The notes beneath the pieces were generated by a model. It saw only the letters and a list, made by a program, of their open reading frames with translations. It made no database searches and was not told the origin of the DNA. From positions 1-64,000 of the IMG/VR virus record IMGVR_UViG_3300032116_000116: a DNA stretch of 64,000 nucleotides; one strand, 5' to 3'. The position numbers were made by a program, and so were the translations under genes. The stretch comes from an uncultured virus (IMG/VR IMGVR_UViG_3300032116_000116). Taxonomy: Duplodnaviria; Heunggongvirae; Uroviricota; Caudoviricetes. Below, one piece after another: positions 1 through 64,000 of this stretch; positions within the stretch are counted from its first letter, which is position 1; each line of letters opens with the position of its first letter.

Positions 1-727
1 TTCCCAACATAATATTCCAGTAAGTTTTTGGTTCGTCACCAACAAATCCCGTATTTATAATTTTATTACCCGATCTTACAACTAACATATCAGGAACCAT
101 ACGTGGATACATAACAATTTTAAATTTAGACCCGACCGGCATTTTTGATATATCAATAGATTTACTATATCCTAAGAAATTGTTATTTGGGTACGCAACA
201 CCACCATTCATTGTTTCTTTAAAATCACAAATATTGTTTGTAGTGGTGCCGGTATTAACTGGTGTTTCTTTTTCACCCGAAACAGATGCAAACAACTTTA
301 CATATTGCCAAGCTGTATAATCGGGGTGTTTTGAACCTTTTTTAGTATCCCAATCAGGTCCTTGAGCACCTTTATTATCTATTATTAAATTTACATTTTG
401 TGGTAATTTCTTATCTAAATAATTTTTAACCTCTTCAGCCCTTAATCTTGAAAGATCTCCGGGTTTCAAACCAACACCACTATTTGGTACTTTAGACTCC
501 GAAGATTCTATGGTTACATTTATTGCCGTATTTTTTGGGTATTTTGAAATATACCCATTAATTTGAGCTAGTGCACCATCTATAGCTTGTGTATTTATTG
601 GTCTATATTGACCACTTGGAAAACTATTTGGTGGTAATTTAATTTCTAACGCTTGACCCCTTTCTACTACGGGGTCCTGTTCTAGAATTATTCTTTTTAA
701 TTGATTTTCTGTTATAATAATTTTCAT
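1..727 (-). CDS. OmpA-like C-terminal (peptidoglycan-binding) domain protein with MKIIITE leader; runs off the left edge
   Basis: Own translation from ATG at 727: MKIIITENQLKRIILEQ...FPSGQY...VTIESSES...LSRLRAEEVKNYL, which resembles the OmpA_C LSxxRAxxVxxYL motif; ATATTTAT upstream. Confidence 0.65.
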   Translation of the reverse strand, partial: MKIIITENQLKRIILEQDPVVERGQALEIKLPPNSFPSGQYRPINTQAIDGALAQINGYISKYPKNTAINVTIESSESKVPNSGVGLKPGDLSRLRAEEVKNYLDKKLPQNVNLIIDNKGAQGPDWDTKKGSKHPDYTAWQYVKLFASVSGEKETPVNTGTTTNNICDFKETMNGGVAYPNNNFLGYSKSIDISKMPVGSKFKIVMYPRMVPDMLVVRSGNKIINTGFVGDEPKTYWNIMLG

Positions 728-777
728 ATAGATAAATATAATATCAAAATAAAAAAAATGAAGTTATATTTATAAAT

Positions 778-1143
778 ATGAGGAAGTTTTTTACGATTCT
801 ACTTTCAGATAGTAATAAAATATCAACCAAAAGGTTTATTGGGTTGATATGTTTAATTATGTTTATTGCATATGGTATCTCAGGATTACTAAGACCGTTT
901 AATGTTCAATTTTGGATTTTTTATGTTTCTTTATGTACAATAACAATTTGGATTGCATTCAAGTTTATGTCTTCTGAAAAAATATTGAAGTATGATGTTA
1001 TATCAAAATTAACTAAATTTGGTGCAGTAAAAGAAGTTGTGGATGGATTTATAGAAAATGAAAATACAATAGATGGTATAATACAACCTAATAATAATGA
1101 AGAGGTGGGGGAAGAAGAAACTGTTTGGAATAAAGTAGAATAA
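778..1143 (+). CDS. Two-TM membrane protein, possibly holin-like
   Basis: Two hydrophobic segments and an acidic tail; ATATTTAT at 766-773. Confidence 0.55.
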   Translation: MRKFFTILLSDSNKISTKRFIGLICLIMFIAYGISGLLRPFNVQFWIFYVSLCTITIWIAFKFMSSEKILKYDVISKLTKFGAVKEVVDGFIENENTIDGIIQPNNNEEVGEEETVWNKVE

Positions 1144-1144
1144 A

Positions 1145-1651
1145 TTATCTATTAAAATACATCTTAATAAATTCACTTTTCGACATCCCGACTTTGTTTG
1201 TTTCTTTTGGTTTTTCTGTAACTTTATTATCTACTACCTTTTTCTCTACGATTTTCTTTTCAACAATTTGATTTTTTGTGGTTGTTGGAGTTAAAGTAAT
1301 TTCATTAACCACAATTTTAGGTTTTTTATCTTCAACTTGTTCTTGAACTGTTACACTAACCTTCTTATCTGAAACAACATCAAATTCTGAACTCCAAGGT
1401 TCAAAATGTACATCATCGGCTATGATCTCCAATTTTATTGTACCAACCTCACCTTCACTAAGGATATTTTTTAATTTTGGTAAATTAAATTCACACACAC
1501 CATTATCAAATAATTTACCTCTAAAAAGATATGACATTTCGTTCTTTGTTTCCAAAATAACTCTAGCTTGAGAATTACTTAAAGAAGTACCTTCAACCTG
1601 TACAGTACATTGAAATTTATTGGTCTTGTCGGTATATAATTTGTAACCCAT
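1145..1651 (-). CDS. Hypothetical protein, probably virion-associated
   Basis: 168-aa ORF tightly packed in the structural operon. Confidence 0.6.
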   Translation of the reverse strand: MGYKLYTDKTNKFQCTVQVEGTSLSNSQARVILETKNEMSYLFRGKLFDNGVCEFNLPKLKNILSEGEVGTIKLEIIADDVHFEPWSSEFDVVSDKKVSVTVQEQVEDKKPKIVVNEITLTPTTTKNQIVEKKIVEKKVVDNKVTEKPKETNKVGMSKSEFIKMYFNR

Positions 1652-1652
1652 A

Positions 1653-1982
1653 TTAAACTATAACTTTTACGTTTATTTGTCTTATTTCTTTTATAAATAG
1701 TTTCATATCCTTAATTGTTACATCAACATCGGTATTTTTTGATTTATTACTAGTGATGACCAATTCTTTATTTTGTTCCGTTTTTATTCTTGTTATCAGT
1801 CCTATTAATACTTTTTTATCTTCTTCTGGTAGATTTTTAACAAATTTCGATAATTTCTTATTTCTGTTAAGTGGACCTGAAAAATTTACAATTTTTGATA
1901 TGACACAAGCCTCTACCCAAGTTATATTGGCATCTAACCATGTTAAAGTTGCGTCGTTCCATGTTAAACATTGTTGTGCCAT
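1653..1982 (-). CDS. Hypothetical protein
   Basis: 109-aa ORF with TW repeats at the N-terminus, operon-packed. Confidence 0.6.
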   Translation of the reverse strand: MAQQCLTWNDATLTWLDANITWVEACVISKIVNFSGPLNRNKKLSKFVKNLPEEDKKVLIGLITRIKTEQNKELVITSNKSKNTDVDVTIKDMKLFIKEIRQINVKVIV

Positions 1983-1985
1983 AGG

Positions 1986-3866
1986 TTATCTTTTATATGC
2001 TGCTAGTAATTGACCAAGTATCTCAGGTGTAGCGGCTATTCTCAATCTTTGAGCTATCGGATCTGAACTTGCACTAAGTTCCGCTAATAATTGTGACGTA
2101 TCAAATAATGCGGTTCCAACTGTATTATCTGTTGCAACTCCGCTTCTAACGTCAGTTGGTGATGTCATTCTTAATGTTCCCGTAAGTCCACTTGATGGTC
2201 CGAATTGGGTTAGATATCTAACATCTGATAGTGGTGGTTGATTTGGGAATGTGTTGTCTGAATAAAGTGTTCTGTCTGCACCACCTGATGTGAAAAACCT
2301 TGCTTGGGTTGTTCCTGTTTGGTCTAACCATATGATTGGTGCGTAGATTGCCATTTTACCATTAATATTGAACATATCACCTCTCAAATATACTTGTGCG
2401 GTTGAGTTTGTAACAGATACCGCAACAGCACTTGTTGAGGCACTTGCATTGCCTAATATATTTATACTACTTGATATCGCAGATGCAACAGCCGCCCCAA
2501 CATTTGAGGTTGAAACATTACCACTTACGTTTATTGTTGTGAAGTTTGTTGATATTGTTGAGTTTGTGGTACTTGAATTTGTTACATTTCCACCAACATT
2601 TATTACACCACCTGATTGAAAAAGGTTTGTTCCACCATTAGAAACGTTTCCACTTATTGTCACGGTTGGCGAACCAAGTTGTATTTGGGCGTTTGCACTA
2701 CCACTAACATTTGTTACATTTCCACCAATTGTTAATTGTGTTATACTTCCAGCCGCTATTGTTATATTACCAACACAAGAAACATTACCTGTTATTGTAA
2801 TTGTCCCTATTGTTGATTTTGATAATAATGTTTCACCTCCTCTACCTGATGGTTGACCAATTAAACTTCCATTAACTATAATATTACCTGTTCCTGTTGA
2901 AGCTATTGTTTGGTTTGATGCACCAGCACTAGTTGTTGTATGTTGAAAATAGTCACCAAATAATGTTAAATTTCCTGTCGATGAATGGGTTATTTGTGCT
3001 CCACCAATAAGACCTAATGTTACATTACCAAGTGTATTAACTATTAAATTAGCTGTTCCACTATGTTGTAATCCATTAAGAGTTAAAGGTATCCTTGCGG
3101 CAGGTGCATTTATTGTAATTGTTCCACCACTTGTTGAATTGACAACCAAACTTGATAGGTTTAACGCACCTGATAGATTTGCGGTTATATTTGATGTGTT
3201 AAAGTTAAAGTTTCCTCCTGCAGTTGTTGTAATACTATTGTTACCCGCAAAAATCTGTACCTCACCCACTGTAGTGTTAGTTCCACCATTTATTGTCAAT
3301 AAATTTACCCTGTATCTTGAATATGCAATTGTATTTGAAAATAATGGACTGGTATAAACAACAGAATCGGTTAATGCAAATCCCGATACACTGTGTAAAA
3401 TAGTCCAACTTACACCATCATTACTACCTTCAAAATTCCAACTTGTTGGTGCATTTACGTTTCCTCCACCGTATGTTGATATCCACCATTGGGATAATAC
3501 ATATCTTGTTGCAATGAATGGTGTTGCGGGTATATAACCAATCCATCCTGTGGTGGCACCCGCTTGCCATCCCTGATTTTCTGATAAAGCATTACCATTA
3601 AATGCCAAATAACTAATTGATGAGCTATTATTACTTATCACAAAACCTGATGGTGACCCATTTGATGTCATGTTGGGAGTTGCTTTACTACCAAGAGATT
3701 TAGCACTATTGTTCAAACTGTTCACTGTAAACCCTGTGTCAACTAATACCGTAAACCCATTGGTATATACATCGTCACCAACTGTTGGTATTCCCAATGT
3801 TGTTCCATCATTCCAAGTTGTTATGTTTGACCAACTACCGCCTGTTATTGCCCATCTTATTGCCAT
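1986..3866 (-). CDS. Tail fibre/adhesin-like protein with F5/8 type C (discoidin)-like domain
   Basis: G/T/S/N-rich beta repeats; APTSWNFEGSNDGVSWT..YSRYRV discoidin pattern; paralog of 3866-5737. Confidence 0.7.
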   Translation of the reverse strand: MAIRWAITGGSWSNITTWNDGTTLGIPTVGDDVYTNGFTVLVDTGFTVNSLNNSAKSLGSKATPNMTSNGSPSGFVISNNSSSISYLAFNGNALSENQGWQAGATTGWIGYIPATPFIATRYVLSQWWISTYGGGNVNAPTSWNFEGSNDGVSWTILHSVSGFALTDSVVYTSPLFSNTIAYSRYRVNLLTINGGTNTTVGEVQIFAGNNSITTTAGGNFNFNTSNITANLSGALNLSSLVVNSTSGGTITINAPAARIPLTLNGLQHSGTANLIVNTLGNVTLGLIGGAQITHSSTGNLTLFGDYFQHTTTSAGASNQTIASTGTGNIIVNGSLIGQPSGRGGETLLSKSTIGTITITGNVSCVGNITIAAGSITQLTIGGNVTNVSGSANAQIQLGSPTVTISGNVSNGGTNLFQSGGVINVGGNVTNSSTTNSTISTNFTTINVSGNVSTSNVGAAVASAISSSINILGNASASTSAVAVSVTNSTAQVYLRGDMFNINGKMAIYAPIIWLDQTGTTQARFFTSGGADRTLYSDNTFPNQPPLSDVRYLTQFGPSSGLTGTLRMTSPTDVRSGVATDNTVGTALFDTSQLLAELSASSDPIAQRLRIAATPEILGQLLAAYKR

Positions 3867-5737
3867 TATACAAAATTATATTCTGATATTAGTTGTCCAG
3901 CCGAATTATCTGTTAGCATTGTTCTCATCCTGACAGCTAGTGGGTCTGAACTTGTGTTTATAAAGTTTAATATGTCTTGTGCCGTTATATTCGCAGTTCC
4001 AACTGTATTATCAGTTAGAACATTAACTCTTATATCTGATGGAGATGCAACAATCATTGTTCCTGTTAAACCACTTGCAGGTCCATATTGAATCAAATTT
4101 CTAACATCACTTGTTGGAGGTAAATTTGGAAAACTATCTGCGGAATATAATGTTCTTGTTAATCCTCCACCTATATCCATTCTCCAAAGTGTTGTTGCAC
4201 TATTGCTGATAAATACGTTAGGACACCATATAGCCATTCTTCCCAATGTGTTATACATATTACCTGTTAGGTTGACATTACTATTTGTATTTGTTGATGA
4301 GATACCAACAGATGTTGATGAGGCGTAAACATCACCACTTACAGTTATAGCAATTGCGGATGTTGTTGAAATACCCGCAGTCGCTCTTGCAAAAACACTA
4401 CCATTTATTATAAGTGGTGCAGTTGTTGATACTCCGACAGCAGCGGCGCCATAAATGTTACCATTTATTGTTGTTGGTGCGGTTGTTATTAATCCATTAG
4501 ACGCCGCAGCATATACATCACCGTTAATTAGAACAGATGCCGCGGATGTGATAAATACCGCTTCAGCATTAACATTAAAACCACCAAATAGGTTACCGTT
4601 GATTATCAGAATTGAAGATACGTTATTTAGTATAACACCCCTAGTACCAGAAGTATTACCCTGTACATTACCTGTAATAGTTATATTACCGGCAGTTTGA
4701 TTTATTGATGCTAATGTACTATTACCATTAACATTACCCACAACTACCGTATTTCCAGCAATAGAGTTGAGAGCATAAGCTGTCCCCCCATTTCCACCGC
4801 CGAACATATCACCTATTATCGTTATAGTACCTGTTGAAGTTTTATTTATACAAAACGCAGTACCACTTGCATTACCTCCATTGAATCTAATACCATTCAA
4901 TATTAAATCACAATTTCCTGTGTGATTGAACATCTGTGTTCCGACTGTTGCTAATGCAGTCACAGTGCTTGCTAAATTAAGTGTTACTGTCCCTCCTGTA
5001 GCGGTAATTGTTATTAAATTTGTCGCACCTATTGATAGAGATGATGAAGTGGATGTACAAGTTACAGATACACCTGCTGTGTTGAAGTTGAAAGACCCAC
5101 CCGCAGCCAATGCAGCTGTTCCTGGTTGGTAGAGTTCGAGTTCTGTTATTCTTGTATTTGAACTAGCACCATTATTACTTACATTAACTCTGTAATATCT
5201 ATATGCTGTTGGATTACCTATGGAGAATATTGAATATGTTCCACCAGCAGGTATTGCGGTTGCACTTGTAACTGTATGTAATATATTCCAACTAGTATTA
5301 TTATTACTTCCTTCAAATGTCCAGTTACGAGGATTATCATTAACACTATTACTTCCGTAAATGGTATAACCATCTATAATAATAGAACTACCAAAATCAA
5401 ATGATAACCAAGAAGGAAGACCGTTACTAGTCCAATAGGTTGATGTTGAATAGTTTCTATCAAAAGCTCTATATGCTTCTTGGCCAGCGGCAAAAACAGT
5501 GCTAGCAGCAGCAACATAAGGACTTGGAGCATTGTTGGCCGTCATCTGCGGTGTAGCAATATCTCTTGCTCTTGCACTATTGTTTAAACTGTTCACCGTA
5601 GAATTAACATTCATAGTAACAGTGAAACCATTGGAGAATACATCATCAGATGATGTGGGAATACCCAATGTTGCACCATTATTCCATGTTGATGTTGAAG
5701 ACCATGTTCCACCTGTTACTGCCCAACGTGTTGCCAT
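3866..5737 (-). CDS. Tail fibre/adhesin-like protein with F5/8 type C (discoidin)-like domain
   Basis: AYRAFD..W...PRNWTFEGSNN..W..AYRYYRV; shares N- and C-termini with 1986-3866. Confidence 0.7.
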   Translation of the reverse strand: MATRWAVTGGTWSSTSTWNNGATLGIPTSSDDVFSNGFTVTMNVNSTVNSLNNSARARDIATPQMTANNAPSPYVAAASTVFAAGQEAYRAFDRNYSTSTYWTSNGLPSWLSFDFGSSIIIDGYTIYGSNSVNDNPRNWTFEGSNNNTSWNILHTVTSATAIPAGGTYSIFSIGNPTAYRYYRVNVSNNGASSNTRITELELYQPGTAALAAGGSFNFNTAGVSVTCTSTSSSLSIGATNLITITATGGTVTLNLASTVTALATVGTQMFNHTGNCDLILNGIRFNGGNASGTAFCINKTSTGTITIIGDMFGGGNGGTAYALNSIAGNTVVVGNVNGNSTLASINQTAGNITITGNVQGNTSGTRGVILNNVSSILIINGNLFGGFNVNAEAVFITSAASVLINGDVYAAASNGLITTAPTTINGNIYGAAAVGVSTTAPLIINGSVFARATAGISTTSAIAITVSGDVYASSTSVGISSTNTNSNVNLTGNMYNTLGRMAIWCPNVFISNSATTLWRMDIGGGLTRTLYSADSFPNLPPTSDVRNLIQYGPASGLTGTMIVASPSDIRVNVLTDNTVGTANITAQDILNFINTSSDPLAVRMRTMLTDNSAGQLISEYNFV

Positions 5738-5739
5738 AT

Positions 5740-6057
5740 CTAACTATAACTATGTGTTAAATACCCTACCCAATTAACCCCACCAACAGGTTGTGCTGTT
5801 GCCGTAGCACTAACACTTCCATCACTTGATGTTGTTAATCTTGTTATCGTCCAAACCAAATCGGACTCTGTTGTTGCAACACCTGTTGTTGTAACAGGTG
5901 CAACTCCGCAATAAAGATTTGATCCTGATAACGCAAATCTTCTTATCAAATTATATTCATTATATGCATCCCAAGCATAACCGTTATACTTCCAAGAGAT
6001 TCCTCCTGAAGTATATATTTGATTAGGTGTTGCTCCTGTTGGAAAGTTTAATGCCAT
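5740..6057 (-). CDS. Small tail/virion-associated protein
   Basis: MALNFP...WKYNGYAW pattern typical of phage fibre proteins; structural operon context. Confidence 0.55.
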   Translation of the reverse strand: MALNFPTGATPNQIYTSGGISWKYNGYAWDAYNEYNLIRRFALSGSNLYCGVAPVTTTGVATTESDLVWTITRLTTSSDGSVSATATAQPVGGVNWVGYLTHSYS

Positions 6058-6599
6058 TAGATTTCAATTTGATATGCACTTATGAATATATCATCCACTT
6101 GTTGGTCTGTTAATCCTAAAACCATTTGTATCATACTAACGGTTGGACTATCTCTTTCAATATAGTTTGAGTAATCCCAAGCATATTGAGCTTTTATTTT
6201 AAGTTCTTGTTCAGGTTGTGTTCCTGATGGAAGAGCATTAATTGCATTTGTAACATCACTTTCCAATCCTTGAATTGCAAGTTCCGCTCTTAACTGCCAT
6301 CTTGTTACCTTAACAGGAACTCCATCAACAACATCTGTTACCAAAGGATGTGTTAATTGTCCTTTGAAATAATTATCAATCGGAAGTGATGTTAGAACAG
6401 ATAATAGATGATTTTTTTCTGATTCTGTTAAAACAACTTCTGATGTTGATTTCAATTCTGTTGAGATTCTATACTCCAATAGAGGTTTATCAGAAGTTAT
6501 TCTTCTGTCTAATTCTTGTGCAATATATGTTGCCGCTGTGTCTGTGGTTCCATAAGGTGAACCATCTTTTTCAATGTTAAAATTAAAATTGTATGTCAT
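6057..6599 (-). CDS. Tail-fibre-associated (assembly/chaperone-like) protein
   Basis: C-terminal VTRWQLR...WDY..IERDSP...LGLT..QVDDIF..A pattern; start moved to MTYNF to avoid overlap with 6611-7021. Confidence 0.55.
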   Translation of the reverse strand: MTYNFNFNIEKDGSPYGTTDTAATYIAQELDRRITSDKPLLEYRISTELKSTSEVVLTESEKNHLLSVLTSLPIDNYFKGQLTHPLVTDVVDGVPVKVTRWQLRAELAIQGLESDVTNAINALPSGTQPEQELKIKAQYAWDYSNYIERDSPTVSMIQMVLGLTDQQVDDIFISAYQIEI

Positions 6600-6610
6600 A
6601 GTTTTTATAT

Positions 6611-7021
6611 TTATATTTCGTAGAAGAATTGACAAGATATTTCTTTTATTCCAGATGCAGTAAATGTTGTAGTTGCATTGTTAAATGCTGTAAATCTATA
6701 TGCATTTAATATATTTGTAGGACTTGTAGTTTGTGCAATGAAACCTAATTGAAATGAACCATTGTCTGCTAAATATGAATATGGAATTCCCAATAACCCT
6801 TTAATTATAAATGGTAATGAAAAATTCAATGATGTAGAGTTTGATGTTCCAGCAATACTCACAAAAACATAAACCATATTACCTACCACTTTATATTTTA
6901 TTATTTTTCTTGTATAACTACCCCATCCCACAATAGTAGACTGCTCCGAGAAATCAATCCACGGAGTATTGATATTATTTGCCAAATCACCACCATACAT
7001 TCCATTTGCAAGTCCATTCAT
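6611..7021 (-). CDS. Tail-fibre-related beta protein
   Basis: YKVVGNMVYV...FSLPF pattern of fibre C-terminal domains. Confidence 0.55.
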   Translation of the reverse strand: MNGLANGMYGGDLANNINTPWIDFSEQSTIVGWGSYTRKIIKYKVVGNMVYVFVSIAGTSNSTSLNFSLPFIIKGLLGIPYSYLADNGSFQLGFIAQTTSPTNILNAYRFTAFNNATTTFTASGIKEISCQFFYEI

Positions 7022-7033
7022 AAATTATTAATT

Positions 7034-7495
7034 TTAAGGTGCGACAAAATCTTGCGCAAATGATGTTATCCAACAGGACCTACCTGCCGTCAAGTTAGCT
7101 AATGTTGTCGCTCTTAAAACATCACCAGCCACCAATGGAATATATTGTCTCCCTGTATTATCTATTGGGAGACCAGGAATATTTGTTCCATTCAAAAAGT
7201 CCGTTACAAACCTAGCAGCATTCGTATTACCTGCGGATATTGGAACGTTAACTAATCCAATTGGAACAACTGTTGAACCACCTCTTAAAATATAAAGGAA
7301 TACGTTAGGTGATAATGATGCATCATCTGTTGAAGCGATCAACGAAATTATTCTTGTCCCATATGTTCCAGCAGTTTCAATGGTAACACCATTTGTATTG
7401 CTACCTAATGTTCCAATTGTGGTTCCGTTTAATACCGCAATACCACTATTTAATTCATTTGCAACCCTTACAATTGCGTCGTTTCTTAAAGCCAT
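7034..7495 (-). CDS. Virion structural protein (hypothetical)
   Basis: TAGTYGTRI...IGLVNVP...LVAGDVLRA; structural operon. Confidence 0.55.
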   Translation of the reverse strand: MALRNDAIVRVANELNSGIAVLNGTTIGTLGSNTNGVTIETAGTYGTRIISLIASTDDASLSPNVFLYILRGGSTVVPIGLVNVPISAGNTNAARFVTDFLNGTNIPGLPIDNTGRQYIPLVAGDVLRATTLANLTAGRSCWITSFAQDFVAP

Positions 7496-7498
7496 AGT

Positions 7499-9148
7499 TT
7501 AATAATTAAATAATATTCTTTGATTTATCATTGTTGCATAATCTACTTCATCACTAAAAGATTGTAAAGCGTTATTAACAACATTATTTGTTGGATATTT
7601 TGTATTTGAACTGTCCAACGCAACAGTTTCTTTGTTTGCAACATTTTCAGGTATATAACCAATCACATTAGTTATACTCGCCGCAGATACAACCACACCA
7701 TCACCAATTAATACACCTGTAAAAGTTGTTGTTGTCCCTGAATCAATGTTATTTGTTCCATTAACACCTTGAGGACCTTGAGGACCAACAGGTAATGTTT
7801 GTTGTATCCATTGATAGCTGTTACCATCATAATTATATTTATACTCCACACCTGTTTCAGAATGTTGCCAAACTGAACCTTCGTCAATTGATGCAGTCCC
7901 TGTACCTGTTGGTGCCGTGTTTTGATAATAGAATTTGTATGATACGATATTTGCAGTTAAAGGTAATTTTCCTTCATTCTGATTTAATGTCAAAACATTA
8001 TTTGAATATGTTAAACCAGTAACATATGTATCAATGAATGATGGTATTGTTGTTATACCAAAACTATATTCATTACTACCCTCACTATACAAATAAATTG
8101 TTTCAGTTGAATTAGAAGTATTTTGTCCATATATCTTAACTAATAACCTATCGGTAAGATCCAACGTAGCACCCGAAAAATAAGCATCAGAAATATACAT
8201 CTGAGTTGTTGTAGACACAACAGGAACAGTCTCCGTTGTTAATAATAAAGTTTCTGTTCCACCCGAAGATCTTTTATATAATTCAACATAAATGTTAAAA
8301 GCGGCACTTACAGAACCTGTTTTTGCATGAAGATAAAAACCAACAATCCCTATCGGAAGTTGTGTTAAATTAGGTATATTAGAAGGAGTTAAAAACCCAC
8401 CAATATATACCGTTTGTGTTGACCCTGTTGTTGCTGATATTATTTGTTCTATCCCGGATGTTGGTGTTGGAGAAAATTCATAATACCCATCTTGGGTATT
8501 AGATATATTCAGATAATATATTTGACCACCTGAACCACCACCCGCTTTAGGAATACCCGTTAAATTACTACCATCACCAAAATAAGTGAAAGCCGTTACA
8601 CTACCTGATGACGATAGTGATGGGACATTTAATTGTCCCGTCATTGTGTCACCACCTTTATTTACTTTTTGTGAAAGATTGTTTTGAGTTGAAGATGTAA
8701 ACGACTCAAATAGTGAATATGGTGTAATATTGGTTAGAGTAAAACTATTACCATCATTATAACTAAAAACAATTGAAGTTCCCGATACTGTCCCACCACT
8801 AATAAATGTATCAGTGAACCCTGTAACGATTACATTACTATTATCTGAATTATAAAGAGTTAATACTTTTGTACTTGAATCAAATGTCCCACCTGTTACT
8901 GTTGTACCACCAGTACCACCTGAAATTGGTTTCCAAGTTGCATTACCACTTGAATCCGATGTTAAAACATAACCGTATGATTCGGAACCATCTTGGTATT
9001 TCAATGTGCCCATTATTGTCATACCCGACGAAAATATCGGATTGACGGGGATATCACCACCTATTCTATAAACAATACCACTTGTAATATCTGACTGTAA
9101 AACATAGTTATATGATTCTTTAATCAGTAATCCCGAAATATTTGACAT
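7499..9148 (-). CDS. Tail fibre-like protein with short collagen-like stretch
   Basis: TGGT repeats, VNKGGDTMTG, FGDGSNLTG, GPQGPQG; ATATTTAT upstream. Confidence 0.7.
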   Translation of the reverse strand: MSNISGLLIKESYNYVLQSDITSGIVYRIGGDIPVNPIFSSGMTIMGTLKYQDGSESYGYVLTSDSSGNATWKPISGGTGGTTVTGGTFDSSTKVLTLYNSDNSNVIVTGFTDTFISGGTVSGTSIVFSYNDGNSFTLTNITPYSLFESFTSSTQNNLSQKVNKGGDTMTGQLNVPSLSSSGSVTAFTYFGDGSNLTGIPKAGGGSGGQIYYLNISNTQDGYYEFSPTPTSGIEQIISATTGSTQTVYIGGFLTPSNIPNLTQLPIGIVGFYLHAKTGSVSAAFNIYVELYKRSSGGTETLLLTTETVPVVSTTTQMYISDAYFSGATLDLTDRLLVKIYGQNTSNSTETIYLYSEGSNEYSFGITTIPSFIDTYVTGLTYSNNVLTLNQNEGKLPLTANIVSYKFYYQNTAPTGTGTASIDEGSVWQHSETGVEYKYNYDGNSYQWIQQTLPVGPQGPQGVNGTNNIDSGTTTTFTGVLIGDGVVVSAASITNVIGYIPENVANKETVALDSSNTKYPTNNVVNNALQSFSDEVDYATMINQRILFNY

Positions 9149-9332
9149 ACTAGTTTAAATATAAATATTTTTAAGGACTAAATAAACTATTATAACATAA
9201 AAAATCCCCAAATTGGGGATTTAAAAATTTTTTCTATTTTCATATCTCTGTGTTAGAAATATCTTTAATAGATAAATTGATGGAACACAAATTAAAAGTA
9301 ACATAATAAATTATTTTTTTATTTAAAATATA

Positions 9333-10292
9333 TTAAGCAACCATGTTACTTATTTTTCTACCTCCCTGTGCGATCAAACTATTACCACTATTTATTCTGT
9401 GACTTACTGCGGATTTAGTTAAATAAACAGGATCTAAATTACCATTTGCAACTTGTAAATTTATTTTTTTTGCAAATTTTTGAAACCAACCCGGTCCATT
9501 CCAAACACCATAAACAAAATGGAACATTAACGGTGGTGTTGAATTAACTATCTGAATTGCTTTTGGTGATAAATATGATTTACAGTATTGGTCATACAAT
9601 GGTTTCATCATTTTAGGTATTAAAGACATTAATTGAGATTGTAACGGTCCACCGAAATAATTCCATTTCCATTTATTTTTTGCGTTCTGACCATCAATTA
9701 TTGACCAAAACTGTTTACCGGCAGACGTTGTATTGATACTACCTCCCGTTTTTCTATCTATACCAAACATGGTTTCACCCGAACCTGCATATCTTTGGTC
9801 TTTTACTCTACCATCTTTTAACATGTTAGGATGATAATATCCACCCTCAAGTTCTTGTACTACTTTTTGTACAATACCATCAAAATCTGTGGGTATATTT
9901 TTAAATTTTCCCGAACTAAGTTTTTGAGATCTTGATTTTATTCTCCAATCATCTTTCTCATTTATCTTCTCAATTTCTTCTTTAAGGTATTTTTTTATTA
10001 TATTTTCTAATCTTAGCTCGTTCATTTTTTTTGAATTTTTTATTTTAATTGTACCTATTGATTTTGGAAAAAACTCAGTAGTATCCACGTCATCACCATA
10101 TTTGTTAATTAAAAAAATACCAGTTTTTAATTCACCAATATCCTCTATCCTATAAATTTTATTTTCTTCAACATCAACACCTTCTTTTTGTGGGTATCCC
10201 ACGTATTTTTCATCACCGTTTGAATATATTGGAATTTCATATCCTTTGTATGAAATTTTATCTATTTTTTTAAATTTTGGTTTAAAGAACAT
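9333..10292 (-). CDS. Putative GH108-like lysozyme/peptidoglycan hydrolase
   Basis: LEGGYY...SGETMFGID matches the EGGY...GETxxGI motif; start taken at MFFKP just after ATATTTAT. Confidence 0.6.
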   Translation of the reverse strand: MFFKPKFKKIDKISYKGYEIPIYSNGDEKYVGYPQKEGVDVEENKIYRIEDIGELKTGIFLINKYGDDVDTTEFFPKSIGTIKIKNSKKMNELRLENIIKKYLKEEIEKINEKDDWRIKSRSQKLSSGKFKNIPTDFDGIVQKVVQELEGGYYHPNMLKDGRVKDQRYAGSGETMFGIDRKTGGSINTTSAGKQFWSIIDGQNAKNKWKWNYFGGPLQSQLMSLIPKMMKPLYDQYCKSYLSPKAIQIVNSTPPLMFHFVYGVWNGPGWFQKFAKKINLQVANGNLDPVYLTKSAVSHRINSGNSLIAQGGRKISNMVA

Positions 10293-10330
10293 AATAATAA
10301 ATATATAAAAAAATAGAACAAAAACAAAAT

Positions 10331-10357
10331 AGGACAAGAGTAGCGAATTCTTGTCCT
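10331..10357 (-). terminator. Intrinsic terminator hairpin at the end of a larger structured intergenic region
   Basis: AGGACAAGAA-TTCGCTA-CTCTTGTCCT followed by a T-rich tract on the minus strand. Confidence 0.55.
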
Positions 10358-10412
10358 TGTCGCGGAATATAACCATCCCGGTCCTAATCCGAGTATCTAA
10401 ACTCGGTGTATC

Positions 10413-10742
10413 TTACCTGTGTTTTATGAGTAACTCACCCAACACTTCTATTTTACCAACTAATTTTTGAAATTCAACTTGACCCAAACTCGGATCATCT
10501 GTTTTACATAATTTATCCAATAGTTCTTTATATTCTTTTTTGGATTTTTCAACATCAAATTTACCTTCAGATGCTTTCTTATAATAAGGTAATTTAACCA
10601 CAAAATGATGATAAGTTAACATAGAAGAACCACCCTTTTCTTTTGCGGTATTCGCAATCTTTGTAGCACCTTTTAATCTTTTGCCAGAAAATTCCTCAAA
10701 CTGTTCTTCTTTGGATTCTTCTAATATCTCTAAAAATTTCAT
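10413..10742 (-). CDS. Hypothetical protein with MKFLEILEE leader
   Basis: 109-aa ORF. Confidence 0.65.
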   Translation of the reverse strand: MKFLEILEESKEEQFEEFSGKRLKGATKIANTAKEKGGSSMLTYHHFVVKLPYYKKASEGKFDVEKSKKEYKELLDKLCKTDDPSLGQVEFQKLVGKIEVLGELLIKHR

Positions 10743-10743
10743 A

Positions 10744-11079
10744 TTATTCTCTCCACATTGGATTTGCGATTATTAATTTATCACCTTCAACACGAGGAAT
10801 CTCACCCATATCTTGATTATCGGCAAATTCTATTTGATCGGGATAAAATTTTTGACCATTAAAAACGGTATAATAAGTGTCTTCGTTGTCGTTAGAATTG
10901 TCTTTACCCATATGACTATAACCTTGTGATCTTAATGCATCTTTAGCCGCATCCTGAGCTGTAGGTTTATTAAAAAATCTACCAAAACGACCGAAAAACC
11001 CTTCACCTTCATTAATCAAATTATATTTTTTTCTTATTTCATTTTTTTCGGATTCTGTAATTGTAAAACGTTTTCCCAT
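10744..11079 (-). CDS. Hypothetical protein with RFTITESE leader
   Basis: Leader nearly identical to that of 18593-19117. Confidence 0.7.
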   Translation of the reverse strand: MGKRFTITESEKNEIRKKYNLINEGEGFFGRFGRFFNKPTAQDAAKDALRSQGYSHMGKDNSNDNEDTYYTVFNGQKFYPDQIEFADNQDMGEIPRVEGDKLIIANPMWRE

Positions 11080-11120
11080 TATATTTCTTTTTATATAAAT
11101 ATCTCTATTATATTTTTAAC

Positions 11121-11861
11121 TTACATCAAAGATTTTGCATGTCCTAAATCAATAACACCAAATTTTTGTGCTTGTTTTAAATAACCACCATTCACAAAAT
11201 TATTTGGTGAATTTTTTATCATTCTCTTCCAACCATTATATTGAGTAGTGTAGTCCCATATTTTTTTTGTGTCACCCCATCCCTTTTTATATAACCAACC
11301 ACCAACATTACCACCAGTTCTATCAGCACCATGATGACAATGAATTAATGTATTTCCTTTATCCAACAATTCATTTACTTTATCTTGATCTTTTGTGGAT
11401 GATAATTTATAAAATTTACACCCATTTTCTTCACAAACTCTTTTTTCTTCTTTTATGGATAATCCAGAACTATCTCCACCATCACCATTAAATCTTACTA
11501 CATTTTTTATTCCATATTTTAATATAACACCTTTTAGTGCATCTGCCGTAGGTTCTGCGGAACGATAATTGTTATCACCTAAAGGTATTTTATGGAAATT
11601 TTTTATACTTTTATCGTTTATATCTTCCGAATCTGTCGAGAACGTAGGTCCAACGTATTCTTTACCATAAACCTCTTCATAGGCCTTTCTGGTCATTGGT
11701 CCCATAATACCATCAACACCATCTTTTTTAGGTCCATATTTACCGATATCTTTTTTATGGACATAAACTAATTCTTTTTGTATATCTTCTATACTTTTAT
11801 CTTCAACATCGTCAGTTTCTAAAATTAATTTTAGTTGGCGTTCTGTAATTAAAATCTTCAT
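11121..11861 (-). CDS. Cys-based protein tyrosine/dual-specificity phosphatase with PG-binding-like segment
   Basis: HCHHGADRTG (CX5R) P-loop; DGIMGPMTRKA resembles PG_binding_1. Confidence 0.8.
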   Translation of the reverse strand: MKILITERQLKLILETDDVEDKSIEDIQKELVYVHKKDIGKYGPKKDGVDGIMGPMTRKAYEEVYGKEYVGPTFSTDSEDINDKSIKNFHKIPLGDNNYRSAEPTADALKGVILKYGIKNVVRFNGDGGDSSGLSIKEEKRVCEENGCKFYKLSSTKDQDKVNELLDKGNTLIHCHHGADRTGGNVGGWLYKKGWGDTKKIWDYTTQYNGWKRMIKNSPNNFVNGGYLKQAQKFGVIDLGHAKSLM

Positions 11862-11878
11862 AATATATATAAATATTA

Positions 11879-12400
11879 TTATAAATCTAAACCACCTTTA
11901 TCTAATTTTTCAAAATTTTCTAAATCCCCAAAGTTTGGGTCTGATTTTATTTTTTCTTGTTTTGATAGTTTCATTTGATCCAATCTATGTGCATTCATAT
12001 GGTTTTTAACAATGTAATAAATAATTTCTGGATCTCCACCTTTTTCAACAATCCAATCAGAATATTTTTTTACTAATTCAGCAGACACATCTTCATGACC
12101 ATATGCAGTTGGAAAACCGGTTTTAGGGTTTATAGAATGAGTTTCATCCTTACCAATGTCATGAAACAATGCGGCTAAAATTATGTTCATGTTATTTGGG
12201 TAATTCTTAATTGCTCTTTTAACTACCATTATAACATGTTTTAACGTATTGCCTTCGGGATGATAATCAGGTCTTTGTGGTACTTTCCACAGACCAAAAA
12301 AACGATTTTTTATGTCGTCAGGTAACGAATAAATCAATTTTTTTGCATCAACATCACTTTTTATTTCTTCAAACTGTGATTCTGTTATTATAATTTTCAT
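11879..12400 (-). CDS. HD-domain phosphohydrolase, similar to the HD domain of multifunctional CCA proteins
   Basis: QxxxYHPEG...H...AALFHDIGK...GHE...HM. Confidence 0.8.
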   Translation of the reverse strand: MKIIITESQFEEIKSDVDAKKLIYSLPDDIKNRFFGLWKVPQRPDYHPEGNTLKHVIMVVKRAIKNYPNNMNIILAALFHDIGKDETHSINPKTGFPTAYGHEDVSAELVKKYSDWIVEKGGDPEIIYYIVKNHMNAHRLDQMKLSKQEKIKSDPNFGDLENFEKLDKGGLDL

Positions 12401-12408
12401 ACCAATAA

Positions 12409-13587
12409 TTATATTATTTTTTTGAAATTATCTAATTCAATTTTATTTATCATATCACCCACTTCTTTACCCGGTTTTAAATTCATTTTTTTCATAACAT
12501 CATCTCCACTAACGGTTAAATTAAAATTAACAAAGGCATTTAATAACTTTTTATCAATACCCTCTAAATTACCAAAAGTCATTATTTGATCGTCAGATAA
12601 ATTTGTGTTTTTTTGTATTCTTTTTAATTGAATTACATTATCTAATGACATATTTTTTAAATTAATTAAGAAAGTAATGTCCTTTATCTCATCAACACTA
12701 TATTTTAGATTATTCAATTTTTTTCCGATTGTAGATAGATCATTGTTTTTTAATAATCTTGATATAACTAAAATCGGATCTTTAATTTCTATAAAATCTT
12801 TTGACACAGATAAACCTCTGAATATTGAATCAAATAAATTATACTTATCAATCAATTGTAAAAAATGTATTGTTGATTTAGATGATATAATTCCCTTTAT
12901 AAATTCATCTCTAATCCTTTCTCCCGATATACCATCTATACTTGAATTTCTCTGTAATGATTGATCAACATTATTATCTAAATCTGAACCGAACCTACCA
13001 GCAAATCTAATTGCTCTAAGTATTCTTAATCTATCTTCATTAAATCTATCGTCAGGGTTACCAACAGTTCTAACAATATCGTTTTTTAAATCCTCAACAC
13101 CGCCAACTAAATCAACAACTTCACCTGTGTCAATATCATAATAAAGAGCATTTATTGTGAAATCCCTTCTTTTCGCATCTGTTTCAATATCTGTAAATTC
13201 AACTTTATCTGGTCTTCTTTTATCTGACTCTGAATAAGATTCAGATCTAAATGTTGCTATTTCATATTCATCGTTATCTGTAAAAACATTTATAACACCG
13301 AACGCCTTTCCCGTCGGTAATGTTTTGTAACCTGAATTATTTAATATTGTTTCAACCTCATCGGGTGTTGCATCCGTGGTCAAATCATAATCTTTTGGTG
13401 TTTTACCCAATACCGCATCTCTAACCGCACCACCAACAACAAATAATTTATAGTTATTTTTTTTGAAAATATCTTTAATTTTAATAATGTCTTCAGGTAT
13501 TGATATATTGAATTTTATTCTTTCTTCAACCAATAAATCTGAATACATTATTTTATTTAATTGTGATTCAGTTATAACAATTTTCAT
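12409..13587 (-). CDS. cca: Class II tRNA nucleotidyltransferase (CCA-adding/poly(A) polymerase family)
   Basis: VGGAVRD..DYD, RRDFTINA, EDRLRILRAIRF, ERIRDE motifs. Confidence 0.9.
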   Translation of the reverse strand: MKIVITESQLNKIMYSDLLVEERIKFNISIPEDIIKIKDIFKKNNYKLFVVGGAVRDAVLGKTPKDYDLTTDATPDEVETILNNSGYKTLPTGKAFGVINVFTDNDEYEIATFRSESYSESDKRRPDKVEFTDIETDAKRRDFTINALYYDIDTGEVVDLVGGVEDLKNDIVRTVGNPDDRFNEDRLRILRAIRFAGRFGSDLDNNVDQSLQRNSSIDGISGERIRDEFIKGIISSKSTIHFLQLIDKYNLFDSIFRGLSVSKDFIEIKDPILVISRLLKNNDLSTIGKKLNNLKYSVDEIKDITFLINLKNMSLDNVIQLKRIQKNTNLSDDQIMTFGNLEGIDKKLLNAFVNFNLTVSGDDVMKKMNLKPGKEVGDMINKIELDNFKKII

Positions 13588-13646
13588 AATATATAAATAT
13601 AAGAAACATTAACCCAACTATAAAATATTTATATAAAAAGGGGTTT

Positions 13647-14015
13647 ATGGAAAATTTATTACCCTTGACATGGTATATTGAATCTCCAATAGATTTTGAA
13701 CATAAGGAATATGTTCTATATTCTTATCTACAAAAAGTCGACCACGATTTCCATAATAAAATGTTATCTCCACACCTTTTACATTTAGAAAAATTAATAG
13801 ATGAACTATTAAATTTTGATGCGTCTTTTAACATGATCAAAAAAGATTTTGACAAAAATAGATATGTCTTTTTTGAAAATGTGAAACTGGTGGGTGAAGA
13901 CGACAAACTTATTTATGAAATAAGAAATATCGTGGAATTTGCAATCCCACAAGTAGAACCACGAATTAAATTGGGTTATTCAATCTTAAAAAGGAACAAT
14001 CAAATATTATATTAA
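13647..14015 (+). CDS. Hypothetical protein
   Basis: 122-aa ORF; ATATTTAT at 13625-13632. Confidence 0.65.
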   Translation: MENLLPLTWYIESPIDFEHKEYVLYSYLQKVDHDFHNKMLSPHLLHLEKLIDELLNFDASFNMIKKDFDKNRYVFFENVKLVGEDDKLIYEIRNIVEFAIPQVEPRIKLGYSILKRNNQILY

Positions 14016-14110
14016 AATAACCCTCTATTCCACTGTTTAGGTGGTATCATTTTACCCATCTCACCATACTGAAATAATAAACGATTAAAGAATTTAATAA
14101 TAGTTTTCAT
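14012..14110 (-). CDS. Possible 32-aa peptide
   Basis: Own translation MKTIIKFFNRLLFQYGEMGKMIPPKQWNRGLF. Confidence 0.35.
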   Translation of the reverse strand: MKTIIKFFNRLLFQYGEMGKMIPPKQWNRGLF

Positions 14111-14185
14111 ACCAATAAATAGAAAACTATTATTTGAAAAGTATGACAACTTTTGCTCTAAAATATGATGGCCAAACTTATTTTT

Positions 14186-14290
14186 TTATAAAGATTTTAA
14201 TACTTTATTATTTTCTTTTATTCTTTTAGATGTCTTTAAAGTAGATTTTCTACTTTTCATCGGTTTTTGTTTTTTCTTTGCTCTTGCCAT
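14186..14290 (-). CDS. Small highly basic protein (34 aa)
   Basis: Own translation MARAKKKQKPMKSRKSTLKTSKRIKENNKVLKSL; starts 8 nt after the upstream stop. Confidence 0.5.
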   Translation of the reverse strand: MARAKKKQKPMKSRKSTLKTSKRIKENNKVLKSL

Positions 14291-14298
14291 GATTTTAT

Positions 14299-15069
14299 CT
14301 ATTTATTTAAATCAAAATCTTTTATAAATGAATCGTGTGATTTTTCATATGATTTTAACGTTTCATCTTTCTCATTACTTGTATATTGCCAATTCCAATA
14401 TAATTTATCATTTATTTTAAAACCGTAAAATTCATGAATTTTACGTTGTAAATCAATTACATTTGTTCCATTAAAATTTTGTCCTACACATATCATTCCA
14501 CCCTCAATATTTTTTAACAAATTTGATTCACCTAAACTAGCGTGTCTATTTTCCAACCATGTTAATCTTTCAATTAAATTTTGATAAAACATATTTGCGG
14601 AACCCCATCTAACCGAACTTAAAAATATAACACAATCAGATTCAAATAATTCTTTACTTATTTTCCAAAGTTCATCTGATTTATTATTTATAGACGCCCA
14701 ACATCTATGATGTCCCGATGGGTTTTTTTCATCATCTTTTAGAACAGATTTTTTAACACCACATGAATTACCATCAGATCTGGACACATTACCTTCACAT
14801 GGAAATATTTTTAATTCAGAAACATCTATAAGTTTTACATTATCCAATTCATCGGCCAAATATTCTGCAAGTATCTTTGATTTAGGTATGTCAATGTTAC
14901 TTTTATCCCAATTGAATCTGTTCGAACAACTCAATAATAAAACCTTTTTCTTAGTTTTTAACACCTCCACCGTATCTTTTAGTTTATCTAATCCGTTTTT
15001 TCTGACGTTTTCTTCAGATAACATCATTTTACGAATTCGATTAATTTCCTCTTTTAAAATTTTTTCCAT
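14299..15069 (-). CDS. Flavodoxin-fold protein (NADPH-dependent FMN reductase/iron-sulfur flavoprotein-like)
   Basis: LLLSCSNR...CEGNVS...C...C...ESDCVIFLSSVRWG...LIERL. Confidence 0.7.
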   Translation of the reverse strand: MEKILKEEINRIRKMMLSEENVRKNGLDKLKDTVEVLKTKKKVLLLSCSNRFNWDKSNIDIPKSKILAEYLADELDNVKLIDVSELKIFPCEGNVSRSDGNSCGVKKSVLKDDEKNPSGHHRCWASINNKSDELWKISKELFESDCVIFLSSVRWGSANMFYQNLIERLTWLENRHASLGESNLLKNIEGGMICVGQNFNGTNVIDLQRKIHEFYGFKINDKLYWNWQYTSNEKDETLKSYEKSHDSFIKDFDLNK

Positions 15070-15090
15070 ATAAATAAATATATCAAAATA

Positions 15091-15495
15091 ATGATACTTA
15101 TTGTTATGGTGTCTCTACTGTTGTTAGTTAAAAATAAAAAATTTTTATTGCTTAAAAGAAGTCCATCCGAGTACAAATATTCGGGATTTTGGGGATTACC
15201 TGGTGGTTCTGTCGAAAAAAATGAAACCCCGACGGATGCTTTAATTAGAGAAATTGGAGAAGAACTTGGTATCAGTATCCCTAATTTTATATTATTGAAT
15301 AAATACGATATGGGTAATAATTTAATAAATGTTTATGTTTATAATTCACCCGAATTTGATGAAAATAAAATTATATTAAATGATGAACACACCGAATTTA
15401 AATTCTTCTCTTATTATGAAATTAATAATATGAAAGATATCATTCCAACAACAATCAATTTTGTAATTGATTATTTATCTAATCCAAACCTTTAA
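15091..15495 (+). CDS. NUDIX hydrolase
   Basis: Nudix box GGSVEKNETPTDALIREIGEELG; true start may be 15106. Confidence 0.9.
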   Translation: MILIVMVSLLLLVKNKKFLLLKRSPSEYKYSGFWGLPGGSVEKNETPTDALIREIGEELGISIPNFILLNKYDMGNNLINVYVYNSPEFDENKIILNDEHTEFKFFSYYEINNMKDIIPTTINFVIDYLSNPNL

Positions 15496-15889
15496 CTTCT
15501 TTATCGTACTTTTTAAATCTATTGGGATTTGACATCATTGCACTTTTTGGAAATAAACGTTTTTTACGTGTAAATGCAAAACTTCTACTACGTTCATCGA
15601 TTTCTTCTTCAGAATCCATCATCATTTCGTCCACCGCATTTGTAAATTTATAACACCTATCAGAAATTTTATTTTTATCGTGATCAAACATTGTAACAAT
15701 CACTTCATTGTATTTTACAATCATATCAGGGTGATGATTTTGTTCTTCCGCAATTTCACCTACTTTATTCACGAAATCTAACACATCTTTATAAGAATCA
15801 AATTCAAATTTTTTACATAATTTACCTTTCACGACTTTCCAATCGGATTTAAGTTTATTCATTTGAGATTCTGTGATTATTATATTCAT
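15479..15889 (-). CDS. Pterin-4-alpha-carbinolamine dehydratase-like protein
   Basis: F.F..Y.....FVN.V...AE..NHHPD motif. Confidence 0.85.
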   Translation of the reverse strand: MNIIITESQMNKLKSDWKVVKGKLCKKFEFDSYKDVLDFVNKVGEIAEEQNHHPDMIVKYNEVIVTMFDHDKNKISDRCYKFTNAVDEMMMDSEEEIDERSRSFAFTRKKRLFPKSAMMSNPNRFKKYDKEVKGLD

Positions 15890-15919
15890 TCTTTGTTTTT
15901 TTCTATTTGATTTCTCCCC

Positions 15920-16417
15920 CTACGCTTGTATATCACTGTAACTAGATTTACTCGTTATAGTTATAAATGATTTTAATCCATCAACAATATTTCCCCAAGT
16001 TAACCCCCATTCACTATCTAATTCTTTAAATAAATCTTGTTTTTTTTGTTTACTGAATAATCTATCAACCGCACAAAATTCATTTTTGTTTTTTATTTGT
16101 TTTAGTACATTGACGGTATTTGTTGGTTTTGATAAACCTTGTATTTGATTATACAGATTATTAAATAATTGAATATTTCTATTATTATTTAAGTTAAGTT
16201 GATTGTCACCCATTCTTCTACATTCGGTAAACAAATTAAGAACATCTTTTTTATATTCAATATCACCTGTTGTACCATCATCAGAGCCAGGTACATTTAA
16301 TCCGGTATTTGATGGGTCAGCTAAAACATCAGCAAGACCAAGTACAGGTTGTTCTTTTATTGTTAATGATTTAATCACTTTTTTTAATTGTGATTCTGTT
16401 ATTATTATTTTTTTCAT
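15920..16417 (-). CDS. Hypothetical protein with MKKIIITESQ leader
   Basis: 165-aa ORF. Confidence 0.7.
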   Translation of the reverse strand: MKKIIITESQLKKVIKSLTIKEQPVLGLADVLADPSNTGLNVPGSDDGTTGDIEYKKDVLNLFTECRRMGDNQLNLNNNRNIQLFNNLYNQIQGLSKPTNTVNVLKQIKNKNEFCAVDRLFSKQKKQDLFKELDSEWGLTWGNIVDGLKSFITITSKSSYSDIQA

Positions 16418-16420
16418 ATA

Positions 16421-17068
16421 TTATCTCTTATAATAAGTGTCGTATACATCAGAAGTCAATCCGTAATCAATTAGGACTATTCTATTATTTCCAACTAACC
16501 CATATGATGATAATCTACACAAATCACCCCAAGGTAATTCGTAATTAACCATAAAATCCATCATATTATAAACAAATTCATTTTCCCATATGTCATTATA
16601 ATTCTCTGGTTTTGATACAGTGAAACCAAAATCAACTGAAATACTATTACGATATTTTATTATGTGACAATAATTTTCAAATGTAACACCCACAATATTT
16701 TTGAAAATTGACGGAGTCACTTTTTTGGCTAATTCCATTTCAACCCATAGGTTGTTTTCATCGTGATCAAATATTTTTGCAACAACATCATTCACATAAG
16801 AATCATTACCAAAATCAATCTCAGTTTCATTTTGGGCAATACCCTTCTTGTTTTTGGCGAGCTTTAAGACCTTATTGTCATCGATTTTATACACTATTCT
16901 ACTACTACCCGAAGATAGTCTTTGGAGATGTTGATTACAATAATTAACTCTGGCAGAAAACGATGTTAATTTTTTAAATTCCTCAATACTCCAACTAGTT
17001 GGATAATCCTCATCCAAGTCTTTTTGTATTAGATTATTATATTGTGATTCAGTTATGATTATTTTCAT
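16421..17068 (-). CDS. Protein-kinase-like fold protein
   Basis: GSSRIVY, VLKLA, E, GDL, IDYG motifs. Confidence 0.7.
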   Translation of the reverse strand: MKIIITESQYNNLIQKDLDEDYPTSWSIEEFKKLTSFSARVNYCNQHLQRLSSGSSRIVYKIDDNKVLKLAKNKKGIAQNETEIDFGNDSYVNDVVAKIFDHDENNLWVEMELAKKVTPSIFKNIVGVTFENYCHIIKYRNSISVDFGFTVSKPENYNDIWENEFVYNMMDFMVNYELPWGDLCRLSSYGLVGNNRIVLIDYGLTSDVYDTYYKR

Positions 17069-17078
17069 ATTAAATTAA

Positions 17079-17666
17079 TTAAAAGTCCATACCACCCCAT
17101 TCTTTAGCTCTTACATCATAATCATCTCTATCATCATAATCATCTGGTCCATCATAATCATCGTAATCTCTTTCAATTACACCTGATCCACCACAAGAAC
17201 TACATCTTGATCCATCATACTGTCCTTCGCCAGTTCCATTACAATTAGAACACATATCATCACCATCTTCCTCATCATTATCGTCTTCGTCCTCATTTTT
17301 TTCATCATATAATTCAGGATTCGGAGCGAGCTCAACTTCACTTTCCATATATTCTTTCGGATATAAATCTATTCCTTCTGATTTCCAATCAATTAAATAA
17401 TATGTATCATTTGGATCATCATTTCCCAAATATTTAACCGTCAGATCGTATGAAGGTTGATCTTTTGCCGCCTCCAAATTTGGGAAAATATTCAAAATCT
17501 TACCATAGTAACTTGGATCTTCCGATAACGATACGGGATTCATTACAATGTCTCCAACTTTAAAATTTTTATCACCAGATACATTATCTTCCTGAGATTC
17601 ATTTTCATTTAATCCCATCATTTTTTTTATACGGGAAACTTGTTCGTTTAAGTTTTGTTTTTTCAT
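17079..17666 (-). CDS. Acidic protein with DnaJ-type zinc-finger repeats
   Basis: CSNCNGTG and CSSCGGSG. Confidence 0.7.
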   Translation of the reverse strand: MKKQNLNEQVSRIKKMMGLNENESQEDNVSGDKNFKVGDIVMNPVSLSEDPSYYGKILNIFPNLEAAKDQPSYDLTVKYLGNDDPNDTYYLIDWKSEGIDLYPKEYMESEVELAPNPELYDEKNEDEDDNDEEDGDDMCSNCNGTGEGQYDGSRCSSCGGSGVIERDYDDYDGPDDYDDRDDYDVRAKEWGGMDF

Positions 17667-17690
17667 CTTATTTGTTTTTAATAAATATTG

Positions 17691-18575
17691 TTAAGGAATC
17701 ATTATTATTGAGTAATCCCTCGTCCCTCCGTCAAATGTACCATCTTTGATTGATTTAGCACCAGGAAAATCATTTAATATTTTATCTCTTGATGGGAAGA
17801 CACCTTTAGTTTTATCGTCTCTAACATTTAGTGCCAATCTTAAATAATTGATTTGTGTTTTACCTGGGCCTATTTTTAAAGAATAGTTATTTGTTTTAGT
17901 ATCCAAAACAACTTGAACATTATTTAAATCAATTGAACTGCCTTTTGATTTTATTTGAATGTCTTTAATAAATTGACTTAAATCCGTACTTGTTATATTA
18001 ACACCACTATTTTGTTGTTGGTTTCCTTGTTGTGTTTGACCGCCACAATCACTTTGATAATCTCTGTGTTTCCATTGTATCCAATATTCTTCCAATCCTT
18101 CGGGTGTTTTTGTTAATTGACTAACATCCAATTCGTTATTTAATACTACATTTTCTTTTTTTCCTGATGGAATATAATTTAATATTTCACTTTTTCTTGC
18201 ATTTAATTCAGGTGTATGATTCCAACCCCCAACATGGGCAAATCCCGTTCTTGCCTCACATTTATCAGAAACACCAACAAATGGAATAACAACAGTATAG
18301 ACAACATTTCCACTACCCATTCCTTTTGTTGTCATTTGTATACCTTTAAAGTCAACTTTGACATATGTTCCTGATCTATATAATTCTTTTAATTTTGCTG
18401 CAACGTATTGTGTGATCGTGTTAGAATACTTATGTGCAACATCACCCGTATTATCAAACTCAGGTCCAACGTATTTTCCCGAACAACCACCCGCACTACA
18501 TACAGGTGTTTCTGCTTGTTCAATCAATAGACCCATCATCTGTTTTATTCTATATGTTTGTTCTTGTAGGTTCAT
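17691..18575 (-). CDS. Hypothetical protein with MNLQE leader
   Basis: 294-aa ORF. Confidence 0.7.
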   Translation of the reverse strand: MNLQEQTYRIKQMMGLLIEQAETPVCSAGGCSGKYVGPEFDNTGDVAHKYSNTITQYVAAKLKELYRSGTYVKVDFKGIQMTTKGMGSGNVVYTVVIPFVGVSDKCEARTGFAHVGGWNHTPELNARKSEILNYIPSGKKENVVLNNELDVSQLTKTPEGLEEYWIQWKHRDYQSDCGGQTQQGNQQQNSGVNITSTDLSQFIKDIQIKSKGSSIDLNNVQVVLDTKTNNYSLKIGPGKTQINYLRLALNVRDDKTKGVFPSRDKILNDFPGAKSIKDGTFDGGTRDYSIIMIP

Positions 18576-18592
18576 TTTTAACTATATGAAAA

Positions 18593-19117
18593 TTACATTT
18601 CAAGATCTTTCATATTCATTTTTTTATCAAATGATGTTTGATTTGTTGGGTTACTATCAATTGCAAATAATTCTTCAAAAAATCTTTTTCCTGGTTTAGC
18701 GATATTACCTAAATCTATAACACCGAGAGATGATTTAAAATTTTTTAAATTTGGTATCTCATCTTTTCTAGTTGAAAAAATATTTTTTATTAATGGATGA
18801 TCCACTCTATATGATGCAAAATATGCATTATTGATTGATTTCAATAATTCTAATGGTTCATGTTGTGGACTGAAAGTTATTGTGTAATCTATATTACCAT
18901 TGTTTTTAACAATGTTAATTGTATACATTGCTCCGTTATATGTTACTTGTAACTTATCTGGTGATACACTAACTTTTCCACCCCATTCTTTAATCGATTC
19001 TAAAAATGAATCCCAGTATCTCGGAGCATTTGTGGTGGATTCCTCTTCTTTAACTAAATTGTACTGTTTTCTGATTTCATTTCTTTCAGATTCAGTAATT
19101 GTAAAACGTTGTCCCAT
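18593..19117 (-). CDS. Hypothetical protein with RFTITESE leader
   Basis: 174-aa ORF; ATATTTAT upstream. Confidence 0.7.
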   Translation of the reverse strand: MGQRFTITESERNEIRKQYNLVKEEESTTNAPRYWDSFLESIKEWGGKVSVSPDKLQVTYNGAMYTINIVKNNGNIDYTITFSPQHEPLELLKSINNAYFASYRVDHPLIKNIFSTRKDEIPNLKNFKSSLGVIDLGNIAKPGKRFFEELFAIDSNPTNQTSFDKKMNMKDLEM

Positions 19118-19158
19118 AATATTTTGTTTTTAATATAAATATCTTAAAAAAATGAAAT

Positions 19159-19186
19159 AAAAAAAACCTCCCGGTTCCGGAGGTTT
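19159..19186 (-). terminator. Intrinsic terminator; related copies near 20245 and 22085
   Basis: AAACCTCC-CGGTTCC-GGAGGTTT hairpin with A-tract on + strand (T-tract on - strand). Confidence 0.65.
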
Positions 19187-19218
19187 AAAAAATAAAATCG
19201 ATTAATAATATTAATTTT

Positions 19219-19491
19219 TTAAGAATTTTCAACTTCGATCTCGGTATCTGTTCCCAAATCTTTTTCTCTGGTGATATCCATTTCCATAAGTTCATCATAC
19301 AAACTATCTGCCCAACTTTCGGATCCGGGTAATGGTTTCATATCTGAAATGTTTTCCTTAATATATTCAGATATTTCTTCATCATCCTTACCCGATAATT
19401 CAGGATAATTGTCGGTATCAATTTCTACAGAGTCACGAACAACCATTGTTCGTTGATATTCGATTAGTCTTACATTAATTTTCTTTCCCAT
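19219..19491 (-). CDS. Small acidic hypothetical protein
   Basis: 90-aa ORF followed by a terminator. Confidence 0.65.
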   Translation of the reverse strand: MGKKINVRLIEYQRTMVVRDSVEIDTDNYPELSGKDDEEISEYIKENISDMKPLPGSESWADSLYDELMEMDITREKDLGTDTEIEVENS

Positions 19492-19539
19492 AAAATGTTT
19501 TTTGTAAAATATACAAAAAATAATTTAAATAATAAAATT

Positions 19540-20226
19540 TTACAGTTTTGGTATGTTTTGTGGTTTTTTAACAAACGTTGATGATGAGGTATTTTGTGGT
19601 TTATCTAAAACATCATTTTTAACAAGTACTTTATTTTGTTTATTTAACGCTTCTTTATTAACATCGTCGTTAATTAAATTCAATAAAGATTTTAAGTGAT
19701 CTCCCTTTGTTAAAAAGGTCATAAATTTATTAAAGTTTTCACGATCATCTTTATTGACAAAATTATCACTGGCCCATTTTAAAAACCCCGATTTTCCTTG
19801 TGAAGTTAAAACGGTAATACCTGATTTATGTATTTTACTTAAAACATTTGCAATATTGGGTTTGATACCCAAAAAATTCATTGCTCTTACCGTTCTTCCT
19901 AATGAAAGTGGACTTGTTAGTAAACCAATTATTCCTTCAGTGTATTTTCCTCTTTTTAAATCTCTATATGCCATCATTGATCCATAACCTGCCGCCAGAA
20001 AACTACCGGCCAAAGGAATTTTCCAAAGTCCAAATTGTACAATTGTATCGATAATTAATGGAAATTCATCTCTTATATCGGCCAAGGCGCCTATGGGATC
20101 ATGTGATCTACCGCCAAACATTGCCGGACCACCTAACATTATATTTTGTTCACCAATAATTGATTTAACATTACCTCTTTCGGACTCCAAAAGATAATAA
20201 AATCTATTTTTATATTGATCGTTCAT
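19540..20226 (-). CDS. Hypothetical protein with hydrophobic glycine-rich helices
   Basis: 228-aa ORF; ATATTTAT upstream. Confidence 0.65.
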   Translation of the reverse strand: MNDQYKNRFYYLLESERGNVKSIIGEQNIMLGGPAMFGGRSHDPIGALADIRDEFPLIIDTIVQFGLWKIPLAGSFLAAGYGSMMAYRDLKRGKYTEGIIGLLTSPLSLGRTVRAMNFLGIKPNIANVLSKIHKSGITVLTSQGKSGFLKWASDNFVNKDDRENFNKFMTFLTKGDHLKSLLNLINDDVNKEALNKQNKVLVKNDVLDKPQNTSSSTFVKKPQNIPKL

Positions 20227-20292
20227 ATCATTATAAATATAACAAAAAAACCTCCCGGCGGGAGGTTTTAAAATTTAAATCGATTAAATGTG

Positions 20293-20625
20293 TTATCTAA
20301 TAAAGAAAGATAATACAGATAATCCACCGATTAATAATGGAAACCATGTTTTCTTTCCACCCATAAGTGATAGGTGTAAAGCCACCGCACCACTCATTAC
20401 AGATACGATGATTAACAAACCGTAAAGGGATGTTGCGGGGAAAATAAATAACAATACTCCGAGTAATTCTAAGATACCGATAGGTACTCTGTAGTTTTGG
20501 AGTTTCATGAATTGAAAATTCTGAACCGATTCATTTGATTTAATAATTTTGTCTGTACCACTTTTAGATAGGGTCCAAACTGCGGGGATACTAAGAATCC
20601 AACCGATAATTGATAATACTGTCAT
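20293..20625 (-). CDS. DoxX-like membrane protein
   Basis: Four hydrophobic segments; SG..K...IGILELLG...SGAVALH. Confidence 0.7.
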   Translation of the reverse strand: MTVLSIIGWILSIPAVWTLSKSGTDKIIKSNESVQNFQFMKLQNYRVPIGILELLGVLLFIFPATSLYGLLIIVSVMSGAVALHLSLMGGKKTWFPLLIGGLSVLSFFIR

Positions 20626-20709
20626 AATATATTTGTTTTATAAAGTACAATATAAACAAAATAATTGAAATAAAAAAAACCCCTCACATTGGAGGGGTTA
20701 ATATTTTTT

Positions 20710-21651
20710 TTAGAAATTTATTTTAATAGGTTGACTTGATACAGTGTTTATTAATTGTGATGCCGCCTGTTGATCATTTGCAACACTTGCATTTTGTGTG
20801 TTGTAATATGTATCTCCGTTCTTGAAAACGTGTTTATTTTGTATATGTGCGTTTGCCCAATTAATTAAAAGATCATTATCTAAATTAATCATTTTTTGTC
20901 GATCCACCCCTTTATATTCTAAATAAACTAACGCCTTTACCCTATCGGTTATTTCAGGTGGTGCTTGTTGTGGTTGAGTTTGTTGAGTTTGAGTTTGTTG
21001 TGGTTTAGTTTGTTGTGTTTGTTGGCCACCCGAAGAGTTTTGACCTTTATATTTACCAAAAACCCATGCGGTGATTTTACCTCCTTCCCCATGGTAACAC
21101 CAATGTCCACACTTCCCTTTTTCATTAAAGATATCAGCGTGTCCCGATATTCCCGGCCATTTGGGGTTATTGGTTATGACAAAAATTCCTTTGTTACCTT
21201 TTAGATATTTTTCAATATTTTCTGGAGTGTTATCTATTGAATCAATTGTAGGTTCCCCAAAAGTTCTTGTTAAATAAATTAAACTATTTTTAGCACCTGT
21301 TGTAATATCTTTACCTTTAGTGGGATACGTAATACCTTTAAACGTCCAATCTTTTTCACTTCTAAATGCACGACCACATTCTACACCCATTTTAATTAAT
21401 GCCAAACATAATCTGGTTGCACATGCATTTTGGAATGTTTGTGGTGATTGTTTATATTGGTTTGGGAATATACCAGGAAAAATTTCTTCCTCATCCGCAT
21501 TAGGAAAATTATTCCATAAGGCATTAAAATCCATACTTGTTACCACATTTTCAGGATTTACTGAAGCCTCGTTTAATACTTTCCTTGTTACTCCTTCGTA
21601 TAGACCTCTTATTCTTGTTTTTTCTTCTTCTGTAATTATAAATTTTCCCAT
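20710..21651 (-). CDS. Tae4-like (NlpC/P60-type) peptidoglycan amidase
   Basis: NACATRLCLAL and W...SGHADIF Cys/His motifs; start taken at MGKFIITEEE. Confidence 0.7.
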   Translation of the reverse strand: MGKFIITEEEKTRIRGLYEGVTRKVLNEASVNPENVVTSMDFNALWNNFPNADEEEIFPGIFPNQYKQSPQTFQNACATRLCLALIKMGVECGRAFRSEKDWTFKGITYPTKGKDITTGAKNSLIYLTRTFGEPTIDSIDNTPENIEKYLKGNKGIFVITNNPKWPGISGHADIFNEKGKCGHWCYHGEGGKITAWVFGKYKGQNSSGGQQTQQTKPQQTQTQQTQPQQAPPEITDRVKALVYLEYKGVDRQKMINLDNDLLINWANAHIQNKHVFKNGDTYYNTQNASVANDQQAASQLINTVSSQPIKINF

Positions 21652-21664
21652 ATTGAATTTTTTT

Positions 21665-22057
21665 TTAGGTTGGATAATTGGTTCTAATTTCACTAAAATT
21701 ATACAAAACCAATTTACCGTTTTCACATTTCCATCTACACAATTGATATTTCATTGATGCAGGAAGTAACCTTGCATTATATTTTCCTTCACTGTTAACA
21801 TAAACATCTGTTTTATATAACGTCACATCTTTACCATTATATTTTCCCGACCAACTATCAGGAACATTACGACCTCCTTTTAAAGGTGAGTAATGTCCTT
21901 TTTCAAATTGAAATCCTTTTAAACAAGATATATCATCTTTTTTAGGTACGATAGTAGGTTTTATAGTTGATGTGTCTCTACCCATATTTTGTTCACTGAT
22001 CACATTTTTAATCAAGTCGATCAATTCACTTTCTGTTAATCTAACAACTTTCTTCAT
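21665..22057 (-). CDS. Hypothetical protein with VRLTESEL leader
   Basis: 130-aa ORF; ATATTTAT upstream. Confidence 0.7.
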   Translation of the reverse strand: MKKVVRLTESELIDLIKNVISEQNMGRDTSTIKPTIVPKKDDISCLKGFQFEKGHYSPLKGGRNVPDSWSGKYNGKDVTLYKTDVYVNSEGKYNARLLPASMKYQLCRWKCENGKLVLYNFSEIRTNYPT

Positions 22058-22108
22058 ATTTTATTTTCTATATAAATATAACAAAAAAACACTCCCGGTT
22101 CCGGAGGT

Positions 22109-22351
22109 TTAACTTTTTCTCATCTCTCTATATTTTAGATATACACCGACAAAGAAACCCAATGATGAAGAATATTTTAAACATTCTTCCATAGTCGAAC
22201 CCATCAACATAAGAATAATGAATGAGATGACAGTTGTACCGAAAACTTTCCAAAAGACACTAACCAATAAATAAAACAAACCGAATGGTAATAATAGAAT
22301 AACAAAAAGAATACTGAGAATATAACCAAGTATTTTCGTTATTATTTTCAT
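22109..22351 (-). CDS. Small membrane protein
   Basis: 80 aa, strongly hydrophobic. Confidence 0.6.
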   Translation of the reverse strand: MKIITKILGYILSILFVILLLPFGLFYLLVSVFWKVFGTTVISFIILMLMGSTMEECLKYSSSLGFFVGVYLKYREMRKS

Positions 22352-22419
22352 ATCATTATAAAATCATAATTTAATTTGATTATTTCTTTAATCCTTTGTA
22401 TGTTTTCTTGTAGATTCAT
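22348..22419 (-). pseudogene. Orphan MNLQENIQRIKE leader with no cargo domain (23 aa)
   Basis: Own translation MNLQENIQRIKEIIKLNYDFIMI*; DNA nearly identical to the starts at 23300 and 23819. Confidence 0.6.
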
Positions 22420-22421
22420 TT

Positions 22422-23300
22422 TTATTTCACAATTTCTTTGAATTTATCCAAATAAACAGTTCTTTCGGAATCGACATTTATTAATTTAGTTGTTGGTGTC
22501 ATATATTCGTCTTTGACTTTAATATAATATACACCATTGTCCACTACTCCGAGTTCATTCAAAAAGTAATTTATAAATTCATCATCTAAACCATTACTTT
22601 TTAATAATCCAATCAATCCATCTTTTGTTAACTCAGTAGTTGGGTCTCCAATTGAAATATCAGGTTTTTGTTTTGTCACCTCATACTTAGTTAAATATTG
22701 TTTCAAAACTTCTTTTGGGTCTCTTGGTTCCGTTAGTTTTCTAGTCTCAACATTTTTTAATAAAATATAAATTGGAGCGTGAAGTAAAACATTTTTAATC
22801 TTTTCGTTTGGTATATATTGTAAAATACCATTTCCGATATCATCTATTATAATTTTTTTATGTCCACCATATTTTACTTCTTGAGCCATATACCAATTTC
22901 TATAATCAAGTCCTTTTATTAAATCTTTATTATGTGGGTGCAAAGGGAAACCTACTGTTGTGTCTCCTCTTTTCTCTCCGAACCCTCCTTTTCTTTTTTC
23001 CGCCATTTGTTTATGAAATTCTTCACCTGATTGTGGATTAGGTCCATCACCAGAGTGGTCGTATTTGATTCTGTTTTGAATACATTGATCATCATCACAT
23101 CCAAACATATCACTATCAATTTGAACCCACTGATTGGGGTCTGTTGATTTAAAAAATGGAACCGCATTTAAAATTTTAGCAGTTTGTGATTTTCCCGCAG
23201 ATGACGTTCCATCAATCAAAATGATTTCTTTTTCTTGGGTTTCTTCCGTAAGAAGTCCCATTATTTCTTTAATTCTTTGTATGTTTTCTTGTAGGTTCAT
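22422..23300 (-). CDS. P-loop small-molecule kinase (chloramphenicol phosphotransferase/nucleotide kinase-like)
   Basis: IILIDGTSSAGKS Walker A; IIIDD. Confidence 0.75.
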   Translation of the reverse strand: MNLQENIQRIKEIMGLLTEETQEKEIILIDGTSSAGKSQTAKILNAVPFFKSTDPNQWVQIDSDMFGCDDDQCIQNRIKYDHSGDGPNPQSGEEFHKQMAEKRKGGFGEKRGDTTVGFPLHPHNKDLIKGLDYRNWYMAQEVKYGGHKKIIIDDIGNGILQYIPNEKIKNVLLHAPIYILLKNVETRKLTEPRDPKEVLKQYLTKYEVTKQKPDISIGDPTTELTKDGLIGLLKSNGLDDEFINYFLNELGVVDNGVYYIKVKDEYMTPTTKLINVDSERTVYLDKFKEIVK

Positions 23301-23819
23301 TTAAGATTTATTAATTAACTCATTAATCAATTCATTGATTTTTTTTAAAGGTTCGTCAGTTCTTAAATCCAAATACATTTCATTTGGATTATCTTTATTT
23401 GCATCAACAAAACCTAACTTTTTATAATACTCATGAAGTTTTGGTCCACTGAATTCGTCCCTTTTTAATGTAATGATGTTTATTTTATTTCTTTTTGAGT
23501 GTTCAAAAATATTTTTTAATAATATCAATCCAATACCTTTAATTGCATCATTTTTTCTATCTATTCTTTCTAAATAGAATTCTTTTGTTTTCCATGGAAG
23601 TTCAAGTTCGATACCCATTATTTCATCTTCACCGAAATATTTAACTTCCGCAGTTGCATCACCCAAAGAATAATATATGGTTGTCACATCACTTATTGCT
23701 CCTTTATTTACTTTTATATCTGCGGGAGTATTGTTCAATTCTTCTAATGTGGTACTTTCATTTTCTGAAATTAACCCCATCATTTCTTTAATCCTTTGTA
23801 TGTTTTCTTGTAGGTTCAT
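23301..23819 (-). CDS. GNAT-family acetyltransferase
   Basis: KGIGLILL motif A; YYKKLGF motif B. Confidence 0.75.
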   Translation of the reverse strand: MNLQENIQRIKEMMGLISENESTTLEELNNTPADIKVNKGAISDVTTIYYSLGDATAEVKYFGEDEIMGIELELPWKTKEFYLERIDRKNDAIKGIGLILLKNIFEHSKRNKINIITLKRDEFSGPKLHEYYKKLGFVDANKDNPNEMYLDLRTDEPLKKINELINELINKS

Positions 23820-23864
23820 ATTACTATGTTTATTTCTTGTTCGGTAATTATAAGTTTTCTCATA

Positions 23865-24914
23865 TTATATGTAATTATTTTCTCTCAACATAAAATGACC
23901 TAATTCAAATGTTAAAATAGATTTAATATTTTTTTCTTCCCAGTATGGTATTCTTATTAATTGTATGTTGTTATCTTTACAATAATTTGTTTTAATTAAG
24001 TCTCTTTCTTGTAATGACTTAAATCCTTCTTCTCCACCAAAATACTCAATAGGTTCAAAATGTTGGATACCGTCATATTCTATACACACCTCAGTACCAT
24101 CATTTTTTATTACATGAGCATCAAATTTTAGTTTATCACAATATCTTTTACCACCATAACCAAAGCAACCATCGAAAGATTTTTGTTTATTTACTTTATA
24201 ACCTAATTCGTTTAATACACTTATCACCTGAGATTCGCCCTTACTTTCTTTTTTACCACATATAGGGCAACCTGTTTTTCCTTTTTTTAGGTTATGTATG
24301 TTTATACCTTCTTGAGCAAAAACAAAAGGTGTTGTGTGTTTTGTACATATAACATCTTTAACAAATAAAGTTTTATTTTTTAAACCATCCGTCTTATAAA
24401 AAAAATTTTCAGGTTTAAATGATAATCCTCTCTCCGCGGGAAAAGAATTAATCCAATCTCTCACATTTATTTTTACTGCAGATATAATTCTATCTTTACC
24501 ACATTTTCTACAACCGTTCCCCCTTATTTTTAAATCTTTTACATTGATGTTATTTGATATACCATGTTCCTCACCATTTTCATCTGTTTTATGACATTTT
24601 ATACCATCAATAAATCTTCTACCGTTTATTAATCTATATTTTACATTGGAAAAATCTAATTCAGGAAATTGTTTAATTAATTCTTGGGTTACCACATCGT
24701 CATCTTTTTTTTTAGGGGAGATTCTTAACAAATATTTCGTAATATCACCCCATGTATTTGAATCGTAGTTTCTATAAATGTATGTTTTTATGCCTGAATA
24801 TTTAGGATCTTTTCTAAAATCATCCATAGACGAAAATTTAGAAACGTAATCTTTAACATCACTTAAAGTCCATATTTTTTTTTCAATTTCATATAATATT
24901 TCTAATAATTTCAT
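23865..24914 (-). CDS. Zinc-ribbon plus Vsr/DUF559-like PD-(D/E)xK endonuclease (homing-endonuclease-like)
   Basis: GCRKC, GCPIC, SKGE, LKFD, IEYDGIQH, RDxxK, LIRIPYW. Confidence 0.8.
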   Translation of the reverse strand: MKLLEILYEIEKKIWTLSDVKDYVSKFSSMDDFRKDPKYSGIKTYIYRNYDSNTWGDITKYLLRISPKKKDDDVVTQELIKQFPELDFSNVKYRLINGRRFIDGIKCHKTDENGEEHGISNNINVKDLKIRGNGCRKCGKDRIISAVKINVRDWINSFPAERGLSFKPENFFYKTDGLKNKTLFVKDVICTKHTTPFVFAQEGINIHNLKKGKTGCPICGKKESKGESQVISVLNELGYKVNKQKSFDGCFGYGGKRYCDKLKFDAHVIKNDGTEVCIEYDGIQHFEPIEYFGGEEGFKSLQERDLIKTNYCKDNNIQLIRIPYWEEKNIKSILTFELGHFMLRENNYI

Positions 24915-24965
24915 ATTATCATAAATATTCTGAAAAATTTCCAGAAATTTTTTTTTTCAGTTTTA
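24910..24965. repeat. ~55-bp direct repeat, copy 1 (late motif plus start codon block)
   Basis: ttcatattatcataaatattctgaaaaatttccagaaatttttttt(t)tcagtttta, also at 26401-26455. Confidence 0.9.
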
Positions 24966-26405
24966 TCGATTAAAGTCCAATTTTAGGATTTTTAAGAATT
25001 GATCAAGTTTATCATTAATGTTTTTTGTACCTATTTTTTCTAATTTTTGGTTTAAGTTATTTATTTTGGTATAGAGTGTTGGATTTGATAATCTTGCAAG
25101 ACCTGATTTAAATTCTATAGAAGAGGTTATTTGACTTGGATTATGTTTATAGTTATTTATTTCTTTTTCATAATTTTTTATAATAATACTAACCACTGAG
25201 TTATTGTTTCTTTTTATAAAGTCTTTGATATTTTTAATGATTTCATTATTTTCTATTGGTTTTGTTACTATACCATATATAACATCCATTTTAGATAATT
25301 CTGTTTCCATTAATTTTTGTATGTTATCATACATTGGGTCAATGATATCTTTAGGTAATTTTTTAAACACATTTATTCCGAATGTACTGATTAAGATTGA
25401 AGTTAAAAAATCGGGGTCATATACCGATAAGAATTTTTTTAATACATCGTATCTTTTATTTATTACTGATCCCCTTATTATGAATTTAACTTCATCTAAA
25501 TTATTTGAATTTGTCTTTATTAATTCTATTATTTCATCAGATGGTTTATTGAATATATTTTTATCTGATCTAATATTTTCTTTATTTGTTATTTTACTAT
25601 ATTCTATCATCCATTCTCTAATAAAGTTTTTAAAGTCATTATTAAATTCACCATAAAAATGATAAGCATTTCCAAATTCACAAACACTTGATTCTAAAAA
25701 TCTACTTATTGGGTCTTTTATGTTCCAGTCTCCCCTTTTTATAAGATAAAAGACTAATAGTCCATTTTGGACAGTATTAATTATTACTCGACCAGAACCT
25801 TCACCGACATCACCAAATCCGGCTGATGGTATTCCCGTTTGTAATATATTGGTATATTGTGTTAAGTTTTCACAAGATGTTATTTTCGGTTTTGATGACA
25901 TTTCGGCAATATCATGTGAGTGTCTTGAAATTACAACATATAATTTATCCTCACCTTTATATTCTTTAGTTAGTGCACCTAAAAAATCAGTATAATTTTT
26001 TAAAAGTGTATTGTCATTATCATTTAATACTTTGGTTATTTTTATTTCTTGTCCGTTTCTTTTATTTTTTGCGGTATTTTTATTAAAATCAACAATTGAG
26101 TAACCTAATTCTTCTAAACTTGATGATATTTGATTTTTTAATTTATCATCTAATTTAATGTCTATTTTTAATTTTGGTGTATGTTTGGTTGGTGTAATTT
26201 GTTCACCAGTTTGTAGATCATAGTATAAACGATAGACATTTTTACCAAATATTTCTGTTAATTTTTCTTCATAATCTGATTTTAATTGTTTTGATCTAAT
26301 TTGTTTAGATAGGTTAAGTGAAATATATTCATTAATTAAATTAAAATTAGATAACGTATTTTTAATAATATTTTTAAGTTGCGATTCTTTAATTAAAATT
26401 TTCAT
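24963..26405 (-). CDS. Hypothetical protein with MKILIKESQ leader
   Basis: 480-aa ORF. Confidence 0.75.
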   Translation of the reverse strand: MKILIKESQLKNIIKNTLSNFNLINEYISLNLSKQIRSKQLKSDYEEKLTEIFGKNVYRLYYDLQTGEQITPTKHTPKLKIDIKLDDKLKNQISSSLEELGYSIVDFNKNTAKNKRNGQEIKITKVLNDNDNTLLKNYTDFLGALTKEYKGEDKLYVVISRHSHDIAEMSSKPKITSCENLTQYTNILQTGIPSAGFGDVGEGSGRVIINTVQNGLLVFYLIKRGDWNIKDPISRFLESSVCEFGNAYHFYGEFNNDFKNFIREWMIEYSKITNKENIRSDKNIFNKPSDEIIELIKTNSNNLDEVKFIIRGSVINKRYDVLKKFLSVYDPDFLTSILISTFGINVFKKLPKDIIDPMYDNIQKLMETELSKMDVIYGIVTKPIENNEIIKNIKDFIKRNNNSVVSIIIKNYEKEINNYKHNPSQITSSIEFKSGLARLSNPTLYTKINNLNQKLEKIGTKNINDKLDQFLKILKLDFNR

Positions 26406-26455
26406 ATTATCATAAATATTCTGAAAAATTTCCAGAAATTTTTTTTTCAGTTTTA
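26401..26455. repeat. ~55-bp direct repeat, copy 2
   Basis: Identical to 24910-24965 except for T-run length. Confidence 0.9.
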
Positions 26456-26510
26456 CCCCTATTGATCCGATTTTCAGATTTTTTCCGGAAAAATTTCTGT
26501 TACGGCATTG

Positions 26511-26665
26511 TCCCCCCTTTCTAACCCCCCCTAAAAACCCCTATTTAAGGGGGGATACGGGAGGGGGGTGGTATAGGGGGGAGGGGTATGTAGGGAGATA
26601 GGGGGGTCGCCAGAGAAATTTTGAATCGGGACGGGGGTGGTCGGTCTGTATCTTGGATAGGGGGT
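26511..26665. other. C-tract/G-tract block with hairpin and G-quadruplex potential; candidate genome terminus, packaging or origin site
   Basis: Three C-runs then ten G-runs of 3-6 nt, at the late/early boundary. Confidence 0.55.
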
Positions 26666-26667
26666 AT

Positions 26668-26696
26668 AAAAAAAAGGTATCGTTTCCGATACCTTT
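26668..26696 (-). terminator. Intrinsic terminator of the gene at 26725
   Basis: AAAGGTATCG-TTTC-CGATACCTTT with a T-tract on the minus strand. Confidence 0.75.
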
Positions 26697-26724
26697 GTGA
26701 ACTCATTAGAGTCAATTTAAGACC

Positions 26725-27246
26725 TTATCTTTCTACAATGTAGTGAACACCACCCAAAGTAATTTCCTCAATAGAACTCAACTTAAATGATTGTACCAAC
26801 ACTCTCCTTTCTTGTGGTTGTCTTGAACTCTCACTCACTTTAACAAGGTAACTTTCAAACAATGTCTTTTCAACTTCGTTACCCTCAAAAATGTAACTTA
26901 CATTCGGTTTGATTTCGTCAAATCTTTCAACTTGTAAGTAGTGGGAATTGTGTTTCTCATTGAACAAAACACACTTTGAAATATGAACACCCACCTTATT
27001 TTCCTCACTCACAAAATTACCCTCTCCACCCTCTTTTTTATCATTGGTATTCACTCTCGTTTCGTACTCATTTCCAATAAGGTAGTTACATTTGTTCACT
27101 TTGAACACCTTATCATAATAAGGGTTATTTGTTTTGTTCATACGAACTTTTGTTTTGGAAACGATATTAACAAAGGTTGATTTATCAACATTCATTAAGA
27201 TTTCCAATAATTCAGTTTGTCCGATTGTTTTTGTTTCTTTGTTCAT
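26725..27246 (-). CDS. Early hypothetical protein; paralog of 33259-33786
   Basis: Shared IVSKTKVRMNK..NPY.DKV.K and SESSRQPQE; own TTTGG-N-TATATTTG promoter; no Ala. Confidence 0.8.
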   Translation of the reverse strand: MNKETKTIGQTELLEILMNVDKSTFVNIVSKTKVRMNKTNNPYYDKVFKVNKCNYLIGNEYETRVNTNDKKEGGEGNFVSEENKVGVHISKCVLFNEKHNSHYLQVERFDEIKPNVSYIFEGNEVEKTLFESYLVKVSESSRQPQERRVLVQSFKLSSIEEITLGGVHYIVER

Positions 27247-27685
27247 AGTTTTAATTTTTAATTGTTTCACAAATATACACCCTCAAAATGTATATTTCCA
27301 AATTTTTTTTTCCCTTTAACAAAACTTTAACATTTCGGGGGTGAAGGTTCGGGGTGACTTTTTTCGTGGCGAGAACCTACAAAGATACAAAATTATTTGT
27401 TAATAAAAAGTTAAAGTTTTCGTTAACAAAATTTTAAGAAAAAAAATTTGGAGGTGAACCCGTGAAGGTTTGGATTTTCTGTGGCGTGTAGGAAAAAAAC
27501 CACAAAGGTACGAAATTATTTGTTAATAAAAAGTTAAAGTTATTATGAGCCAGAGAAAAAGTTTTCCGGGTGATCCGGGGTTTACCCGTAAAATTCTTTA
27601 ACATAACATTAACATTCGGGTTGATTGTTTTGGGGTGTATAAGGTGTATATTTGTATATCGTTCACAAGTTAAAACTCTACTACT

Positions 27686-28060
27686 ATGTTAAAAAGAACT
27701 CTCACACTCGGACTTCATCATTGGACTGACAATGACTTAATCCTGAACTTTTATGTTACCAAATTCGGTACTCGGTACATTCATTTGAAAACCGAAGAAG
27801 AACTCTCCAAATTCATCGGTACAACTCCTTGTTCGTTTACCAAACAACAGATGAACTTCCGTTACCTTATGGGGTGTAAATCAAATGTCCTGACTGACTA
27901 CTCCAAACTTCAAAAGTTGGTGTTTGAAATGTTTGATGAAATCTCCTTCTACGAATTTCATCAAATCGTGAAAAAGATAGTTGGACAAGATGAATACGAA
28001 AGAAATAAATTCTTTGTGGAAAATGGATATAACCCTGAACGAATGATAATGATAAGTTAA
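27686..28060 (+). CDS. Early hypothetical protein
   Basis: Own promoter and terminator; no Ala. Confidence 0.75.
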   Translation: MLKRTLTLGLHHWTDNDLILNFYVTKFGTRYIHLKTEEELSKFIGTTPCSFTKQQMNFRYLMGCKSNVLTDYSKLQKLVFEMFDEISFYEFHQIVKKIVGQDEYERNKFFVENGYNPERMIMIS

Positions 28061-28080
28061 TCGGGTTGGAAACTGAAACG

Positions 28081-28110
28081 AAACCTCAACAGAAATGTTG
28101 GGGTTTTTTA
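28081..28110 (+). terminator. Intrinsic terminator; same sequence near 31558
   Basis: AAACCTCAACA-GAAA-TGTTGGGGTTT then T-tract. Confidence 0.8.
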
Positions 28111-28113
28111 TTT

Positions 28114-28312
28114 CCCACAGAACTCCGTGTTCACCAGATTCGCTGGTGGTAAATTTCTTTGGCTTGTAGAACCAGTTAGAAGATGTGGTTGGGGACACCG
28201 CATGCGAAAATATTTCTGTGGCGGTTGTCTTACATAATAGGGGTATTACAGGAGGTTACACGCCAAGGAAATTCCATAATCCCGGATCACCTGTCGTGTC
28301 ATCGTATTACAC
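28114..28312. repeat. Inverted-box element (compound copy)
   Basis: AGAACTCCGTGTTCACCAGATTCGCTGGT head; TTTCTTTGGC and TTTCTGTGGC...GCCAAGGAAA. Confidence 0.85.
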
Positions 28313-28391
28313 ATTCACAAAACTTTAACAAAATAAATTTGGATATAAGGGTATAAATTGGTTAACTTTGACGAAACAAACTTTCAAAGTT

Positions 28392-28673
28392 ATGTCTTAC
28401 ACAAAAGAAGAAATCAAAATGAACTTGTCAAGAAACCCTAAATGGATAGAAAGAGCGTTGGTTGTCTTACATAACCTCCAAACTACCGAAGAACAAATCA
28501 CAAACGAAACAATCAAAGAGAATGGGGTTGGTTTTAATTCATCGGATAGTCGGTATCTCTCCTATTGTGCGAAATGGATAAAGGGTGGTAATCACTTAAA
28601 CGAGAAACACCTCACTAAATGTGGTCAGAAACTCCCAAAGTATTGGAAACAAATACACTCAATGATTAAGTAA
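28392..28673 (+). CDS. Early hypothetical protein
   Basis: Start taken at MSYTKEEIK; QT.EEQ...NGVGF pattern. Confidence 0.75.
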   Translation: MSYTKEEIKMNLSRNPKWIERALVVLHNLQTTEEQITNETIKENGVGFNSSDSRYLSYCAKWIKGGNHLNEKHLTKCGQKLPKYWKQIHSMIK

Positions 28674-28727
28674 CTTCACACTCCACTCAAAACATTAAAC
28701 CTCCGATAGTATCGGGGGTTTTTTGTT

Positions 28728-28840
28728 AGAACTCCGTGTTCACCAGATTCGCTGGTAGATATTTTTTGTGGCGGATAGGTACAGATTAACCTACTCGCCA
28801 TGGAAAATTATCCTGATCGCAACAGCGGTTCACGGGGAAA
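28728..28840. repeat. Inverted-box element
   Basis: Same head as 28114; TTTTGTGGCG...CGCCATGGAAAA. Confidence 0.85.
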
Positions 28841-28925
28841 ATTCGTTAACAACATTTTAACAATAAAAATTTGGAAATATAAGGTATAATGTCGTATATT
28901 TGATAAACAATTAAAAACTACTACA

Positions 28926-29105
28926 ATGGACAAAATCACTCTCACACTCCTTCTCCTTACACTCGGACTAATGGGGTTAACAATGTTATTCTCTCACTAT
29001 ATGAGGAATGACAAAATCTCAAACATTTTTCTTCGTGTTTTATTCGGTTTGACAATGATGACATTCACTCTCTTTATGATGGACATTTTTCTCTCAAACA
29101 TTTAA
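28926..29105 (+). CDS. Small membrane protein (59 aa)
   Basis: Own translation MDKITLTLLLLTLGLMGL...; directly after a promoter. Confidence 0.6.
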   Translation: MDKITLTLLLLTLGLMGLTMLFSHYMRNDKISNIFLRVLFGLTMMTFTLFMMDIFLSNI

Positions 29106-29117
29106 TAACTACCAACT

Positions 29118-29456
29118 ATGACACACGAACAACTACACAACTTCGTATCGGAAAAAGGTGAAAGGGAATTTAACCCACAAGAAACCTTACAAGTATTAAC
29201 CCACAACAGAACAACATATTGGTCTTGGGGTGTATCTAAACTCCTTAATATGTTTAATAAGGGGTTATGTTTGAAAGTATCAGGACATCACCACAAAGGT
29301 TGGGTAATCATCACACTCGGTTTTACAGACACTTACTCGGTGTTTTATGTATCAAACAATGGTAAAGTCAAAGATGAACAACACTTGGTCTATTTTGACG
29401 AACTCACCGAAAGGATAGATGATAAAATCGAACGAATACCGATTTACAAACACTAA
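29118..29456 (+). CDS. Early hypothetical protein
   Basis: 112 aa; WSWG...V.G.HH.G.V...DTY...VYFDEL...ID..IE. Confidence 0.75.
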   Translation: MTHEQLHNFVSEKGEREFNPQETLQVLTHNRTTYWSWGVSKLLNMFNKGLCLKVSGHHHKGWVIITLGFTDTYSVFYVSNNGKVKDEQHLVYFDELTERIDDKIERIPIYKH

Positions 29457-29510
29457 TCACGAAATCGTAATACAGAAACCCTCGACAAAAGTCGGGGGTT
29501 TTTTGTTTTT

Positions 29511-29635
29511 CCACAGAACTCCGTGTTCACCAGATTCGCTGGTGGTGAATTTATGTGGCGGATCGTATTACAGATAAAGGTGGTATTACACGCCACATAA
29601 ATTTTTTGGTTCAGATCCAGGTTTCCACCAGTGAA
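29511..29635. repeat. Inverted-box element
   Basis: Perfect 13-bp inverted repeat AATTTATGTGGCG/CGCCACATAAATT, plus outer CTGGTGG/CCACCAG. Confidence 0.9.
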
Positions 29636-29719
29636 ACTCTTTAACAATAGATTAACAAAATAAATTTGGAATATAAGGTTTAATGATGTATATTTGTTAA
29701 ACAATTAAAACATACTACA

Positions 29720-29974
29720 ATGGACAAAAACAAACTAATTAACAGAATTGAAAACATTGGTTTTCTTCTCGGTTGTTTTATCGGTTTATTAACACTTATG
29801 ATGTTGGGGGCGGAACCTACTACTTGGGATGAGGATGGGTTGTACGATTATGAACACCTTTGGGATAAAGGAAATTCGGGTTGGTATGTTATGTGGACTT
29901 GGGTTTGGTCAGTTGTTACTTTGATTGGGTTGATAGTGGTTAGGTCATTCATTAAGAAAAGTTTAACAAAATAA
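29720..29974 (+). CDS. Small two-TM membrane protein
   Basis: Hydrophobic segments; promoter upstream. Confidence 0.7.
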   Translation: MDKNKLINRIENIGFLLGCFIGLLTLMMLGAEPTTWDEDGLYDYEHLWDKGNSGWYVMWTWVWSVVTLIGLIVVRSFIKKSLTK

Positions 29975-30031
29975 ATTTGGTTTTACTCGGTATAAGTTGT
30001 ATATTTGTATAAACAATTAAAAACAAAAATT

Positions 30032-30226
30032 ATGAAAAAGTTTTTCAGTTCTATTCTCGGTTTTCACTTGACAATTATGGTTGGGTTGGTTGTTATGTTT
30101 TACTTCAACAACTTGGAAGATAACTACCTAACAATCATTAACAACATTTTCTTGGTTATGATGTCTTTATCCGTTGTGTTATCGGTGGTCTTATGTTACT
30201 TTGACAAACGAATTTCTAAAAGATAG
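30032..30226 (+). CDS. Small two-TM membrane protein
   Basis: Start taken at MKKFF after a promoter. Confidence 0.65.
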   Translation: MKKFFSSILGFHLTIMVGLVVMFYFNNLEDNYLTIINNIFLVMMSLSVVLSVVLCYFDKRISKR

Positions 30227-30480
30227 TTGTAGTTTTAATTGTGAACGAAACCACTCCGAAAGGGGTGGTTTTTTTATTTGTGGTATTACACAAAACTTGA
30301 ATCGCGGTTCGAGCTGGGATTACACCTTTTTCTGTGGCGATCCGTATTACAGAAACCCACTCGCCATAAAAAAAGTTTACCAGGACGACAGGTATGAATA
30401 TGGTTTTGAAAAATAAATTTGGAATCAAAAAATATAAGTTGTATATTTGTGTATTATCTAACAAATTAAATTTATATCAA

Positions 30481-30822
30481 ATGAAAGAACAAAATGAATG
30501 TAATGGAAAAATGTTTCCGAAAGGTTTTTGGTCAAAGAATGGTAAGCCCACACAAAACGCCTTAATGATGTATTTTGTGTATTTGACACATTTACCTGAA
30601 AGTTGGAAAAAGAAAGTAGTACACAAACCCTCACTCGAAAAAACACGACAATACTTTGATGTTGATTATGGTATTGAATGTATGTTAACTTGGGGGATAC
30701 AATTTGGTTGTAAAAATTCTAAAACGTCAGATGAAAGACACCACGCAATGTCTTTGGCTTATCACGACGCTTTGGGTATGATTGGTCAAGGTTACCGATA
30801 CACCGAATTGAAAATTAAGTAG
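30481..30822 (+). CDS. Early hypothetical protein
   Basis: Start taken at MKEQ after a promoter. Confidence 0.7.
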   Translation: MKEQNECNGKMFPKGFWSKNGKPTQNALMMYFVYLTHLPESWKKKVVHKPSLEKTRQYFDVDYGIECMLTWGIQFGCKNSKTSDERHHAMSLAYHDALGMIGQGYRYTELKIK

Positions 30823-31075
30823 TGTTTGGTTTTAATTGTGAACGAAAAGTCCTCAACGAAAGTTGGGGATTTTTTTTGTCAAGTCACAGACCTCCGTGTT
30901 CACCAGATTCGCTGGTGGACATTTTTTGTGGCTGATCCTATTAGAGAAACCGACAAGCCATAGAAATTTCAGGATGGAAGGTGATCCGAATTCACCTTCA
31001 CAAAATTTTAACAAAAAAAATTTGGAATAAGTATGTATATGTTGTATATTTGTATAAATAATTAAAAAAAACATT

Positions 31076-31213
31076 ATGAAAAAGATTTATTCAGTTATCG
31101 TAGTTATCGTTCTTGTATCATTAACAATGTCCTCTTGTAAAACAAGTGGGTATGGTTGTAAGGGGAAAGAAAGTTGGGGTGGATTGATGAAAAGAATTAA
31201 CAAACCTTATTAG
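31076..31213 (+). CDS. Mini-lipoprotein (45 aa)
   Basis: Own translation MKKIYSVIVVIVLVSLTMSSC-KTSGYGC...; lipobox; promoter and terminator. Confidence 0.65.
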   Translation: MKKIYSVIVVIVLVSLTMSSCKTSGYGCKGKESWGGLMKRINKPY

Positions 31214-31329
31214 TAGTATGGTTGGTTTTAACCCGATGTTTTTACATCGGGTTTTTTATTTTTTTTAACATTTTAGATTTGAAATATAATATTTATTGTT
31301 GTATATTTGTTTAACTAAACCCACTCACT

Positions 31330-31533
31330 ATGAATTTACAATTAAGAACTGAACTAATCGGAAAAAGAATTATGATGATTTTTATGGATGACCCTCAACC
31401 TATTGAACCAAACACAATGGGTACAATTATCGGAGTTGATGGGTTAAATCAATATCAAGTCAAATGGGATAACGGAAGAAGTTTATCGGTTATACCCGAA
31501 GAAGACCAATTCGTCATTATTGACACAGAGTAG
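31330..31533 (+). CDS. DUF4314-like small protein
   Basis: MDDPQP....GT..GVD...Q..V.WDNG.SL..IP..D.F. Confidence 0.75.
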   Translation: MNLQLRTELIGKRIMMIFMDDPQPIEPNTMGTIIGVDGLNQYQVKWDNGRSLSVIPEEDQFVIIDTE

Positions 31534-31793
31534 TCCGTTCGTTCCCTCATAAAGACAAACCTCAACAGAAATGTTGGGGTTTTTTGTTTCTCCACAGAAC
31601 TCCGTGTTCACCATGCTCCCGGTATGTCATTTTCTGTGGCTGATCGTATTACAGGAAGTTAGACGCCAAAGAAATTTCCAACGACCCGGATCAGGAAATC
31701 GCCTGTCGGTTATCTTCACAAAGTTTTAACAAAATAAATTTGGAATATAAAGTATAATGATGTATATTTGTTAAACAATTAAAAACTACTACA

Positions 31794-31904
31794 ATGAAAC
31801 AAGACAATTCTGACCAATGGATTCAAGGATTAACATTAATAATCTGTTTTATTACACTTGTTATTGTAATCTCCTTAAAGTATTATCTAACGGGTGAAAT
31901 CTAA
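31794..31904 (+). CDS. 36-aa single-TM peptide
   Basis: Own translation; directly after a promoter. Confidence 0.5.
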   Translation: MKQDNSDQWIQGLTLIICFITLVIVISLKYYLTGEI

Positions 31905-31946
31905 AATAAATTTGGAATATAATAAATAATACCTTATATTTGTGTT

Positions 31947-32057
31947 ATGAAACAGAAATACGAAAATAGATTTTACAAAATTTTACTTTTATTTTGGATG
32001 ATGGTATTCACCTTTGTTTACTTTCAAATAAAATATCAATTAGTTTTCCATTTCTAA
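31947..32057 (+). CDS. 36-aa single-TM peptide
   Basis: Own translation; ATG a few nt after the -7 box. Confidence 0.45.
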   Translation: MKQKYENRFYKILLLFWMMVFTFVYFQIKYQLVFHF

Positions 32058-32067
32058 AAAACGAAAT

Positions 32068-32220
32068 ATGAAAAATAATTATTTAAGTACAATTAAAAGA
32101 AAGGAACAAGTACAACAAGGAATGTACGATGGTCGTTTCCGTAGTCGTGTGGTGGTAGATAAGAAGAAGAAAGAAAGTAAAAACAAATGTCGTGTTAAAC
32201 TTAAAATCAATTATGTATGA
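32068..32220 (+). CDS. Small basic protein with ArfA-like motif
   Basis: Own translation includes GMYDGRFRSRVVVDKKKKES; ATGA overlap with the next gene. Confidence 0.55.
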   Translation: MKNNYLSTIKRKEQVQQGMYDGRFRSRVVVDKKKKESKNKCRVKLKINYV

Positions 32221-32426
32221 TACTTGAATTACATTCAGTCGGAAGTGTTATTGACACAGAAACACTATTCACATATCCAATGTTACTAAATGGTGGATAT
32301 GATAAAAATCAAAATGTCCATATTGACGATGTTGATATAGAGTGGTTTCATAGTTTGTCTGATGAAGATTTTGGAACAATAAATGAGTTAATCAATCAAA
32401 GAAACATTAAATCGGAAATAGTATGA
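32217..32426 (+). CDS. Early hypothetical protein
   Basis: 69 aa, translationally coupled. Confidence 0.65.
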   Translation: MILELHSVGSVIDTETLFTYPMLLNGGYDKNQNVHIDDVDIEWFHSLSDEDFGTINELINQRNIKSEIV

Positions 32427-32551
32427 ACAGAGATAGACTAAATAAAATTGAAGAAATTGGTTTTCGTATTACAATGATATTGGTGTTTAGTGTTTTCACT
32501 ATTTGGTTGATTGGAACGATTGTCAAGTTAATAATGATATTGTCGTCATAG
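32423..32551 (+). CDS. 42-aa membrane peptide
   Basis: Own translation MNRDRLNKIEEIGF...; N-terminus resembles 29720. Confidence 0.5.
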   Translation: MNRDRLNKIEEIGFRITMILVFSVFTIWLIGTIVKLIMILSS

Positions 32552-32820
32552 TTTAGGTTTGGTTTTAATTGTGAAGAAATCCCTCAACGAAAGTTGGGGG
32601 ATTTTCTTTTGGAGGAACTTGAGTCGTGGTTCACCGTGTCTTCAGGGATTTTTTGTGGCTGATCGTATTCAGGTCAACCTCACAAGCCACGGAAATTTGG
32701 TAATCCGAATCACCTGTTTTCCTTCAGGAAATCCTTTCACAAATTTTTAACAAATTATTTTTGGAATAAAAATTTATATGGTGTATATTTGTTATATCAT
32801 TAACAATTAAAACAAACATT

Positions 32821-32988
32821 ATGAAAAAGTTACTTGGTCTTATCGTTATCGTGGTTTTATTTTCTTCTTGTAGTCATTATGTAAACGGAGGTGGTGGAGG
32901 TTGTGGGGTATGGTATCCTCGTAAATTTGAAAAAACAAAGGTGTTCCCTACTCGAAATCATCCAATGTATCGACACTTCGGAGGATAG
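32821..32988 (+). CDS. Mini-lipoprotein (55 aa); paralog of 34348-34542
   Basis: Own translation MKKLLGLIVIVVLFSSC...GCGVWYPRKFE. Confidence 0.75.
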   Translation: MKKLLGLIVIVVLFSSCSHYVNGGGGGCGVWYPRKFEKTKVFPTRNHPMYRHFGG

Positions 32989-33258
32989 TGTTCTAAATAA
33001 ACCTATCAATAAAAATCCCTGACAATAGTCGGGGATTTTTTTTTCAAACACAAGAAGATGTGATCCGGATCAGCTCGACCGTGGATTTTCTCTGGCTCAG
33101 GTCAACCTACAAGCCAAAGAAAATTAATAATCCAGATCCCGTCCCTGAAATTTTAACAAAACTTTAACACAAAATCCTTTAACAACATTTTAACAATAAA
33201 AATTTGGAAATAGGTAGTAATAAGTTGTATATTTGTATAAACAATTAAAACAAATTTT

Positions 33259-33786
33259 ATGAAACAGAAACAAAGAGTATTTGTAACAGAAAGAGAGTTG
33301 TTAATTATCTTAATGAGTATTGACAAACCTACATTCACTCACATTGTATCTAAAACCAAAGTGAGAATGAATAAAGGTGGTAATCCGTATTTTGATAAAG
33401 TTACCAAACACTCAAAAGGTAACTACTTCATCGGTGGTAGTTATGAGGATATGGTAAACACTCGTTGTGTGAAAGAGGGTATTGAACCTAATTTTGAAAG
33501 TCAAGAATGTTCAGTCGGAGAACATATTACCAAGTGTGTTCAGTATAATGAGAACTTACAGAGGTACTATCTTCAATACTTCATCTTCCCTACAAGTAAC
33601 ATCAAGAGTGAATTTACCTATGAGGGAGATAGTATTGAGAGAGAGTTGTTCCGTAGTTATGAGGTAAAGAGGTCGGAGAGTTCAAGACAACCACAAGAGA
33701 ACAAACACAAACCACAATCGTTTATGGTATCTTCCATTGAGGAAATGACACTAAACGGAACGGAATATGTGGTGGTAGGTAGATAA
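33259..33786 (+). CDS. Early hypothetical protein; paralog of 26725-27246
   Basis: Extensive shared motifs; no Ala in 175 aa. Confidence 0.8.
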   Translation: MKQKQRVFVTERELLIILMSIDKPTFTHIVSKTKVRMNKGGNPYFDKVTKHSKGNYFIGGSYEDMVNTRCVKEGIEPNFESQECSVGEHITKCVQYNENLQRYYLQYFIFPTSNIKSEFTYEGDSIERELFRSYEVKRSESSRQPQENKHKPQSFMVSSIEEMTLNGTEYVVVGR

Positions 33787-34047
33787 GGTATTACACAACC
33801 GAAATATAAGGTAGTCATTTGACTACCTTTTTTTATGTCCATACCTATCCACGAGTCGTAGACAGAAGACGCGTCCGAAAATTTCTCTGGCGGATCGGTA
33901 TTCGTATTACAGGAGCCACGGAAATTTCAACATCTCAGTAGACATCTCCTCGTCATCGTTAAATTCATTATGAAAACATTAACAGAGATTTTTTGGAGAT
34001 ATAAGGTATTACATAGTATATTTGATAAACAATTAAAAACATATACT

Positions 34048-34269
34048 ATGAACAAAGAAACAATCAAAGTGGTGGTGTGTTATTGTAACTCACTTCCCAA
34101 AGGTTTTATGACACTTCGGAATTTCTTAAACTTTACAAATCGTTCGTGGTGGGATAGTACCAAAACTATTGAGATACCAAAAGAGTATTGGGAGAATGTC
34201 CACATTGGGAACATAGATAGGTATGTTGAAATGTATGAGAATAACCCTAAGTGGTGGAATGTTGTATAA
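34048..34269 (+). CDS. Early hypothetical protein
   Basis: Start taken at MNKETIK after a promoter. Confidence 0.65.
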   Translation: MNKETIKVVVCYCNSLPKGFMTLRNFLNFTNRSWWDSTKTIEIPKEYWENVHIGNIDRYVEMYENNPKWWNVV

Positions 34270-34347
34270 ATTTTAACAAATTAAATTTGGAATATAAATT
34301 TATTTGTTGTATATTTGTTCTATCATTAACAATTAAAACAATACATT

Positions 34348-34542
34348 ATGAAAAAGTTACTCGGTCTTATCGTTGTGGTTATCATCTTTTCAAGTTGTGG
34401 AACAACTTATTACGGAACAAGTGGTGGGAATGGTTGTGGTGTGTGGTTTCCCAAAAAATTTGAAAGGGATAGAAGTCATCAAAGAAGAATGAATTGGATA
34501 AACAATCCAAATTCGGGTAGGTATCGTAGTGGTGTTCATTAA
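34348..34542 (+). CDS. Mini-lipoprotein
   Basis: MKKLLGLIVVVIIFSSC lipobox; GCGVWFPKKFE. Confidence 0.75.
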   Translation: MKKLLGLIVVVIIFSSCGTTYYGTSGGNGCGVWFPKKFERDRSHQRRMNWINNPNSGRYRSGVH

Positions 34543-34582
34543 AAAAAAATTCTTATCTTCGTTAAACCTTAAATCAATTTTT

Positions 34583-34765
34583 ATGAAACAATTACTTTTT
34601 ATCTTGTTCGGTATTAAACCTCAACAAAAATTCAGAGAGTTGAAATTTGAAAAGAAACAATATCCTTTAAGGGAGTTCAATCAAACTGACTTTGAAAAGT
34701 GGTGTAACGAATTTAGAGTTGGTTGTATGGATGGAAAAAGGATAGTTCATTTTGAAATTGGGTAA
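34583..34765 (+). CDS. Early hypothetical protein
   Basis: Start taken at MKQLL; terminator follows. Confidence 0.6.
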   Translation: MKQLLFILFGIKPQQKFRELKFEKKQYPLREFNQTDFEKWCNEFRVGCMDGKRIVHFEIG

Positions 34766-35028
34766 TCACTTACCTTTGATAACAAAGTCCTCAACGAAAG
34801 TTGGGGATTTTTTTTGTCCAAAACCCAAGAAGATGTGATCCGGATCAGCTCCATCCGGGATTTTACGTGGCAGATCGGTATTCGTATTACAGAAGCCACA
34901 AAAATTCCACTTCAGGACGACAGGTATGATTCTGATTTTTATTTTAACACTTTTTAACAAAAATAAATTTGGAGTGGAATTGTATATGTTGTATATTCGT
35001 GTATTGTTAAACAATTAAAACTAAACGT

Positions 35029-35253
35029 ATGACAAACTTACAAAGAATTGGTAATTGGTATTCAGTTACAATTAATGATACTAACTACAATGTCCTTATT
35101 CAAAAAGATGATAATAAGGTTACTTGTGAACCTTCCTCAATTATTGTATTTGACGAAGATTTCAAAGAGGTTGACAAACCAAGTGTGTATGATGATATGA
35201 TAAGTATATTTGAAAAAGTTGACTTCAAATACGATATGATTGATGATGATTAA
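35029..35253 (+). CDS. Acidic early hypothetical protein
   Basis: Promoter upstream. Confidence 0.65.
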   Translation: MTNLQRIGNWYSVTINDTNYNVLIQKDDNKVTCEPSSIIVFDEDFKEVDKPSVYDDMISIFEKVDFKYDMIDDD

Positions 35254-35336
35254 CTAATCTTTAACAAAATAAATTTGGAATGAAAGTTTATATCGTGTAT
35301 ATTTGTGTATTGTTAAACAATTAAAATTAAAAACAA

Positions 35337-35678
35337 ATGAACTTTGTAATCACACACTACGGAAAAAATGTTGATGAACTCAACGAAAAAGAAAAAGCAT
35401 TATTAATGGTTGATACCCTTATGACTACTCTTTTTATGAAAAAGAAAGAAGATGGTCTTGAACCGATTGAGGATATTATGTGTAACTCTTTGAGTAACAA
35501 AAGAAACGGAATTGTCCTTGACATTATGGGTTGGGAACAAGGGGAAACTCGTGAGGAAAAATTGGAACTCCTTGAAAGAATGGAACAGACAAAGTATAGT
35601 TATACTAAATTCTTAAAGGATATGAGAATTAATGTTAAGAAACACGATGAAATGGAAAGAGTATCATCATTGAATTAA
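35337..35678 (+). CDS. Early hypothetical protein
   Basis: Promoter and terminator. Confidence 0.7.
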   Translation: MNFVITHYGKNVDELNEKEKALLMVDTLMTTLFMKKKEDGLEPIEDIMCNSLSNKRNGIVLDIMGWEQGETREEKLELLERMEQTKYSYTKFLKDMRINVKKHDEMERVSSLN

Positions 35679-35987
35679 TTTTGGATTATCGTTTCATATT
35701 TACCCCCGATGTTTTTACATTGGGGGTTTTTGTTTCCCCGAACTCACCTTCACAGACAGCTCCATCGGGGAATTTATCTGGCGGATCGGTTTATGGACGC
35801 CACGGAAATTTCTGGATGGAAGGATGCTCCTTCAGAAAATAAAATTTGTTAATAGTTTTTAACAAAATAAATTTGGAATAGGGGTGTATAAGTTGTATAT
35901 TTGTGTTATGAAGAAACTAAAACCTTACATATTTCCGATTATATTGGTTATGTATGTTTTAATTAAAACATTCTTCAAACATTAATT

Positions 35988-36533
35988 ATGAAAACTTTAA
36001 TTATTCACCCGAAAGACAGAACGACTGATTTTTTAAGTGTATTTTACCAAAACATACCCGATAAGGTTGTTATTAGTGGTGGGTACTCAAAAGATGAAGT
36101 TAGGGAAATGATAAAGGACTTTGATAGGGTTATTATGTGTGGACACGGAACTCCCAATGGGTTGATGTCCGTAGGTCAATTCAAAAGTAGTTGGGGGTTT
36201 ATCATTGACGAAACCTTTGTTGATGTGTTGAGTGAGAAAACTGAAAATATCTTTATATGGTGTAACGCGGACAAGTTTGTTCGTAAACATAACCTCAAAG
36301 GGTTTTTCAGTGGTATGTTTATTTCCGAAGTCGGAGAAAGTGAGTATTGTGGTGTACCCTCTCCACAAGATATTGTAACGGAAAGTAATGATACATTCTC
36401 AAACATTCTCTCAAAGTATATCAATGACAATGTTTCGGTAATTCACAAAAAAGTTACAAAGGAATATGGTAAATTTTCCGAAACTAACCCGATAGGGTAT
36501 TACAATAATAATAGGTTGTACCTTACACAATAG
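35988..36533 (+). CDS. Hypothetical protein, possible caspase/gingipain-like His-Cys fold
   Basis: VIMCGHG ... IFIWCNA spacing. Confidence 0.55.
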   Translation: MKTLIIHPKDRTTDFLSVFYQNIPDKVVISGGYSKDEVREMIKDFDRVIMCGHGTPNGLMSVGQFKSSWGFIIDETFVDVLSEKTENIFIWCNADKFVRKHNLKGFFSGMFISEVGESEYCGVPSPQDIVTESNDTFSNILSKYINDNVSVIHKKVTKEYGKFSETNPIGYYNNNRLYLTQ

Positions 36534-36893
36534 TTTTTTGTCATAAATAAAATAACCCCCGATGTTTCTACATTGGGGGTTTTTGTTTTTGGGGTATTAC
36601 AACAAGATGTGTTGGGACGGTGAGCAGATCAGGGAATTTCTGTGGCTGATCGTATTACACTCGCCATAAAAAAAGTGGAAGACCAGAGCACCAGTCTTCA
36701 GGAAAAACTTGACTAATTAAAAAAAATGTATTACCTTTGTTTTGGTTTTTCACAGGATATTGGATTAATAACCCCCTTATGTTTCTACATTGAGGGGTTT
36801 TTTGTTTTAACAAAGGTTTAACAATAAATATTTGGAAATATAAGATTTTATTTCGTATATTTGTTCTATCAATAACAATTAAAAATTATTTTT

Positions 36894-37112
36894 ATGAAAA
36901 CAAAAATTAAGAACATTGTACTCGCAGTAGTTACTTACTTTATTGGTTTATTCATTGTATCGGTGTTTTTAAGTACATTTCAAACTCCCGATAATCTTAA
37001 CCTACCGACTTTTGGTTATGTGTTATTTTACCTTTATTTCTTCGGGGGAATGTATTTGGTGTATCGTATTTTCTTAAAGAAAAAGAAAGAAATTAAACCC
37101 GAAACATTTTAA
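36894..37112 (+). CDS. Small two-TM membrane protein
   Basis: Hydrophobic; promoter and terminator. Confidence 0.7.
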   Translation: MKTKIKNIVLAVVTYFIGLFIVSVFLSTFQTPDNLNLPTFGYVLFYLYFFGGMYLVYRIFLKKKKEIKPETF

Positions 37113-37238
37113 TCAAAAAGTAACTTAACCCCCGATATTTCGGGGGTTTTTGTTTTAACAAAATTTTAAGAAAATAAATTTGGATTGTGTTTGTATAATT
37201 TGTATATTTGATTATCATTAACAATTAAATTTACAATT

Positions 37239-37526
37239 ATGAAAAAGTTATTTGTAATATCATTTGTTGTTTTTCTTTTCAGTTGTTCAGTTCAAAAAGA
37301 GTGTAATGTGAAATTTAACCTTTCAAATTTAGATATTGACTTAAAAGATAGTGTTAATATAAAAGTAGAAAGAATTGTTTATACATATCTCGGAAATTTT
37401 GTTAGGGGTACTAATAATGTTTGGTATCGTCATCGTGGAATAGTTGATTTTAAGGTTGGTGATAGTGTTGTAGTTTTTAATGAGTTCAAAACTTTACCTC
37501 CTTGTCCTCGTGAGTGGGGGTTTTAA
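37239..37526 (+). CDS. Small lipoprotein
   Basis: MKKLFVISFVVFLFSC lipobox. Confidence 0.7.
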   Translation: MKKLFVISFVVFLFSCSVQKECNVKFNLSNLDIDLKDSVNIKVERIVYTYLGNFVRGTNNVWYRHRGIVDFKVGDSVVVFNEFKTLPPCPREWGF

Positions 37527-37607
37527 GAAAACATTAACAAAATAAATTTGGAATATAAAATTTATTGTTGTATATTTGTGTAACATTAACAATTAAAACA
37601 AAACACA

Positions 37608-38210
37608 ATGGAAGCGATTAACACAATTACCAAAGGAAACTACAAATTAGAAATTTTTCAAGAGGATAGTCCCGAAAGTCCAAGAAGTTGGGATAATTTG
37701 GGAACAATGATTTGTTTTCACGGAAGATACAATTTAGGGGATAAACACGACTATAATCATAGAGATTATTCGGGTTGGGAAGAACAGAAAAAAGAAATTT
37801 CTAAACAAGAGAATGTGTGTGTTATCTTACCCTTGTATCTTTACGACCATAGTGGGATAACAATGAACACAACAGGTTTCAGTTGTGGTTGGGATAGTGG
37901 TCAGGTTGGTTGGATAGTAGTATCAAAGGAAAAAGTGAAAAGTGAATACGGAGTAAAAAGAATTACCAAAGATATTATTGAGAAAGTTACCAATGTGTTG
38001 AAAGGTGAAGTGGAAACATACGACCAATATCTTACGGGTGATGTTTACGGGTATAGAGTATCAAAGATTGAAGTGTGTGATAAGGGTTGTGAACACGATG
38101 AAGAAGTAGATAGTTGTTGGGGTTATTATGGAGAGGAAAGTGTGGAGGCGGAAGGTAAAAGGATATTGGAGTATTACATTAAGGAAGAAGAAAAGAGTGT
38201 TTGTTCATAG
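37608..38210 (+). CDS. Conserved phage/plasmid hypothetical protein
   Basis: SPRSWDNLGT...LPLYLYDHSG...WDSGQVG...SCWGYYG. Confidence 0.75.
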   Translation: MEAINTITKGNYKLEIFQEDSPESPRSWDNLGTMICFHGRYNLGDKHDYNHRDYSGWEEQKKEISKQENVCVILPLYLYDHSGITMNTTGFSCGWDSGQVGWIVVSKEKVKSEYGVKRITKDIIEKVTNVLKGEVETYDQYLTGDVYGYRVSKIEVCDKGCEHDEEVDSCWGYYGEESVEAEGKRILEYYIKEEEKSVCS

Positions 38211-38456
38211 TTTAGTTTTAGTTGTTAAAGGGAAAAGGGTATCAGAAATGATACCTTTTTTTATTGCCCGAATTTGCGCTTAAGCTCGAACCAGTGCGCA
38301 ACAGCTCGTGATTTTCCGTGGCAGATCCGTATTACATGCCACAAAAAAATTACCATCCTGAGTCAGCATTTTCCTTCAGAAAAACATTAACAAATTTTAA
38401 CAAATTAAATTTGGAATAAAACTATATTAGTTGTATATTTGTATAAATTAAATTGT

Positions 38457-38615
38457 ATGGAACAAACAATTAAAAAAGAAAAGAAAAAAAGTGAACCGAA
38501 GTATTTTACGGATGAAGATGCGAAAAATGTATTTGTTTTTCAAGAACCATATAAAACAAGTGTAAAAGGTAAACCTATTCAAAAATCAATATCATTAAAA
38601 TTTCGTAAACGATGA
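38457..38615 (+). CDS. Small basic protein (52 aa)
   Basis: Own translation; ATGA overlap with the next gene. Confidence 0.55.
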   Translation: MEQTIKKEKKKSEPKYFTDEDAKNVFVFQEPYKTSVKGKPIQKSISLKFRKR

Positions 38616-38848
38616 AAAAAAATCTTACTTATTTGTTATTTAGTTTTGTTATCTTTACTACTATCGGTTGTTCAGTTAGTAGGTGTGGATATAAGAATAA
38701 GGTATCAAAAAGACAATTAAAAGAAAGTATGAAGTATTCCGATTGGAGATATTATTATCCAACTAAATCAATTACTCAAACATATCAAAATAATCATTAC
38801 AATGTATATGATTACAATACTCAAAGAAAAACTGAAAAAGACAATTAA
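38612..38848 (+). CDS. Small lipoprotein
   Basis: MKKNLTYLLFSFVIFTTIGC lipobox. Confidence 0.65.
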   Translation: MKKNLTYLLFSFVIFTTIGCSVSRCGYKNKVSKRQLKESMKYSDWRYYYPTKSITQTYQNNHYNVYDYNTQRKTEKDN

Positions 38849-39041
38849 TAATTGTTTTGTTAATGATACTGGATTGGTTGCGAAAGGTATTATCTATCAG
38901 TACGAGGGTAAACCTTTCGCGGGTTATGTCATTTATCAAACATACAAATTCTTTTGGATTACTCAATATAAGACCATTGACCACATTGATAGTTTGGAAA
39001 CATTAAAAGAAGAATATCCAAACATTAAAGTAATATATTAA
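38802..39041 (+). CDS. Hypothetical protein
   Basis: 79 aa; start uncertain. Confidence 0.55.
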   Translation: MYMITILKEKLKKTINNCFVNDTGLVAKGIIYQYEGKPFAGYVIYQTYKFFWITQYKTIDHIDSLETLKEEYPNIKVIY

Positions 39042-39317
39042 AGATTAAGACAAGCAATCAAGTGAAAATTCCCTGATGTTTCTACATCGGGGTTTTTTGT
39101 TTTATGACTGTAAATAGATTACAGTCTGGTCCAGTGCGATCAGGTTGATTTTCTGTGGCAAATCCGTACTATTGTTGCCACAAAATATTTTCCTGATCCG
39201 GATCACCTCCTCCTTCAGTAAATTCATTAAGAAAACTTTAACATAAATTATTTGGAAATATAAACAAAATAGATTTATATTTGTGTACTATCTCACTAAC
39301 TATTAAACTCAAAAAAA

Positions 39318-40010
39318 ATGAAAACAAAAACAATTAAAATCCAGACAAAAAGTAAAAGAAAATCAACTTATTCAAACCACGATGGAATGTATAAGAATAG
39401 GGCTAGAATGAAGATAGTTAATACAATTAAGGAGAGTAACTTAAAAAATAGAAGAATACTATCTTTACCGGCTGATAATTGTATTATTGAAAAACAACTT
39501 TTTACGAATGTATCTAAACTGATTAAATTTGTTTTATGTGAAAACAATGAACAAGTGTATAAAAAATTGTTAATGAATATCGTTACTAGTAAAACTAGAA
39601 TCCCACATTCAATCCTTTCTGGTTCAATCGGTGATGAAATTTACAGAAGTCGGGAGAATGATTATACTGATTTAATACTTGACTATTGTGGTCAAATCGG
39701 AACATACCATAAAGAAATTGAACACGCAATTAAAAATAATATTGTGTGTGTCGGTGGAACAATATCTATGACATTCAATAAAAGAATTTCGGGAGATACT
39801 AATATGAAATTCATTGAAGAAATGGAACGACTTAACCCGAATTTTGATAAGAAAGAGGGTGAGAACAGAACAGAACCAGCCGTTATGACTTTTCTCAATC
39901 GTGTGTGTGGTATGAATTATCAAATTGTTGAAAGGTATTCGTATAGGGATGATGGGGATGATAAAAAAAGATCACCAATGATGTTGGTTATAGTTCGTAG
40001 AGTATCTTAA
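39318..40010 (+). CDS. Hypothetical protein, possibly degenerate Rossmann methyltransferase-like fold
   Basis: ILSLPA...FVLCE...DLILDYCG...GGTISMTF strand pattern. Confidence 0.55.
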   Translation: MKTKTIKIQTKSKRKSTYSNHDGMYKNRARMKIVNTIKESNLKNRRILSLPADNCIIEKQLFTNVSKLIKFVLCENNEQVYKKLLMNIVTSKTRIPHSILSGSIGDEIYRSRENDYTDLILDYCGQIGTYHKEIEHAIKNNIVCVGGTISMTFNKRISGDTNMKFIEEMERLNPNFDKKEGENRTEPAVMTFLNRVCGMNYQIVERYSYRDDGDDKKRSPMMLVIVRRVS

Positions 40011-40265
40011 CATTATCGTATTACATTTAAGGGGTATCAGAAATGATACCCTTTTTTGTTGCTGTCATCATAGCTCGATCGCAGCGCGCAACAGCTCGTG
40101 ATTTTCTGTGGCAAAATCGTATGACACAAAGTGACTTGCCACATAATATTTTACAGTATTTGGGCTGGGGTCGTGATCCGATCCTTTAACAAAAGATTAA
40201 CGTAAATTATTTGGAAATAAAACTATAATAGTTGTATATTTGTGAAACAATTAAAAACAAATATT

Positions 40266-40556
40266 ATGAACCTTTATTTAGAATTTTCAATGGACTATTC
40301 AGGGGAGTGTGAAGATTATACACTATTCCTTAACGATGAAGATAAAACCTACGATTATGATTTTGAAGATATTACCAACTACATTAAGAAGTTGGAGGAT
40401 AATGTTGAAGGGTTTTTCTTATCAGAACACAGAACATCGGGAACTATTACTATCATTGATGATGTAATGACTATTGAATTTAGAACATTCAACGAACCCG
40501 ATTGGGATGAATTTGATGACCACACAATTACCACAACCCCTATTGATTTTAATTAA
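40266..40556 (+). CDS. Highly acidic hypothetical protein
   Basis: Start taken at MNLY; D/E-rich. Confidence 0.65.
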   Translation: MNLYLEFSMDYSGECEDYTLFLNDEDKTYDYDFEDITNYIKKLEDNVEGFFLSEHRTSGTITIIDDVMTIEFRTFNEPDWDEFDDHTITTTPIDFN

Positions 40557-40631
40557 TAGGGGATAAAAATAAATTTGGTTTTTAATTAAAATAGTTTTAT
40601 CTTTGTTCTTTAATCATTAAAATTTATAATT

Positions 40632-41465
40632 ATGAAATTCGCGTCAACCGACAATCTTAATTGGACAGTTCGTCAGGAGCCTGTTCAAACCGAAAGTGGT
40701 ATCGTAATTCCTGGACAACTTGCGATAGTTCGTAACGATACGAATGTTCCTTTGTCAATTATGGCTGATGGTTATCAACCGTATCAAAATCACGAATTGG
40801 TTGAACTACTTGAAAGGGTATCAAACCAAACCGGTATGGAAATTAAAAAATCGGGGTTATTCGGGGACGGAGAGAAGGTGTTTATTCAGTTGAAGTCAAA
40901 CGACCTTAAACTCGGTAATGATAGGGTTGAAGGATATTTGACAGGTATCAATTCCTTTGATGGTTCAACATCACTCGCATTCGGACCCAGTAATGTTACT
41001 ATCAGTTGTACCAACTCGTTCTTCGCCGCGTTTCGTGGTCTTAACACAAAGGTTCGTCATACAAAAAATATGGTTGTTCGTATTGACGACATTTGTAGAA
41101 GTTTAATGGGTGTAGTTGAGGAAGAAAAGAAAATGTTTGATAACATTGTGAAGTTGTCGGAAACTCGTGTCGGAACAAAAAATGTTGATGATGTATTACG
41201 GACATTATTCAACATTGATAAAAGTGTTAATCTCAAAGATATTGAGGCGATATCAACCGTAACTCAAAATAAAATATCTCGTTTCTATGTTGATTTGAAC
41301 GGAGAAATGAAGGAGAAGGGAGATAATCTTTGGGGGTTGTTTAGTGGAGTAACTAAATACACAACTCACTCAATGAGTAAGGAAGACAATACCGAAAAGA
41401 AAATGTTTGGTGTGTACGGAAATCGTGAAAGGAAAATCTTTAACGACTTGGTTGAATTGGTATAA
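40632..41465 (+). CDS. DUF932/DUF945-like phage/plasmid protein
   Basis: LNWTV...YQPYQN...G....GEKVF...NSFDGS...CTN...RHT...LWGL...VT.Y..H. Confidence 0.8.
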   Translation: MKFASTDNLNWTVRQEPVQTESGIVIPGQLAIVRNDTNVPLSIMADGYQPYQNHELVELLERVSNQTGMEIKKSGLFGDGEKVFIQLKSNDLKLGNDRVEGYLTGINSFDGSTSLAFGPSNVTISCTNSFFAAFRGLNTKVRHTKNMVVRIDDICRSLMGVVEEEKKMFDNIVKLSETRVGTKNVDDVLRTLFNIDKSVNLKDIEAISTVTQNKISRFYVDLNGEMKEKGDNLWGLFSGVTKYTTHSMSKEDNTEKKMFGVYGNRERKIFNDLVELV

Positions 41466-41724
41466 CCCTATAAGTGAATCGTGTATAACCCCAGCAAAAA
41501 GCTGGGGTTTTTTGTTGCTTTTCACCAGCCGATCGCAACAGCGCAACAGGTGGGATTTTCTGTGGCAAGAAAATTACAGGGGAAACGACTCGCCACAGAA
41601 ATTTCAGATGACGCCGGGCTAAAAAGTTCGTAGCCCAGATCATAAAACACATTAACAAAAGATTAGCACAAATTATTTGGAAATAGAACTATAATAGTTG
41701 TATATTTGTATAAATTAAAACATT

Positions 41725-41910
41725 ATGAAAAAAGTAATCACACTATTATCAGTTGTTGTCTTATTGACAAGTTGTTCAACACAATATCAAACAACAAGTT
41801 ACAATTCGGAAAAAAGTTATACCTTTAAGAGAGGTGGTGTTCGGTATAAAATAACCGACACTTACACAAGAAAAGTTGAAACCGATACATTAACAATTAA
41901 AAAGAAATAA
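41725..41910 (+). CDS. Mini-lipoprotein
   Basis: MKKVITLLSVVVLLTSC lipobox. Confidence 0.7.
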   Translation: MKKVITLLSVVVLLTSCSTQYQTTSYNSEKSYTFKRGGVRYKITDTYTRKVETDTLTIKKK

Positions 41911-41911
41911 T

Positions 41912-42106
41912 ATGAAGTTTGATGTAATTTCCCCCGATGGTTTTTCAATTCATTTTTCCGACACTTATAGTAATAAGAAAGAAGCAAAAAAAGCTTTTGA
42001 GAAGTGGAAGAAGAATTACGAAAGACAAGGATATTATAGTTCGGTAAACTATGGTAGAATACCTTTGAACGAATTACACAACTACATTAAAATTGTTAAA
42101 CTATGA
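41912..42106 (+). CDS. Hypothetical protein
   Basis: 64 aa, operon-packed. Confidence 0.65.
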   Translation: MKFDVISPDGFSIHFSDTYSNKKEAKKAFEKWKKNYERQGYYSSVNYGRIPLNELHNYIKIVKL

Positions 42107-42564
42107 ATTTAGACAAAGCTGAGAAACTCACACTATCTTTGATGCACAAACACAATTTACGTGGTTGGAGTTTTAAGTGGGATAATTCATTGAGGAGGTT
42201 CGGTTGTTGTAGTCAAGGTAGAAAGTATATTGGGTTGTCAAGGAAATTGGTTGAGGTAAATAATGTGGAACAAGTTAAGGACACAATACTGCACGAAATT
42301 GCACACGCACTTGCGGGACCTGGTGTAGGACACGGGCAAAAGTGGAAAGATATTTGTGTTCAGATTGGTGCAAAACCCGAAAGATGTTATGATAGTGACG
42401 ACACAAACACACCCGAAATGAAGTATTACGCGGTATGTGGTGCTTGTGGTAGAAAACACGAAAAGGCAAGATTAAAACTAAAGCATGTTCGTAGGTCGTG
42501 TTTATGTCAAAGTGGTAAGGATTGGAACAATAGAGTTTTATTAGAATTTCAAACAAGATATTAA
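42103..42564 (+). CDS. SprT-like zinc metalloprotease
   Basis: TILHEIAH, HG..WK, CGAC. Confidence 0.85.
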   Translation: MNLDKAEKLTLSLMHKHNLRGWSFKWDNSLRRFGCCSQGRKYIGLSRKLVEVNNVEQVKDTILHEIAHALAGPGVGHGQKWKDICVQIGAKPERCYDSDDTNTPEMKYYAVCGACGRKHEKARLKLKHVRRSCLCQSGKDWNNRVLLEFQTRY

Positions 42565-42569
42565 TTCGT

Positions 42570-42770
42570 ATGACACCAGAACAACAAGTAAAAGAAATTC
42601 AGTTGAAGGCACAATATAGTGTACTATCGGAACTATCGGAATGTTTTGGTAAAGGTAGTAGACACGAAGCGGCAGTTAAGATTAATAAAACGATGAATGA
42701 AATTTTATACAAGTTAGAACTATTAAATTATGAGTACACACAACAGGCGAGGTCATACACGAAAGGTTAA
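42570..42770 (+). CDS. Hypothetical protein
   Basis: 66 aa. Confidence 0.55.
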   Translation: MTPEQQVKEIQLKAQYSVLSELSECFGKGSRHEAAVKINKTMNEILYKLELLNYEYTQQARSYTKG

Positions 42771-43048
42771 AGTTAAAGGAGCCGTTAAGTGTATAAAGAT
42801 TAAACCGACAAAAGTTAAAAAGAAAAAGTAACCCAGAGAAATCTGGGTTTTTTGTTGCTTTTCACCAGCTGATCGCAGCGCAAACGCAGCTCGGATTTTC
42901 TGTGGCAGGATCGACACACTTGCCACAGAATATTTTCCTGATCCCGGACATCTTTTTCTTCAGAAATCCTTTAACAAAAGATTAGCACAAATTATTTGGA
43001 AATAGAACTATAATAGTTGTATATTTGTCTAAACAAAAACAAATCACA

Positions 43049-43270
43049 ATGGCTATCAAAAGTAAAAACTCAAAGAAATCAAAACTTGAAATTGACTTAA
43101 CTGGTCCAGATGGTAACGCCTTCGTTCTTATCGGTATCGCGGGTAACTTATCAAAACAATTAGGTTTGGATAAAAGTAAAATACAATCCGAAATGATGAA
43201 AGGTGATTATGAAAACTTGATAAAAGTTTTTGACAAACATTTTGGAAAATTCGTAACTTTATATCGTTAA
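43049..43270 (+). CDS. Conserved phage hypothetical protein
   Basis: IDLTGPDGNAF.L.G...GDY; start taken at MAIK. Confidence 0.7.
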   Translation: MAIKSKNSKKSKLEIDLTGPDGNAFVLIGIAGNLSKQLGLDKSKIQSEMMKGDYENLIKVFDKHFGKFVTLYR

Positions 43271-43284
43271 TAAAACTATTTCAA

Positions 43285-43611
43285 ATGAGAGTAACAAATT
43301 TAACAGGGGCTATTGTCCTAATAAAAATACAACACAAGGTTGATGTTGTTCCTTCAAATATCAAAGGGTTTAAGTGGCATATTCCAGAAATGGATGATGA
43401 TGGTGGTGTCCATATTGAAACTGATGAAGACCTTATTAAATTATCAAATGAAATTTGTGATTTTGATAAATTGATTGATGAAGTCATTGAACAAATTAAA
43501 CACGACATCAATGTAAGTGAGGATTTTACCGCAATTGACGAACTATTAAGAACGGTTCCAGTTATCAACTTAATAAATTATTTACCCGAAACAATACAAC
43601 AAGGAAAATGA
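43285..43611 (+). CDS. Hypothetical protein
   Basis: 108 aa. Confidence 0.6.
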   Translation: MRVTNLTGAIVLIKIQHKVDVVPSNIKGFKWHIPEMDDDGGVHIETDEDLIKLSNEICDFDKLIDEVIEQIKHDINVSEDFTAIDELLRTVPVINLINYLPETIQQGK

Positions 43612-43820
43612 GAACAATAACAATTCATATCATTGATAGAGATAGTTCACGAACTATGAGTGAAAGTATCAGGGTTGATGGTGTTAAACCGATAGACCTT
43701 GAAAACAATATTGTTAAATTACTTTCCGATGTTCCTTTCCGTAAATACTATATGGAAACTGAAACAAGTGATGAATTAACAAAGGAAGAATTGGAAGTTA
43801 TTGAAAGGATCATTAACTAA
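43608..43820 (+). CDS. Hypothetical protein
   Basis: 70 aa, translationally coupled. Confidence 0.6.
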   Translation: MRTITIHIIDRDSSRTMSESIRVDGVKPIDLENNIVKLLSDVPFRKYYMETETSDELTKEELEVIERIIN

Positions 43821-43881
43821 ATTTTAACAAAAATTATTTGGAAATAGAAAGTATTACATTGTATATTTGTAAAAAAATCGT

Positions 43882-44013
43882 ATGACACTACAAGAATTAA
43901 AAGAACAACTACAAGAAGATTTAATCTCACACTTGGAGGAATTAATCTCACAAGAAGATTTAGACATCGTTTGTAATATAGTAATCAATAATGTTAATCA
44001 ATTAAAACAATAA
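43882..44013 (+). CDS. Small hypothetical protein (43 aa)
   Basis: Own translation MTLQELKEQLQEDL...; after a promoter. Confidence 0.55.
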   Translation: MTLQELKEQLQEDLISHLEELISQEDLDIVCNIVINNVNQLKQ

Positions 44014-44015
44014 CA

Positions 44016-44564
44016 ATGGGAGCAACAGATTTCAGAACAACAAAAAGAGGTTGGTCAATGTCCGAAGCGTATGACACCGCAGTTGAATATGCGAGAGACG
44101 AATATGGAAACGATGGTTACAACGGAACAATATCCACAACTCGTGGGGTTATTGATAAGACCTCAATGTTTAAGTCATCAAAACTTTCTATTGATGAATT
44201 TATTAACAAACATATTGATAGTTGTCAGAAGTGGGGTTCGGCTTGGGGAGTATGTATTGAAGAACCGACACAAAATAAATCTAAGATAAAATCTAAGGTT
44301 ACAAACATTGTAAGTAAGGGAACGAAGAAATGGGAGTTGGTTTATGATGTGATTGTTCGTGGAGATAGTGTTAAGTCATTCAATAGTAAGAACGATGCGG
44401 TTAAACATGGTCGTGATTTGGTTGAGAAGAGTAAAGGAAGAGTATCAATAGAAATGAGGAAGAAACTTGTTAATGGTAACACAAGGGTTGCGGAGATCGA
44501 ATATAAAACCGATGGAAAAGAAAAAGAGGGTAAGTATGTTTTCTTCGGAATTGCAGCATGTTAA
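44016..44564 (+). CDS. Conserved phage hypothetical protein
   Basis: MGA..F...EYGNDGYNGTIS...FFGIAAC. Confidence 0.75.
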   Translation: MGATDFRTTKRGWSMSEAYDTAVEYARDEYGNDGYNGTISTTRGVIDKTSMFKSSKLSIDEFINKHIDSCQKWGSAWGVCIEEPTQNKSKIKSKVTNIVSKGTKKWELVYDVIVRGDSVKSFNSKNDAVKHGRDLVEKSKGRVSIEMRKKLVNGNTRVAEIEYKTDGKEKEGKYVFFGIAAC

Positions 44565-44667
44565 CAAAACTTTAAGAAAATAAATTTGGAAAACTAATAT
44601 AATAGTTATATCTTTGTTACTCATTACTAATCTAACTCGGGGACAGGAGTTCTGAACAAATTATCTT

Positions 44668-45411
44668 ATGAATAAGTTTCATGGAAAAAAAGTAGGAGAA
44701 ATCTTTGAGACAAAAGATTATTCAATTTTCAAATTCAGAGAGGACAATCGTCCAATCATTCCAAACCATGTTAAGAAGTTAGCGAAGAGAATGTCTGAAC
44801 GTGGTTGGTTACCAACATCAGTTGTCACTATTAATGGAAGTGGTGATATTATTGATGGACAAAATCGTGTGACCGCAGCGATGAGTGTTGGTTGTCCGAT
44901 TCGTTACAAAGTAGTGAAAGGAGCAGGAAGTGATGAAATGACGGAAATGAATACACTACAAAAGAATTGGTCTCCGTTTGACCACTTACACAAGTTCGTT
45001 GTGAAGGGTAATAAGAATTATGTTGTATTCAATAATTTCATTACCGACTATCCAATGTATAAGTACACCGAAGTCGCGATGTTTCTCAACAACTCAATGT
45101 CAAGTGTGAAGAGAGATACTTTTGAAAGTGGTGAATATGTTGTAAAGAACGAGAAGAAAGCTCGTGAGTGGGCTAACAACATTCTTGAACTCAAACCTTA
45201 CTTTGAGAAGTATTACAACAAGTCAATCTTTGTGAGGGCGATGGTGAAGATTATGTCAAATAAGAAAGACTTTGTTTTTGAAGAGTTTTTACACAAAGTA
45301 AAGTTGAGACCAATGAAGTTAGTTCCGTGTGGAACGGTGGAACAATATGTGGAAATGATTGAGGGTATCTACAACTACATGAGAAAGGATAAAGTGAATT
45401 TAAGGTTTTGA
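44668..45411 (+). CDS. ParB/Srx N-terminal-domain protein
   Basis: NR.I...HV..L...IIDGQNR..A. Confidence 0.75.
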   Translation: MNKFHGKKVGEIFETKDYSIFKFREDNRPIIPNHVKKLAKRMSERGWLPTSVVTINGSGDIIDGQNRVTAAMSVGCPIRYKVVKGAGSDEMTEMNTLQKNWSPFDHLHKFVVKGNKNYVVFNNFITDYPMYKYTEVAMFLNNSMSSVKRDTFESGEYVVKNEKKAREWANNILELKPYFEKYYNKSIFVRAMVKIMSNKKDFVFEEFLHKVKLRPMKLVPCGTVEQYVEMIEGIYNYMRKDKVNLRF

Positions 45412-45597
45412 GTTAGATAGTAAGTGTGAACAAAGACCACTCCGAAAGGGGTGGTTTTTTTTGTTACGAACTCAGAATCTGCGGTCCTGAAGACGACGGG
45501 GAAATTTTCTGTGGCAGGATCAAACTCTTTAACAAAACATTATGAAAATAAATTTGGAAATAGAAAGTATTATATTGTATATTTGAAAAAAAACATT

Positions 45598-46008
45598 ATG
45601 ATTGAAATGATTAAATCGGAATTGAAGTGGAGAGGAAAAGAAACCTACTCAATAGAAGAAATTATTGAAGTCATTGAGAAGTATAATAAAAAAGAAGAAA
45701 CTCATAGAGTTGAAAGTTGTGGGTTTGTTGCCGATATGGAAACCAGACAAATAACTATTGACGATAAAAAACACAACCTACCAAAAAAAGAATTTTTGAT
45801 TATTCATTACCTTATGGAAAATAAAAACAAGGTATTGAATAGAGATAAGATACTAAATAAAATTTGGGAAGATGATGTGATTGTAATAAACAGAACTATT
45901 GATGTTCACATCAGGAGAATTAGAAATAAATTTCCAACAATTCCAATTAGAACAATTAAGGGAGTTGGATATACTTGGAGTGATAGAGAGACTTTAACAA
46001 ATGTTTAA
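45598..46008 (+). CDS. OmpR/PhoB-type winged-helix DNA-binding protein without receiver domain
   Basis: L..KEF....YL..N..KVL.R..IL..IW......RTIDVHIRRIR.K...I.TI.GVGY. Confidence 0.9.
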   Translation: MIEMIKSELKWRGKETYSIEEIIEVIEKYNKKEETHRVESCGFVADMETRQITIDDKKHNLPKKEFLIIHYLMENKNKVLNRDKILNKIWEDDVIVINRTIDVHIRRIRNKFPTIPIRTIKGVGYTWSDRETLTNV

Positions 46009-46064
46009 CATAAATTATTTGGAGGTATAATGTTTTAAGTTGTATATTTGTAAAAATTAAAATT

Positions 46065-46295
46065 ATGGTAACTTTACACGAAGAAAAATTTATGGACTAT
46101 AAAATCGGTTTAGCCGGTTCGTTCAAACAATCACTTTACGAAACCTTTTTCAAAGGAGATACGGAGAACAGAAAGAAGTTAATGTCTGTTTTTCCCGAAC
46201 TTGAAGTCGCTCAAAGATACGCCTCCGAAAGTGGTTATTGGAAAGGACTTGTGGAGAGATATAATAAACAATACAACACAAACTATAACCCATAA
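46065..46295 (+). CDS. Hypothetical protein
   Basis: GSF...L.....D..N...L...FPE; promoter upstream. Confidence 0.7.
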   Translation: MVTLHEEKFMDYKIGLAGSFKQSLYETFFKGDTENRKKLMSVFPELEVAQRYASESGYWKGLVERYNKQYNTNYNP

Positions 46296-46301
46296 AATAA
46301 T

Positions 46302-46460
46302 ATGCCAACAAGAGAACAAACAGACAAAGTTTTCACTGAATTGATAAGTTTATATGACATCGCCGATGAACTTGAAAACAATGGCGAAGAAGAAAAATCA
46401 ATCGAAATGAGAATTAAACTCAACATTATCGGACAATTTATTCAATCATTAATAAAATAA
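46302..46460 (+). CDS. Small hypothetical protein (52 aa)
   Basis: Own translation; operon-packed. Confidence 0.55.
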   Translation: MPTREQTDKVFTELISLYDIADELENNGEEEKSIEMRIKLNIIGQFIQSLIK

Positions 46461-46461
46461 A

Positions 46462-46659
46462 ATGAAATCACAACAAGTTTTTATTGTAATGTACAATGAC
46501 CGATATGGTAACGGAGACCAGAAGAAAATAGAGGTGGTATTAAAAGATGAAAAAGATTTTAAGAAGTGGTTGAAGAACCATAACTACGATAGGGATGCAG
46601 AACCCGAAACAAAAGAAGAATTTGATTTAATTCCAGTTAACCTTTTAACTTTTGATTAA
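46462..46659 (+). CDS. Hypothetical protein
   Basis: 65 aa. Confidence 0.6.
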   Translation: MKSQQVFIVMYNDRYGNGDQKKIEVVLKDEKDFKKWLKNHNYDRDAEPETKEEFDLIPVNLLTFD

Positions 46660-46696
46660 CGATTATTATATTATCTTTACAAATAAAAAAAATTGT

Positions 46697-46960
46697 ATGA
46701 CAACACAACAATTCAACGAGAAGTACAAAGATTACTTGGAGGAAGGACACTATGGTTTAGCCATAGGTGCTGGAGAATTTGTAGAATGGTTAGATAAAAA
46801 GTTTGAGGACTTTGTTAAGAAACCCGGTTTTAGATTTACACAGATTAAAGCGAAATTCGGTTATGGTAGATTTTACGCCGAAGGTTTAACAAGTGATGAA
46901 GTTCGTGAAGTGGAACAGAGAATTACAGATTTACATTCAGGTACAAAATTAGAATTTTAA
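46697..46960 (+). CDS. Hypothetical protein
   Basis: QIKAKFG..RFY; start taken at MTTQQ. Confidence 0.65.
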   Translation: MTTQQFNEKYKDYLEEGHYGLAIGAGEFVEWLDKKFEDFVKKPGFRFTQIKAKFGYGRFYAEGLTSDEVREVEQRITDLHSGTKLEF

Positions 46961-46962
46961 TT

Positions 46963-47205
46963 ATGGCAAGAGTATCAAAATTAGCACAAAGACAAACCTA
47001 TTCAAACGGACATCAAATTTGTGTTGGATTGACTGGTGATATTGGTTATATATCTATTGAAGATAATAACCTTTATCCCGAAGGTGATAGTCGAGCAGAT
47101 AGAAGGGATATGAATTTTAATAGGATAATGGTTCCCGTTATGACAAGGGAAGACCTTAAAGATTTACAGACCGCTATTGGTGAAGTATTAAAAAACTCAA
47201 AATAA
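46963..47205 (+). CDS. Hypothetical protein
   Basis: 80 aa. Confidence 0.6.
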   Translation: MARVSKLAQRQTYSNGHQICVGLTGDIGYISIEDNNLYPEGDSRADRRDMNFNRIMVPVMTREDLKDLQTAIGEVLKNSK

Positions 47206-47489
47206 TGTCATACACAATAGATAAAATAATTCCAGTCAAATACGAATGGGATGATAAATGGACGGTAACCGCAGATCTTCGTGGACTTGAAACCTTTGAG
47301 AACTGCGAAAGTAATTATGATGTGGTTGAAAGATTAAAAGATAATAATGTCCTTTCAAGTAAAACTAGTGAGGATAGTGAATATTGTCAATTCTTTGCAT
47401 ATTTCAGTACAAAGAAAGCGGCAGAGAACTTTATCAAAAGATTAGGAACTTATATTGAAAAAAGAAAAAAATTAATATCATCTTTGTAA
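47205..47489 (+). CDS. Hypothetical protein
   Basis: 94 aa. Confidence 0.65.
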   Translation: MSYTIDKIIPVKYEWDDKWTVTADLRGLETFENCESNYDVVERLKDNNVLSSKTSEDSEYCQFFAYFSTKKAAENFIKRLGTYIEKRKKLISSL

Positions 47490-47490
47490 T

Positions 47491-47721
47491 ATGGAAATTT
47501 TAACATTTAGAGAATGGAGTGAGAACTTTGTAAAAGTTATCTTTGATTTAGAGGGTGGAGTAGAAATCAAATCATTTAACAAAACAATTCTTAAAGTAAA
47601 AACCCCAAAGATTGTTAATGGTTTGTTAGAAGAACAAAGTAAAATGTTGTTGAAACATTACACCGATAACTTTGATAAAATACAAAGTCAGTATCAAGAA
47701 TTATTAAACGAAGTTATATGA
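47491..47721 (+). CDS. Hypothetical protein
   Basis: 76 aa. Confidence 0.6.
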   Translation: MEILTFREWSENFVKVIFDLEGGVEIKSFNKTILKVKTPKIVNGLLEEQSKMLLKHYTDNFDKIQSQYQELLNEVI

Positions 47722-48053
47722 CCGCACACCACATAGCAAAAGTTGTTCAAAGTCAATTCGATAAAGTAGATTTCGACGCCATCATTGATAAGTGGAAACA
47801 CATTAAAAGAGAGGATTGTGGTAGAGTATCAGATGAATGGGTTAATACAAGGATTGATGATAAACAATACTATAAGTGGATGAGGGCGTGTTCCTTATTA
47901 GAGGAACATATTAAAAGGAACTTTGAAACCTTTGAAGAAACTGAATTGGTTTATACTTGGGCGAAAGACCTTTGTATTCAAAAGAACAATGAATTAAATA
48001 GGTGGCGTCAGTTTGGTGCGTATCAAACATTTTCTCAATTTAGAAAGAGATAA
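47718..48053 (+). CDS. Hypothetical protein
   Basis: 111 aa; terminator follows. Confidence 0.65.
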   Translation: MTAHHIAKVVQSQFDKVDFDAIIDKWKHIKREDCGRVSDEWVNTRIDDKQYYKWMRACSLLEEHIKRNFETFEETELVYTWAKDLCIQKNNELNRWRQFGAYQTFSQFRKR

Positions 48054-48327
48054 TATGAGAAACCTAATCTGTACCTTTTTAACCCCGACATAATGTTGGG
48101 GTTTTTTGTTGCTTGAACTTTGCTGGTCCTGTGCGCAACAGGTGAGATATTCTGTGGCAGACTAAACACACTCGCCACAGAAATTTCAGATGACCGGGGT
48201 CAGGACAGTTTCAGGGTAAAACTATTTATATCTGTTAAGAAAATTTTAACAAAATAAATTTGGAAATACAAAGAAATAAGTTGTATATTTGTAATGTCAT
48301 TTAATTATTAACTCAAAACTTTTTCAA

Positions 48328-48597
48328 ATGAAAAGTAAAGTAAAAAAACAAAAACACACCCTACTCAAAGGAGAGGGAGCAAACCAACACACTCTTTACG
48401 GAGAGTTTAAGATTGATGAAGAAAAGTCCTTTGCAACATTGGAAGTAACAAAGGATAGTGTATTAAAACACGAACAACCTGACGGAAGTTTCTCAAACGA
48501 ACATCAAGCCTTAAAGATTGACAAAGGTAATTGGGTTATGGGAAAACAAGTTGAGTACAATCCGTTTTCTCGTTCAGTAAGTCAAGTTTGGGACTAA
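48328..48597 (+). CDS. Conserved phage hypothetical protein
   Basis: L..GE....H...L.HE...EH......G.W....Q.EY.P. Confidence 0.7.
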   Translation: MKSKVKKQKHTLLKGEGANQHTLYGEFKIDEEKSFATLEVTKDSVLKHEQPDGSFSNEHQALKIDKGNWVMGKQVEYNPFSRSVSQVWD

Positions 48598-48623
48598 TTT
48601 ATTCACACACTAAATCAACTCAA

Positions 48624-49028
48624 ATGGCAAATCCGTTAATTCATTCTAAATCCAGTGTTAAACGCTGGGGTGGAAAGGTAGAAGATTATTTACCTATTCA
48701 CGAACTTATTGATAGTCCAAAAATGACTATGAATAATAATAGTGCGAGGTTACTTACTCACAATACCTGGTTCGCATACCACATTGTTCCGAAAATCTTT
48801 GGTTACAACATTGTTAATTCTGACGGAAAGTCCGTTGATGTTGTAGATATTGCGATGTTACATATTGCAGAAGATTTCCGAATGAAGTTTGTACCGACAC
48901 CACAGGACTATCTTAAACATTTAGAAGTCCAACCCTGGATGAATAATGGAGTTAAGCCCGTTGATAATCCCGAAGCGTACGAAATTGTTAAAAACTTAAA
49001 TCAAAAATTACACGATTATGCAAACTAA
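48624..49028 (+). CDS. DUF6915-like protein
   Basis: MANP..HS.SSV.RWGG..EDY..IH...DS.K...H...HI.ED...PT..DY. Confidence 0.65.
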   Translation: MANPLIHSKSSVKRWGGKVEDYLPIHELIDSPKMTMNNNSARLLTHNTWFAYHIVPKIFGYNIVNSDGKSVDVVDIAMLHIAEDFRMKFVPTPQDYLKHLEVQPWMNNGVKPVDNPEAYEIVKNLNQKLHDYAN

Positions 49029-49698
49029 TGAAGCAGTAAAACTCTGGAAGGAGTTAGGTATTACACACGCAAATATGGAGTTCAGTTGTGGTGGAGATAG
49101 TATGAATGACTACCACTTTACTTTCTACAAGAAAAACGATAGTAAGAAAAAGAATGTCCCCGAAGAAATTGAGGTTAATAGTCCCGAATTGGAAAGTTAC
49201 TTTGACAAAGAAGTGTTTGATGAAGTTGAGTTTTATGTAAACTCTGACGGACACTACATTGGGGAGCACGGAAATGTTTATATTGAATTAGATGATAGTG
49301 ATGAAGATGAAGAAGAACATACTTTCATTTATTCAAAAAGTGCCAAAAGTGAGTGGTCGGAGAGAATTGAAGAAACAATGGAAATCAAATTATCAAAGAA
49401 GATGTCTAAATTTGTTTCGGAGTATGTTAGTAACATTAACGGAGAAGAAGGGAATTGTACTATCAATTTCAAAAAAGATTTCATAATGTCTGACGAACAA
49501 GAAAAGTTGGTGGGAGAATTGGAAGAAATTGTATTACAAGAAACCGCAGACTTTGAGCCTTCCTATGATGAAGGGGAGAAAGAAGATTACTATACTTTCA
49601 CAACAAATGACGGAGATGATAGAGAAGAATTAACTATCAAAGATGATAAGTTGTTGGTATCTGTTGGAACTTCGTTTATCATTTACAAAGAAGATTAA
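49018..49698 (+). CDS. Acidic DUF6878-like protein
   Basis: GI......FSCGGDS motif; very D/E-rich. Confidence 0.6.
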   Translation: MQTNEAVKLWKELGITHANMEFSCGGDSMNDYHFTFYKKNDSKKKNVPEEIEVNSPELESYFDKEVFDEVEFYVNSDGHYIGEHGNVYIELDDSDEDEEEHTFIYSKSAKSEWSERIEETMEIKLSKKMSKFVSEYVSNINGEEGNCTINFKKDFIMSDEQEKLVGELEEIVLQETADFEPSYDEGEKEDYYTFTTNDGDDREELTIKDDKLLVSVGTSFIIYKED

Positions 49699-49726
49699 AT
49701 TATTAACAAATTAAATTAAATCAGTT

Positions 49727-50398
49727 ATGCAAATCGTTATCAATAATTTACAATTTCCGTATGACATTGGTTGTCGTATTTTGAAAGTGAAACACAAAGA
49801 TTGTCCTTTCAGTCAGTTGGAAGATATTTGGGAAGATATTACCCCGATTACTTTCAAAGAGATAGCCCAATTAGAGAACTTGGAACAACGCCGTGTGGCT
49901 ATGTTGAACTATGGGTTAGATAGATTGGTCAAAGAGATTAAACCCGAATTGATTGATAAGAAAACATTGAAGAAAACAACAACTTGGGTTAGTCAAGACG
50001 GACAACTTGTTACCAAAAAATTCAATGACACTTATGAACTTTACAAAGTTAATGGGGAAGTTTTCGGTAAGGCTCGTAATTCTTGGTCAAAACCTGATGA
50101 TTGTTACTATGTAAAGTGTAAGGACACAAGTACCGACAGAGAGTATTTCATTTGGGTTGATATGAAAAGTGTGGCAAACACAAATGGTCAGGGTTGGAAT
50201 TGGGATATTAAAAAGGTCAATGCAATTCAGGCAATTGCTTGGACTATTCAAACGGACATTCCCGAAGGTTGTATTGAGAAGATTGTAAGACAGGGAGATT
50301 GTGTGTTGATTAAACCGATAGGGAAGAAAGTAAAGTCGGAAAGTACAAGACACTTAACGGAAAGTGAGTACAAAAATCTGTTGGTCGCTGAGAGTTAG
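49727..50398 (+). CDS. Conserved phage hypothetical protein
   Basis: NLEQRRV...C.DTST.REY...A..AIAWT...RQGD. Confidence 0.7.
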   Translation: MQIVINNLQFPYDIGCRILKVKHKDCPFSQLEDIWEDITPITFKEIAQLENLEQRRVAMLNYGLDRLVKEIKPELIDKKTLKKTTTWVSQDGQLVTKKFNDTYELYKVNGEVFGKARNSWSKPDDCYYVKCKDTSTDREYFIWVDMKSVANTNGQGWNWDIKKVNAIQAIAWTIQTDIPEGCIEKIVRQGDCVLIKPIGKKVKSESTRHLTESEYKNLLVAES

Positions 50399-50632
50399 TA
50401 GTTTTTGACAAATGAAAGGGGGTACAATTAGTACCCCTTTTTTTATGCACTTTTTGTGCACTCGATCTGCATATTAACAGGTGAGATTTTCTGTGGCGGA
50501 TCAACTATACTCGCCACAGAAAATTCTTGGTTCAGATCCTGAAATTTTTAGATATAATATCTTAACTAAACTTTAACGAAAATAAATTTGGAATCAAAAT
50601 ATATAAGTTGTATATTTGTAAAAATTAAAATT

Positions 50633-51397
50633 ATGATTTACACAACTAAAGCTCAAGCAAAAAAATTAACGGGTATCGGTTACCTGGGGTCGGTTAACTT
50701 AACTACCAAACATCAGAAGGCGTACAAGTACAATGAACTTACTTATAGTTTATACCTCGCACCCGCAAAGTCAAGTGGTTATGAGGTTTGTCCTATGAGA
50801 AGTGAAGAATGTACATTGCTATGTTTGAACGAATCGGGAATGAATAAAATGACACAGAAGGTAAAGGGTGATGTTATTAATGAATCTAGAATTAAAAAAA
50901 CGAAATTATTCTTTGAACACAGGGAATTTTTTGTTAATTGGATGATAGATGAAATATACACCGCAAAGAAAAAGGCAGATAAACTCGGTCACAAGTTCAG
51001 TGTTCGTTTAAACAATACATCAGATATAACCCCCGAAAGTTTTTATGTGACATATAAAGGAGAAGTGAGAAATGTATTACAGATTTTCCCCGATGTTAAA
51101 TTTTACGATTACACGAAAGTTCCGAAACGAATTGAATTGTTAAAGAAGTACAATAACTACGATTTAACATTTTCATTTAGTGGATATAACTTTCCCGATT
51201 GTATTAGTATGTTGAATAATGATGTTAGAGTGGCGGTCGTATTTAGAAAAGAATTACCCGAAACTTTCTGGGGTCGTAAAGTTATTGACGGGGATGAATA
51301 CGATATGAGATACTACGATGAAAAAAATGTTATTGTAGGTTTGAAATATAAAAGTGTTAGAAACAAGTTAAAGGATGATTACAAGTTCGTTGTTTAG
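50633..51397 (+). CDS. Gp88-like phage protein
   Basis: LYLAP...CP....C...CL...RLN..SD...FYDYTK...Y.LTFS...DGD..D.R..D....VGLK. Confidence 0.75.
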   Translation: MIYTTKAQAKKLTGIGYLGSVNLTTKHQKAYKYNELTYSLYLAPAKSSGYEVCPMRSEECTLLCLNESGMNKMTQKVKGDVINESRIKKTKLFFEHREFFVNWMIDEIYTAKKKADKLGHKFSVRLNNTSDITPESFYVTYKGEVRNVLQIFPDVKFYDYTKVPKRIELLKKYNNYDLTFSFSGYNFPDCISMLNNDVRVAVVFRKELPETFWGRKVIDGDEYDMRYYDEKNVIVGLKYKSVRNKLKDDYKFVV

Positions 51398-51764
51398 TAG
51401 TTTTTGTTTTGATAGAGAACCCACCAGTAAAATGGTGGGTTTTTTATTGCTGTTACCAGAGCAGATCGCAGCGCAAAGCACAGTGGAATTTCTGTGGCAG
51501 AATAGTTTTATTGATTATCAATGAGTTATGAAAATAGCAAAAGTTGCAAAAGTTGCAGCAACACCAGAGCAAGTTGCCAGATTCAGAGCTATGGATTTTC
51601 TGTGGCAGACATTTGTATTACGCCACAGAATATTTTTACCGTGCCGGGCTGGGGTCGTGATCAAAAATATTTTTGCAAAATTTTAACAAAATATATTTGG
51701 ATTATAACTTTATCCGTTGTATATTTGTGATGTCATTAATTATTAAACTCTAAATTTTATTAAC

Positions 51765-52220
51765 ATGGGAACTAGATCTCTCACAACATTCATTGAAAGA
51801 TGGAACGATGAAAAGACAGGTAAAAAGAAACAAGTTAAGATTGTAACAATGTATCGTCAAATGGACGGTTACCCCGAAGGACACGGACTTGACCTCGCAG
51901 ATTTTTTGGCTGGTGGTACTGTTGTTAATGGTTTGCCGATAGGTGTAATTACAGGTGAAGACAAGACACTTTACTTTAATGGAATGGGTTGTTTGTCCGC
52001 ACAGGTAATCGGACATTTCAAAACCAATTCTGGAGGAATTTATTTACACAGGGGAGGAATTACCAACTGTTGGGAACAGTATCGATATGAGGTTATTGTA
52101 GATGAAGACAACCCGAAAGAAATCTTACTCCGTTGTTATGATGTGTATGACCGTAAATGGATATTCGAGGGAAACCCTAAAGATTTTGTTAAAAAATACA
52201 AAGAAAAAGAAAAAGTATAA
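51765..52220 (+). CDS. Conserved phage hypothetical protein
   Basis: MGTRS...YRQMDGYPEGHG...NGMGCL.AQ. Confidence 0.75.
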   Translation: MGTRSLTTFIERWNDEKTGKKKQVKIVTMYRQMDGYPEGHGLDLADFLAGGTVVNGLPIGVITGEDKTLYFNGMGCLSAQVIGHFKTNSGGIYLHRGGITNCWEQYRYEVIVDEDNPKEILLRCYDVYDRKWIFEGNPKDFVKKYKEKEKV

Positions 52221-52293
52221 AAAATATTTTTGTATTATAATTTAAAACTCCGTATATTTGTATCACATTATCTAACAATTTAAATTTTATTTT

Positions 52294-52836
52294 ATGGGAT
52301 TAGACCAGTATCTCTCCAAGAAAACTTATGTTAAAAATTGGAGCTTCCACACTAAGGAACAAAAACACACTGTCACCGTTAAGAAGGGTGGTAAGAAAAG
52401 AACCGACATTAACCCTGAAAAAATCTCCTACATTGTTGAGGAAGTAATGTATTGGAGAAAAGCAAATCAAATTCATAATTGGTTTGTACAGAATGTTCAG
52501 GATGGTGAAGATAATTGTCGGGAACATTATGTGGAGAAAGAAAAACTGAAAGAACTTGTTGACACCTGTAAGAAAGTTCGTGACAGTTTATTGAAGTCCG
52601 AAATCAAATTGGTTCAAGCTGAGGTTGGTTGGGCTAATGGTGAGAAGATGTATGACAATATCGAAGTTTACACCGACACGGAAGTCGCGGAGGAATTGTT
52701 ACCACCGAGTCCAGGTTTCTTCTTTGGTTCATATGAGTTCGATAAATGGTATCTTCAGGATATTGAAAATACTATTAACGCGATCGAACCACTATTAGAC
52801 AGTGACGGTGAATTTTATTACGACTCGTCTTGGTAA
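52294..52836 (+). CDS. Conserved phage hypothetical protein
   Basis: MGLD.Y...YWRKAN.IH.WF...LP...GFFFG...Y.SSW. Confidence 0.75.
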   Translation: MGLDQYLSKKTYVKNWSFHTKEQKHTVTVKKGGKKRTDINPEKISYIVEEVMYWRKANQIHNWFVQNVQDGEDNCREHYVEKEKLKELVDTCKKVRDSLLKSEIKLVQAEVGWANGEKMYDNIEVYTDTEVAEELLPPSPGFFFGSYEFDKWYLQDIENTINAIEPLLDSDGEFYYDSSW

Positions 52837-52910
52837 AAAAATATTGGGGATATTGTTTGGTAAAACGATATCCCCTTTATATCTTTGTATCACATTTTAA
52901 AATAAATCTT

Positions 52911-53147
52911 ATGACAAAAGAATTGTTACAAACTTGGACAACCAAAGCGAAAGAAGTATTAGAGGGACGAACTATTATATCAGTCCGTTATCTTAATGAT
53001 AAAGAAATGGAAATGATGGGTTGGTATAAACGACCTGTCGTGTTCTTCCTCGACAACGGAACATCCTGTATTCTCTCTATGGACGACGAGGGTAATGATG
53101 GTGGTGTTTTATTCTATGGTAAAGATGGTGTATTACCTACACTTTAA
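52911..53147 (+). CDS. Hypothetical protein
   Basis: SMDDEGNDGG; start taken at MTKEL. Confidence 0.65.
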   Translation: MTKELLQTWTTKAKEVLEGRTIISVRYLNDKEMEMMGWYKRPVVFFLDNGTSCILSMDDEGNDGGVLFYGKDGVLPTL

Positions 53148-53158
53148 AATAAATCTAT

Positions 53159-53374
53159 ATGAGAAGTTTTTTAGAATTAAAAACAGCAATAACAAACGGT
53201 GTTCCATTAGTATGGAATGACCCTGACCCAATCAAAGGTACTGATTATACAATCACATACATTGAACCACTAGATGAAATTGATGATGATGAAGACCCAA
53301 TGGGTTATCCAATTCTAATTCAATATGGGGGTTCAGAAGCTCAGGTTTATTTACATGAAATCATTTTAAAATAA
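53159..53374 (+). CDS. Hypothetical protein
   Basis: 71 aa. Confidence 0.6.
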   Translation: MRSFLELKTAITNGVPLVWNDPDPIKGTDYTITYIEPLDEIDDDEDPMGYPILIQYGGSEAQVYLHEIILK

Positions 53375-53380
53375 ATCTAT

Positions 53381-53779
53381 ATGAAAAAACGAATTAAAGT
53401 TAGGTTCAATCTCGGTAGAGGTAAGAACTATCTAAAATGGAAAATCGAATATCCATCAGGTGAGGTAGAGTATCATTATCCTATCAATGTACAACTCGTA
53501 ATGAAGAACTGTCAGCTTAAGAACAACAGGAATGCCGCTGAGAAGATTTATAAAAATCAATCACACAAAGTCGTTTGTGCTTGGGTACTCTGTGAGGATA
53601 TCGATGTGAAGTTCGATAAATTTAAGGCGTATGACACGATGGATCTGGATCGATTAACATACAATCCAAGAAGATTACCATATTGGGTGAAAGATGATGG
53701 TTATCTAATGTGTATGGATGGAGTAACAGTAAATGAAATTGGAACAGTGGATTATAAATTATTCATAACTAAAAATTAA
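53381..53779 (+). CDS. Hypothetical protein
   Basis: K.VCAW...YNP pattern. Confidence 0.7.
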   Translation: MKKRIKVRFNLGRGKNYLKWKIEYPSGEVEYHYPINVQLVMKNCQLKNNRNAAEKIYKNQSHKVVCAWVLCEDIDVKFDKFKAYDTMDLDRLTYNPRRLPYWVKDDGYLMCMDGVTVNEIGTVDYKLFITKN

Positions 53780-53783
53780 AACT

Positions 53784-54380
53784 ATGCCAAATTGGTGTTC
53801 AAACTCAATCACCATAACAGGTGATGAGGAAAAAATTAAATTCTTAAAGAATGTAATTGAGAATGGTATCCCCACTGAAAAACGACAGGAAGCGAATGTT
53901 TTCATGACTCTCGTCGGAATTCCTCCTGACATGAATCTGTATGAATATGAACAGAAGTGGTATGGAACCAACATAGATAATTGGGGGACCAAATGGGATG
54001 TGGCATATAATGAATCTTATTTCTCTTTTGAGGATACTGAAATAACCATGTCACCTGATACAGCTTGGTCACCACCAATTGGATTTGCTCAAAGTTTGGC
54101 AAGGAACTATGGGGTAAAGGTGGAGATGTACTATGAGGAACCAGGTTCCGACTTCTGTGGTAAAACTATAATCACTGAAGATGGTACGTTGACGGAGGAG
54201 GATTATGATTTTGTACATGGGAAATATGTCTTTGATAAAGAAGGTTTTTGGAATGAAATTATAAATAATATAGAGTTTGCAAAAGAAGATGATGTATCTT
54301 TGGAAAACTTCATATTGGATTATGGTTATGTGAATGAAGAAGACAAAAAAGAGATTGAGAAATTATATAATGAATCATAG
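53784..54380 (+). CDS. DUF1281/Api92-like ferredoxin-fold protein
   Basis: MPNWCSN...WGTKWD...TAWSPP...YEEPG. Confidence 0.75.
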   Translation: MPNWCSNSITITGDEEKIKFLKNVIENGIPTEKRQEANVFMTLVGIPPDMNLYEYEQKWYGTNIDNWGTKWDVAYNESYFSFEDTEITMSPDTAWSPPIGFAQSLARNYGVKVEMYYEEPGSDFCGKTIITEDGTLTEEDYDFVHGKYVFDKEGFWNEIINNIEFAKEDDVSLENFILDYGYVNEEDKKEIEKLYNES

Positions 54381-54425
54381 TTTTTATTTTTAACCAGCTG
54401 TTTATACAGCACAAATCAAACAAGT

Positions 54426-54905
54426 ATGGGTAGAGTTAACAAACTTACAGAGGGTGTGTTCACCAGTATCGTAGGTAATCAAACAATCATTCCTTCGTAT
54501 GACAAATTCTTAAATGTTCAGGACGATTTAAAAAAACCGAGTCAGGAACTTAAGAAATTAATCACACAATACAAGAAAGAAATAACATCAAATAAAACAA
54601 TATTTGAGAAGTTAGCAAAGCTTGAGGATGTGATTATGCAGATCCGTACACGGGACAACCTGTCCAATGATATGATCAAATTGAACATTGTCCGTGAGTA
54701 CATCTACGCTCGTATTCCTTTCCATCGTAACGATAAGGAATCAAACGACATCCGTGTCATCGTTGGATTAACTGAATTCAATGGTGTGGAAGTGGACAAG
54801 ATGTATGACAACAAAGAGTTTATGGACAAAGCCAAGAATAAATTGGTTGAGGCTATGAACGAGATTATTAACCAAAATTTGGAAACTGTAAATAAAATAG
54901 ATTAA
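54426..54905 (+). CDS. Hypothetical protein
   Basis: 159 aa. Confidence 0.7.
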   Translation: MGRVNKLTEGVFTSIVGNQTIIPSYDKFLNVQDDLKKPSQELKKLITQYKKEITSNKTIFEKLAKLEDVIMQIRTRDNLSNDMIKLNIVREYIYARIPFHRNDKESNDIRVIVGLTEFNGVEVDKMYDNKEFMDKAKNKLVEAMNEIINQNLETVNKID

Positions 54906-54906
54906 T

Positions 54907-55824
54907 ATGAAAAAGATTAACAATGTATTATCATTATGTGACGGTATCTCAATGTTCCAATACGCATTGAAAAAATCAGGAATTGAGTACAAGAATTATT
55001 TTTCAGGTGAGATCAGTGAAACTGCTATGAGTATAGCAATGAAGAATTTCCCGAAAACAAAACAACTTGGTGATATCCGTAACATCAAAGGAAAAAATTT
55101 ACCTGAGATCGATATTATGGTTGCGGGATTTCCTTGTCAACAATTCTCAAGAGCAGGTAATGAAGATGGATTAACAGATATTCACGGAAATGTTCTCGAC
55201 ACATACAAGAAGTATCGTGAAGCCGATAAAAAGGGATGGATTAGAGAAGGATCTCAATCACACATTTTTTGGGAAGTATATAGGATCTTCAAAGAAGTTA
55301 AACCGAAGTATTTCATTTTTGAGAATGTTAAAATGGATCCAAAGTGGATGTACATCATATCAACATCTTTCGGTGTTAGTCCCATCTTAATAGATTCAAA
55401 ATTGGTTTCCGCTCAACATCGTGAGAGATACTATTGGACAAATATTCCTGGTGCTATAATTCCAAAAGATAAAGGAATTCATCTTTCAAGTATTATTCCT
55501 GATGCGATCGGTGGACACGGTGTTAGAAACATTGATACAGGTAAGAAAACTCCTGAAGGTAAAAAAGTTTGGCGTAAGAACGCTACAACAAGAAAAGATG
55601 GTAAGGCCAACTGTTTAACAACAAGAAAGGGTAACTGTTCCAAAGTGGAATTAAAGGACGGAACCATTAGACAAATCACCATCGAGGAAGCTGAACAACT
55701 TCAAAATCTCCCGAAGAACTATACCAAAGTTCCTGGTGTTGCTGAAGGTAAGAGGTGGCACGCCATCGGTAATGGGTTCACCGTCAATGTATTTGTTCAC
55801 CTATTAAAAGGTCTTAAAAAATAA
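54907..55824 (+). CDS. DNA (cytosine-5)-methyltransferase
   Basis: LSLCDG (motif I variant), GFPCQQFS (IV), FENV (VI), QHRERYYW (VIII), IGNG (X). Confidence 0.9.
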   Translation: MKKINNVLSLCDGISMFQYALKKSGIEYKNYFSGEISETAMSIAMKNFPKTKQLGDIRNIKGKNLPEIDIMVAGFPCQQFSRAGNEDGLTDIHGNVLDTYKKYREADKKGWIREGSQSHIFWEVYRIFKEVKPKYFIFENVKMDPKWMYIISTSFGVSPILIDSKLVSAQHRERYYWTNIPGAIIPKDKGIHLSSIIPDAIGGHGVRNIDTGKKTPEGKKVWRKNATTRKDGKANCLTTRKGNCSKVELKDGTIRQITIEEAEQLQNLPKNYTKVPGVAEGKRWHAIGNGFTVNVFVHLLKGLKK

Positions 55825-55875
55825 ATTTTGTGGAAAACATTTCACATATTATATTTGTAATCTAAATCCAAGTGT

Positions 55876-56223
55876 ATGACAAATAGCAATAGAATGTTAG
55901 TTCAGGATCTACAGAAACAACTGATCAATAAGGTTCTTTCCTTTATGGATGAGAATGATTTAAATATGGTGGAATTAAAAACCCCACTCAGGATCTTTGT
56001 TGAAGAACCATCATTTGATGATTATGTTATGGTTCCAATTGTGGCGAGGTCATTGTATGCTGATGGTTCCATCGGAGCTTATGATGAAGAAATAAAGATC
56101 GAGAACTGTAGTATCTACGAGATCGCATACATAATGGATGTTCTCGAGAGTGGGGACTACACGGTAGATGAAGACGACTTTATCGATCCCGCTGGTGGAC
56201 GAGGATTACATTCTCACATTTAA
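55876..56223 (+). CDS. Hypothetical protein
   Basis: 115 aa; promoter upstream. Confidence 0.65.
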   Translation: MTNSNRMLVQDLQKQLINKVLSFMDENDLNMVELKTPLRIFVEEPSFDDYVMVPIVARSLYADGSIGAYDEEIKIENCSIYEIAYIMDVLESGDYTVDEDDFIDPAGGRGLHSHI

Positions 56224-56248
56224 ATTTCGTAACTCAAAACTCAAGTAT

Positions 56249-56821
56249 ATGCACACTATCAATCTCGGAAAAAAAGTGGTCGTATCCGACCCTTGTTACA
56301 CCATCCCAACTTGGTGTCAAGCTGTAATCGAAAATGTAAAACCCGGCGTGTATCACACGACAGTCAGGAAACACGACGCTGGTGATTGGGGAAATCGTTG
56401 TTCAATGGTCTTTGCAATCCACGAGGAGTATGTTAACTTTGATCACCTGTTACACGGGAAATGGGAAGAACACCCAGCATCCATCGGAGTTGACTCGGGT
56501 CAATGTGGGATCTTTTCTTTTGAATCCTACAGGAATGACGAAGTTAAGTTCGATTTCGAACCATATGACTTCGGTAATGATTACCTTAGTAATAATGAGG
56601 GTGGTGACCTGTGGTATCGTCATATGTGTAAACACACATTGAGTGATCAATCTTGGGGAGTGTATGACAGTGGGATTGTTTCCAGTTCAGGATTCGGAGA
56701 TGGAGCTTATCAATTGTATGTTGTTAAGAAACGAAACAAGATCGTGGCCTTCGCCATTGACTTTGGAGTTGAGGAGGGTAAGTACATCGACTTCGATTAC
56801 AGGAAGAAAGAATTAGTTTAA
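56249..56821 (+). CDS. DUF4241-like protein
   Basis: VSDPCY...GVDSGQ.G...SG.GDG.Y. Confidence 0.7.
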   Translation: MHTINLGKKVVVSDPCYTIPTWCQAVIENVKPGVYHTTVRKHDAGDWGNRCSMVFAIHEEYVNFDHLLHGKWEEHPASIGVDSGQCGIFSFESYRNDEVKFDFEPYDFGNDYLSNNEGGDLWYRHMCKHTLSDQSWGVYDSGIVSSSGFGDGAYQLYVVKKRNKIVAFAIDFGVEEGKYIDFDYRKKELV

Positions 56822-56887
56822 GAACTTGGTGGTCAAATGACCACCATTTTCATTTAAACCCTATTATAAAAATATAAATCTAATATT

Positions 56888-57316
56888 ATGTACTCAGATA
56901 ACTTGATCAGAATCATCAGACCATCTCAGTGGATTAATTTAATCTATATCGTTCTTGGTATTGCTTTGATCCAAACTATCTTTGTTCCCCTTCTTGCTGT
57001 CATCAAGATGTTGGATGTATATTTTTGGAGATATGAATTCAGGGAGAGGACCATCATTGAAAGAAGGGGAATATTATCCGTGACAAGGAAGGAGGTTCAC
57101 TTCTACAGGATTAAATCCATCAGAATCGACGAACCACTGTGGATGAGAATCTTCGGACTGTCCAAAGTATCCATAATCACCTCCGATCAATATCATCCTG
57201 AATTGGTTTTATACGCTGTATCCGACGGACATTACCTCCGTGAGTACATTAGATCTAACACCGATCAGTGGAGAAAGCTCGAAGGAGTTAAAGAATTTGA
57301 CCTATATAACCTATAA
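56888..57316 (+). CDS. Membrane protein with bacterial PH (bPH_2) domain
   Basis: TM segment then Y......I....G......E....RI.....P...RIFG...V.I.TSD. Confidence 0.75.
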   Translation: MYSDNLIRIIRPSQWINLIYIVLGIALIQTIFVPLLAVIKMLDVYFWRYEFRERTIIERRGILSVTRKEVHFYRIKSIRIDEPLWMRIFGLSKVSIITSDQYHPELVLYAVSDGHYLREYIRSNTDQWRKLEGVKEFDLYNL

Positions 57317-57604
57317 TTTATGATAAGTAAGATTGCTTGGTTCTTTGATTACTACATCTTGTACTTCCTGTACAATGAGAGAAAGATCAACAGGTACCAT
57401 CGTAATATGATCAACAAGTACGGGGACAAATACAGAATACGAATCGACAGGTGAGATATGACCCCTCGATTTTCTGTGGCAAATCCATATGGGAGAGGTA
57501 TGCCCCGACAATAAGTTCTTTGAAATCCTTACTGGGATAAAGTTTTGTTAAAAAAAGTTACGGCAAGATTTTGTTTTCTACCATTCATTTTGTATGTTTA
57601 TGAT

Positions 57605-57817
57605 ATGAAGAAAACAACAACCAAGGCTACTCGTGGAACAGGTTCCAAGACAGCCAACAAGACCCGCCGCACCACTTATGTTGCGGTAACGAACAATGTT
57701 TACCATGACGGTACTAGTTACCGTGTACGTGTAAGTGTTGACGGTATCAAGTACAGCAAGAACTTCACTTCGAAGAAGAATGCTATTGCTTACCGCAACC
57801 AGTTGTTGTCCGCTTAA
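57605..57817 (+). CDS. Small basic AP2-like DNA-binding protein
   Basis: NVY..GTSYRVRV...G..YSKNF...K.AI.YRN. Confidence 0.6.
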   Translation: MKKTTTKATRGTGSKTANKTRRTTYVAVTNNVYHDGTSYRVRVSVDGIKYSKNFTSKKNAIAYRNQLLSA

Positions 57818-57909
57818 TTCGGACACAACCTCACACAGGTAAACAATCTCAGTAAGACCTTCGTGGATAAATCCTATACAGGTGTATGGGACCCACGGGG
57901 TCTTTTTAC

Positions 57910-57939
57910 ATTACGGACCTCCCTTCGGTCGGTCCTTCA
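57910..57939. repeat. 30-bp hairpin repeat, copy 1
   Basis: attacGGACCtcccttcggtcGGTCCttca. Confidence 0.85.
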
Positions 57940-58006
57940 GGAAAATGAACATCAGATTTTCCGTGGCATAACTATGCTCATTAATTAACCAAATATATTT
58001 ATGTGT

Positions 58007-58831
58007 ATGACAAGACTTAAGATGTATGACATACTGAGAGAATCAGAAAAAAGGGAAGAGATAGAAAATAAACTTGATAAGTATATAAAATATGAATTAA
58101 GTTATGAAGACCAAGACCGAACTTATGAACCCATTGTAATGATGTATAAATCAATGTCCGATGGTGATAAGGTCCATGTCACTTTTGAAAACGTACCATT
58201 GAATATAAAATCAAATACAATTGATCCAAATATATTCAACACCGCCCTGAACAAACTAGTTGAAAAGTTAAAAGGTAGCGGGTACACAAGTGAAGATTTT
58301 GGTGACCGTAAATTTAGAGTTATCGGTTTTCATGTTATCGTACCAAATCCAGATTATAAATATAGTATTGACTTAGGTGCACTTAGTTTTAATTTTCTTA
58401 AGTTTGATCTAACCGATTACCTATCCACTTCTCTTAACAATATCGTATACCGTCAGGAATATTCTTTTAAAGATTTATATTCAGGTGACCTACTTAAAGA
58501 TGTTGGACCGTTACCAAAGGTAGATGTGGACCTAAAAAAATGGAACGATATTGAATATAAAAAGATATTAACCGCAACAAAACACCTTCTTAAAGGTAAG
58601 GTTGATGATACCACGTATGACATAAATAATTCACACGTACATATGTTTATTCAGTTGGATCGTAAACTATACAGGGAATCGGAAAACTATATTCACCCGG
58701 TTTTCAAAAGTATGTTAAAGATAAACCTAAGTAAATATTTTTATGAGGATACCGACGAATATGATAAAGTAAAAAATCACATCGAGAATAGACTTAAAAA
58801 GTTCGGTATAGACAATGTAGAGTTTAATTAA
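58007..58831 (+). CDS. Hypothetical protein with late-type motif and leader-like start
   Basis: ATATTTAT at 57995-58002; MTRLKMYDILRES. Confidence 0.7.
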   Translation: MTRLKMYDILRESEKREEIENKLDKYIKYELSYEDQDRTYEPIVMMYKSMSDGDKVHVTFENVPLNIKSNTIDPNIFNTALNKLVEKLKGSGYTSEDFGDRKFRVIGFHVIVPNPDYKYSIDLGALSFNFLKFDLTDYLSTSLNNIVYRQEYSFKDLYSGDLLKDVGPLPKVDVDLKKWNDIEYKKILTATKHLLKGKVDDTTYDINNSHVHMFIQLDRKLYRESENYIHPVFKSMLKINLSKYFYEDTDEYDKVKNHIENRLKKFGIDNVEFN

Positions 58832-58860
58832 TTACGGGCCTCCCTTCGGTCGGCCCTTCA
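58831..58860. repeat. 30-bp hairpin repeat, copy 2
   Basis: attacGGGCCtcccttcggtcGGCCCttca. Confidence 0.85.
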
Positions 58861-59280
58861 TCCCCGAATATAGTGACCCATATGTATGACAAATATATAT
58901 GGGTTTTTTTGTGACCGTTCCCCCTGAAGTCCGACCATCGTGAAACGAGGGAGGACGATAATCTATTCCACATATACATATATAAAACGTATACTGAAGA
59001 CGTATAAATGTATGACGTTTATAAATTTTTCAGAAAGTGGGTCGTGATTCGGACAAGGGACAATCCTACACTATCTCCCACAAAGTTACACTTTTCCCCA
59101 CTTTTCCACTCTGTCATACATAGAACCAAAAAAATGTGGGTTACAGGTATCTGTAGAAGGGAAAAAATAGGTACGACAAAAAAGGTGACAAAATGTCTGG
59201 TTTTTATAGGTTATTTTAATAGAAATTTGTAATACACTCGGTCCCCCATAAAGTGGGTGACCTCGTTTACTGGTACCCAA

Positions 59281-59679
59281 TTAGTTATGTATATAATACC
59301 TAAACTTATACTCAACCTTCCCCAAGAGTCCCATGGGTAGAACATTAATGAACATATAGAACCTTACCTTATAGACATTCTCTTCCAGTAACTTCTTTAC
59401 GATCTGACGAGCAACTCTGTGGAACTCATATGGACCACTTAGATAAGACTCCCCCTTTAATGTGACGACCACCTCATCTGTGTGAGGGAGTGAATAAGGG
59501 TCCGTCTTAACCGTTCCTTGTATATCTAATTTACCCAATGTTTCCATTAGACTCTTCTCACATTTCCTTTCAAACTCTTCTATCTTCTCTACATACTTTT
59601 CCTGTGTATGAACTTTCTTACTGTGTCCGAGTAGAGGAAATAGTATGGAGAGGTTCAGATCTACTTCTGGTCGTTCCAT
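59281..59679 (-). CDS. Hypothetical protein
   Basis: 132 aa. Confidence 0.65.
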   Translation of the reverse strand: MERPEVDLNLSILFPLLGHSKKVHTQEKYVEKIEEFERKCEKSLMETLGKLDIQGTVKTDPYSLPHTDEVVVTLKGESYLSGPYEFHRVARQIVKKLLEENVYKVRFYMFINVLPMGLLGKVEYKFRYYIHN

Positions 59680-59864
59680 TGTTTTAATTCTTCAATTATA
59701 TTATTATTCATCTCTGTACAGAAATCTCGTTCAAGTATATTCTTTAGTGCTTGTTCTGCATCAACACCTGTTTCACTTGTGGCCATTTCAATACACTCAT
59801 CATCTGTTTTATTATGCCAAAATGTTAAGTGTTTCAATAACTGATTTCCGTCTATTTTATTCAT
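59661..59864 (-). CDS. Hypothetical protein
   Basis: 67 aa. Confidence 0.6.
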   Translation of the reverse strand: MNKIDGNQLLKHLTFWHNKTDDECIEMATSETGVDAEQALKNILERDFCTEMNNNIIEELKQWNDQK

Positions 59865-60033
59865 AAACTTCTTCGATTTTAAGTATTTTACAATCTTTCA
59901 CATTTACACATTCCAACATTTCTTTTTTCCATTCTTTAAGTTTTTCTAAGTTGGATGTTTCTCTATAACCCATTTTATAGTAGTCATCAAATTCATTTTT
60001 AAATAATCCAATGTATTTTTGTTCGTTATTCAT
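59857..60033 (-). CDS. Small hypothetical protein (58 aa)
   Basis: Own translation MNNEQKYIGLF...KIEEVYE; fills the gap with overlaps at both ends. Confidence 0.6.
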   Translation of the reverse strand: MNNEQKYIGLFKNEFDDYYKMGYRETSNLEKLKEWKKEMLECVNVKDCKILKIEEVYE

Positions 60034-60475
60034 AAACTTCTATTGTTTTATCTTTGTATGTTACTGTAATTAGTTGAGTTGGGATGTTTATACCTTGATT
60101 TGACTGAATGCCTTCGTATTGTTCTTGAATATACTTTTCCCATTCATGTCCATAAATTATCCTATCATTCTCAATATCATTTATACAATTAGTTTTTTCC
60201 AATTGCCATTCTTTTTCTTCCAAACTCAACTCTCTTTCTTCAATCTTTAATCTCCACTTTTCAGAGAACTCTGTGTCGGTTTTGATTTTGTTGATGAATT
60301 CTTCTTTGGTTAAATGACGAGTTGGATGTGGAGATACCATAGAACGACCATTCAACATACACCAACCTTTACCTATATTTTGATAAAGAAGATTTGTACG
60401 ATGGTCGTGTATTGTTGCTAATGGATAGTTTTGGTAATTCTCATAAGCCTCATCAATGATCTGTTCTTTATTCAT
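60026..60475 (-). CDS. Hypothetical protein
   Basis: 149 aa. Confidence 0.7.
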   Translation of the reverse strand: MNKEQIIDEAYENYQNYPLATIHDHRTNLLYQNIGKGWCMLNGRSMVSPHPTRHLTKEEFINKIKTDTEFSEKWRLKIEERELSLEEKEWQLEKTNCINDIENDRIIYGHEWEKYIQEQYEGIQSNQGINIPTQLITVTYKDKTIEVYE

Positions 60476-60481
60476 AAACTT

Positions 60482-60742
60482 CTATTGTTTTGATTTTATT
60501 TGTTCCCTATACCATTTGGCTCCTTCTTCGAATGCTATTGAAGATACTCCATGAATTCTATTTGATTCTTTTAATATCTCCTCATCTGATATTTCTGTTT
60601 GATCCTTCTCCATTTGTTTGGCTTGTTCTTCCTTTTCAGCTAAAACCCAAGCAGGTATTTTGATAATATAGTTTTCATTATCTTTTATATCGGCAAAATC
60701 GTATTCTTTTAATTGTTCAACCAACCATTCTACTGCTGTCAT
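60482..60742 (-). CDS. TAVEW-family small protein
   Basis: MTAVEWL...QAKQMEK.Q. Confidence 0.7.
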   Translation of the reverse strand: MTAVEWLVEQLKEYDFADIKDNENYIIKIPAWVLAEKEEQAKQMEKDQTEISDEEILKESNRIHGVSSIAFEEGAKWYREQIKSKQ

Positions 60743-60744
60743 AG

Positions 60745-61278
60745 TTATTTCTTTTTAAATTGTTCAATAAAATGCACTAATGTTTGTACATCTATACAAG
60801 AATTTCCTAATTCTCCTTCTGTGTGGTTATCTTCATCAAGAATAAATTTTAACATTCTTTCTTGTTGCCATTTAACAATGTGAATAAACATTGATTTTAT
60901 CCAAGTTTTTTCATGAGGATCTATTGTTTTTGCTTCCAACAATTCTAAGCTATACTTTTCAGCAGCTTCTTCAAGTTCATTTTCCATTTCTATTGCTTGT
61001 AATTTAGGAGAATTATATATCCTCATTGGTCTACCATCCTTATATCTTAATTCAGGTAAACCTTTCCCATAAGTTTCTTTATAGTATCCTTCCCCCGTAC
61101 TATATTCTAATAACACATGACCATTCCTTCCGAGAAGATTACCATCATTCCAAGATTCTTTTATCTGATCCTTAAACATTTGTTTAACCTGTTCTTGTAT
61201 ATCTAATGGAATATCTCCCATGTTATCTTGTACTTGGTTTATTAACCATTCTACTGCTGTCATGTTTTTATTTTCCAT
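60745..61278 (-). CDS. TAVEW-family protein
   Basis: MTAVEWL...QVKQMFK.Q. Confidence 0.7.
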   Translation of the reverse strand: MENKNMTAVEWLINQVQDNMGDIPLDIQEQVKQMFKDQIKESWNDGNLLGRNGHVLLEYSTGEGYYKETYGKGLPELRYKDGRPMRIYNSPKLQAIEMENELEEAAEKYSLELLEAKTIDPHEKTWIKSMFIHIVKWQQERMLKFILDEDNHTEGELGNSCIDVQTLVHFIEQFKKK

Positions 61279-61477
61279 ATCCTTTATTTACTAAGTTTAT
61301 ACCATCTAATCTTGCAATATTTAGTTGTTTCTTCTCCATTTGTTTGGATTGTTCTTCAAGTTCATCAATCATACCTTGTGTAACTCTCACATCACCCATT
61401 CCTATATGTGTGGTTGGATCATGTGCAAGTTGACGTAATTGATTTATAATCCACTCTACCGCCGTTTGTTGTGACAT
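61268..61477 (-). CDS. TAVEW-family small protein
   Basis: QTAVEWI...QSKQMEK.Q. Confidence 0.7.
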   Translation of the reverse strand: MSQQTAVEWIINQLRQLAHDPTTHIGMGDVRVTQGMIDELEEQSKQMEKKQLNIARLDGINLVNKGYGK

Positions 61478-61737
61478 TATTTATATATTTTATCGTAATT
61501 GATATCGTACATTTGATCGTAGAACTCGATCAGTTCTTTATACTTTTCCTTATCCTGGTAAATCTTTTCCATTAAAATATTGTTCATCTTATACCCGAAT
61601 TTTAAATCTTTCAAATAAGTTTGACAATAAGAACCCTCGGAACTTTGTTCACATCTTAATGGACTACAACACCCCTCTTCACCACATCCATCACATATAG
61701 GACAATATGGATTATGTATATCTTCTGTTGTTTTCAT
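61477..61737 (-). CDS. Cys-rich small protein
   Basis: CPICDGCGEEGCCSP..C...C. Confidence 0.7.
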   Translation of the reverse strand: MKTTEDIHNPYCPICDGCGEEGCCSPLRCEQSSEGSYCQTYLKDLKFGYKMNNILMEKIYQDKEKYKELIEFYDQMYDINYDKIYK

Positions 61738-62003
61738 ATCAATTCGACTTTTTCTTTATTATACTCCATAATCTCCTCGGTTTGATCGGGTATCTCAAGG
61801 AACCTAATATGATGATGTTTACCTTCCACCTCCAAGAATTCATACCAAGGACCGGGTGCAAAGTTAATACCCGTTTCCTCCCTCATTTCCTCACCACTGA
61901 TCACATCAATAACATGATATATCGATCCTTTATGGGTATAGACTTTACCCTTGTCTTCACCCTCATCAACACATAACGAATTCTCAATACAAATCACTCT
62001 CAT
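61734..62003 (-). CDS. Hypothetical protein
   Basis: 89 aa. Confidence 0.65.
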   Translation of the reverse strand: MRVICIENSLCVDEGEDKGKVYTHKGSIYHVIDVISGEEMREETGINFAPGPWYEFLEVEGKHHHIRFLEIPDQTEEIMEYNKEKVELI

Positions 62004-62964
62004 GTTCTTTTAATAATTTATTTGGATTAACACAATAGGATTCACTCCAATTTGGAACCGTATAATGACAATTCCATGGTAATTTTTTATGAACCTCCTT
62101 AAACTCATTACACCCAATCATTAAAGAAAAACAATAATCTATTTCATCTAAAAGATGTTGAATTGTATCAGGTGGATTACCATAAAGTTTTTCAGATTCT
62201 TGTACATAACACTTAAACCCACCAAATCCAATGTAATCTATAAAAAAGTTAGATGTTAAAACATTGATCGGTGTGACAATATACTTCTTATGTTTATTAT
62301 AGGTAGTATAATTTATTTGAGTATCACCAATCTTTTCAATATTCCATTTTATCATTTGTTCATAGTTCACCGGTTCGTGAAAGATAAGAAGATTGGCGAA
62401 CTTTCTAACATTATGTGTACATAGATAATTTGCAAAATGTATAAAAGACATTTTGTTCTTACCACAGAAAGATTTTAAATTACGTTCACTGGTGAGAACC
62501 ACCTCATTGATAAAACACATATCCTCAAAAGTGATTTCCGTCTTATATCTCATATACATTAATCTCGAATGTTTATCTTCGTTCCAATACCCATATTCTT
62601 TAATATCATAAATAATATTATCAATCTCCCTGAGTATCAATTGAACAAAGATTTTAGATAGAACATTACTGTACTTCACATGATAAAAGATACCATTCAT
62701 TCCATCCAAATATTTTTCAACCTCACATGTCTTTTGGTCAAAATACATAACCGGATCATATAGAAGAAAATCTCCCCTGTTTTTGTGTACCCCTTCAGTT
62801 GGATGTAAATGTTTAAACATTGACATAGATATCTCCTCCGCGAAACTCGTTGTTAAATCCATTTTATCAACAAATTCCTTCCCATAAAAAGATTCAATAG
62901 AATAAAATTTACCGAACTCAGGTCTCCATTCAAACCTATTTGATCTTGGAATAAATTGTGACAT
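61984..62964 (-). CDS. Hypothetical protein
   Basis: 326 aa. Confidence 0.7.
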   Translation of the reverse strand: MSQFIPRSNRFEWRPEFGKFYSIESFYGKEFVDKMDLTTSFAEEISMSMFKHLHPTEGVHKNRGDFLLYDPVMYFDQKTCEVEKYLDGMNGIFYHVKYSNVLSKIFVQLILREIDNIIYDIKEYGYWNEDKHSRLMYMRYKTEITFEDMCFINEVVLTSERNLKSFCGKNKMSFIHFANYLCTHNVRKFANLLIFHEPVNYEQMIKWNIEKIGDTQINYTTYNKHKKYIVTPINVLTSNFFIDYIGFGGFKCYVQESEKLYGNPPDTIQHLLDEIDYCFSLMIGCNEFKEVHKKLPWNCHYTVPNWSESYCVNPNKLLKEHESDLY

Positions 62965-62969
62965 AACTA

Positions 62970-63218
62970 TTAATTGTTGTTTATAAATGTATCATTACAC
63001 CATATCGGTGTTTTCTCTCCAACGTAACTACCAGCAACATTATACCAAAAGTATTCTATCGCATCATCTTCCGTCATTCCCTCCTTAACCAATATATCAA
63101 TACATTTGGTGACAGAATATATAAGACGATAGGTCGATTCCTCAATACCAATTATTGCGTCATCAAACCCATCGGCTTTTAGAATGTCCTCATCAATTGT
63201 ATAATGTGATAAATCCAT
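62970..63218 (-). CDS. Conserved phage hypothetical protein
   Basis: ADGFDDAIIG...YS..K....L...M....A.EY..YN..G.YVGE.TP; TATATTTG promoter upstream. Confidence 0.75.
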   Translation of the reverse strand: MDLSHYTIDEDILKADGFDDAIIGIEESTYRLIYSVTKCIDILVKEGMTEDDAIEYFWYNVAGSYVGEKTPIWCNDTFINNN

Positions 63219-63334
63219 ATCAATATTTTCAACAAATATAAGAGAAATAATTTTAAAACAAAAAAAATATTTATTAAAGGTCCGATATCCGCGTTTTCAT
63301 CTCACTCGGACCAACATGAGCTTCCGACGGGTTG

Positions 63335-63478
63335 TGGTCAGGACAGGATTCGAACCTGTTTTGTAATAAAGGGTCTCACGACAGTTATTTCTAACCTACA
63401 TTTCTGTAGCGTGGTTTGAGTAGTCCCTAAACTGTTCTCTTTTATATTACAATGGCGTACCAATTCCGCCACCTGACT
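63335..63478 (-). ncRNA. tRNA-like RNA with a ~95-nt structured insert replacing the anticodon and variable arms
   Basis: Acceptor AGTCAGG/CCTGACC-A; Leu-like D arm GCG-GAATTGGTA-CGC; T arm ACAGG-TTCGAAT-CCTGT; no encoded CCA after the discriminator. Confidence 0.75.
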
Positions 63479-63485
63479 ATTTTAG

Positions 63486-63641
63486 TTAATATAATTTTAT
63501 TTTTTCAACTGAACAATCCAACCCATAATTTTCTTTAATTAAAGACACAAAACTATCCTTTTCTTGCTCACTAAATCTGGTGATAGTTTGACCATTCCAA
63601 GTACCACCAATAATCGTAATAATAAATTTGTATGCTGGCAT
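63486..63641 (-). CDS. Small hypothetical protein (51 aa)
   Basis: Own translation MPAYKFIITIIGG... Confidence 0.5.
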   Translation of the reverse strand: MPAYKFIITIIGGTWNGQTITRFSEQEKDSFVSLIKENYGLDCSVEKIKLY

Positions 63642-63653
63642 ATTTTTTAATTT

Positions 63654-63878
63654 TTAGTAGTCTACTACAAACCATTTAATGTCAGGTCTAGTTTCATTTA
63701 ACCTTTTTTTCCATGGGTTAAGAAACTCAATGGCTTCTTTCTCATTATTAAATTTCTTTGCATGTTCCAAATTTTTCGGTCTCAAATATGGATCTTTATG
63801 TGAGGCGTAAAAGTATTTTTCACAAAAGAAATAGTGCATGGATTTGTTTATCTCACTTTTCCCAACTATCATTTTCAT
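63654..63878 (-). CDS. Hypothetical protein
   Basis: 74 aa. Confidence 0.6.
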   Translation of the reverse strand: MKMIVGKSEINKSMHYFFCEKYFYASHKDPYLRPKNLEHAKKFNNEKEAIEFLNPWKKRLNETRPDIKWFVVDY

Positions 63879-64000
63879 ACTCTCTTCTTTAATGTTATGT
63901 TACCATTTACACTTAATATCACCCTACCGTCACTGAATACCGCTGGTCCCTCTCCTTCATATGCAACAATATCTTGATTAATTGTTACAGTGGGAGGTTT

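Follow-up and report, generated by a model that had tools for sequence, protein, structure and literature searches.

A GpC desert with nearly alanine-free proteins is the sharpest part of a genome-wide GpC purge in an uncultured T4-like jumbo phage

The GpC desert and the genes of the window

The window analysed here (64,000 nucleotides) is an internal piece of the genome of an uncultured freshwater T4-like jumbo phage of ~290–330 kb. It corresponds to G002:114204-178203, G002 being a 287 kb record in which the parent contig occupies 114–192 kb. In the comparisons below, G002, G010 (93% complete) and G011 (92% complete) are GpC avoiders and G005 is a non-avoiding relative. Genes were called by a longest-ORF heuristic, without a gene finder.

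Nowhere in the 287 kb genome does GpC fall lower than at 26611..38250, an unstranded feature. Its 60 GpC compare with 311 predicted by base composition and with 175 at the genome-wide level (P = 6e-24), and its odds ratio per kb is 0.05–0.42. In 3-kb bins, the ratio is 0.15–0.25 at 141–150 kb of G002, and 0.28 in the lowest bin outside the desert and its flanks. Recounting bears out the two stretches that had been described as free of GpC despite the presence of CG: 26611-27368 (758 bp, 16 CG; 21.2 GpC expected by composition and 12.0 at the genome odds ratio) and 27551-28141 (591 bp, 19 CG; 19.4 and 10.9 expected). Against the genome odds ratio of 0.56, the Poisson probabilities are 6e-6 and 2e-5, respectively, and in 5,000 shuffles the minimum GpC count was never below 10 for the first stretch or 8 for the second.

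The desert gene set was obtained by dropping ORFs that overlap intergenic cassettes (see below) and all minus-strand ORFs except 26725-27270; it comprises 23 genes and 2,227 codons. These encode 12 Ala (0.54%), the same count as in the original prediction. Codon choice is skewed too, with no NGC against 187 NGT (NGC, 0/187 here, is 4% elsewhere; p = 5e-4), and at codon boundaries a single G is followed by C against 126 followed by T. GpC is gone from synonymous sites, codon boundaries and Ala codons, which leaves nearly Ala-free proteins. Reading TAG as Ala lengthened only six plus-strand and two minus-strand ORFs, by 6–68 codons and into terminators; a suppressor tRNA was looked for in the phage and none was found, and there is no sign of stop-to-Ala recoding in this phage.

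The first leftward gene (26725..27270, minus strand) has neither Ala nor GpC. Its product is 181 aa long from GTG and 173 aa from the ATG used by its homologues, and the family contains 9 Ala in 20,808 residues over at least 120 homologues among the matches listed (~53–100% identity). The predicted structure (pLDDT 86) gave no Foldseek match at E <= 0.001; the model weakly resembles Sm/WYL-type beta-barrels (Z <= 5.8). A paralogue of 175 aa with 52% identity (33259..33786, plus strand) also lacks Ala, as do its homologues in G010 and G011. Two further early genes on the plus strand, 27686..28060 (124 aa) and 29118..29456 (112 aa), contain no Ala and no GpC, so that all four proteins reported as Ala-free are so; the G010 homologue of the 112 aa protein (59% identity) has two Ala. 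The remaining plus-strand genes of interest are 30394..30822 (142 aa; 4 Ala and 5 GpC, the highest GpC content among the desert genes), 35988..36533 (181 aa; 1 Ala, with 6 in the G011 and 5 in the G010 homologue at 55–59% identity) and the last desert gene, 37608..38210 (200 aa, phrog_6186; 2 Ala, with 6 in the homologue of the non-avoider G005 at 47% identity).

To the left (23865..26405, minus strand), two genes with products of 349 aa (HNH endonuclease-like) and 480 aa encode 1.1–1.2% Ala; the low-Ala zone is two-sided. A tail-fibre-like block at 1986..7495 (minus strand), with near-normal GpC (odds ratio ~1) and 5–10% Ala, contrasts with the remaining genome. At 54907..55824 (plus strand) lies a C5-cytosine DNA methyltransferase of 305 aa (PF00145 at 1.3e-32) with a short target-recognition region; among PDB entries, DNMT3 catalytic domains match the enzyme best. 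The gene is an insertion between two neighbours of the G005 gene order and is missing from 26 of 29 syntenic loci. As a cause of the GpC deficit this methylase was rejected, since PF00145 is missing from the whole of the avoiders G010 (93% complete) and G011 (92%). No TET was found in G002, in a search run without a positive control.

Terminator–hairpin–promoter cassettes

About 15 intergenic cassettes of PeSL-like organization are present at 27361..38420 (plus strand). Each consists of an intrinsic terminator, a conserved spacer, a hairpin with a 10-bp stem (TTTCTGTGGC ... GCCACAGAAA; the loop usually contains GATC) and a sigma-70-like early promoter (TTGGAA-17-TATATT). There are 29 terminator-like sites against 8.8 in shuffles, and the promoter core recurs at 27445, 28868, 29663, 30416, 31019, 31737, 31909, 33201, 34284, 34966, 35272, 35870, 37545 and 38408. 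Left arms of the hairpin occur at 16 places within 27361-38313 and more sparsely out to 57958. The copy at 28213..28271 (plus strand) has conserved GpC in both arms; another copy of the family lies at 34862..34904 (plus strand). The cassettes would drive one or two small genes each, and the array is divergent; the early timing of the desert genes is deduced from promoter-like sequence only.

The desert coincides with the densest part of this array, and GpC depletion tracks cassette density: in the desert a cassette occurs about every 0.75 kb, and from there out to 58 kb every 2–3 kb. As originally predicted, most of the remaining GpC (47 of the 60 in the desert) fall outside genes, in the repeated cassettes, which tolerate and conserve GpC between terminator and promoter. 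Contigs from lake metagenomes join different cassettes. PeSLs are described, in the portions of the literature covered here, as composite modules of terminator and early promoter between small variable ORFs in the hyperplastic regions of T4-like phages (PMC4122927, PMC2839356). The cassettes share this composition, their setting among small variable ORFs and a T4-like genome, but carry in addition a conserved hairpin, whose 10-bp stem has GpC in each arm and whose loop usually contains GATC. No link between hyperplastic regions and a dinucleotide purge was met in those portions of the same two papers.

GpC avoidance across the genome and the clade

Synonymous sites are poor in GpC throughout the 287 kb genome: NGC/(NGC+NGT) is 0.008–0.094 in 47 of 48 6-kb bins, whereas NCC/(NCC+NCT) is 0.16–0.49. 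By codon position, the GpC odds ratio (80,731 codons) is 0.23 at 2-3, 0.31 at 3-1 and 0.61 at 1-2. Relative to G005, each of the 10 NGCN classes is reduced in G002, G010 and G011 (0.06–0.73), in a roughly strand-symmetric pattern; G010 and G011 have their minimum at AGCT, which is also among the lowest classes in G002, and GGCA/TGCC is the least depleted. A uniformly low GpC odds ratio across the genome, which would have spoken against the original interpretation, is found in part: synonymous GpC is low everywhere, and at synonymous sites the desert is deeper still. About 3,700 GpC remain in G002, so avoidance can only lower a risk, not abolish it.

Among 80 portal loci the trait is bimodal (55 avoiders, 15 non-avoiders and 10 intermediates), and the portal tree requires at least 4–5 switches; GpC avoidance is a changeable trait of the clade. 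G010 has a desert too, as does G011 in weaker form, and the non-avoider G005 has none; Ala in the early region is 0.8, 1.5 and 3.6–5.3%, respectively. Alignment of orthologues with a non-avoiding relative, a check proposed with the original prediction, gave 935 Ala-to-other against 449 other-to-Ala differences, with Ser, Thr, Val and Gly as the main replacements. Within a GpC purge that spans both the genome and the clade, the desert is the part where it is sharpest. Other words are also missing in the clade: GATC is absent from G010 (975 expected) and G011 (795 expected), and GATC, GTAC and CTAG are purged from G005.

T/C exchange across 15 independent avoider pairs amounts to 0.038 per NGT site, compared with 0.18–0.33 in other contexts, and A/G exchange before C to 0.035, compared with 0.17–0.23. 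Eight pairs at 93–99% identity give corresponding odds ratios of 0.28 (p = 7e-11) and 0.46 (p = 4e-4). These values assume stationarity and rest on our own ORF calls and hand-picked pairs. Loss per existing GpC is raised ~2-fold, alike in avoider and non-avoider pairs (OR 1.87 vs 2.07), whereas suppressed gains are seen in close pairs of avoiders but not of non-avoiders. By this comparison, new GpC are evidently filtered out ~3–5 fold and existing ones are not unusually mutable. Suppressed gain without unusual loss fits selection, and not decay by methylation or deamination; the words concerned appear to be those of double-stranded DNA.

Proposed selection on DNA words and its alternatives

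Escape of the DNA from an attacking enzyme is the most likely reason for the purge. GpC, above all when flanked by A/T (AGC/GCT), would be the target, or part of the target, of an enzyme that cuts or damages DNA during infection. Early genes would have to be transcribed from DNA that is still unprotected, ahead of any counter-measure by the phage; damage in them would be lethal, but the phage may survive damage in other regions. The same logic is known for the first-expressed regions of T5 and of T7-like phages. The agent is a putative one, and we know of no bacterial enzyme whose target is GpC alone. One double-strand cut at any position should be lethal to a lone infecting genome, and extra pressure on early genes therefore needs an added assumption. 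We give about even chances to this reading as a whole, that is, a purge by selection against a DNA-attacking enzyme, strongest in the immediate-early array.

The purge resembles the avoidance of restriction sites in phages (short palindromes, GATC) in that words are removed beyond composition, synonymous sites included, and in being lineage-specific and maintained by selection; GATC-free genomes occur in the same clade. It differs in its unit, a dinucleotide in all 10 flanking contexts and not a 4–8 bp site, and in being partial (odds ratio 0.5–0.56), with Ala lowered proteome-wide and removed from early proteins.

Selection might instead act on RNA, if a host abortive-infection or phage endoribonuclease cut single-stranded RNA at GpC; mRNAs would be purged, most of all immediate-early ones made before an inhibitor, and untranscribed or base-paired GpC tolerated. 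This is unlikely, even though it explains the strongest effect on early messages naturally. The 47 non-genic GpC of the desert lie mostly in hairpin stems or in the stretch from a terminator to the promoter that follows, and terminator stems are GpC-free despite their G+C-richness. The GpC level of tRNA genes is the same, those of avoiders being no poorer than those of the non-avoider (0.59–0.65 vs 0.68). For the GpC kept between terminator and promoter in the cassettes, an RNA-level agent fits at least equally well. Against it, the flank preferences are roughly strand-symmetric (AGC 0.15/GCT 0.23; GGC 0.57/GCC 0.61), as expected for a duplex-DNA target, and strong DNA-level word purges exist in the clade (no GATC in roughly 300 kb). 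Sequence alone cannot separate a DNA from an RNA target, because GpC is its own reverse complement; to our knowledge there is no GpC-specific bacterial RNase.

The original prediction let DNA enter from a fixed end near 26.5 kb, the GpC gradient recording the time of exposure to restriction before protection. Such an injection start is improbable. It is true that the minimum is found where the rightward early arm begins and that Ala climbs from ~0.5% to 3–5% between 38 and 42 kb, but the low-Ala zone spreads leftward too, and depletion follows cassette density and not distance from one point. Moreover, the window lies mid-record, on an internal contig; the two ends of the record map only ~6 kb apart on G005 and join by synteny; and synonymous GpC is near its floor genome-wide. 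The terminase is of the T4 type, which in T4 goes with permuted ends. As a precedent, phage T5 excludes sites from its first-step-transfer DNA. There, as here, the target is most strictly missing where DNA works before anti-defence, in a hypervariable region full of small genes. The leading region of Autographiviridae is alike in this, and only motifs in the first-injected region are described as deciding restriction sensitivity, in the part of the source covered here (PMC12455610). Unlike these phages, the present one shows no evidence of stepwise entry or a fixed end, its remaining genome is also purged, and the region lies mid-genome at a divergent promoter array.

Uniform pressure on weakly constrained genes, with small fast-evolving or newborn early ORFs drifting to a GpC-free neutral composition, is quite improbable. 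It agrees with the lack of homologues of 25 of the 32 desert ORFs in G005, G010 and G011, and with a desert odds ratio at Ala positions (0.21) that nears that of free positions. However, orphan ORFs elsewhere in G002 keep 2.3–4.8% Ala (conserved ORFs, 1.9–3.7%), and in the desert it is the genes with homologues that are poorest (0.39%, against 0.95% in orphans). One family is Ala-free throughout its diversity, and synonymous NGC is lower in the desert too. In part, this conserved family already shows that constraint on the desert genes is not weaker than on other accessory genes.

Mutational decay, in which GpC cytosines methylated by the phage C5-methylase or deaminated by a dCMP-deaminase-family enzyme turn to T, as in vertebrate CpG and fastest where transcription exposes single strands, is very improbable and appears largely refuted: PF00145 is missing from two avoiders, loss per GpC site is not above that of non-avoiders while gains are down 3–5 fold, avoiders show no general C-to-T shift (neither their NCC fractions nor their G+C content is reduced), the thymidylate synthase is of the dUMP type (Asn at the discriminating position), and T4, with fully modified cytosine, has no GpC deficit. 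Vertebrate CpG is likewise a self-complementary dinucleotide, depleted several-fold and kept where coding needs it, but the mark of the present purge is suppressed gain rather than raised loss. In favour of decay are the C5-methylase gene itself, a deaminase gene that tracks the trait and some over-representation of AC and GT at free positions (1.08–1.30). Phage C5-methyltransferase/TET (5mYOX) hypermodification of GpC was reportedly the subject of earlier work by Burke et al. in 2021. As far as the covered parts of two preprints go, TET-coupled phage C5-methylases mostly prefer GpC (bioRxiv 10.1101/2023.12.21.572611), and some phage dCMP-deaminase-family enzymes act on single-stranded DNA (bioRxiv 10.1101/2024.12.05.627091). 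Those TET systems likewise concern aquatic phages, with GpC as the unit recognized by phage DNA enzymes, and G002 has a small C5-methylase; the TET systems mark GpC, whereas this phage removes it, with no TET found and the methylase missing from other avoiders.

Selection on DNA words, strongest in the early array, is thus the part of the original interpretation that stands, without its injection start. Its maximum, visible even at synonymous sites, falls in the hyperplastic immediate-early region. The pattern goes with expression order and cassette density; a physical injection gradient is not implied. As had been proposed, pressure on DNA words overrides protein composition: NGC codons and G-C codon boundaries are purged besides GCN, and the Ala-free family is an example.

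The GpC and alanine desert within its genome

The virus record that holds the window (77,752 bp) corresponds to positions 114204–191955 of a 286,785-bp viral contig, G002, with one base differing. On a relative, the two ends of G002 fall some 6 kb from each other, which makes this record nearly whole. It codes for a T4-type portal, terminase, prohead protease, sheath, baseplate protein and family-B polymerase, and also for PhoH, Hsp20, ClpB/ClpP, an RNA ligase, many sugar enzymes and 23 tRNAs. DNA of the window was detected in lake and freshwater metagenomes from 17 studies; nucleotide searches of the phage collection gave no match. The nearest cultured phages (portal identity 37–38%) have Flavobacterium and Microcystis as hosts and show no GpC avoidance.

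The region 26611–38250, here called the desert, is the deepest GpC minimum across the 287 kb of G002. As the original prediction had it, the GC dinucleotide is absent from 26611–27368 and from 27551–28141, where CG occurs 16 and 19 times, respectively. The GpC counts expected from composition are 21.2 and 19.4, and those expected at the whole-genome odds ratio of 0.56 are 12.0 and 10.9; the minimum in 5,000 shuffles was never below 10 for the first stretch or below 8 for the second. The whole desert contains 60 GpC, versus 175 expected at G002's own level. Once the ORFs overlapping intergenic cassettes were discarded, 23 genes with 2,227 codons were retained (all gene calls follow our longest-ORF heuristic). 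These genes contain 12 alanines (0.54%), which bears out the near absence of this residue reported earlier, and 47 of the 60 GpC lie outside them. NGC codons are absent, whereas NGT occurs 187 times; G|C is found at one codon boundary and G|T at 126. The synonymous GpC class of these genes is emptier still than that of the rest of G002. Alanine is the distinguishing feature of the desert, at 0.7–1.0% versus 2–6% elsewhere in the genome. Weak constraint does not account for this: orphan ORFs elsewhere have 2.3–4.8% Ala, and it is the conserved desert genes that are poorest in Ala.

The first leftward gene (26725–27270, minus strand) belongs to a protein family with only 9 Ala in 20,808 residues, counted over 120 listed members of the 285 matched. 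For the early proteins, PADLOC matched 0 of 24 window proteins, and the sole Pfam match was DUF4314 (31330–31533). For the model of the Ala-free protein, Foldseek gave no match at E ≤ 0.001, and the best VIA-align results were small Sm/WYL-like barrels (Z 5.8), too weak for naming a function. A nuclease motif (D-E-x-K) suspected by eye in this protein had no tool support.

The purge extends over the genome and has DNA words as its unit. The GpC odds ratio in G002 is 0.61 at codon positions 1–2, 0.23 at positions 2–3 and 0.31 across codon boundaries. The fraction NGC/(NGC + NGT) is 0.008–0.094 in 47 of the 48 6-kb bins, the exception being the bin with the tRNA cluster; NCC/(NCC + NCT) is 0.16–0.49. 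The original prediction had also taken the return of alanine with distance as a sign that injection starts near 26.5 kb; this part is unsupported, the desert lying mid-record in G002.

Distribution and maintenance of GpC avoidance

GpC avoidance was compared among 80 portal loci, with portals 73–100% identical to that of G002. On our thresholds for the boundary odds ratio (≤0.5 for avoiders, ≥0.8 for non-avoiders), there are 55 avoiders, 15 non-avoiders and 10 intermediate loci. The trait is clustered on a quick portal tree, which requires at least 4–5 switches. Two large relatives avoid GpC, with odds ratios of 0.51 for G010 (311 kb) and 0.50 for G011 (288 kb). G005 (234 kb), whose portal is 85% identical, does not: its odds ratio is 0.92 and its Ala content 3.1–7.4%. 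Alanine is scarce in the early arrays of G010 and G011 too (0.8% and 1.5%), but not in the corresponding part of G005. When G002 orthologues are compared with those of the non-avoider G005, 935 differences run from Ala to another residue and 449 the other way. Ser, Thr, Val and Gly account for most of the replacements; the original prediction had named Ser, Gly, Val or Cys.

Some further features of these genomes concern tRNAs and individual genes. The G002 tRNA cluster (L017:1744-8990, L numbers denoting pieces of these genomes) has 23 tRNA genes for 19 amino acids, and only tRNA-Ala is missing; tRNA-Ala(UGC) is present in G005 and G010, the latter also carrying a tmRNA gene. The GpC level of tRNA genes is similar in avoiders (0.59–0.65) and in the non-avoider (0.68). 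On the minus strand of the window, a CCA-adding tRNA nucleotidyltransferase adjoins an HD-domain protein (12409–13587 and 11879–12400), with NUDIX and pterin-4a-carbinolamine dehydratase genes close by. A tail-fibre-like block (1986–7495, minus strand; F5/8 type C domain, phrog tail protein) differs from the remaining genome in its GpC odds ratio of about 1, its 5–10% Ala and its low CpG, and may be a recent import. In G011, at about 114–130 kb (L178–L179), a 5,472-aa ORF in which Ala makes up only 0.8% and the GpC odds ratio falls to 0.11 constitutes a second, much longer desert within one giant gene.

Among 87 listed pairs of loci (85–99.9% identity), 15 independent avoider and three non-avoider pairs were chosen, each locus being used once; synonymous T/C differences were sorted according to the base before them, and A/G differences according to the base after them. 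In the 15 avoider pairs, T/C exchange is 0.038 per NGT site versus 0.18–0.33 in other contexts, and A/G exchange before C is 0.035 versus 0.17–0.23 elsewhere, a test that presumes stationarity; the three non-avoider pairs have no comparable deficit. The odds ratios for GpC gain in the eight closest avoider pairs are 0.28 (p = 7e-11) and 0.46 (p = 4e-4), the p-values ignoring shared ancestry within pairs, and those in two non-avoider pairs are 0.72 and 1.39. For GpC loss, avoiders have an odds ratio of 1.87 and non-avoiders one of 2.07. Since gain is suppressed and loss is no higher than in non-avoiders, new GpC is being removed, and the GpC already present shows no unusual instability; this speaks against a decay driven by methylation or by a deaminase. 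Most within-lineage comparisons of identical length have 0–1 mismatches, too few SNPs for a spectrum. Together with the depletion at synonymous positions and codon boundaries, the filtering of new GpC supports the earlier reading of selection at the DNA level.

Candidate agents of the purge

All 10 NGCN flanking classes are depleted in the three avoiders G002, G010 and G011. The strongest depletion in G010 and G011 is that of AGCT, which also ranks among the most depleted classes in G002; GGCA/TGCC is affected least. The pattern shares with restriction-site avoidance a word depletion beyond composition at synonymous and codon-boundary positions, and its maintenance by selection against new sites. 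It differs in that restriction-site avoidance concerns a defined site of 4–8 bp, whereas here all of the NGCN classes are hit and there is no such site. A paired GC-Nx-GC target is not indicated either, as no spacing is avoided and the codon period alone is visible.

Restriction-type selection bears heavily on the clade. G010 and G011 contain no GATC at all (975 and 795 expected, respectively), whereas G002 keeps 800 versus 947 expected. In the non-avoider G005 three such words are purged: it has 106 GATC (662 expected), 63 GTAC (509 expected) and 80 CTAG (321 expected). Many portal loci have no GATC and some no CTAG.

Two genes are candidate markers of the trait; the tests behind them are without phylogenetic correction, and the non-avoiders with data represent three clades. 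The first, a dCMP-deaminase-family gene of 154 aa (L015:17935-18399, G002:57935-58399, minus strand), is the only co-varying one among 33 neighbours tested, being present in 19 of 23 avoider loci versus 0 of 5 non-avoider loci and absent across the whole of G005. Its best PDB match is the dCMP/dCTP deaminase of PBCV-1, and it looks like an ordinary enzyme of that kind, which could merely mark phages that recycle host DNA, or a host range. The second, a D12-class adenine methylase (L024:10633-11475, G002:230633-231475, minus strand), occurs in 35 of 36 avoider loci versus 0 of 2 non-avoider loci and is not found at the corresponding position of G005. A more divergent copy is present in three loci where the NGC fraction is high. 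As G010 and G011 have this methylase and are free of GATC, a protected GATC is an improbable target for it.

Selection against GpC could be exerted on RNA. As GpC reads alike on both strands and, where tolerated, lies in untranscribed or paired DNA, we retain an RNA-level agent among the explanations, as an unlikely one. We regard as rather improbable the idea that the agent is the phage's own: a GpC-directed activity that wrecks the host genome on exposed single strands and spares the GpC-purged self. Such an activity could be the deaminase moonlighting on DNA, or a nuclease travelling with it; the phage would tell self from host by the purge of GpC from its genome, without a chemical mark, and GpC would be erased most fully from the earliest, most heavily transcribed DNA. 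If this were true, a dinucleotide purge would be a new viral way of telling its own DNA from the host's, so powerful that a group of proteins loses one amino acid.

A small C5-methylase gene (54907–55824, PF00145) is not the cause of the purge. It is placed between two genes that are adjacent to each other in G005. Of 29 syntenic loci, 26 (almost all avoiders) lack it, as do five partial relatives; PF00145 is also absent from the whole of the avoiders G010 and G011. Contigs hosting its distant homologues (35–38% identity) have GpC odds ratios of 1.08–1.27. It is an acquisition of the G002 lineage. In CpG-like methylation decay the methylase co-occurs with the depletion, which is not so in this clade, and phage C5-MT/TET hypermodification of GpC has in common with this phage a C5-methyltransferase gene, carried by G002 alone. 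The genes neighbouring the methylase gave no Pfam match to TET; PF12851 was unmatched in four records, and likewise in the controls. Pre-replicative cytosine replacement is contradicted by the dUMP-type Asn of the thymidylate synthase homologue and by T4 itself, which has no GpC deficit, and stop-to-Ala recoding has no support in this genome.

The early array of G002

The cassettes between the desert genes consist, in order, of a terminator, a conserved spacer, a hairpin with a 10-bp stem and a TTGGAA-17-TATATT promoter. Their density is about one per 0.75 kb over 27.4–38.4 kb, and they become sparser up to 58 kb. Modules of this type are known as PeSL in the hyperplastic regions of T4-like phages (PMC4122927), and the cassettes agree with them. 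The features shared are a composite terminator and sigma-70-like early promoter between small variable ORFs, a T4-like genome, a position between conserved core blocks and variability among relatives; the 114–152 kb region of G002 has only three reciprocal best hits in G005.

The main GpC reservoir of the region consists of the conserved hairpins that lie between terminator and promoter (27361–38347): they hold GpC in both arms (GTGGC/GCCAC) and usually GATC in the loop. Contigs from lake-metagenome DNA (28113–40563) join cassette to cassette, skipping 0.2–10 kb (as from 28113 to 38395 or from 31751 to 39176), at a depth like that of the main path, which suggests either population variants with shuffled early modules or assembly-graph branching at repeats. 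One RNA run covers 13 of 30 bins at low depth and ranks no genes.

Directly downstream of the desert (40632–45411, plus strand) are DUF932, SprT-like and ParB-like genes; DUF932 and ParB-like genes are common to G002, G010 and G011 and are not found in G005. The set resembles the anti-restriction genes of plasmid leading regions.

The desert shares with the leading-region site exclusion of T5/T7-like phages the strictest absence from the genes that, judging by promoter and terminator anatomy, would be expressed first. There, the rest of the genome keeps its sites, whereas synonymous GpC in G002 is low in all bins but one. These observations suggest that sequence-based escape concentrates in the immediate-early hyperplastic regions of T4-like phages, which bears on the sequence-based prediction of phage sensitivity to defence systems. 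Alanine is halved across the proteome relative to a close relative and nearly deleted in the early proteins; selection on a two-letter DNA word is thus strong enough to remodel protein chemistry. As the trait is switched on and off among phages with portals about 80% identical, the clade constitutes a natural experiment for finding the responsible enzyme.

Follow-up and report, generated by a model that had tools for sequence, protein, structure and literature searches.

T4-type phages carry terminator-promoter cassettes known as PeSLs, for which shuffling of cassettes through the homology of repeated pieces has been proposed, and middle promoters in these phages often adjoin early promoters. 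Among hairpin elements, attC sites have a tolerated mismatch position in the stem and a variable loop, REP elements have the head motif GT(A/G)G, and N4 promoter hairpins have stems of 5-7 bp and loops of 3 nt. The sites that recruit NusG paralogs in Bacteroides consist of a hairpin and a motif (PMC11685472). Here we describe an array of a conserved, undescribed hairpin element in a 64,000-nt stretch of viral DNA (the window). The whole unit in which the element sits is akin to the PeSLs and represents a variant of them, and the arms of ~14 nt and loops of 8-62 nt set the element apart from the N4 hairpins.

An array of inverted boxes is confined to one early-gene block

The phage is a T4-superfamily jumbo (giant) phage with a genome of 286.8 kb, and an SbcC/Mre11-type nuclease is attributed to it. 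By sequence match, the record of the window corresponds to positions 114,204-191,955 of a 286,785-bp contig (99.999% identity). The early block (27271..58000, +) holds ~65 small genes, 36 promoter motifs, intrinsic terminators and all of the elements. Its promoter motif, TTTG-N17-21-TAnnTTTG (n=36 in 27271..58000, + strand), is of the Bacteroidota type and points to a Bacteroidota host.

The pattern TTTNNNTGGC has 48 matches on both strands of the window, compared with 6.82 +/- 2.32 expected from 100 shuffles (maximum 12; 0/100 attain 48), which confirms the array of inverted-box elements reported in the initial annotation. Specifically, 44/48 matches fall within 27,340-57,970, with 27 on the + strand (left boxes) and 17 on the - strand (right boxes). 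Reading through the intergenic DNA gives ~27 elements rather than the ~24 first claimed: 21 are inverted pairs, and the other 6 consist of a left arm on its own. The pairs include variant right boxes GCCACAnAAT at 39177, 40138, 42922 and 51622 and a variant left box ATTCTGTGGC at 48149. All elements share one orientation within the single plus-strand block of small genes. In a genome-wide scan, which had been proposed as a check, 15/15 strict pairs lie at 142.4-164.7 kb of the 286.8-kb contig, a single 22-kb stretch, and the reversed control pattern yields 0 strict pairs in the same contig. In line with this, all 17 genome copies of the exact TTTCTGTGGC lie in the 140-180 kb bins. The motif GTATTACA occurs genome-wide 24 times on the + strand versus 3 times on the - strand, with 23/24 plus-strand copies inside the block (23 on + and 2 on - in the window). 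The box motif is confined to the block; it is also conserved in related phages, and the element matches no Rfam family and neither attC nor REP.

The spacer between boxes is 15-39 nt in the window, within the 15-45 nt originally given, except for one pair at 63 nt, which lies outside that range. The spacing of elements widens past 43 kb as described, from a median of 837 bp to 2,340 bp. The flanks are indeed GC-richer (0.46 and 0.40, versus 0.32-0.35 for loci) and are mosaics of shared blocks. The copy numbers stood for GAAGATG...CTC (2 copies) and GCGCAACAG (4 copies), whereas the supposed four copies of AGAACTCC...GCTGGT resolve into 3 exact copies and 2 variants.

The initial annotation mainly inferred a system that works at the DNA level on the part of the genome injected first, in which the elements would serve, for example, as stepwise-ejection or injection-stop signals or as binding sites for a packaged protein. 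The array is one-directional, and the coding DNA of the block avoids 4-bp palindromes, as expected of DNA exposed early to restriction. However, the large terminase is T4-type, the first 134 nt of the 286.8-kb contig recur at the contig end as in a circularly closing assembly, and the block lies mid-contig (141.5-172.2 kb); there is therefore no mark of a fixed leading end. Moreover, the positions of the elements follow terminators and the ends of operons instead of distance along the DNA. We thus depart from this inference, which we find scarcely credible. The read-through RNA hairpin that had been named as the alternative fits better than ejection, as the arms covary and the distance to the terminator is fixed at 44 nt (both described below). 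The other lesser option, sites in a region of cassette shuffling, also fits better.

The hairpin lies between terminator and promoter in operon-boundary cassettes

Each element occupies the centre of a composite cassette that marks an operon boundary in a hyperplastic early-gene block. The unit runs from an intrinsic terminator through a ~44-nt GC-richer spacer (flank A), an imperfect palindrome and a second spacer (flank C) to a strong early promoter of the host type. Each arm of the palindrome spans ~14 nt, with phage-specific sequence around an invariant TGGC/GCCA, and the loop, whose length ranges from 8 to 62 nt overall, often opens with GATC-GTATTACA. An example of a terminator preceding an element lies at 29474..29510 (+), and an example of a conserved early promoter following one, TTTAACAA..TAAATTTGG-N19-TATATTTG, at 29640..29695 (+). 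The left arm begins a median of 44 nt after the end of the T-run (IQR 40.5-48.5; 55/62 elements, six phages). The element-to-promoter distance is tight in the window only, where the right arm lies 88-91 nt from the -7 motif in 12/19 elements, and is not tight across the six phages. A hairpin is found upstream of 18/21 promoter junctions with an upstream run of at least 6 T, but of just 2/16 junctions without such a run, which agrees with the reported placement after terminators and before promoters.

All individual elements are on the + strand. The leftmost inverted pair (27476..27558; 63-nt spacer) lies in the divergent control region, alongside a ~115-bp direct repeat. The hairpin at 28213..28271 has a 39-nt loop containing GTATTACA, the one at 28763..28806 a 24-nt loop and the inner stem GGATAGG/CCTACTC, and the one at 29550..29601 a 32-nt loop with two GTATTACA copies and a compensatory arm change, TTTATGTGGC/GCCACATAAA. 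The loop starts with GATCCGTATTACAG at 30329..30372 and with TGATCGTATTACAG at 31631..31674, and contains the variant CTATTAGA at 30923..30966. The entire loop reads GGATCGGTATTCGTATTACAGG at 33882..33924, AGATCGGTATTCGTATTACAGA at 34862..34904, TGATCGTATTACACTC at 36637..36672 and AGATCCGTATTACAT at 38313..38347; it measures 16 nt at 33087..33122 and 35773..35808, and is short (15 nt) and free of GTATTACA at 42897..42931. Variant right arms occur at 39150..39186 (GCCACAAAAT), 40103..40147 (GCCACATAAT) and 51597..51631 (GCCACAGAAT). Solo left arms are located at 27361..27370 (TTTTCGTGGC) and at 28154..28163 (TTTCTTTGGC), the latter 50 nt upstream of a full element. Two truncated elements, 45506..45515 and 51489..51498, comprise terminator, flank A and left arm, with a promoter immediately after the first. 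Additionally, two degenerate elements consist of an exact left arm without right arm, terminator or promoter (57471..57480) and of a left arm alone (57958..57967).

This arrangement resembles REP/BIME-like extragenic palindromes, which would act as 3'-end RNA stabilisers or as gyrase or supercoil sinks between strongly transcribed tandem genes: the elements are extragenic, sit at operon 3' ends, are imperfect palindromes of genome-specific sequence, and form arrays among strongly promoted tandem genes. We consider this explanation improbable, since the element lies past the terminator and not ahead of it, the GT(A/G)G head motif is missing, the loops are long, and no RAYT/Y1 gene was found in the 286.8-kb genome.

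The box and GTATTACA, separated by 2-8 nt, together make up a composite motif, one half phage-specific and the other shared across phages, which resembles an activator box joined to a sigma element. The elements could accordingly be second-mode promoters, either hairpins for an N4-like virion RNA polymerase or middle-mode promoters in which the box corresponds to a MotA box and TATTAC to a -10 element; the T4-type habit of placing middle beside early promoters counts in favour. Yet the gap varies in length, this reading gives no account of the inverted right arm, and no phage RNA polymerase was found among the scanned proteins (a subset of ORFs), which makes a promoter function very improbable. 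By inspection of the sequences by eye, the spacing does not fit a GG-N10-GC sigma-54 promoter.

The two arms of the palindrome covary

When 35 hairpins from 5 phages are aligned, 80.6% of pairing cells are paired, compared with 71.1 +/- 1.4 in shuffles, and the covariation score is 0.257 versus 0.132 in shuffles (0/500 shuffles), with slid-alignment controls at 0.132 or below. Changes on both sides are seen in 11/16 stem pairs. Such covariation between phages would also be expected from the co-evolution of a protein with a two-fold site that it binds. Within the window alone, the variable stem positions form 119 pairings versus 108 +/- 4.1 after column shuffling (p = 0.005); within-genome covariation is not significant in the 5 relatives, and the p value combined over the genomes is 0.17. 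In particular, 13/20 window hairpins have a Watson-Crick pair at the first inner position, which is not conserved in sequence (GC 6, AT 4, TA 3), versus 6.7 in shuffles (p = 0.003), in agreement with the co-variation just inside the boxes noted originally. Non-Watson-Crick stem cells are of the G-T type in 40 cases and of the A-C type in 16, an excess that base composition could explain. Folding of the whole element modestly beats shuffles (mean z -1.8 on +, -1.5 on -), with no strand difference, and flanks A and C are nearly unstructured on their own (z ~-0.4).

These data bear on whether the arms are instead operators on duplex DNA, each a 10-14 bp site for a phage-specific DNA-binding protein that acts as an early-promoter shut-off repressor or as a roadblock or insulator separating a terminator from the promoter that follows. 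Conservation is much stronger in the left arms than in the right ones (14 versus 3 exact consensus arms), exact solo left arms persist, and at several junctions of the relative locus L041 a direct TTGGCAARA box precedes the -33 element by ~18 nt, all of which fit a duplex-DNA binding site. The conservation of the box within but not between genomes and the 88-91 nt from right arm to -7 motif also favour an operator, and the block encodes small candidate DNA binders, a DnaA domain-IV protein and a ParB-like protein. On the other hand, with loops of 8-62 nt and no helical phasing, duplex DNA is unlikely to be bound by a dimer at these sites, and cruciform extrusion is also unlikely with loops of this length. 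The operator reading likewise fits poorly with the covarying inner pair, with the strand specificity of GTATTACA, with elements that follow terminators and are scarce where no T-run lies upstream, and with a terminator distance that is conserved across phages when the promoter distance is not. Additionally, the window and locus L038 have different boxes, yet their ParB-like proteins share 84% identity. We regard operators as somewhat unlikely.

Related phages keep the unit while gene order changes

Five related phage lineages, found via the DUF932 protein (61-72% identity), keep the order of parts in the unit. Their arms differ (TGTTTGGC/GCCAAACA and TGGTTGGC/GCCAACCA), and GTATTACA is retained; the box sequence is conserved inside each genome and different between genomes. 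Across the five relatives, the genes of the block stand in extensively permuted order, and multi-gene modules without internal hairpins remain intact. For example, hairpins border the 4-gene module at 48328-50398 on both sides in the window, and the same holds for loci L041 and L042; in the window, these are the hairpin at 48149..48183 (+) upstream, with the variant left arm, and the hairpin at 50488..50522 (+) downstream, with perfect arms. The hairpin downstream of the DUF932 gene (41557..41601, +) is retained at this place in 6/6 phages compared, though the downstream neighbour varies. In three DNA metagenome runs, 43-70% of placed contigs continue into unlike sequence.

These rearrangements, together with the mosaic flanks, the truncated elements that resemble deletion products, and a stem likened to attC in its tolerated mismatch position and variable loop, would suit hairpins that are chiefly crossover points moving promoter-gene-terminator cassettes. 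The route could be PeSL-like homologous exchange or cutting of a single-stranded-DNA hairpin, either as an attC-like site for an unrecognised enzyme or as a palindrome cleaved by the SbcC/Mre11-type nuclease of the phage. The cassette shuffling suggested in the initial annotation is in line with the gene order, but no excess of breaks was seen at hairpin junctions: adjacency is kept at 2/5 junctions with an element versus 13/22 without (p = 0.63; underpowered). None of the 24 listed strain breakpoints (of 340) falls in the arms or loop, and many breakpoints are at terminators repeated within the genome and so are possibly assembly effects. A six-frame search of the 286.8-kb genome found no tyrosine recombinase or Y1 transposase, with matches obtained in control genomes, and no recombinase or transposase family was matched among the scanned proteins. 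The 14-nt arms offer little length for homologous exchange, and recombination alone does not account for the cross-phage GTATTACA motif. Recombination as the chief role is unlikely.

A candidate hairpin signal in read-through RNA

We propose, with a probability of roughly 0.4, that the elements act as a terminator-coupled, strand-specific hairpin signal, which would be read in read-through RNA and would control that RNA or insulate the cassette. The proposal builds on the anatomy, orientation, block confinement, conservation in relatives, arm covariation and terminator coupling observed above; RNA as the folded form, the factors acting in trans and the outcome are its inferred parts. The working form of the palindrome would be its sense strand, single and folded, the fold forming in RNA from polymerases that pass through the terminator. 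The stem may be recognised by a factor co-evolving with the individual phage, and GUAUUACA by a factor conserved across these phages. The readers of the stem and GUAUUACA would then set the fate of read-through transcription or RNA, to stop, cut or license it, with insulation of each early cassette as the predicted outcome. As a side effect, the repeated terminators, arms and ~45-nt promoter might supply homology for cassette shuffling among relatives, as proposed for PeSLs.

No trans-acting factor for the element was identified. The Bacteroides NusG-paralog sites (PMC11685472) provide a precedent, and the NusG-like elongation factor encoded by this phage is a possible partner. A NusG-like gene was not found in the contigs of the relatives, which are only 3-27% complete, so that its absence there says little.

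Reading on the sense strand is hinted at by the G-T excess, by free GTATTACA copies before terminators and by contigs from an RNA library. As the element lies beyond strong canonical terminators, little RNA may include it. Among the RNA-library contigs, which are strandless and may be contaminating DNA, 32920-33136 spans terminator, flank A and the hairpin at 33087..33122, 32634-32906 covers the hairpin at 32650..32695 (+) and joins it to the next gene, and 38081-38294 joins terminator to flank A. A free GTATTACA is located at 33788..33795 (+), in the 3' untranslated stretch between stop codon and terminator, and a second such copy in a 3' untranslated stretch is present at 40018.

An array of paired-arm elements concentrated in the early-gene block

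The window covers the initial 64 kb of a viral record of 77,752 bp, which corresponds to positions 114,204–191,955 of a 286,785-bp viral contig at 99.999% identity. Because the first 134 nt of this contig recur at its end (99.25% identity), the assembly is probably complete and closes into a circle, although its IMG/VR entry gives a linear topology and 86% completeness. In the window, the pattern TTTNNNTGGC has 48 matches on the two strands, compared with 6.82 ± 2.32 (maximum 12) in 100 dinucleotide-preserving shuffles, none of which reaches 48. Specifically, 44 of the 48 matches lie inside 27,340–57,970, where the left boxes are the 27 plus-strand matches and the right boxes the 17 minus-strand matches. 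Reading of every intergenic stretch of the plus-strand early-gene block (27,271–58,000; about 65 small genes) yields 21 inverted pairs and six solo left arms; four pairs, with a right box ending in AAT or a left box beginning with ATT, are missed by the strict pattern. The two boxes of a pair are 15–39 nt apart, with one spacer of 63 nt. Elements follow each other at a median distance of 837 bp as far as 43 kb and of 2,340 bp past that point.

In the 286.8-kb contig, the strict pair pattern has 15 matches, all at 142.4–164.7 kb, and a reversed control pattern has none. Exact copies of the left arm, TTTCTGTGGC, number 14 on the plus strand and 3 on the minus strand of the contig, all in the 140–180 kb bins, and GTATTACA, the motif that often starts the loop between the arms, is found 24 times on the plus strand (23 of these at 140–170 kb) and 3 times on the minus strand. 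Additionally, 36 of the 51 plus-strand copies of the promoter motif (TTTG, 17–21 nt, TAnnTTTG) in the contig fall in the block. The contig-wide confinement of the strict pairs contradicts an equal density of the motif elsewhere in the genome, an outcome that the initial annotation had considered. The sequence blocks that it had described as shared among flanks do exist, namely AGAACTCC...GCTGGT (three exact copies and two variants), GAAGATG...CTC (two copies) and GCGCAACAG (four copies).

Position of the element between terminator and promoter

A full unit consists, in order, of a stop codon, a canonical intrinsic terminator, a GC-richer spacer (flank A), the left arm (G)GAT-TTTCTGTGGC, a loop that often reads nGATC(C)GTATTACAG..., the right arm GCCACAGAAA-TTT, and a second GC-richer spacer (flank C) that often ends in CCTTCAG(G)AAA. 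The promoter follows as TTTAACAAAA...TAAATTTGG, N19 and TATATTTG, and a 5′ leader of approximately 25 nt, with neither a Shine-Dalgarno sequence nor a hairpin, connects it to the ATG. An extra module of 100–150 bp, carrying its own conserved palindrome and GTATTACA, is thereby placed between terminator and promoter. Terminator-like sites number 35 in 27.3–47.3 kb, compared with 9.1 ± 3.1 in shuffles, and at six places the same scan additionally picks up a hairpin in flank A with the T-rich left arm after it.

The left arm lies at a median of 44 nt from the end of the T-run (interquartile range 40.5–48.5; 55 of 62 elements, six phages). The right arm is 88–91 nt from the −7 motif in 12 of 19 window elements, a distance that varies in relatives. 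A hairpin is present upstream at 18 of 21 promoter junctions preceded by a run of at least six T, compared with only 2 of 16 junctions lacking such a run, and therefore the element tracks terminators, or operon ends, and not promoters as such.

The GC content of flanks A and C is 0.46 and 0.40, respectively, compared with 0.32–0.35 for the loci, and the flanks are enriched in C (0.24 versus 0.14 for the block). Flanks A and C show no greater similarity between orthologous junctions than between unrelated ones, which implies that their sequence is free and that only length and GC-richness are kept. We rejected several other assignments of these stretches. The flanks are not C-rich and G-poor as Rho sites are, the loop lengths are not multiples of three as a coding reading would have them, an antisense small RNA fits poorly with only five promoter motifs on the minus strand of the window, and the sigma-54 (GG-N10-GC) and DnaA-box readings of the box fail, by inspection, on spacing or sequence.

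Pairing of the arms and strand orientation

In an alignment of 35 hairpins from five phages, for which we supplied the stem, 80.6% of cells pair, a value that none of 500 shuffles of the 3′ letters reaches (71.1 ± 1.4). The covariation score of 0.257 compares with 0.132 after shuffling (0 of 500) and with at most 0.132 when the partner is slid by 1–3 columns, and both sides change in 11 of 16 pairs; five of the pairs are fixed by the search pattern, and the relatedness of the phages also inflates such figures. When right-arm columns are shuffled within each genome, the pairing excess is significant only in the window (119 versus 108 ± 4.1, p = 0.005), the five relatives giving no significant excess and the combined p value being 0.17. 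The cleanest single test of pairing is the first pair inside TGGC/GCCA, where the sequence itself is not conserved. This pair is Watson-Crick in 13 of 20 window hairpins (GC in six, AT in four, TA in three), compared with 6.7 after shuffling (p = 0.003), and the second inner pair is formed in 4 of 20, compared with 1.9 (p = 0.04). The co-variation just inside the boxes, which the initial annotation had pointed out, is borne out by these two pairs. The third position of the 8-nt box, in turn, is mismatched in 25 of 62 hairpins.

The loops span 8–62 nt. With loops of this length, cruciform extrusion from duplex DNA is very unlikely, and a dimer on phased half-sites is not compatible with them. 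Since the loops are long and variable, we take the folded form to be single-stranded. Pointing to the sense strand, all elements are co-oriented with the genes, and GTATTACA is strand-specific. Outside loops, this motif is found immediately ahead of terminators, within 3′ untranslated stretches (33788 and 40018 in the window; 703 and 5793 in L043, a locus of a related phage), in flank A (30283 and 36594), and a short way upstream of promoters (28304, and several sites in the related locus L044), while some of its coding copies are explained by conserved protein sequence, such as K-Y-Y-N in the ParB-like gene. Among the non-Watson-Crick stem cells at positions −2 to 9, 40 are of the G-T type versus 16 of the A-C type, an excess that fits a fold of the sense strand and could also reflect base composition.

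We consider the element to be best read, at a probability of about 0.4, as a terminator-coupled signal, folded on the sense strand, that would act on read-through transcription or on RNA. On this reading, sense transcripts would be expected to run from the terminator into the hairpin and to have 3′ or 5′ termini there or at GUAUUACA. In one freshwater RNA library, which contains 12% of the sampled words and from which 29 contigs map (bins that it leaves uncovered prove nothing), one contig covers a gene end, terminator, flank A and hairpin (32920–33136), another covers a hairpin, flank C, promoter and the next gene (32634–32906), and a third covers a gene end, terminator and 32 nt beyond (38081–38294). 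These three contigs fit read-through transcription; they carry no strand information and may be contaminating DNA. On the other hand, whole elements fold only modestly better than shuffles and with no strand asymmetry (mean z of −1.8 on the plus strand and −1.5 on the minus strand), and flanks A and C are hardly structured in themselves (z of about −0.4), which counts against a strongly structured RNA. Pairing of flank A is only slightly stronger with the flank C of the same element than with that of other elements (z = −0.28, p = 0.015).

A duplex site, serving as an operator or a roadblock, is a weaker candidate that we nevertheless keep, for four reasons. The left arms are far better conserved than the right arms (14 versus 3 copies of the exact consensus), solo left arms with the exact sequence are retained at 45506, 51489 and 57471, the right arm stands at a modal fixed distance from the promoter in the window, and one related phage (L041) has a direct TTGGCAARA box approximately 18 nt upstream of −33 at several junctions. 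The box of the latter phage, also seen in L039 and L040, occurs besides the inverted pair further upstream, at junctions near 2400, 3440, 6950, 8830, 13560 and 17720 of L041, and could be an alternative pairing partner of the right arm or a third protein site.

Units in related phages

The DUF932 protein of the block (40632–41465) finds seven further viral contigs at 61–72% identity, three of which represent one phage, as judged from constant coordinate offsets. In these relatives, the order of parts is kept and the arms differ, reading TGTTTGGC...GCCAA(A/T/C)CA or TGGTTGGC...GCCAACCA, and the loops begin with nnnCGTATTACA. Across phages, the TGGC/GCCA core, GTATTACA and the distance from the terminator are conserved, and the rest of the arms is genome-specific; a lack of conservation in relatives, the second outcome that would have spoken against the array, is not what we see. 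The arm symmetry extends 4–5 nt outside the box and changes in step, with GATAA/TTATC in L043 versus ATTT/AAAT elsewhere. The family thus gives the block a sharply defined cross-phage signal that is read on one strand, and because the stem is phage-specific and GTATTACA is shared, two trans-acting readers are predicted. If terminator read-through is under its control, the signal would reveal how the timing and insulation of early genes are achieved in T4-like phages of Bacteroidota.

A scan of viral contigs with the perfect box returns only the same phage and unrelated chance matches. In a scan with TTTGGC-N3-6-GTATTACA, a right arm follows at 8 of 35 candidate sites among the matches listed, of which about six look genuine.

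Gene-order variation around the elements

In the five relatives, the homologues of block genes (45–94% identical in amino-acid sequence) are arranged in altered orders. A four-gene module at 48328–50398 (89, 134, 226 and 223 aa; the second protein is 88–94% identical across phages) is intact in the three relatives that have it, and in the window, L041 and L042 it is bordered by hairpins on both sides with differing neighbours. Likewise, the hairpin after the DUF932 gene is present in all six phages, with the next gene differing. Such permutation is what a recombination site would produce, and yet adjacency is kept at 2 of 5 junctions with an element versus 13 of 22 without (Fisher p = 0.63, an underpowered comparison), and none of the 24 listed breakpoints, out of 340, falls in the arms or loop; we regard this reading as unlikely. 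The breakpoints come from three DNA runs containing 65–72% of the words, in which 43–70% of the mapped contigs run on into unlike sequence, which shows strain-level mosaicism. These strain breakpoints may themselves be assembly effects because many fall at terminators that are repeated within the genome. Contig joints were rejected as rearrangements, their sides being only 20–30 nt long and located at sequences repeated within the genome.

The block therefore resembles, in its behaviour, a T4-type hyperplastic region, in which the hairpin's own part in exchange is that of a candidate only. Early blocks of giant phages hold host-takeover and probably anti-defence genes and are the parts that change fastest between strains. 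A more specific proposal, which we consider very doubtful, is that the hairpins are folded-strand recombination sites of an integron-like phage cassette system with an unrecognised enzyme. If so, the arms, with their tolerated mismatch and stem-side GTATTACA, would be cut and exchanged on one strand, and whole promoter–gene–terminator cassettes of early, probably anti-defence genes would move between giant phages. A recombination site would explain cassette movement, as the favoured read-through signal would explain gene timing; either way, the element can serve in practice to locate early-gene cassettes in phage contigs from metagenomes.

Phage identity and candidate partner proteins

The proteins of the phage mark it as a distant myovirus of the T4 superfamily. 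The families present comprise tail sheath, gp19-like tube, gp25, T4 baseplate, S77 prohead protease, portal, gp32, DnaB, primase, SbcC-like nuclease and Rnl1-type RNA ligase. The large terminase is of the T4 type and is matched by T4-like phages, Flavobacterium phage immuto included, at less than 30% identity. No cultured phage matches 6 kb of the block by megablast, and the tRNA search found no genes. The block genes are mostly of unknown function and include DUF932, SprT-like, ParB-like and C5 methylase genes.

The protein scans (87 references against PHROGs and 280 against Pfam, in overlapping lists) covered ORFs of at least 70 aa, except 14 that span joins of the 20-kb loci and part of the 70–349 aa ORFs in two loci of the contig, L026 and L029; among the proteins scanned, there is no RNA polymerase, integrase, transposase or recombinase family. 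In six-frame searches of the 286.8-kb contig, the Y1 transposase PF01797 and the tyrosine recombinase PF00589 have no match, with controls positive in 7 of 14 and in 14 of 14 genomes, respectively.

A gene encoding a NusG-like protein with NusG and KOW domains lies outside the window at about 230 kb of the contig, directly beside a Dam-type D12 adenine methylase gene (L031:10088–11475 for the pair, the methylase occupying L031:10633–11475). A phage-encoded NusG paralog is unusual in a T4-like phage. The protein was not found in the contigs of the five relatives, which are only 3–27% complete. A 112-aa protein that consists solely of the DnaA C-terminal helix-turn-helix domain (L029:7884–8222, also outside the window) is, judging from its domain, a candidate sequence-specific DNA binder. 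The ParB-like protein is weakened as a reader of the boxes, being 84% identical to its L038 homologue although the boxes differ, and neither it nor the divergent neighbours of 480 and 173 aa has a useful PDB or Pfam match.

To the left of the block, a free-standing HNH homing-type endonuclease adjoins it (23,865–24,914, minus strand), and a tRNA nucleotidyltransferase of the CCA-adding type lies further left (12,409–13,587, minus strand); considered alongside the RNA ligase and the RNA-repair domains encoded elsewhere, these genes suggest a role in RNA repair. Between these two, a 313-aa protein (20,710–21,651, minus strand) with a domain of the type VI secretion amidase effector 4 (Tae4) family (E = 2e-12) is probably a cell-wall amidase used by the phage.

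Comparison with described systems

The array is a genuine, conserved and strand-specific feature that fits no described family. Literature searches found no published description of the element, and a full-text search for GTATTACA returned only primers and unrelated sequences. An E-value scan against Rfam gives eight weak matches in the whole window, none of them on the box hairpins; with no REP or attC match either, membership in a known family, which the initial annotation had envisaged as a way to dismiss the array, finds no support. Each of attC, REP/RAYT, N4 hairpin promoters and the T5 injection-stop signal has a defining feature that the array lacks.

REP/BIME elements with RAYT transposases are genome-specific imperfect palindromes, present in many copies at the 3′ ends of transcription units. 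The elements here share all of these properties, but they have long variable loops, are restricted to one 30-kb block and keep a fixed distance from the terminator, and the 286.8-kb contig carries no RAYT or other Y1 (HUH) transposase gene of the REP or IS200/IS605 kind, so that a REP-like element is very unlikely. Sites of the attC type have R″/R′ core consensus RYYYAAC/GTTRRRY and delimit promoterless cassettes. As in attC arrays, the cassettes here are co-oriented, and conserved arms with tolerated mismatch enclose a variable central part. However, no tyrosine recombinase stands beside the array, whose 480-aa and 173-aa neighbours are without family, the arms TTTCTGTGGC/GCCACAGAAA do not match the core consensus, and each cassette has its own promoter and terminator.

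In T7, the early RNA is one polycistronic transcript, and RNase III hairpins between the early cistrons act on RNA. Conserved irregular hairpins between early cistrons are found here as well, but the units have their own promoter and terminator, and the stems are short (about 14 bp) and sequence-specific. N4 hairpin promoters, with a stem of 5–7 bp and a loop of 3 nt, are used by a virion RNA polymerase. The present loops of 8–62 nt do not resemble them, and a second-mode promoter of any kind, for which no RNA polymerase family appears among the scanned proteins, is highly improbable. The idea, raised at the outset, of a stepwise-ejection signal comparable with the T5 injection stop presupposes a fixed, first-entering end; the block sits in the middle of the contig, whose ends overlap by 134 nt, and TerL is of the T4 type, leaving this idea next to no weight.

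The boxB/boxA arrangement of lambda nut offers another parallel, and PeSL cassettes of T4-type phages, reportedly treated by Arbiol et al. in 2010, offer the closest one. In the excerpt of Comeau et al. (2014; PMC4122927) available to us, PeSL denotes a stem-loop combined with an early promoter of the sigma-70 type, located between variable genes in T4-type phages and proposed to mediate modular shuffling. In both systems, composite units of a terminator-like stem-loop and an early host-sigma promoter (36 promoter motifs on the plus strand here) lie between small variable genes of T4-superfamily hyperplastic regions, and the repeats are many, co-oriented and associated with gene-order plasticity. 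Unlike the PeSL stem-loop, which lies directly upstream of its promoter, the present terminator is separated from the promoter by a 100–150 bp module with a covarying palindrome and GTATTACA; that excerpt mentions no separate palindrome-plus-motif module. Moreover, the promoters here are of the Bacteroidota −33/−7 type, and recombination at the elements is a proposal only.

Sites named opsX, as portrayed in part of PMC11685472, combine a hairpin with a motif and recruit the NusG paralogs (UpxY) of Bacteroides. Both opsX and lambda nut resemble the present element in joining a hairpin to a short strand-specific motif, one part being system-specific and the other shared, and the phage here likewise encodes a NusG-like protein. 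In contrast to ops and nut sites, which are found in the leaders of operons, before any terminator, the elements here follow terminators and precede promoters, and their motif is inside the loop rather than downstream of the hairpin and shows no likeness to YGCGNAGCR. Promoters of a crAss-like virion polymerase were dropped because the phage is T4-like and because the accessible part of the phi14:2 preprint reports no common motif upstream of early transcripts (10.1101/2020.03.07.982082). The element is best filed as a variant of the terminator–promoter boundary cassettes.

Palindrome content of the block and its left edge

Coding DNA of the block (27,300–54,905) strongly avoids 4-bp palindromes, with observed/expected counts of 11/61.6 for GATC, 4/37.8 for ACGT, 11/56.6 for CATG, 5/32.8 for CCGG, 19/74.6 for TCGA, 0/3.7 for GCGC and 0/6.1 for GGCC, compared with ratios of mostly 0.55–0.9 in the rest of the genome, GCGC being an exception at 0.19. 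This looks like restriction-site avoidance in early-expressed DNA. In the intergenic stretches of the same interval, GATC is enriched inside the elements (38 observed versus 19.7 expected), where a typical element has one copy each in flank A, right after the left arm (TGGCnGATC) and in flank C, and GCGC is also enriched (8 versus 4.1). In three elements (28142, 29538 and 30911), flank A contains the E. coli Chi octamer GCTGGTGG within the CACCAGattcgCTGGTGG hairpin, which is probably a coincidence, the host being of the Bacteroidota type. At the left edge of the block, a divergent control region (27,271–27,685) contains a direct repeat of approximately 115 bp, each copy of which has a left-arm box at its start and the AT-rich stretch attatttgttaataaaaagttaaag.

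Follow-up and report, generated by a model that had tools for sequence, protein, structure and literature searches.

GATC was enriched in the 22 non-coding elements that punctuate the early gene block of this phage and was purged from the early genes between them. With about even confidence, we favor the view that two overlapping things are seen here, namely, restriction-site avoidance in the early units and a separate functional GATC signal in the spacers. The window, that is, the whole 64,000-nucleotide stretch analysed, belongs to a T4-like jumbo phage of at least 287 kb, of which the early block makes up about 25 kb.

The early-gene cluster (27270..52260, + strand) harbors some 31 promoters that point rightward and are of the Bacteroidota sigma-A type (TTTGG-N19-TAnnTTTG); 31 matches to TTTG[GA]-N16-22-TAnnTTTG were found across 27.3-52.4 kb, and a single divergent, leftward promoter lies at 27270-27302 (- strand). 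This is the only such promoter cluster in the 286,785-bp contig G003. Terminator-like sites numbered 35, against 9.9 expected. An element was taken to start at the upstream stop codon and to finish with the -7 box of the promoter, which gave 22 elements totaling 5,498 bp. They make up the non-coding portion of some 22 terminator-promoter cassettes, in which an intrinsic terminator is followed by a GC-rich spacer of ~120 nt, a direct-repeat box (TTAACA-N5-TTAACA) abutting the -33 box, and the -33/-7 promoter. Inside the spacer lies hairpin B, a lineage-specific inverted repeat with arms of 10-13 nt; in the window's phage the arms are TTTCTGTGGC and GCCACAGAAA, with 15-39 nt between them. Pattern search detected hairpin B in 20 of the 22 elements, and 12 of these 20 loops begin with GATC after 0-2 bases.

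All elements lie on the + strand. Three GATC sites were present in each of 32989..33235 (hairpin B at 33089; the sites include TGATCCGGATCA), 34766..35001 (hairpin B at 34864), 39042..39283 (39152), 40011..40242 (40105), 42771..43027 (42899) and 50399..50618 (50490). Two were present in 29457..29696 (29552), 30823..31052 (30925), 31534..31770 (31633), 36534..36863 (36639; double terminator), 41466..41708 (41559) and 51398..51727 (51599 by pattern, plus a lone left-arm copy near 51493). One was found in 28061..28370 (28215, inside the GC-rich spacer between terminator and promoter), and in 28674..28902 (28765), 30227..30449 (30331), 32552..32791 (32652), 33787..34024 (33884), 35679..35903 (35775) and 38211..38441 (38315). 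The short element 45412..45585, which retains only the left arm of hairpin B, also had one, as did the atypical divergent control region 27303..27648, in which no hairpin B was found by pattern and a ~35-nt repeat occurs twice (27381-27415 and 27504-27538). The element 48054..48291 (48151) had none.

The preliminary description had counted by hand about 35 GATC sites in the elements and about 4 in ~20 kb of coding DNA, and this contrast was borne out. The elements held 39 sites, which are not 39 independent events given that the 22 elements form one repeat family, against 18.2, 12.9 and 18.7 expected from base composition and from first- and second-order Markov models, respectively. Under the same three models, the 19,420 bp of early non-element DNA (within 27,303-52,220) held 5 (positions 39970, 43808, 44495, 47274 and 51775) against 58.0, 56.9 and 55.1. 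Motifs were counted over the whole record of 77.7 kb, of which the remaining 52.8 kb outside the early block had 152 GATC sites for 151-189 expected. That GATC becomes common only after ~53.6 kb also held, since the sites are frequent again from 53,642 rightward, and the three example strings that had been quoted were present.

We then shuffled synonymous codons 300 times in the 55 early CDS (17.8 kb), keeping proteins and codon usage. GATC occurred 5 times against 39.8 expected (z -6.7), and similar deficits were seen for CATG (6 versus 40.8), TCGA (11 versus 56.5), ACGT (3 versus 48.3), CCGG (4 versus 14.6), AGCT (4 versus 17.4) and CTAG (6 versus 17.8). The five most depleted of the 256 tetramers were all palindromes (ACGT, TCGA, GATC, CATG and TATA). 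In the 86 CDS outside the early block, GATC was at expectation (141 versus 143.1), and in contig G003 the late DNA has GATC at normal density, the purge being limited to a single promoter cluster in 287 kb. The proposed link to restriction was thus supported, as the purge is palindrome specific, confined to the early block and lineage dependent in its motif set. We infer that selection against restriction sites would have removed GC-containing 4-bp palindromes from the early transcription units, the target being DNA that would need to be expressed before phage counter-defences exist. A purge limited to the genes would protect little if the spacer sites are cuttable, which counts against this explanation.

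The elements had also been described as stacking many restriction-type motifs. Only three of these were clearly in excess of local composition: GATC, GGTGA (22 versus 6.5-9.2 expected) and CTTCAG/CTGAAG (9 versus 1.4-2.1), the latter two of which appear, on reading the element sequences, to sit within recurring, conserved sub-motifs. The claim did not extend to CCGG (13 versus 5.7-11.9), AGCT (12 versus 6.8-18.2), GCGC (8 versus 2.8-5.7) and GCAGC (5 versus 1.4-3.7), which were near or modestly above expectation, nor to GGTCC (3 versus 3.7-6.6), TCGA (7 versus 14-18) and TGCA (6 versus 9-18), which were at or below it. ACGT (2), CATG (4), CTAG (0) and GGCC (0) were depleted in the elements as well. 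Plain restriction avoidance leaves the 39 GATC, 13 CCGG, 12 AGCT and 8 GCGC of the spacers unexplained.

These counts bear on the suggestion that the elements are decoy or bait arrays, shielded by protein or structure, that would absorb or weaken host restriction enzymes. The persistence in the spacers of GATC, CCGG, AGCT and GCGC, all purged from the genes, would make sense if spacer sites were uncuttable, and the spacers are rich in hairpins, with a ParB-like candidate binder encoded nearby. Nevertheless, this architecture found no support and we judge it highly improbable: most of the listed motifs were not enriched beyond composition, only GATC being clearly above it, and the elements themselves avoid ACGT, CATG, CTAG and GGCC. 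A catalytic enzyme cannot be exhausted by a few dozen sites, and the candidate binder, being an early gene product, would be absent at entry unless packaged in the virion. Two sets of relatives, described below, also speak against a decoy, namely, G007 and those whose elements lack GATC.

Among the relatives, spacer GATC ranked 1st to 3rd of 24 words of the same composition in the window's phage and six others. It was 1st or 2nd of the ACGT permutations in the element zones of G000, L174, L168, L197, L210 and L163 and below the median outside them, with zone/outside counts of 35/7, 17/5, 13/3, 9/0, 19/6 and 5/0, respectively; L168 and L197 are close relatives, so that the seven GATC-rich loci amount to six lineages if these two are counted as one. 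In G007, spacer-zone GATC ranked 3rd (15 in 3,350 bp versus a permutation median of 4.5), while outside the zone it was close to the median (47 versus 48.5), indicating that the genes are unpurged. Since G007 has the excess without the gene purge, spacer GATC does not arise as a side effect of relaxed anti-restriction selection, as had been proposed for DNA shielded by a bound protein. Several relatives have the same element architecture with zero GATC anywhere, and GATC is thus dispensable for the core function of the element. The purged set differs between related phages, L140, L152, L175 and L183, for example, having GATC and CATG at zero and ACGT and TCGA at normal levels; such lineage-specific sets are the expected product of differing host restriction-modification (R-M) repertoires.

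The lineages devoid of GATC would fit neutral hitch-hiking, in which GATC is rendered harmless by a methylase of the phage itself, a spacer variant carrying GATC spreads through the repeat family by gene conversion or duplication, and early genes are GATC poor because they are swapped among lineages, some of them GATC intolerant. Arm sequence and GATC position are common to the copies of one genome but differ between genomes, a sign of concerted evolution, and contig joints in or beside elements in DNA run X9 hint at cassette exchange, although their sides span only 21-49 nt and the evidence is weak. Such a history is possible but unlikely in our view. It would have to yield spacer GATC among the top three words in seven loci (six lineages), although the sequence around GATC cannot be aligned among the GATC-rich loci and GATC occupies several different module positions. 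In most of the genes that these loci share with the window's phage, identity is ~64-77% (reaching 86% along one stretch of L174), and at 64-77% identity a neutral purge should by rough estimate largely have decayed, yet their genes hold 0-7 GATC. We favor spacer GATC as a separate feature of the element family that would be positively maintained.

GATC sites had neither an extended consensus nor symmetric flanks, with 73 of the 98 lacking a complementary flanking pair, a point against our preferred explanation. They were often paired, 5-6 nt apart. A bare 4-mer is what a GATC-specific nicking or cutting enzyme of phage or host would give, with programmed nicks or breaks between early units serving replication priming, recombination or cassette exchange and the genes avoiding GATC so that templates required immediately stay intact. 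The cassettes resemble recombinogenic promoter-early stem-loops (PeSLs), as far as the part of their description used here goes (PMC4122927), and site-specific nicks are present in T5-like phages, according to the portion of the source considered (PMC10644984). We regard this possibility as very improbable, because late DNA, with its normal GATC density, would be hit too, and no DpnII-, MutH- or Sau3AI-like family was found at E≤1e-5 among 211 ORFs of G003, a scan covering ORFs of at least 110 aa other than 13 at piece borders.

Across 13 loci, some of which overlap or are closely related, 82 instances of hairpin B were collected. Of 984 arm positions, 840 were Watson-Crick paired, and the half-sites were 3-45 nt apart in most copies. 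Arms are uniform inside a lineage and differ by complementary changes between lineages (CTGTGGC, CTGTCGC, GTTTCGC, GTTTGGC, GGTTGGC and GTCTAACTGC); the palindrome of L168 and L197, TTGTTTCGCACGTGCGAAACAA, presumably resembles canonical parS. These complementary changes, the variable loop length, the motif GTAT[TG]AC in 33 of the 82 loops and the excess of G-T over A-C arm mismatches on the sense strand (33 versus 17) could mean that the spacers work at the RNA level, forming a structured 3' tail on the upstream mRNA when the terminator is read through, or else a small RNA; their content, GATC included, would then be shaped by RNA structure or bound protein and not by recognition of DNA. One RNA-library contig (X18, 32634-32906; low depth, possible DNA carry-over) spans a spacer and its promoter, so that the spacers may be transcribed. 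An RNA role nevertheless seems very doubtful to us: each spacer is preceded by a strong terminator and followed by the next promoter, an Rfam search matched no family, the G-T bias is mild, the RNA evidence is that one contig, and the uniform arms of each genome suggest that a sequence-specific reader, and not structure alone, is at work.

A candidate binder of the hairpin-B palindromes is the early gene product at 44668..45411 (+ strand), a ParB/KorB/Noc-like protein with a conserved DGQ[NH]R motif. Its best fold matches are ParB, KorB and Noc, although weak (TM 0.31, E 2.5e-4), and a Pfam scan gave no ParB match at E≤0.001. It had 30 tblastn match rows in the relatives' loci, several being overlapping pieces of one contig, with 34-84% identity. 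A ParB-family protein and many palindromic sites upstream of promoters recall ParB-parS and the KorB-OB system of plasmid RK2; KorB silences distant promoters as a sliding clamp, according to the part of the source used (PMC11790492). Here, in contrast, most half-sites are spaced apart, the fold match is weak and arm type does not follow protein identity across lineages, given that L210 (35%) and L201 (84%) have the same arms. For the TTAACA-N5-TTAACA repeats, the candidate reader is an early, stand-alone winged-helix DNA-binding domain of the PhoB/OmpR type (45598..46008, + strand).

Contig G003 encodes a T4-type portal, terminase and prohead protease, gp25, gp32 and a family-B polymerase, and no phage RNA polymerase was found among the 211 ORFs scanned. 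It also encodes bS21, a likeness to the bS21 phages of freshwater Bacteroidetes, as these are portrayed in the part of the source used (PMC9723584). We read this as a T4-like jumbo phage of freshwater Bacteroidota whose early block would depend on the host RNA polymerase. The T4-type terminase presumably implies headful, permuted packaging, which would leave the early block without a fixed first-entry position; this counts against our preferred explanation.

The closest described cassettes are the PeSLs, terminator/early-promoter composites of T4-type phages that are set among the small, variable genes of hyperplastic regions in T4-like myoviruses, where modular gene shuffling was proposed, in the portion of the description considered (PMC4122927). 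The cassettes here share the composite layout and the T4-type core genes but differ in the ~120-nt GC-rich insert that parts terminator from promoter in 22 cassettes, with its lineage-specific palindrome, GATC sites and direct-repeat box, and in their Bacteroidota -33/-7 promoters. Neither a motif purge nor a GATC excess is among the PeSL features in that portion. R-M systems restrict only with sites in the first-exposed, early-expressed region, and sites elsewhere are tolerated, as stated in the parts of the sources used (PMC10644984; PMC12455610; bioRxiv 10.1101/866236). The purge, confined to ~25 kb of at least 287 kb, may by analogy follow the logic of the T5/BF23 first-step-transfer region, which is free of restriction sites, and the T7-like leading region. 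Unlike in these, the terminase here is of the T4 type, many 4-bp palindromes are purged at once, and the spacers within the block are exempt.

A predicted C-5 cytosine DNA methyltransferase (54907..55824, + strand) lies immediately to the right of the early block, and the phage has a gene for a candidate Dam-family (D12) adenine methylase outside the window, which leaves some room for the methylation-sensing sites also suggested in the preliminary description. The Dam-family protein scored under the NCBIfam Dam cut-off (57 versus 114.85 bits), and a PDB sequence search with it gave no match, both points against our preferred explanation. Both whole contigs with GATC-bearing spacers encode such a protein, G003 (73 bits) and G007 (two copies), the latter having the gene and yet no gene purge. 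GATC clusters linked to Dam occur in regulatory DNA at P1 pac, in Mu mom and at oriC with SeqA; the spacers are likewise non-coding control DNA with clustered GATC in a genome with a candidate Dam-family methylase, but here ~20 clusters are dispersed upstream of early promoters, and we know of no SeqA or MutH for these hosts. Rather than a decoy, spacer GATC would most likely be a signal that the candidate Dam-family methylase, for instance, might read or write, and such a signal would mark parental versus replicated DNA at the early promoters.

The early-gene block of the window (27.3-52.3 kb) carries 31 rightward matches to the Bacteroidota promoter pattern TTTG[GA]-N16-22-TAnnTTTG, with the consensus TTAACAAAAnTTTAACAAAATAAATTTGGA, and a lone leftward promoter of this type at 27270-27302; in the whole 287-kb contig of the phage, G003, it is the sole cluster of such promoters. 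The early promoters drive about 55 small genes (ORF-based calls), among which the recognisable families are DUF932, SprT-like, GP88, DUF6915, ParB-like and a stand-alone PhoB/OmpR-type winged-helix domain. Twenty-two long intergenic elements, 174-346 nt each and 5,498 bp in sum, taken from the upstream stop codon to the end of the promoter -7 box, share a common layout, namely, an intrinsic terminator, a GC-rich spacer, a direct repeat, and the promoter. Within the spacer, a variable module A precedes an inverted repeat, hairpin B, which is followed by a variable module C often ending in CTTCAG. A pattern search found hairpin B, whose arms in the window are TTTCTGTGGC and GCCACAGAAA, 15-39 nt apart, in 20 of the 22 elements. 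In these 22 cassettes, a structured insert (about 120 nt) lies between terminator and promoter; the remaining promoters, about nine, lie directly behind a gene or a terminator. No Rfam family matched in the window. Contigs from RNA libraries (X18-X20), being short, of low depth, and possibly derived from DNA carry-over, speak neither for nor against transcription of the spacers, and stretches without RNA cover carry no meaning.

At nearly all early promoters, TTAACA-N5-TTAACA direct repeats (11-bp period) lie immediately next to the -33 box, a Pho-box-like layout; the exact motif occurs eight times on the plus strand of the 77.7-kb virus record and never on the minus strand. A gene of the same block (45598-46008) encodes a PhoB/OmpR-type winged-helix effector domain without a receiver domain, its best NCBIfam match being Bacteroidota PhoB. 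At the left edge of the block, the divergent control region contains two copies of an AT-rich repeat of about 35 nt (27381-27415 and 27504-27538), and a further, inverted copy lies at 46644-46678. Four small early genes (31076, 32821, 34348, and 41725) begin with lipoprotein-like signal peptides that are almost the same, MKK...(S/T)SC, and could encode surface or exclusion proteins.

We counted GATC 39 times in the 22 elements against 12.9-18.7 expected, a 2- to 3-fold excess, but only 5 times in early DNA outside the elements (19,420 bp) against 55-58 expected, confirming the preliminary description, according to which GATC is crowded in the elements and scarce in the early genes. The remainder of the record held 152 sites against 151-189 expected. 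Synonymous codons were then shuffled 300 times in the 55 early CDS, with 86 CDS outside the block as the comparison set. The early CDS contained far fewer palindromes than their shuffled versions, as seen for GATC (5 versus 39.8, z -6.7), CATG (6 versus 40.8), TCGA (11 versus 56.5), ACGT (3 versus 48.3), CCGG (4 versus 14.6), AGCT (4 versus 17.4), CTAG (6 versus 17.8), TGCA (13 versus 28.4), GCGC (0 versus 4.6), and GGCC (0 versus 3.4), while TTAA and AATT showed no effect. Outside the block, GATC was at expectation (141 versus 143.1) and the other palindromes were just mildly low, so that the proposed depletion of early relative to other CDS survives codon correction. In addition, the five most depleted of the 256 tetramers in the early CDS were palindromes, whereas the most depleted words outside the block were non-palindromic. 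Taken together, these data indicate a genuine purge that operates at the DNA level and is restricted to the early units.

The elements had further been described as stacking many restriction-modification (R-M) motifs. Besides GATC, GGTGA (22 versus 6.5-9.2 expected) and CTTCAG (9 versus 1.4-2.1) were in excess, element copies being mutually non-independent, but both are non-palindromic and, by reading of the element sequences, fall inside recurring sub-motifs. CCGG, AGCT, GCGC, and GCAGC were near or modestly over expectation, TCGA, TGCA, and GGTCC were at or under it, and five palindromes were depleted, including ACGT (2), CATG (4), CTAG (0), and GGCC (0). The claim of stacking therefore shrinks to GATC. 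Since many R-M types are not enriched over composition and five palindromes are even depleted, the idea that the elements form a decoy or titration array finds no support in anything measured.

Relatives were collected by scanning metagenome contigs for the promoter-box pattern, giving 101 stretches, mostly fragments, many of which bore clusters of the same promoters. GATC was counted in a zone of 175 nt upstream of each promoter (-200 to -25), with arbitrary bounds that were the same for all loci. Counts in the zones and in the rest of the promoter cluster were 35 and 7 for the window's phage (of which locus L154 is a copy and was given no separate count), 17 and 5 for L174, 13 and 3 for L168, 9 and 0 for L197 (one contig with L213), 19 and 6 for L210, and 5 and 0 for L163. 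In the zones of all six, GATC ranked first or second of the 24 possible permutations of the four bases, while outside the zones it was under the permutation median. Most genes shared by these loci are about 64-77% identical to those of the window's phage, with one stretch of L174 reaching up to 86%. G007, a complete 310-kb relative (its 99-bp end overlap denotes a circular assembly only, not physical ends) with a 67% identical ParB-like protein, had 15 GATC in the zones of its 16 elements, where the word ranked third (permutation median, 4.5), and its genes were unpurged (47 GATC versus a median of 48.5). The spacer GATC excess is thus separable from the gene purge. G007 also contains seven CRISPR-array-like direct repeats of about 36-45 nt with a period of 65-66 nt (L055:14807-15245).

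Other lineages had no GATC at all in genes and spacers (L201/L115, L116, L140, L152, L166, L175, L177, L178, L183, L189, and L209), showing that spacer GATC is dispensable, and in two loci it lay mostly outside the zones (2 in and 10 out for L162; 0 and 15 for L198). The purged set is itself lineage specific: L140, L152, L175, and L183 lack GATC and CATG, with ACGT and TCGA at normal levels. Where present, GATC recurs at non-homologous places of otherwise unalignable modules, and on this ground we take it to be functional. No longer palindromes centred on the GATC sites were found, and the flanks displayed no extended consensus, only a weak preference for C at -2 (54 of 98 sites).

GATC over-represented in control DNA, as expected of a Dam-type system, was found in the window's phage, in the five GATC-bearing loci named above, and in G007. 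Dam-family methylases are encoded by the two whole contigs whose spacers bear GATC, with two such genes in G007. The G003 candidate, one of three methylases of the phage, has a DPPY motif and matches PF02086 with 73 bits and TIGR00571 with 57 bits, the cut-off of the latter being 114.85. Given these genes and the lack of an extended consensus around the sites, the simplest partner of spacer GATC would be a putative GATC-specific writer or reader. The methylase gene has a NusG-like gene as its immediate neighbour in the same orientation (L128:10091-11475, at 230.1-231.5 kb of G003), and such a phage factor could act on the many early terminators. G003 further encodes a thymidylate-synthase-family protein of 385 aa that contains a large insertion (L127:4368-5522), a dCMP deaminase (L119:17938-18399), and several sugar-nucleotide and many glycosyltransferase genes. 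Together, the first two and the glycosyltransferases make hypermodified DNA bases conceivable, in which case restriction would act differently on this phage.

The element architecture recurs in relatives, with hairpin-B arms that are uniform within a lineage and change in a complementary manner between lineages: TTTCTGTCGCA and TGCGACAGAAA in L174, TTGTTTCGCAC and GTGCGAAACAA in L168 and L197, TTGTTTGGC and GCCAAACAA in L210, L201, and L163, TTGGTTGGCG and CGCCAACCAA in L198, and AAGTCTAACTGC and GCAGTTAGACTT in L140, L175, L183, and L209. Over 82 instances from 13 loci, some of them overlapping or closely related, 840 of 984 arm positions were paired, and mismatches were 33 G-T versus 17 A-C. 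The uniformity of the arms within each genome points either to a co-evolving sequence-specific reader or to concerted evolution. The centre varies from 3 to 45 nt (33 of the 82 contain GTAT[TG]AC), which argues against hairpin B being a simple dimer operator; contiguous palindromes occur in only some copies, for example, six in L168/L197 whose centre is ACGT or ACAT. An exact scan of viral contigs for the hairpin-B palindrome of the window returned 51 stretches, 34 of which had no promoter nearby, look like chance, and were rejected; the 17 real hits, on four contigs, were all identical to the window's phage. Elements were mostly absent from 38 loci with a GP88-family protein, and L139, which encodes a 37% relative of a neighbouring 480-aa gene product, showed no synteny with an early block.

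A candidate reader of hairpin B is the ParB/KorB/Noc-like early protein encoded at 44668-45411, which carries a DGQ[NH]R motif and matches phrog_12305 (1.1e-28) but no Pfam family. For its predicted model (mean pLDDT 80), Foldseek gave six matches with E<=0.001, every one of them a ParB-CTPase chain, and KorB and Noc followed at lower ranks; the best E was 2.5e-4 with a probability of 1.0, but the TM score was just 0.26-0.33. The protein is found in most relatives (34-84% identity) and is among the best-conserved early products, yet its identity does not track arm type. We therefore treat KorB-like control (PMC11790492) as an analogy and not as membership. Unlike ParB-parS and KorB-OB, the elements lack a fixed-length contiguous palindromic site, the arms being 3-45 nt apart. 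The elements constitute a family of conserved regulatory spacers that combine palindromes specific to each lineage with a PhoB-box-like repeat and recurrent GATC, and their block also encodes candidate protein partners, the ParB/KorB-like protein and the PhoB-type domain.

The window forms the first 64 kb of a virus record of 77,752 bp, which, except for a single base, matches positions 114,204-191,955 of the 286,785-bp viral contig G003 (CheckV completeness, 86%). With just this one base between G000 and G003, there is no usable polymorphism. G003 encodes a T4-type set (Portal_T4, the large terminase Terminase_6N, the prohead protease Peptidase_S77, GPW_gp25, gp32, T4_baseplate, and a tail sheath), a DnaB-like helicase, a primase, a family-B polymerase, and the ribosomal protein bS21. 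An ORF scan (211 ORFs of at least 110 aa, with 13 ORFs across 20-kb piece borders left out) revealed no phage RNA polymerase; with no giant or multisubunit enzyme found, the idea of a virion RNA polymerase that uses N4-type hairpin promoters was dropped. No close DNA match to the window was found in the phage collection by megablast and blastn, and no tRNA was found in the window. DNA of the phage occurs in metagenomes from freshwater and lakes, and this occurrence, together with bS21, fits the profile of bS21-encoding huge phages, for which freshwater Bacteroidetes are the predicted hosts (PMC9723584). Left of the early block lie a CCA-adding (tRNA nucleotidyltransferase) gene (12409-13587) and an HNH/homing-type endonuclease gene (23865-24914). 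Also outside the block, two adjacent paralogous tail-protein genes of about 625 aa each (1986-5737; phrog_17517, one with an F5/8 type C domain) sit in a GATC-free stretch of 3.9 kb (2060-5921).

With PeSLs, the terminator/early-promoter cassettes found between small variable ORFs, the cassettes share the T4-type myovirus genome. In PeSLs, the stem-loop terminator is coupled directly to the early promoter; here, both parts are present, with the structured insert between them in 22 cassettes. A role as recombination points for gene gain and loss, as in PeSLs, would be conjecture. Gene content varies among relatives sharing the cassettes. In a lake metagenome DNA run (X9), contigs covering 32.5-52.4 kb connect elements that lie far apart, such as 37579 and 48235, or 36584 and 40096 with the sequence of another spacer in between; the sides of the joints are short, and such joints are a weak hint of cassette gain or loss at elements among co-occurring relatives.

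In phages T5 and BF23, Type I and II systems are described as effective only when sites lie in the first-step-transfer (FST) region (PMC10644984; bioRxiv 10.1101/866236), and T7-like Murciaviruses are described as behaving in the same way (PMC12455610). The window resembles the T5 case in that site depletion is restricted to the early-expressed region after composition and codon correction and concerns R-M-type palindromes, the set varying by lineage. First entry of the block would be conjecture, the contigs having no physical ends, and the T4-type terminase argues for permuted ends.

As the purge is palindrome targeted, lineage variable, and limited to DNA whose immediate expression depends on the host polymerase, it behaves like restriction avoidance. 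Plain avoidance, however, does not account for the exemption of the spacers, since sites there would still be cut. A bolder reading, which we consider quite improbable, is that the early block is built to survive cutting, with site-free units and with sites tolerated, and GATC kept, in putatively non-transcribed spacers. If this were true, host-takeover and anti-defence genes would be expressible even from fragments of a doomed or first-entering genome, fragment ends would be hairpin-rich spacers, and the cell would be disarmed to the benefit of the remaining genome or of sister phages, in analogy to the cooperation of anti-CRISPR phages.

The separation of GATC excess from purge in G007 provides a lead towards methylation-linked control of early transcription in phages. 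The block itself represents a clean, quantified case of restriction-site avoidance limited to early units read by the host polymerase, for which whole-genome site counts mislead the prediction of R-M sensitivity, and it extends the principle of the first-exposed region, known from T5 and T7, to uncultured Bacteroidota jumbo phages.
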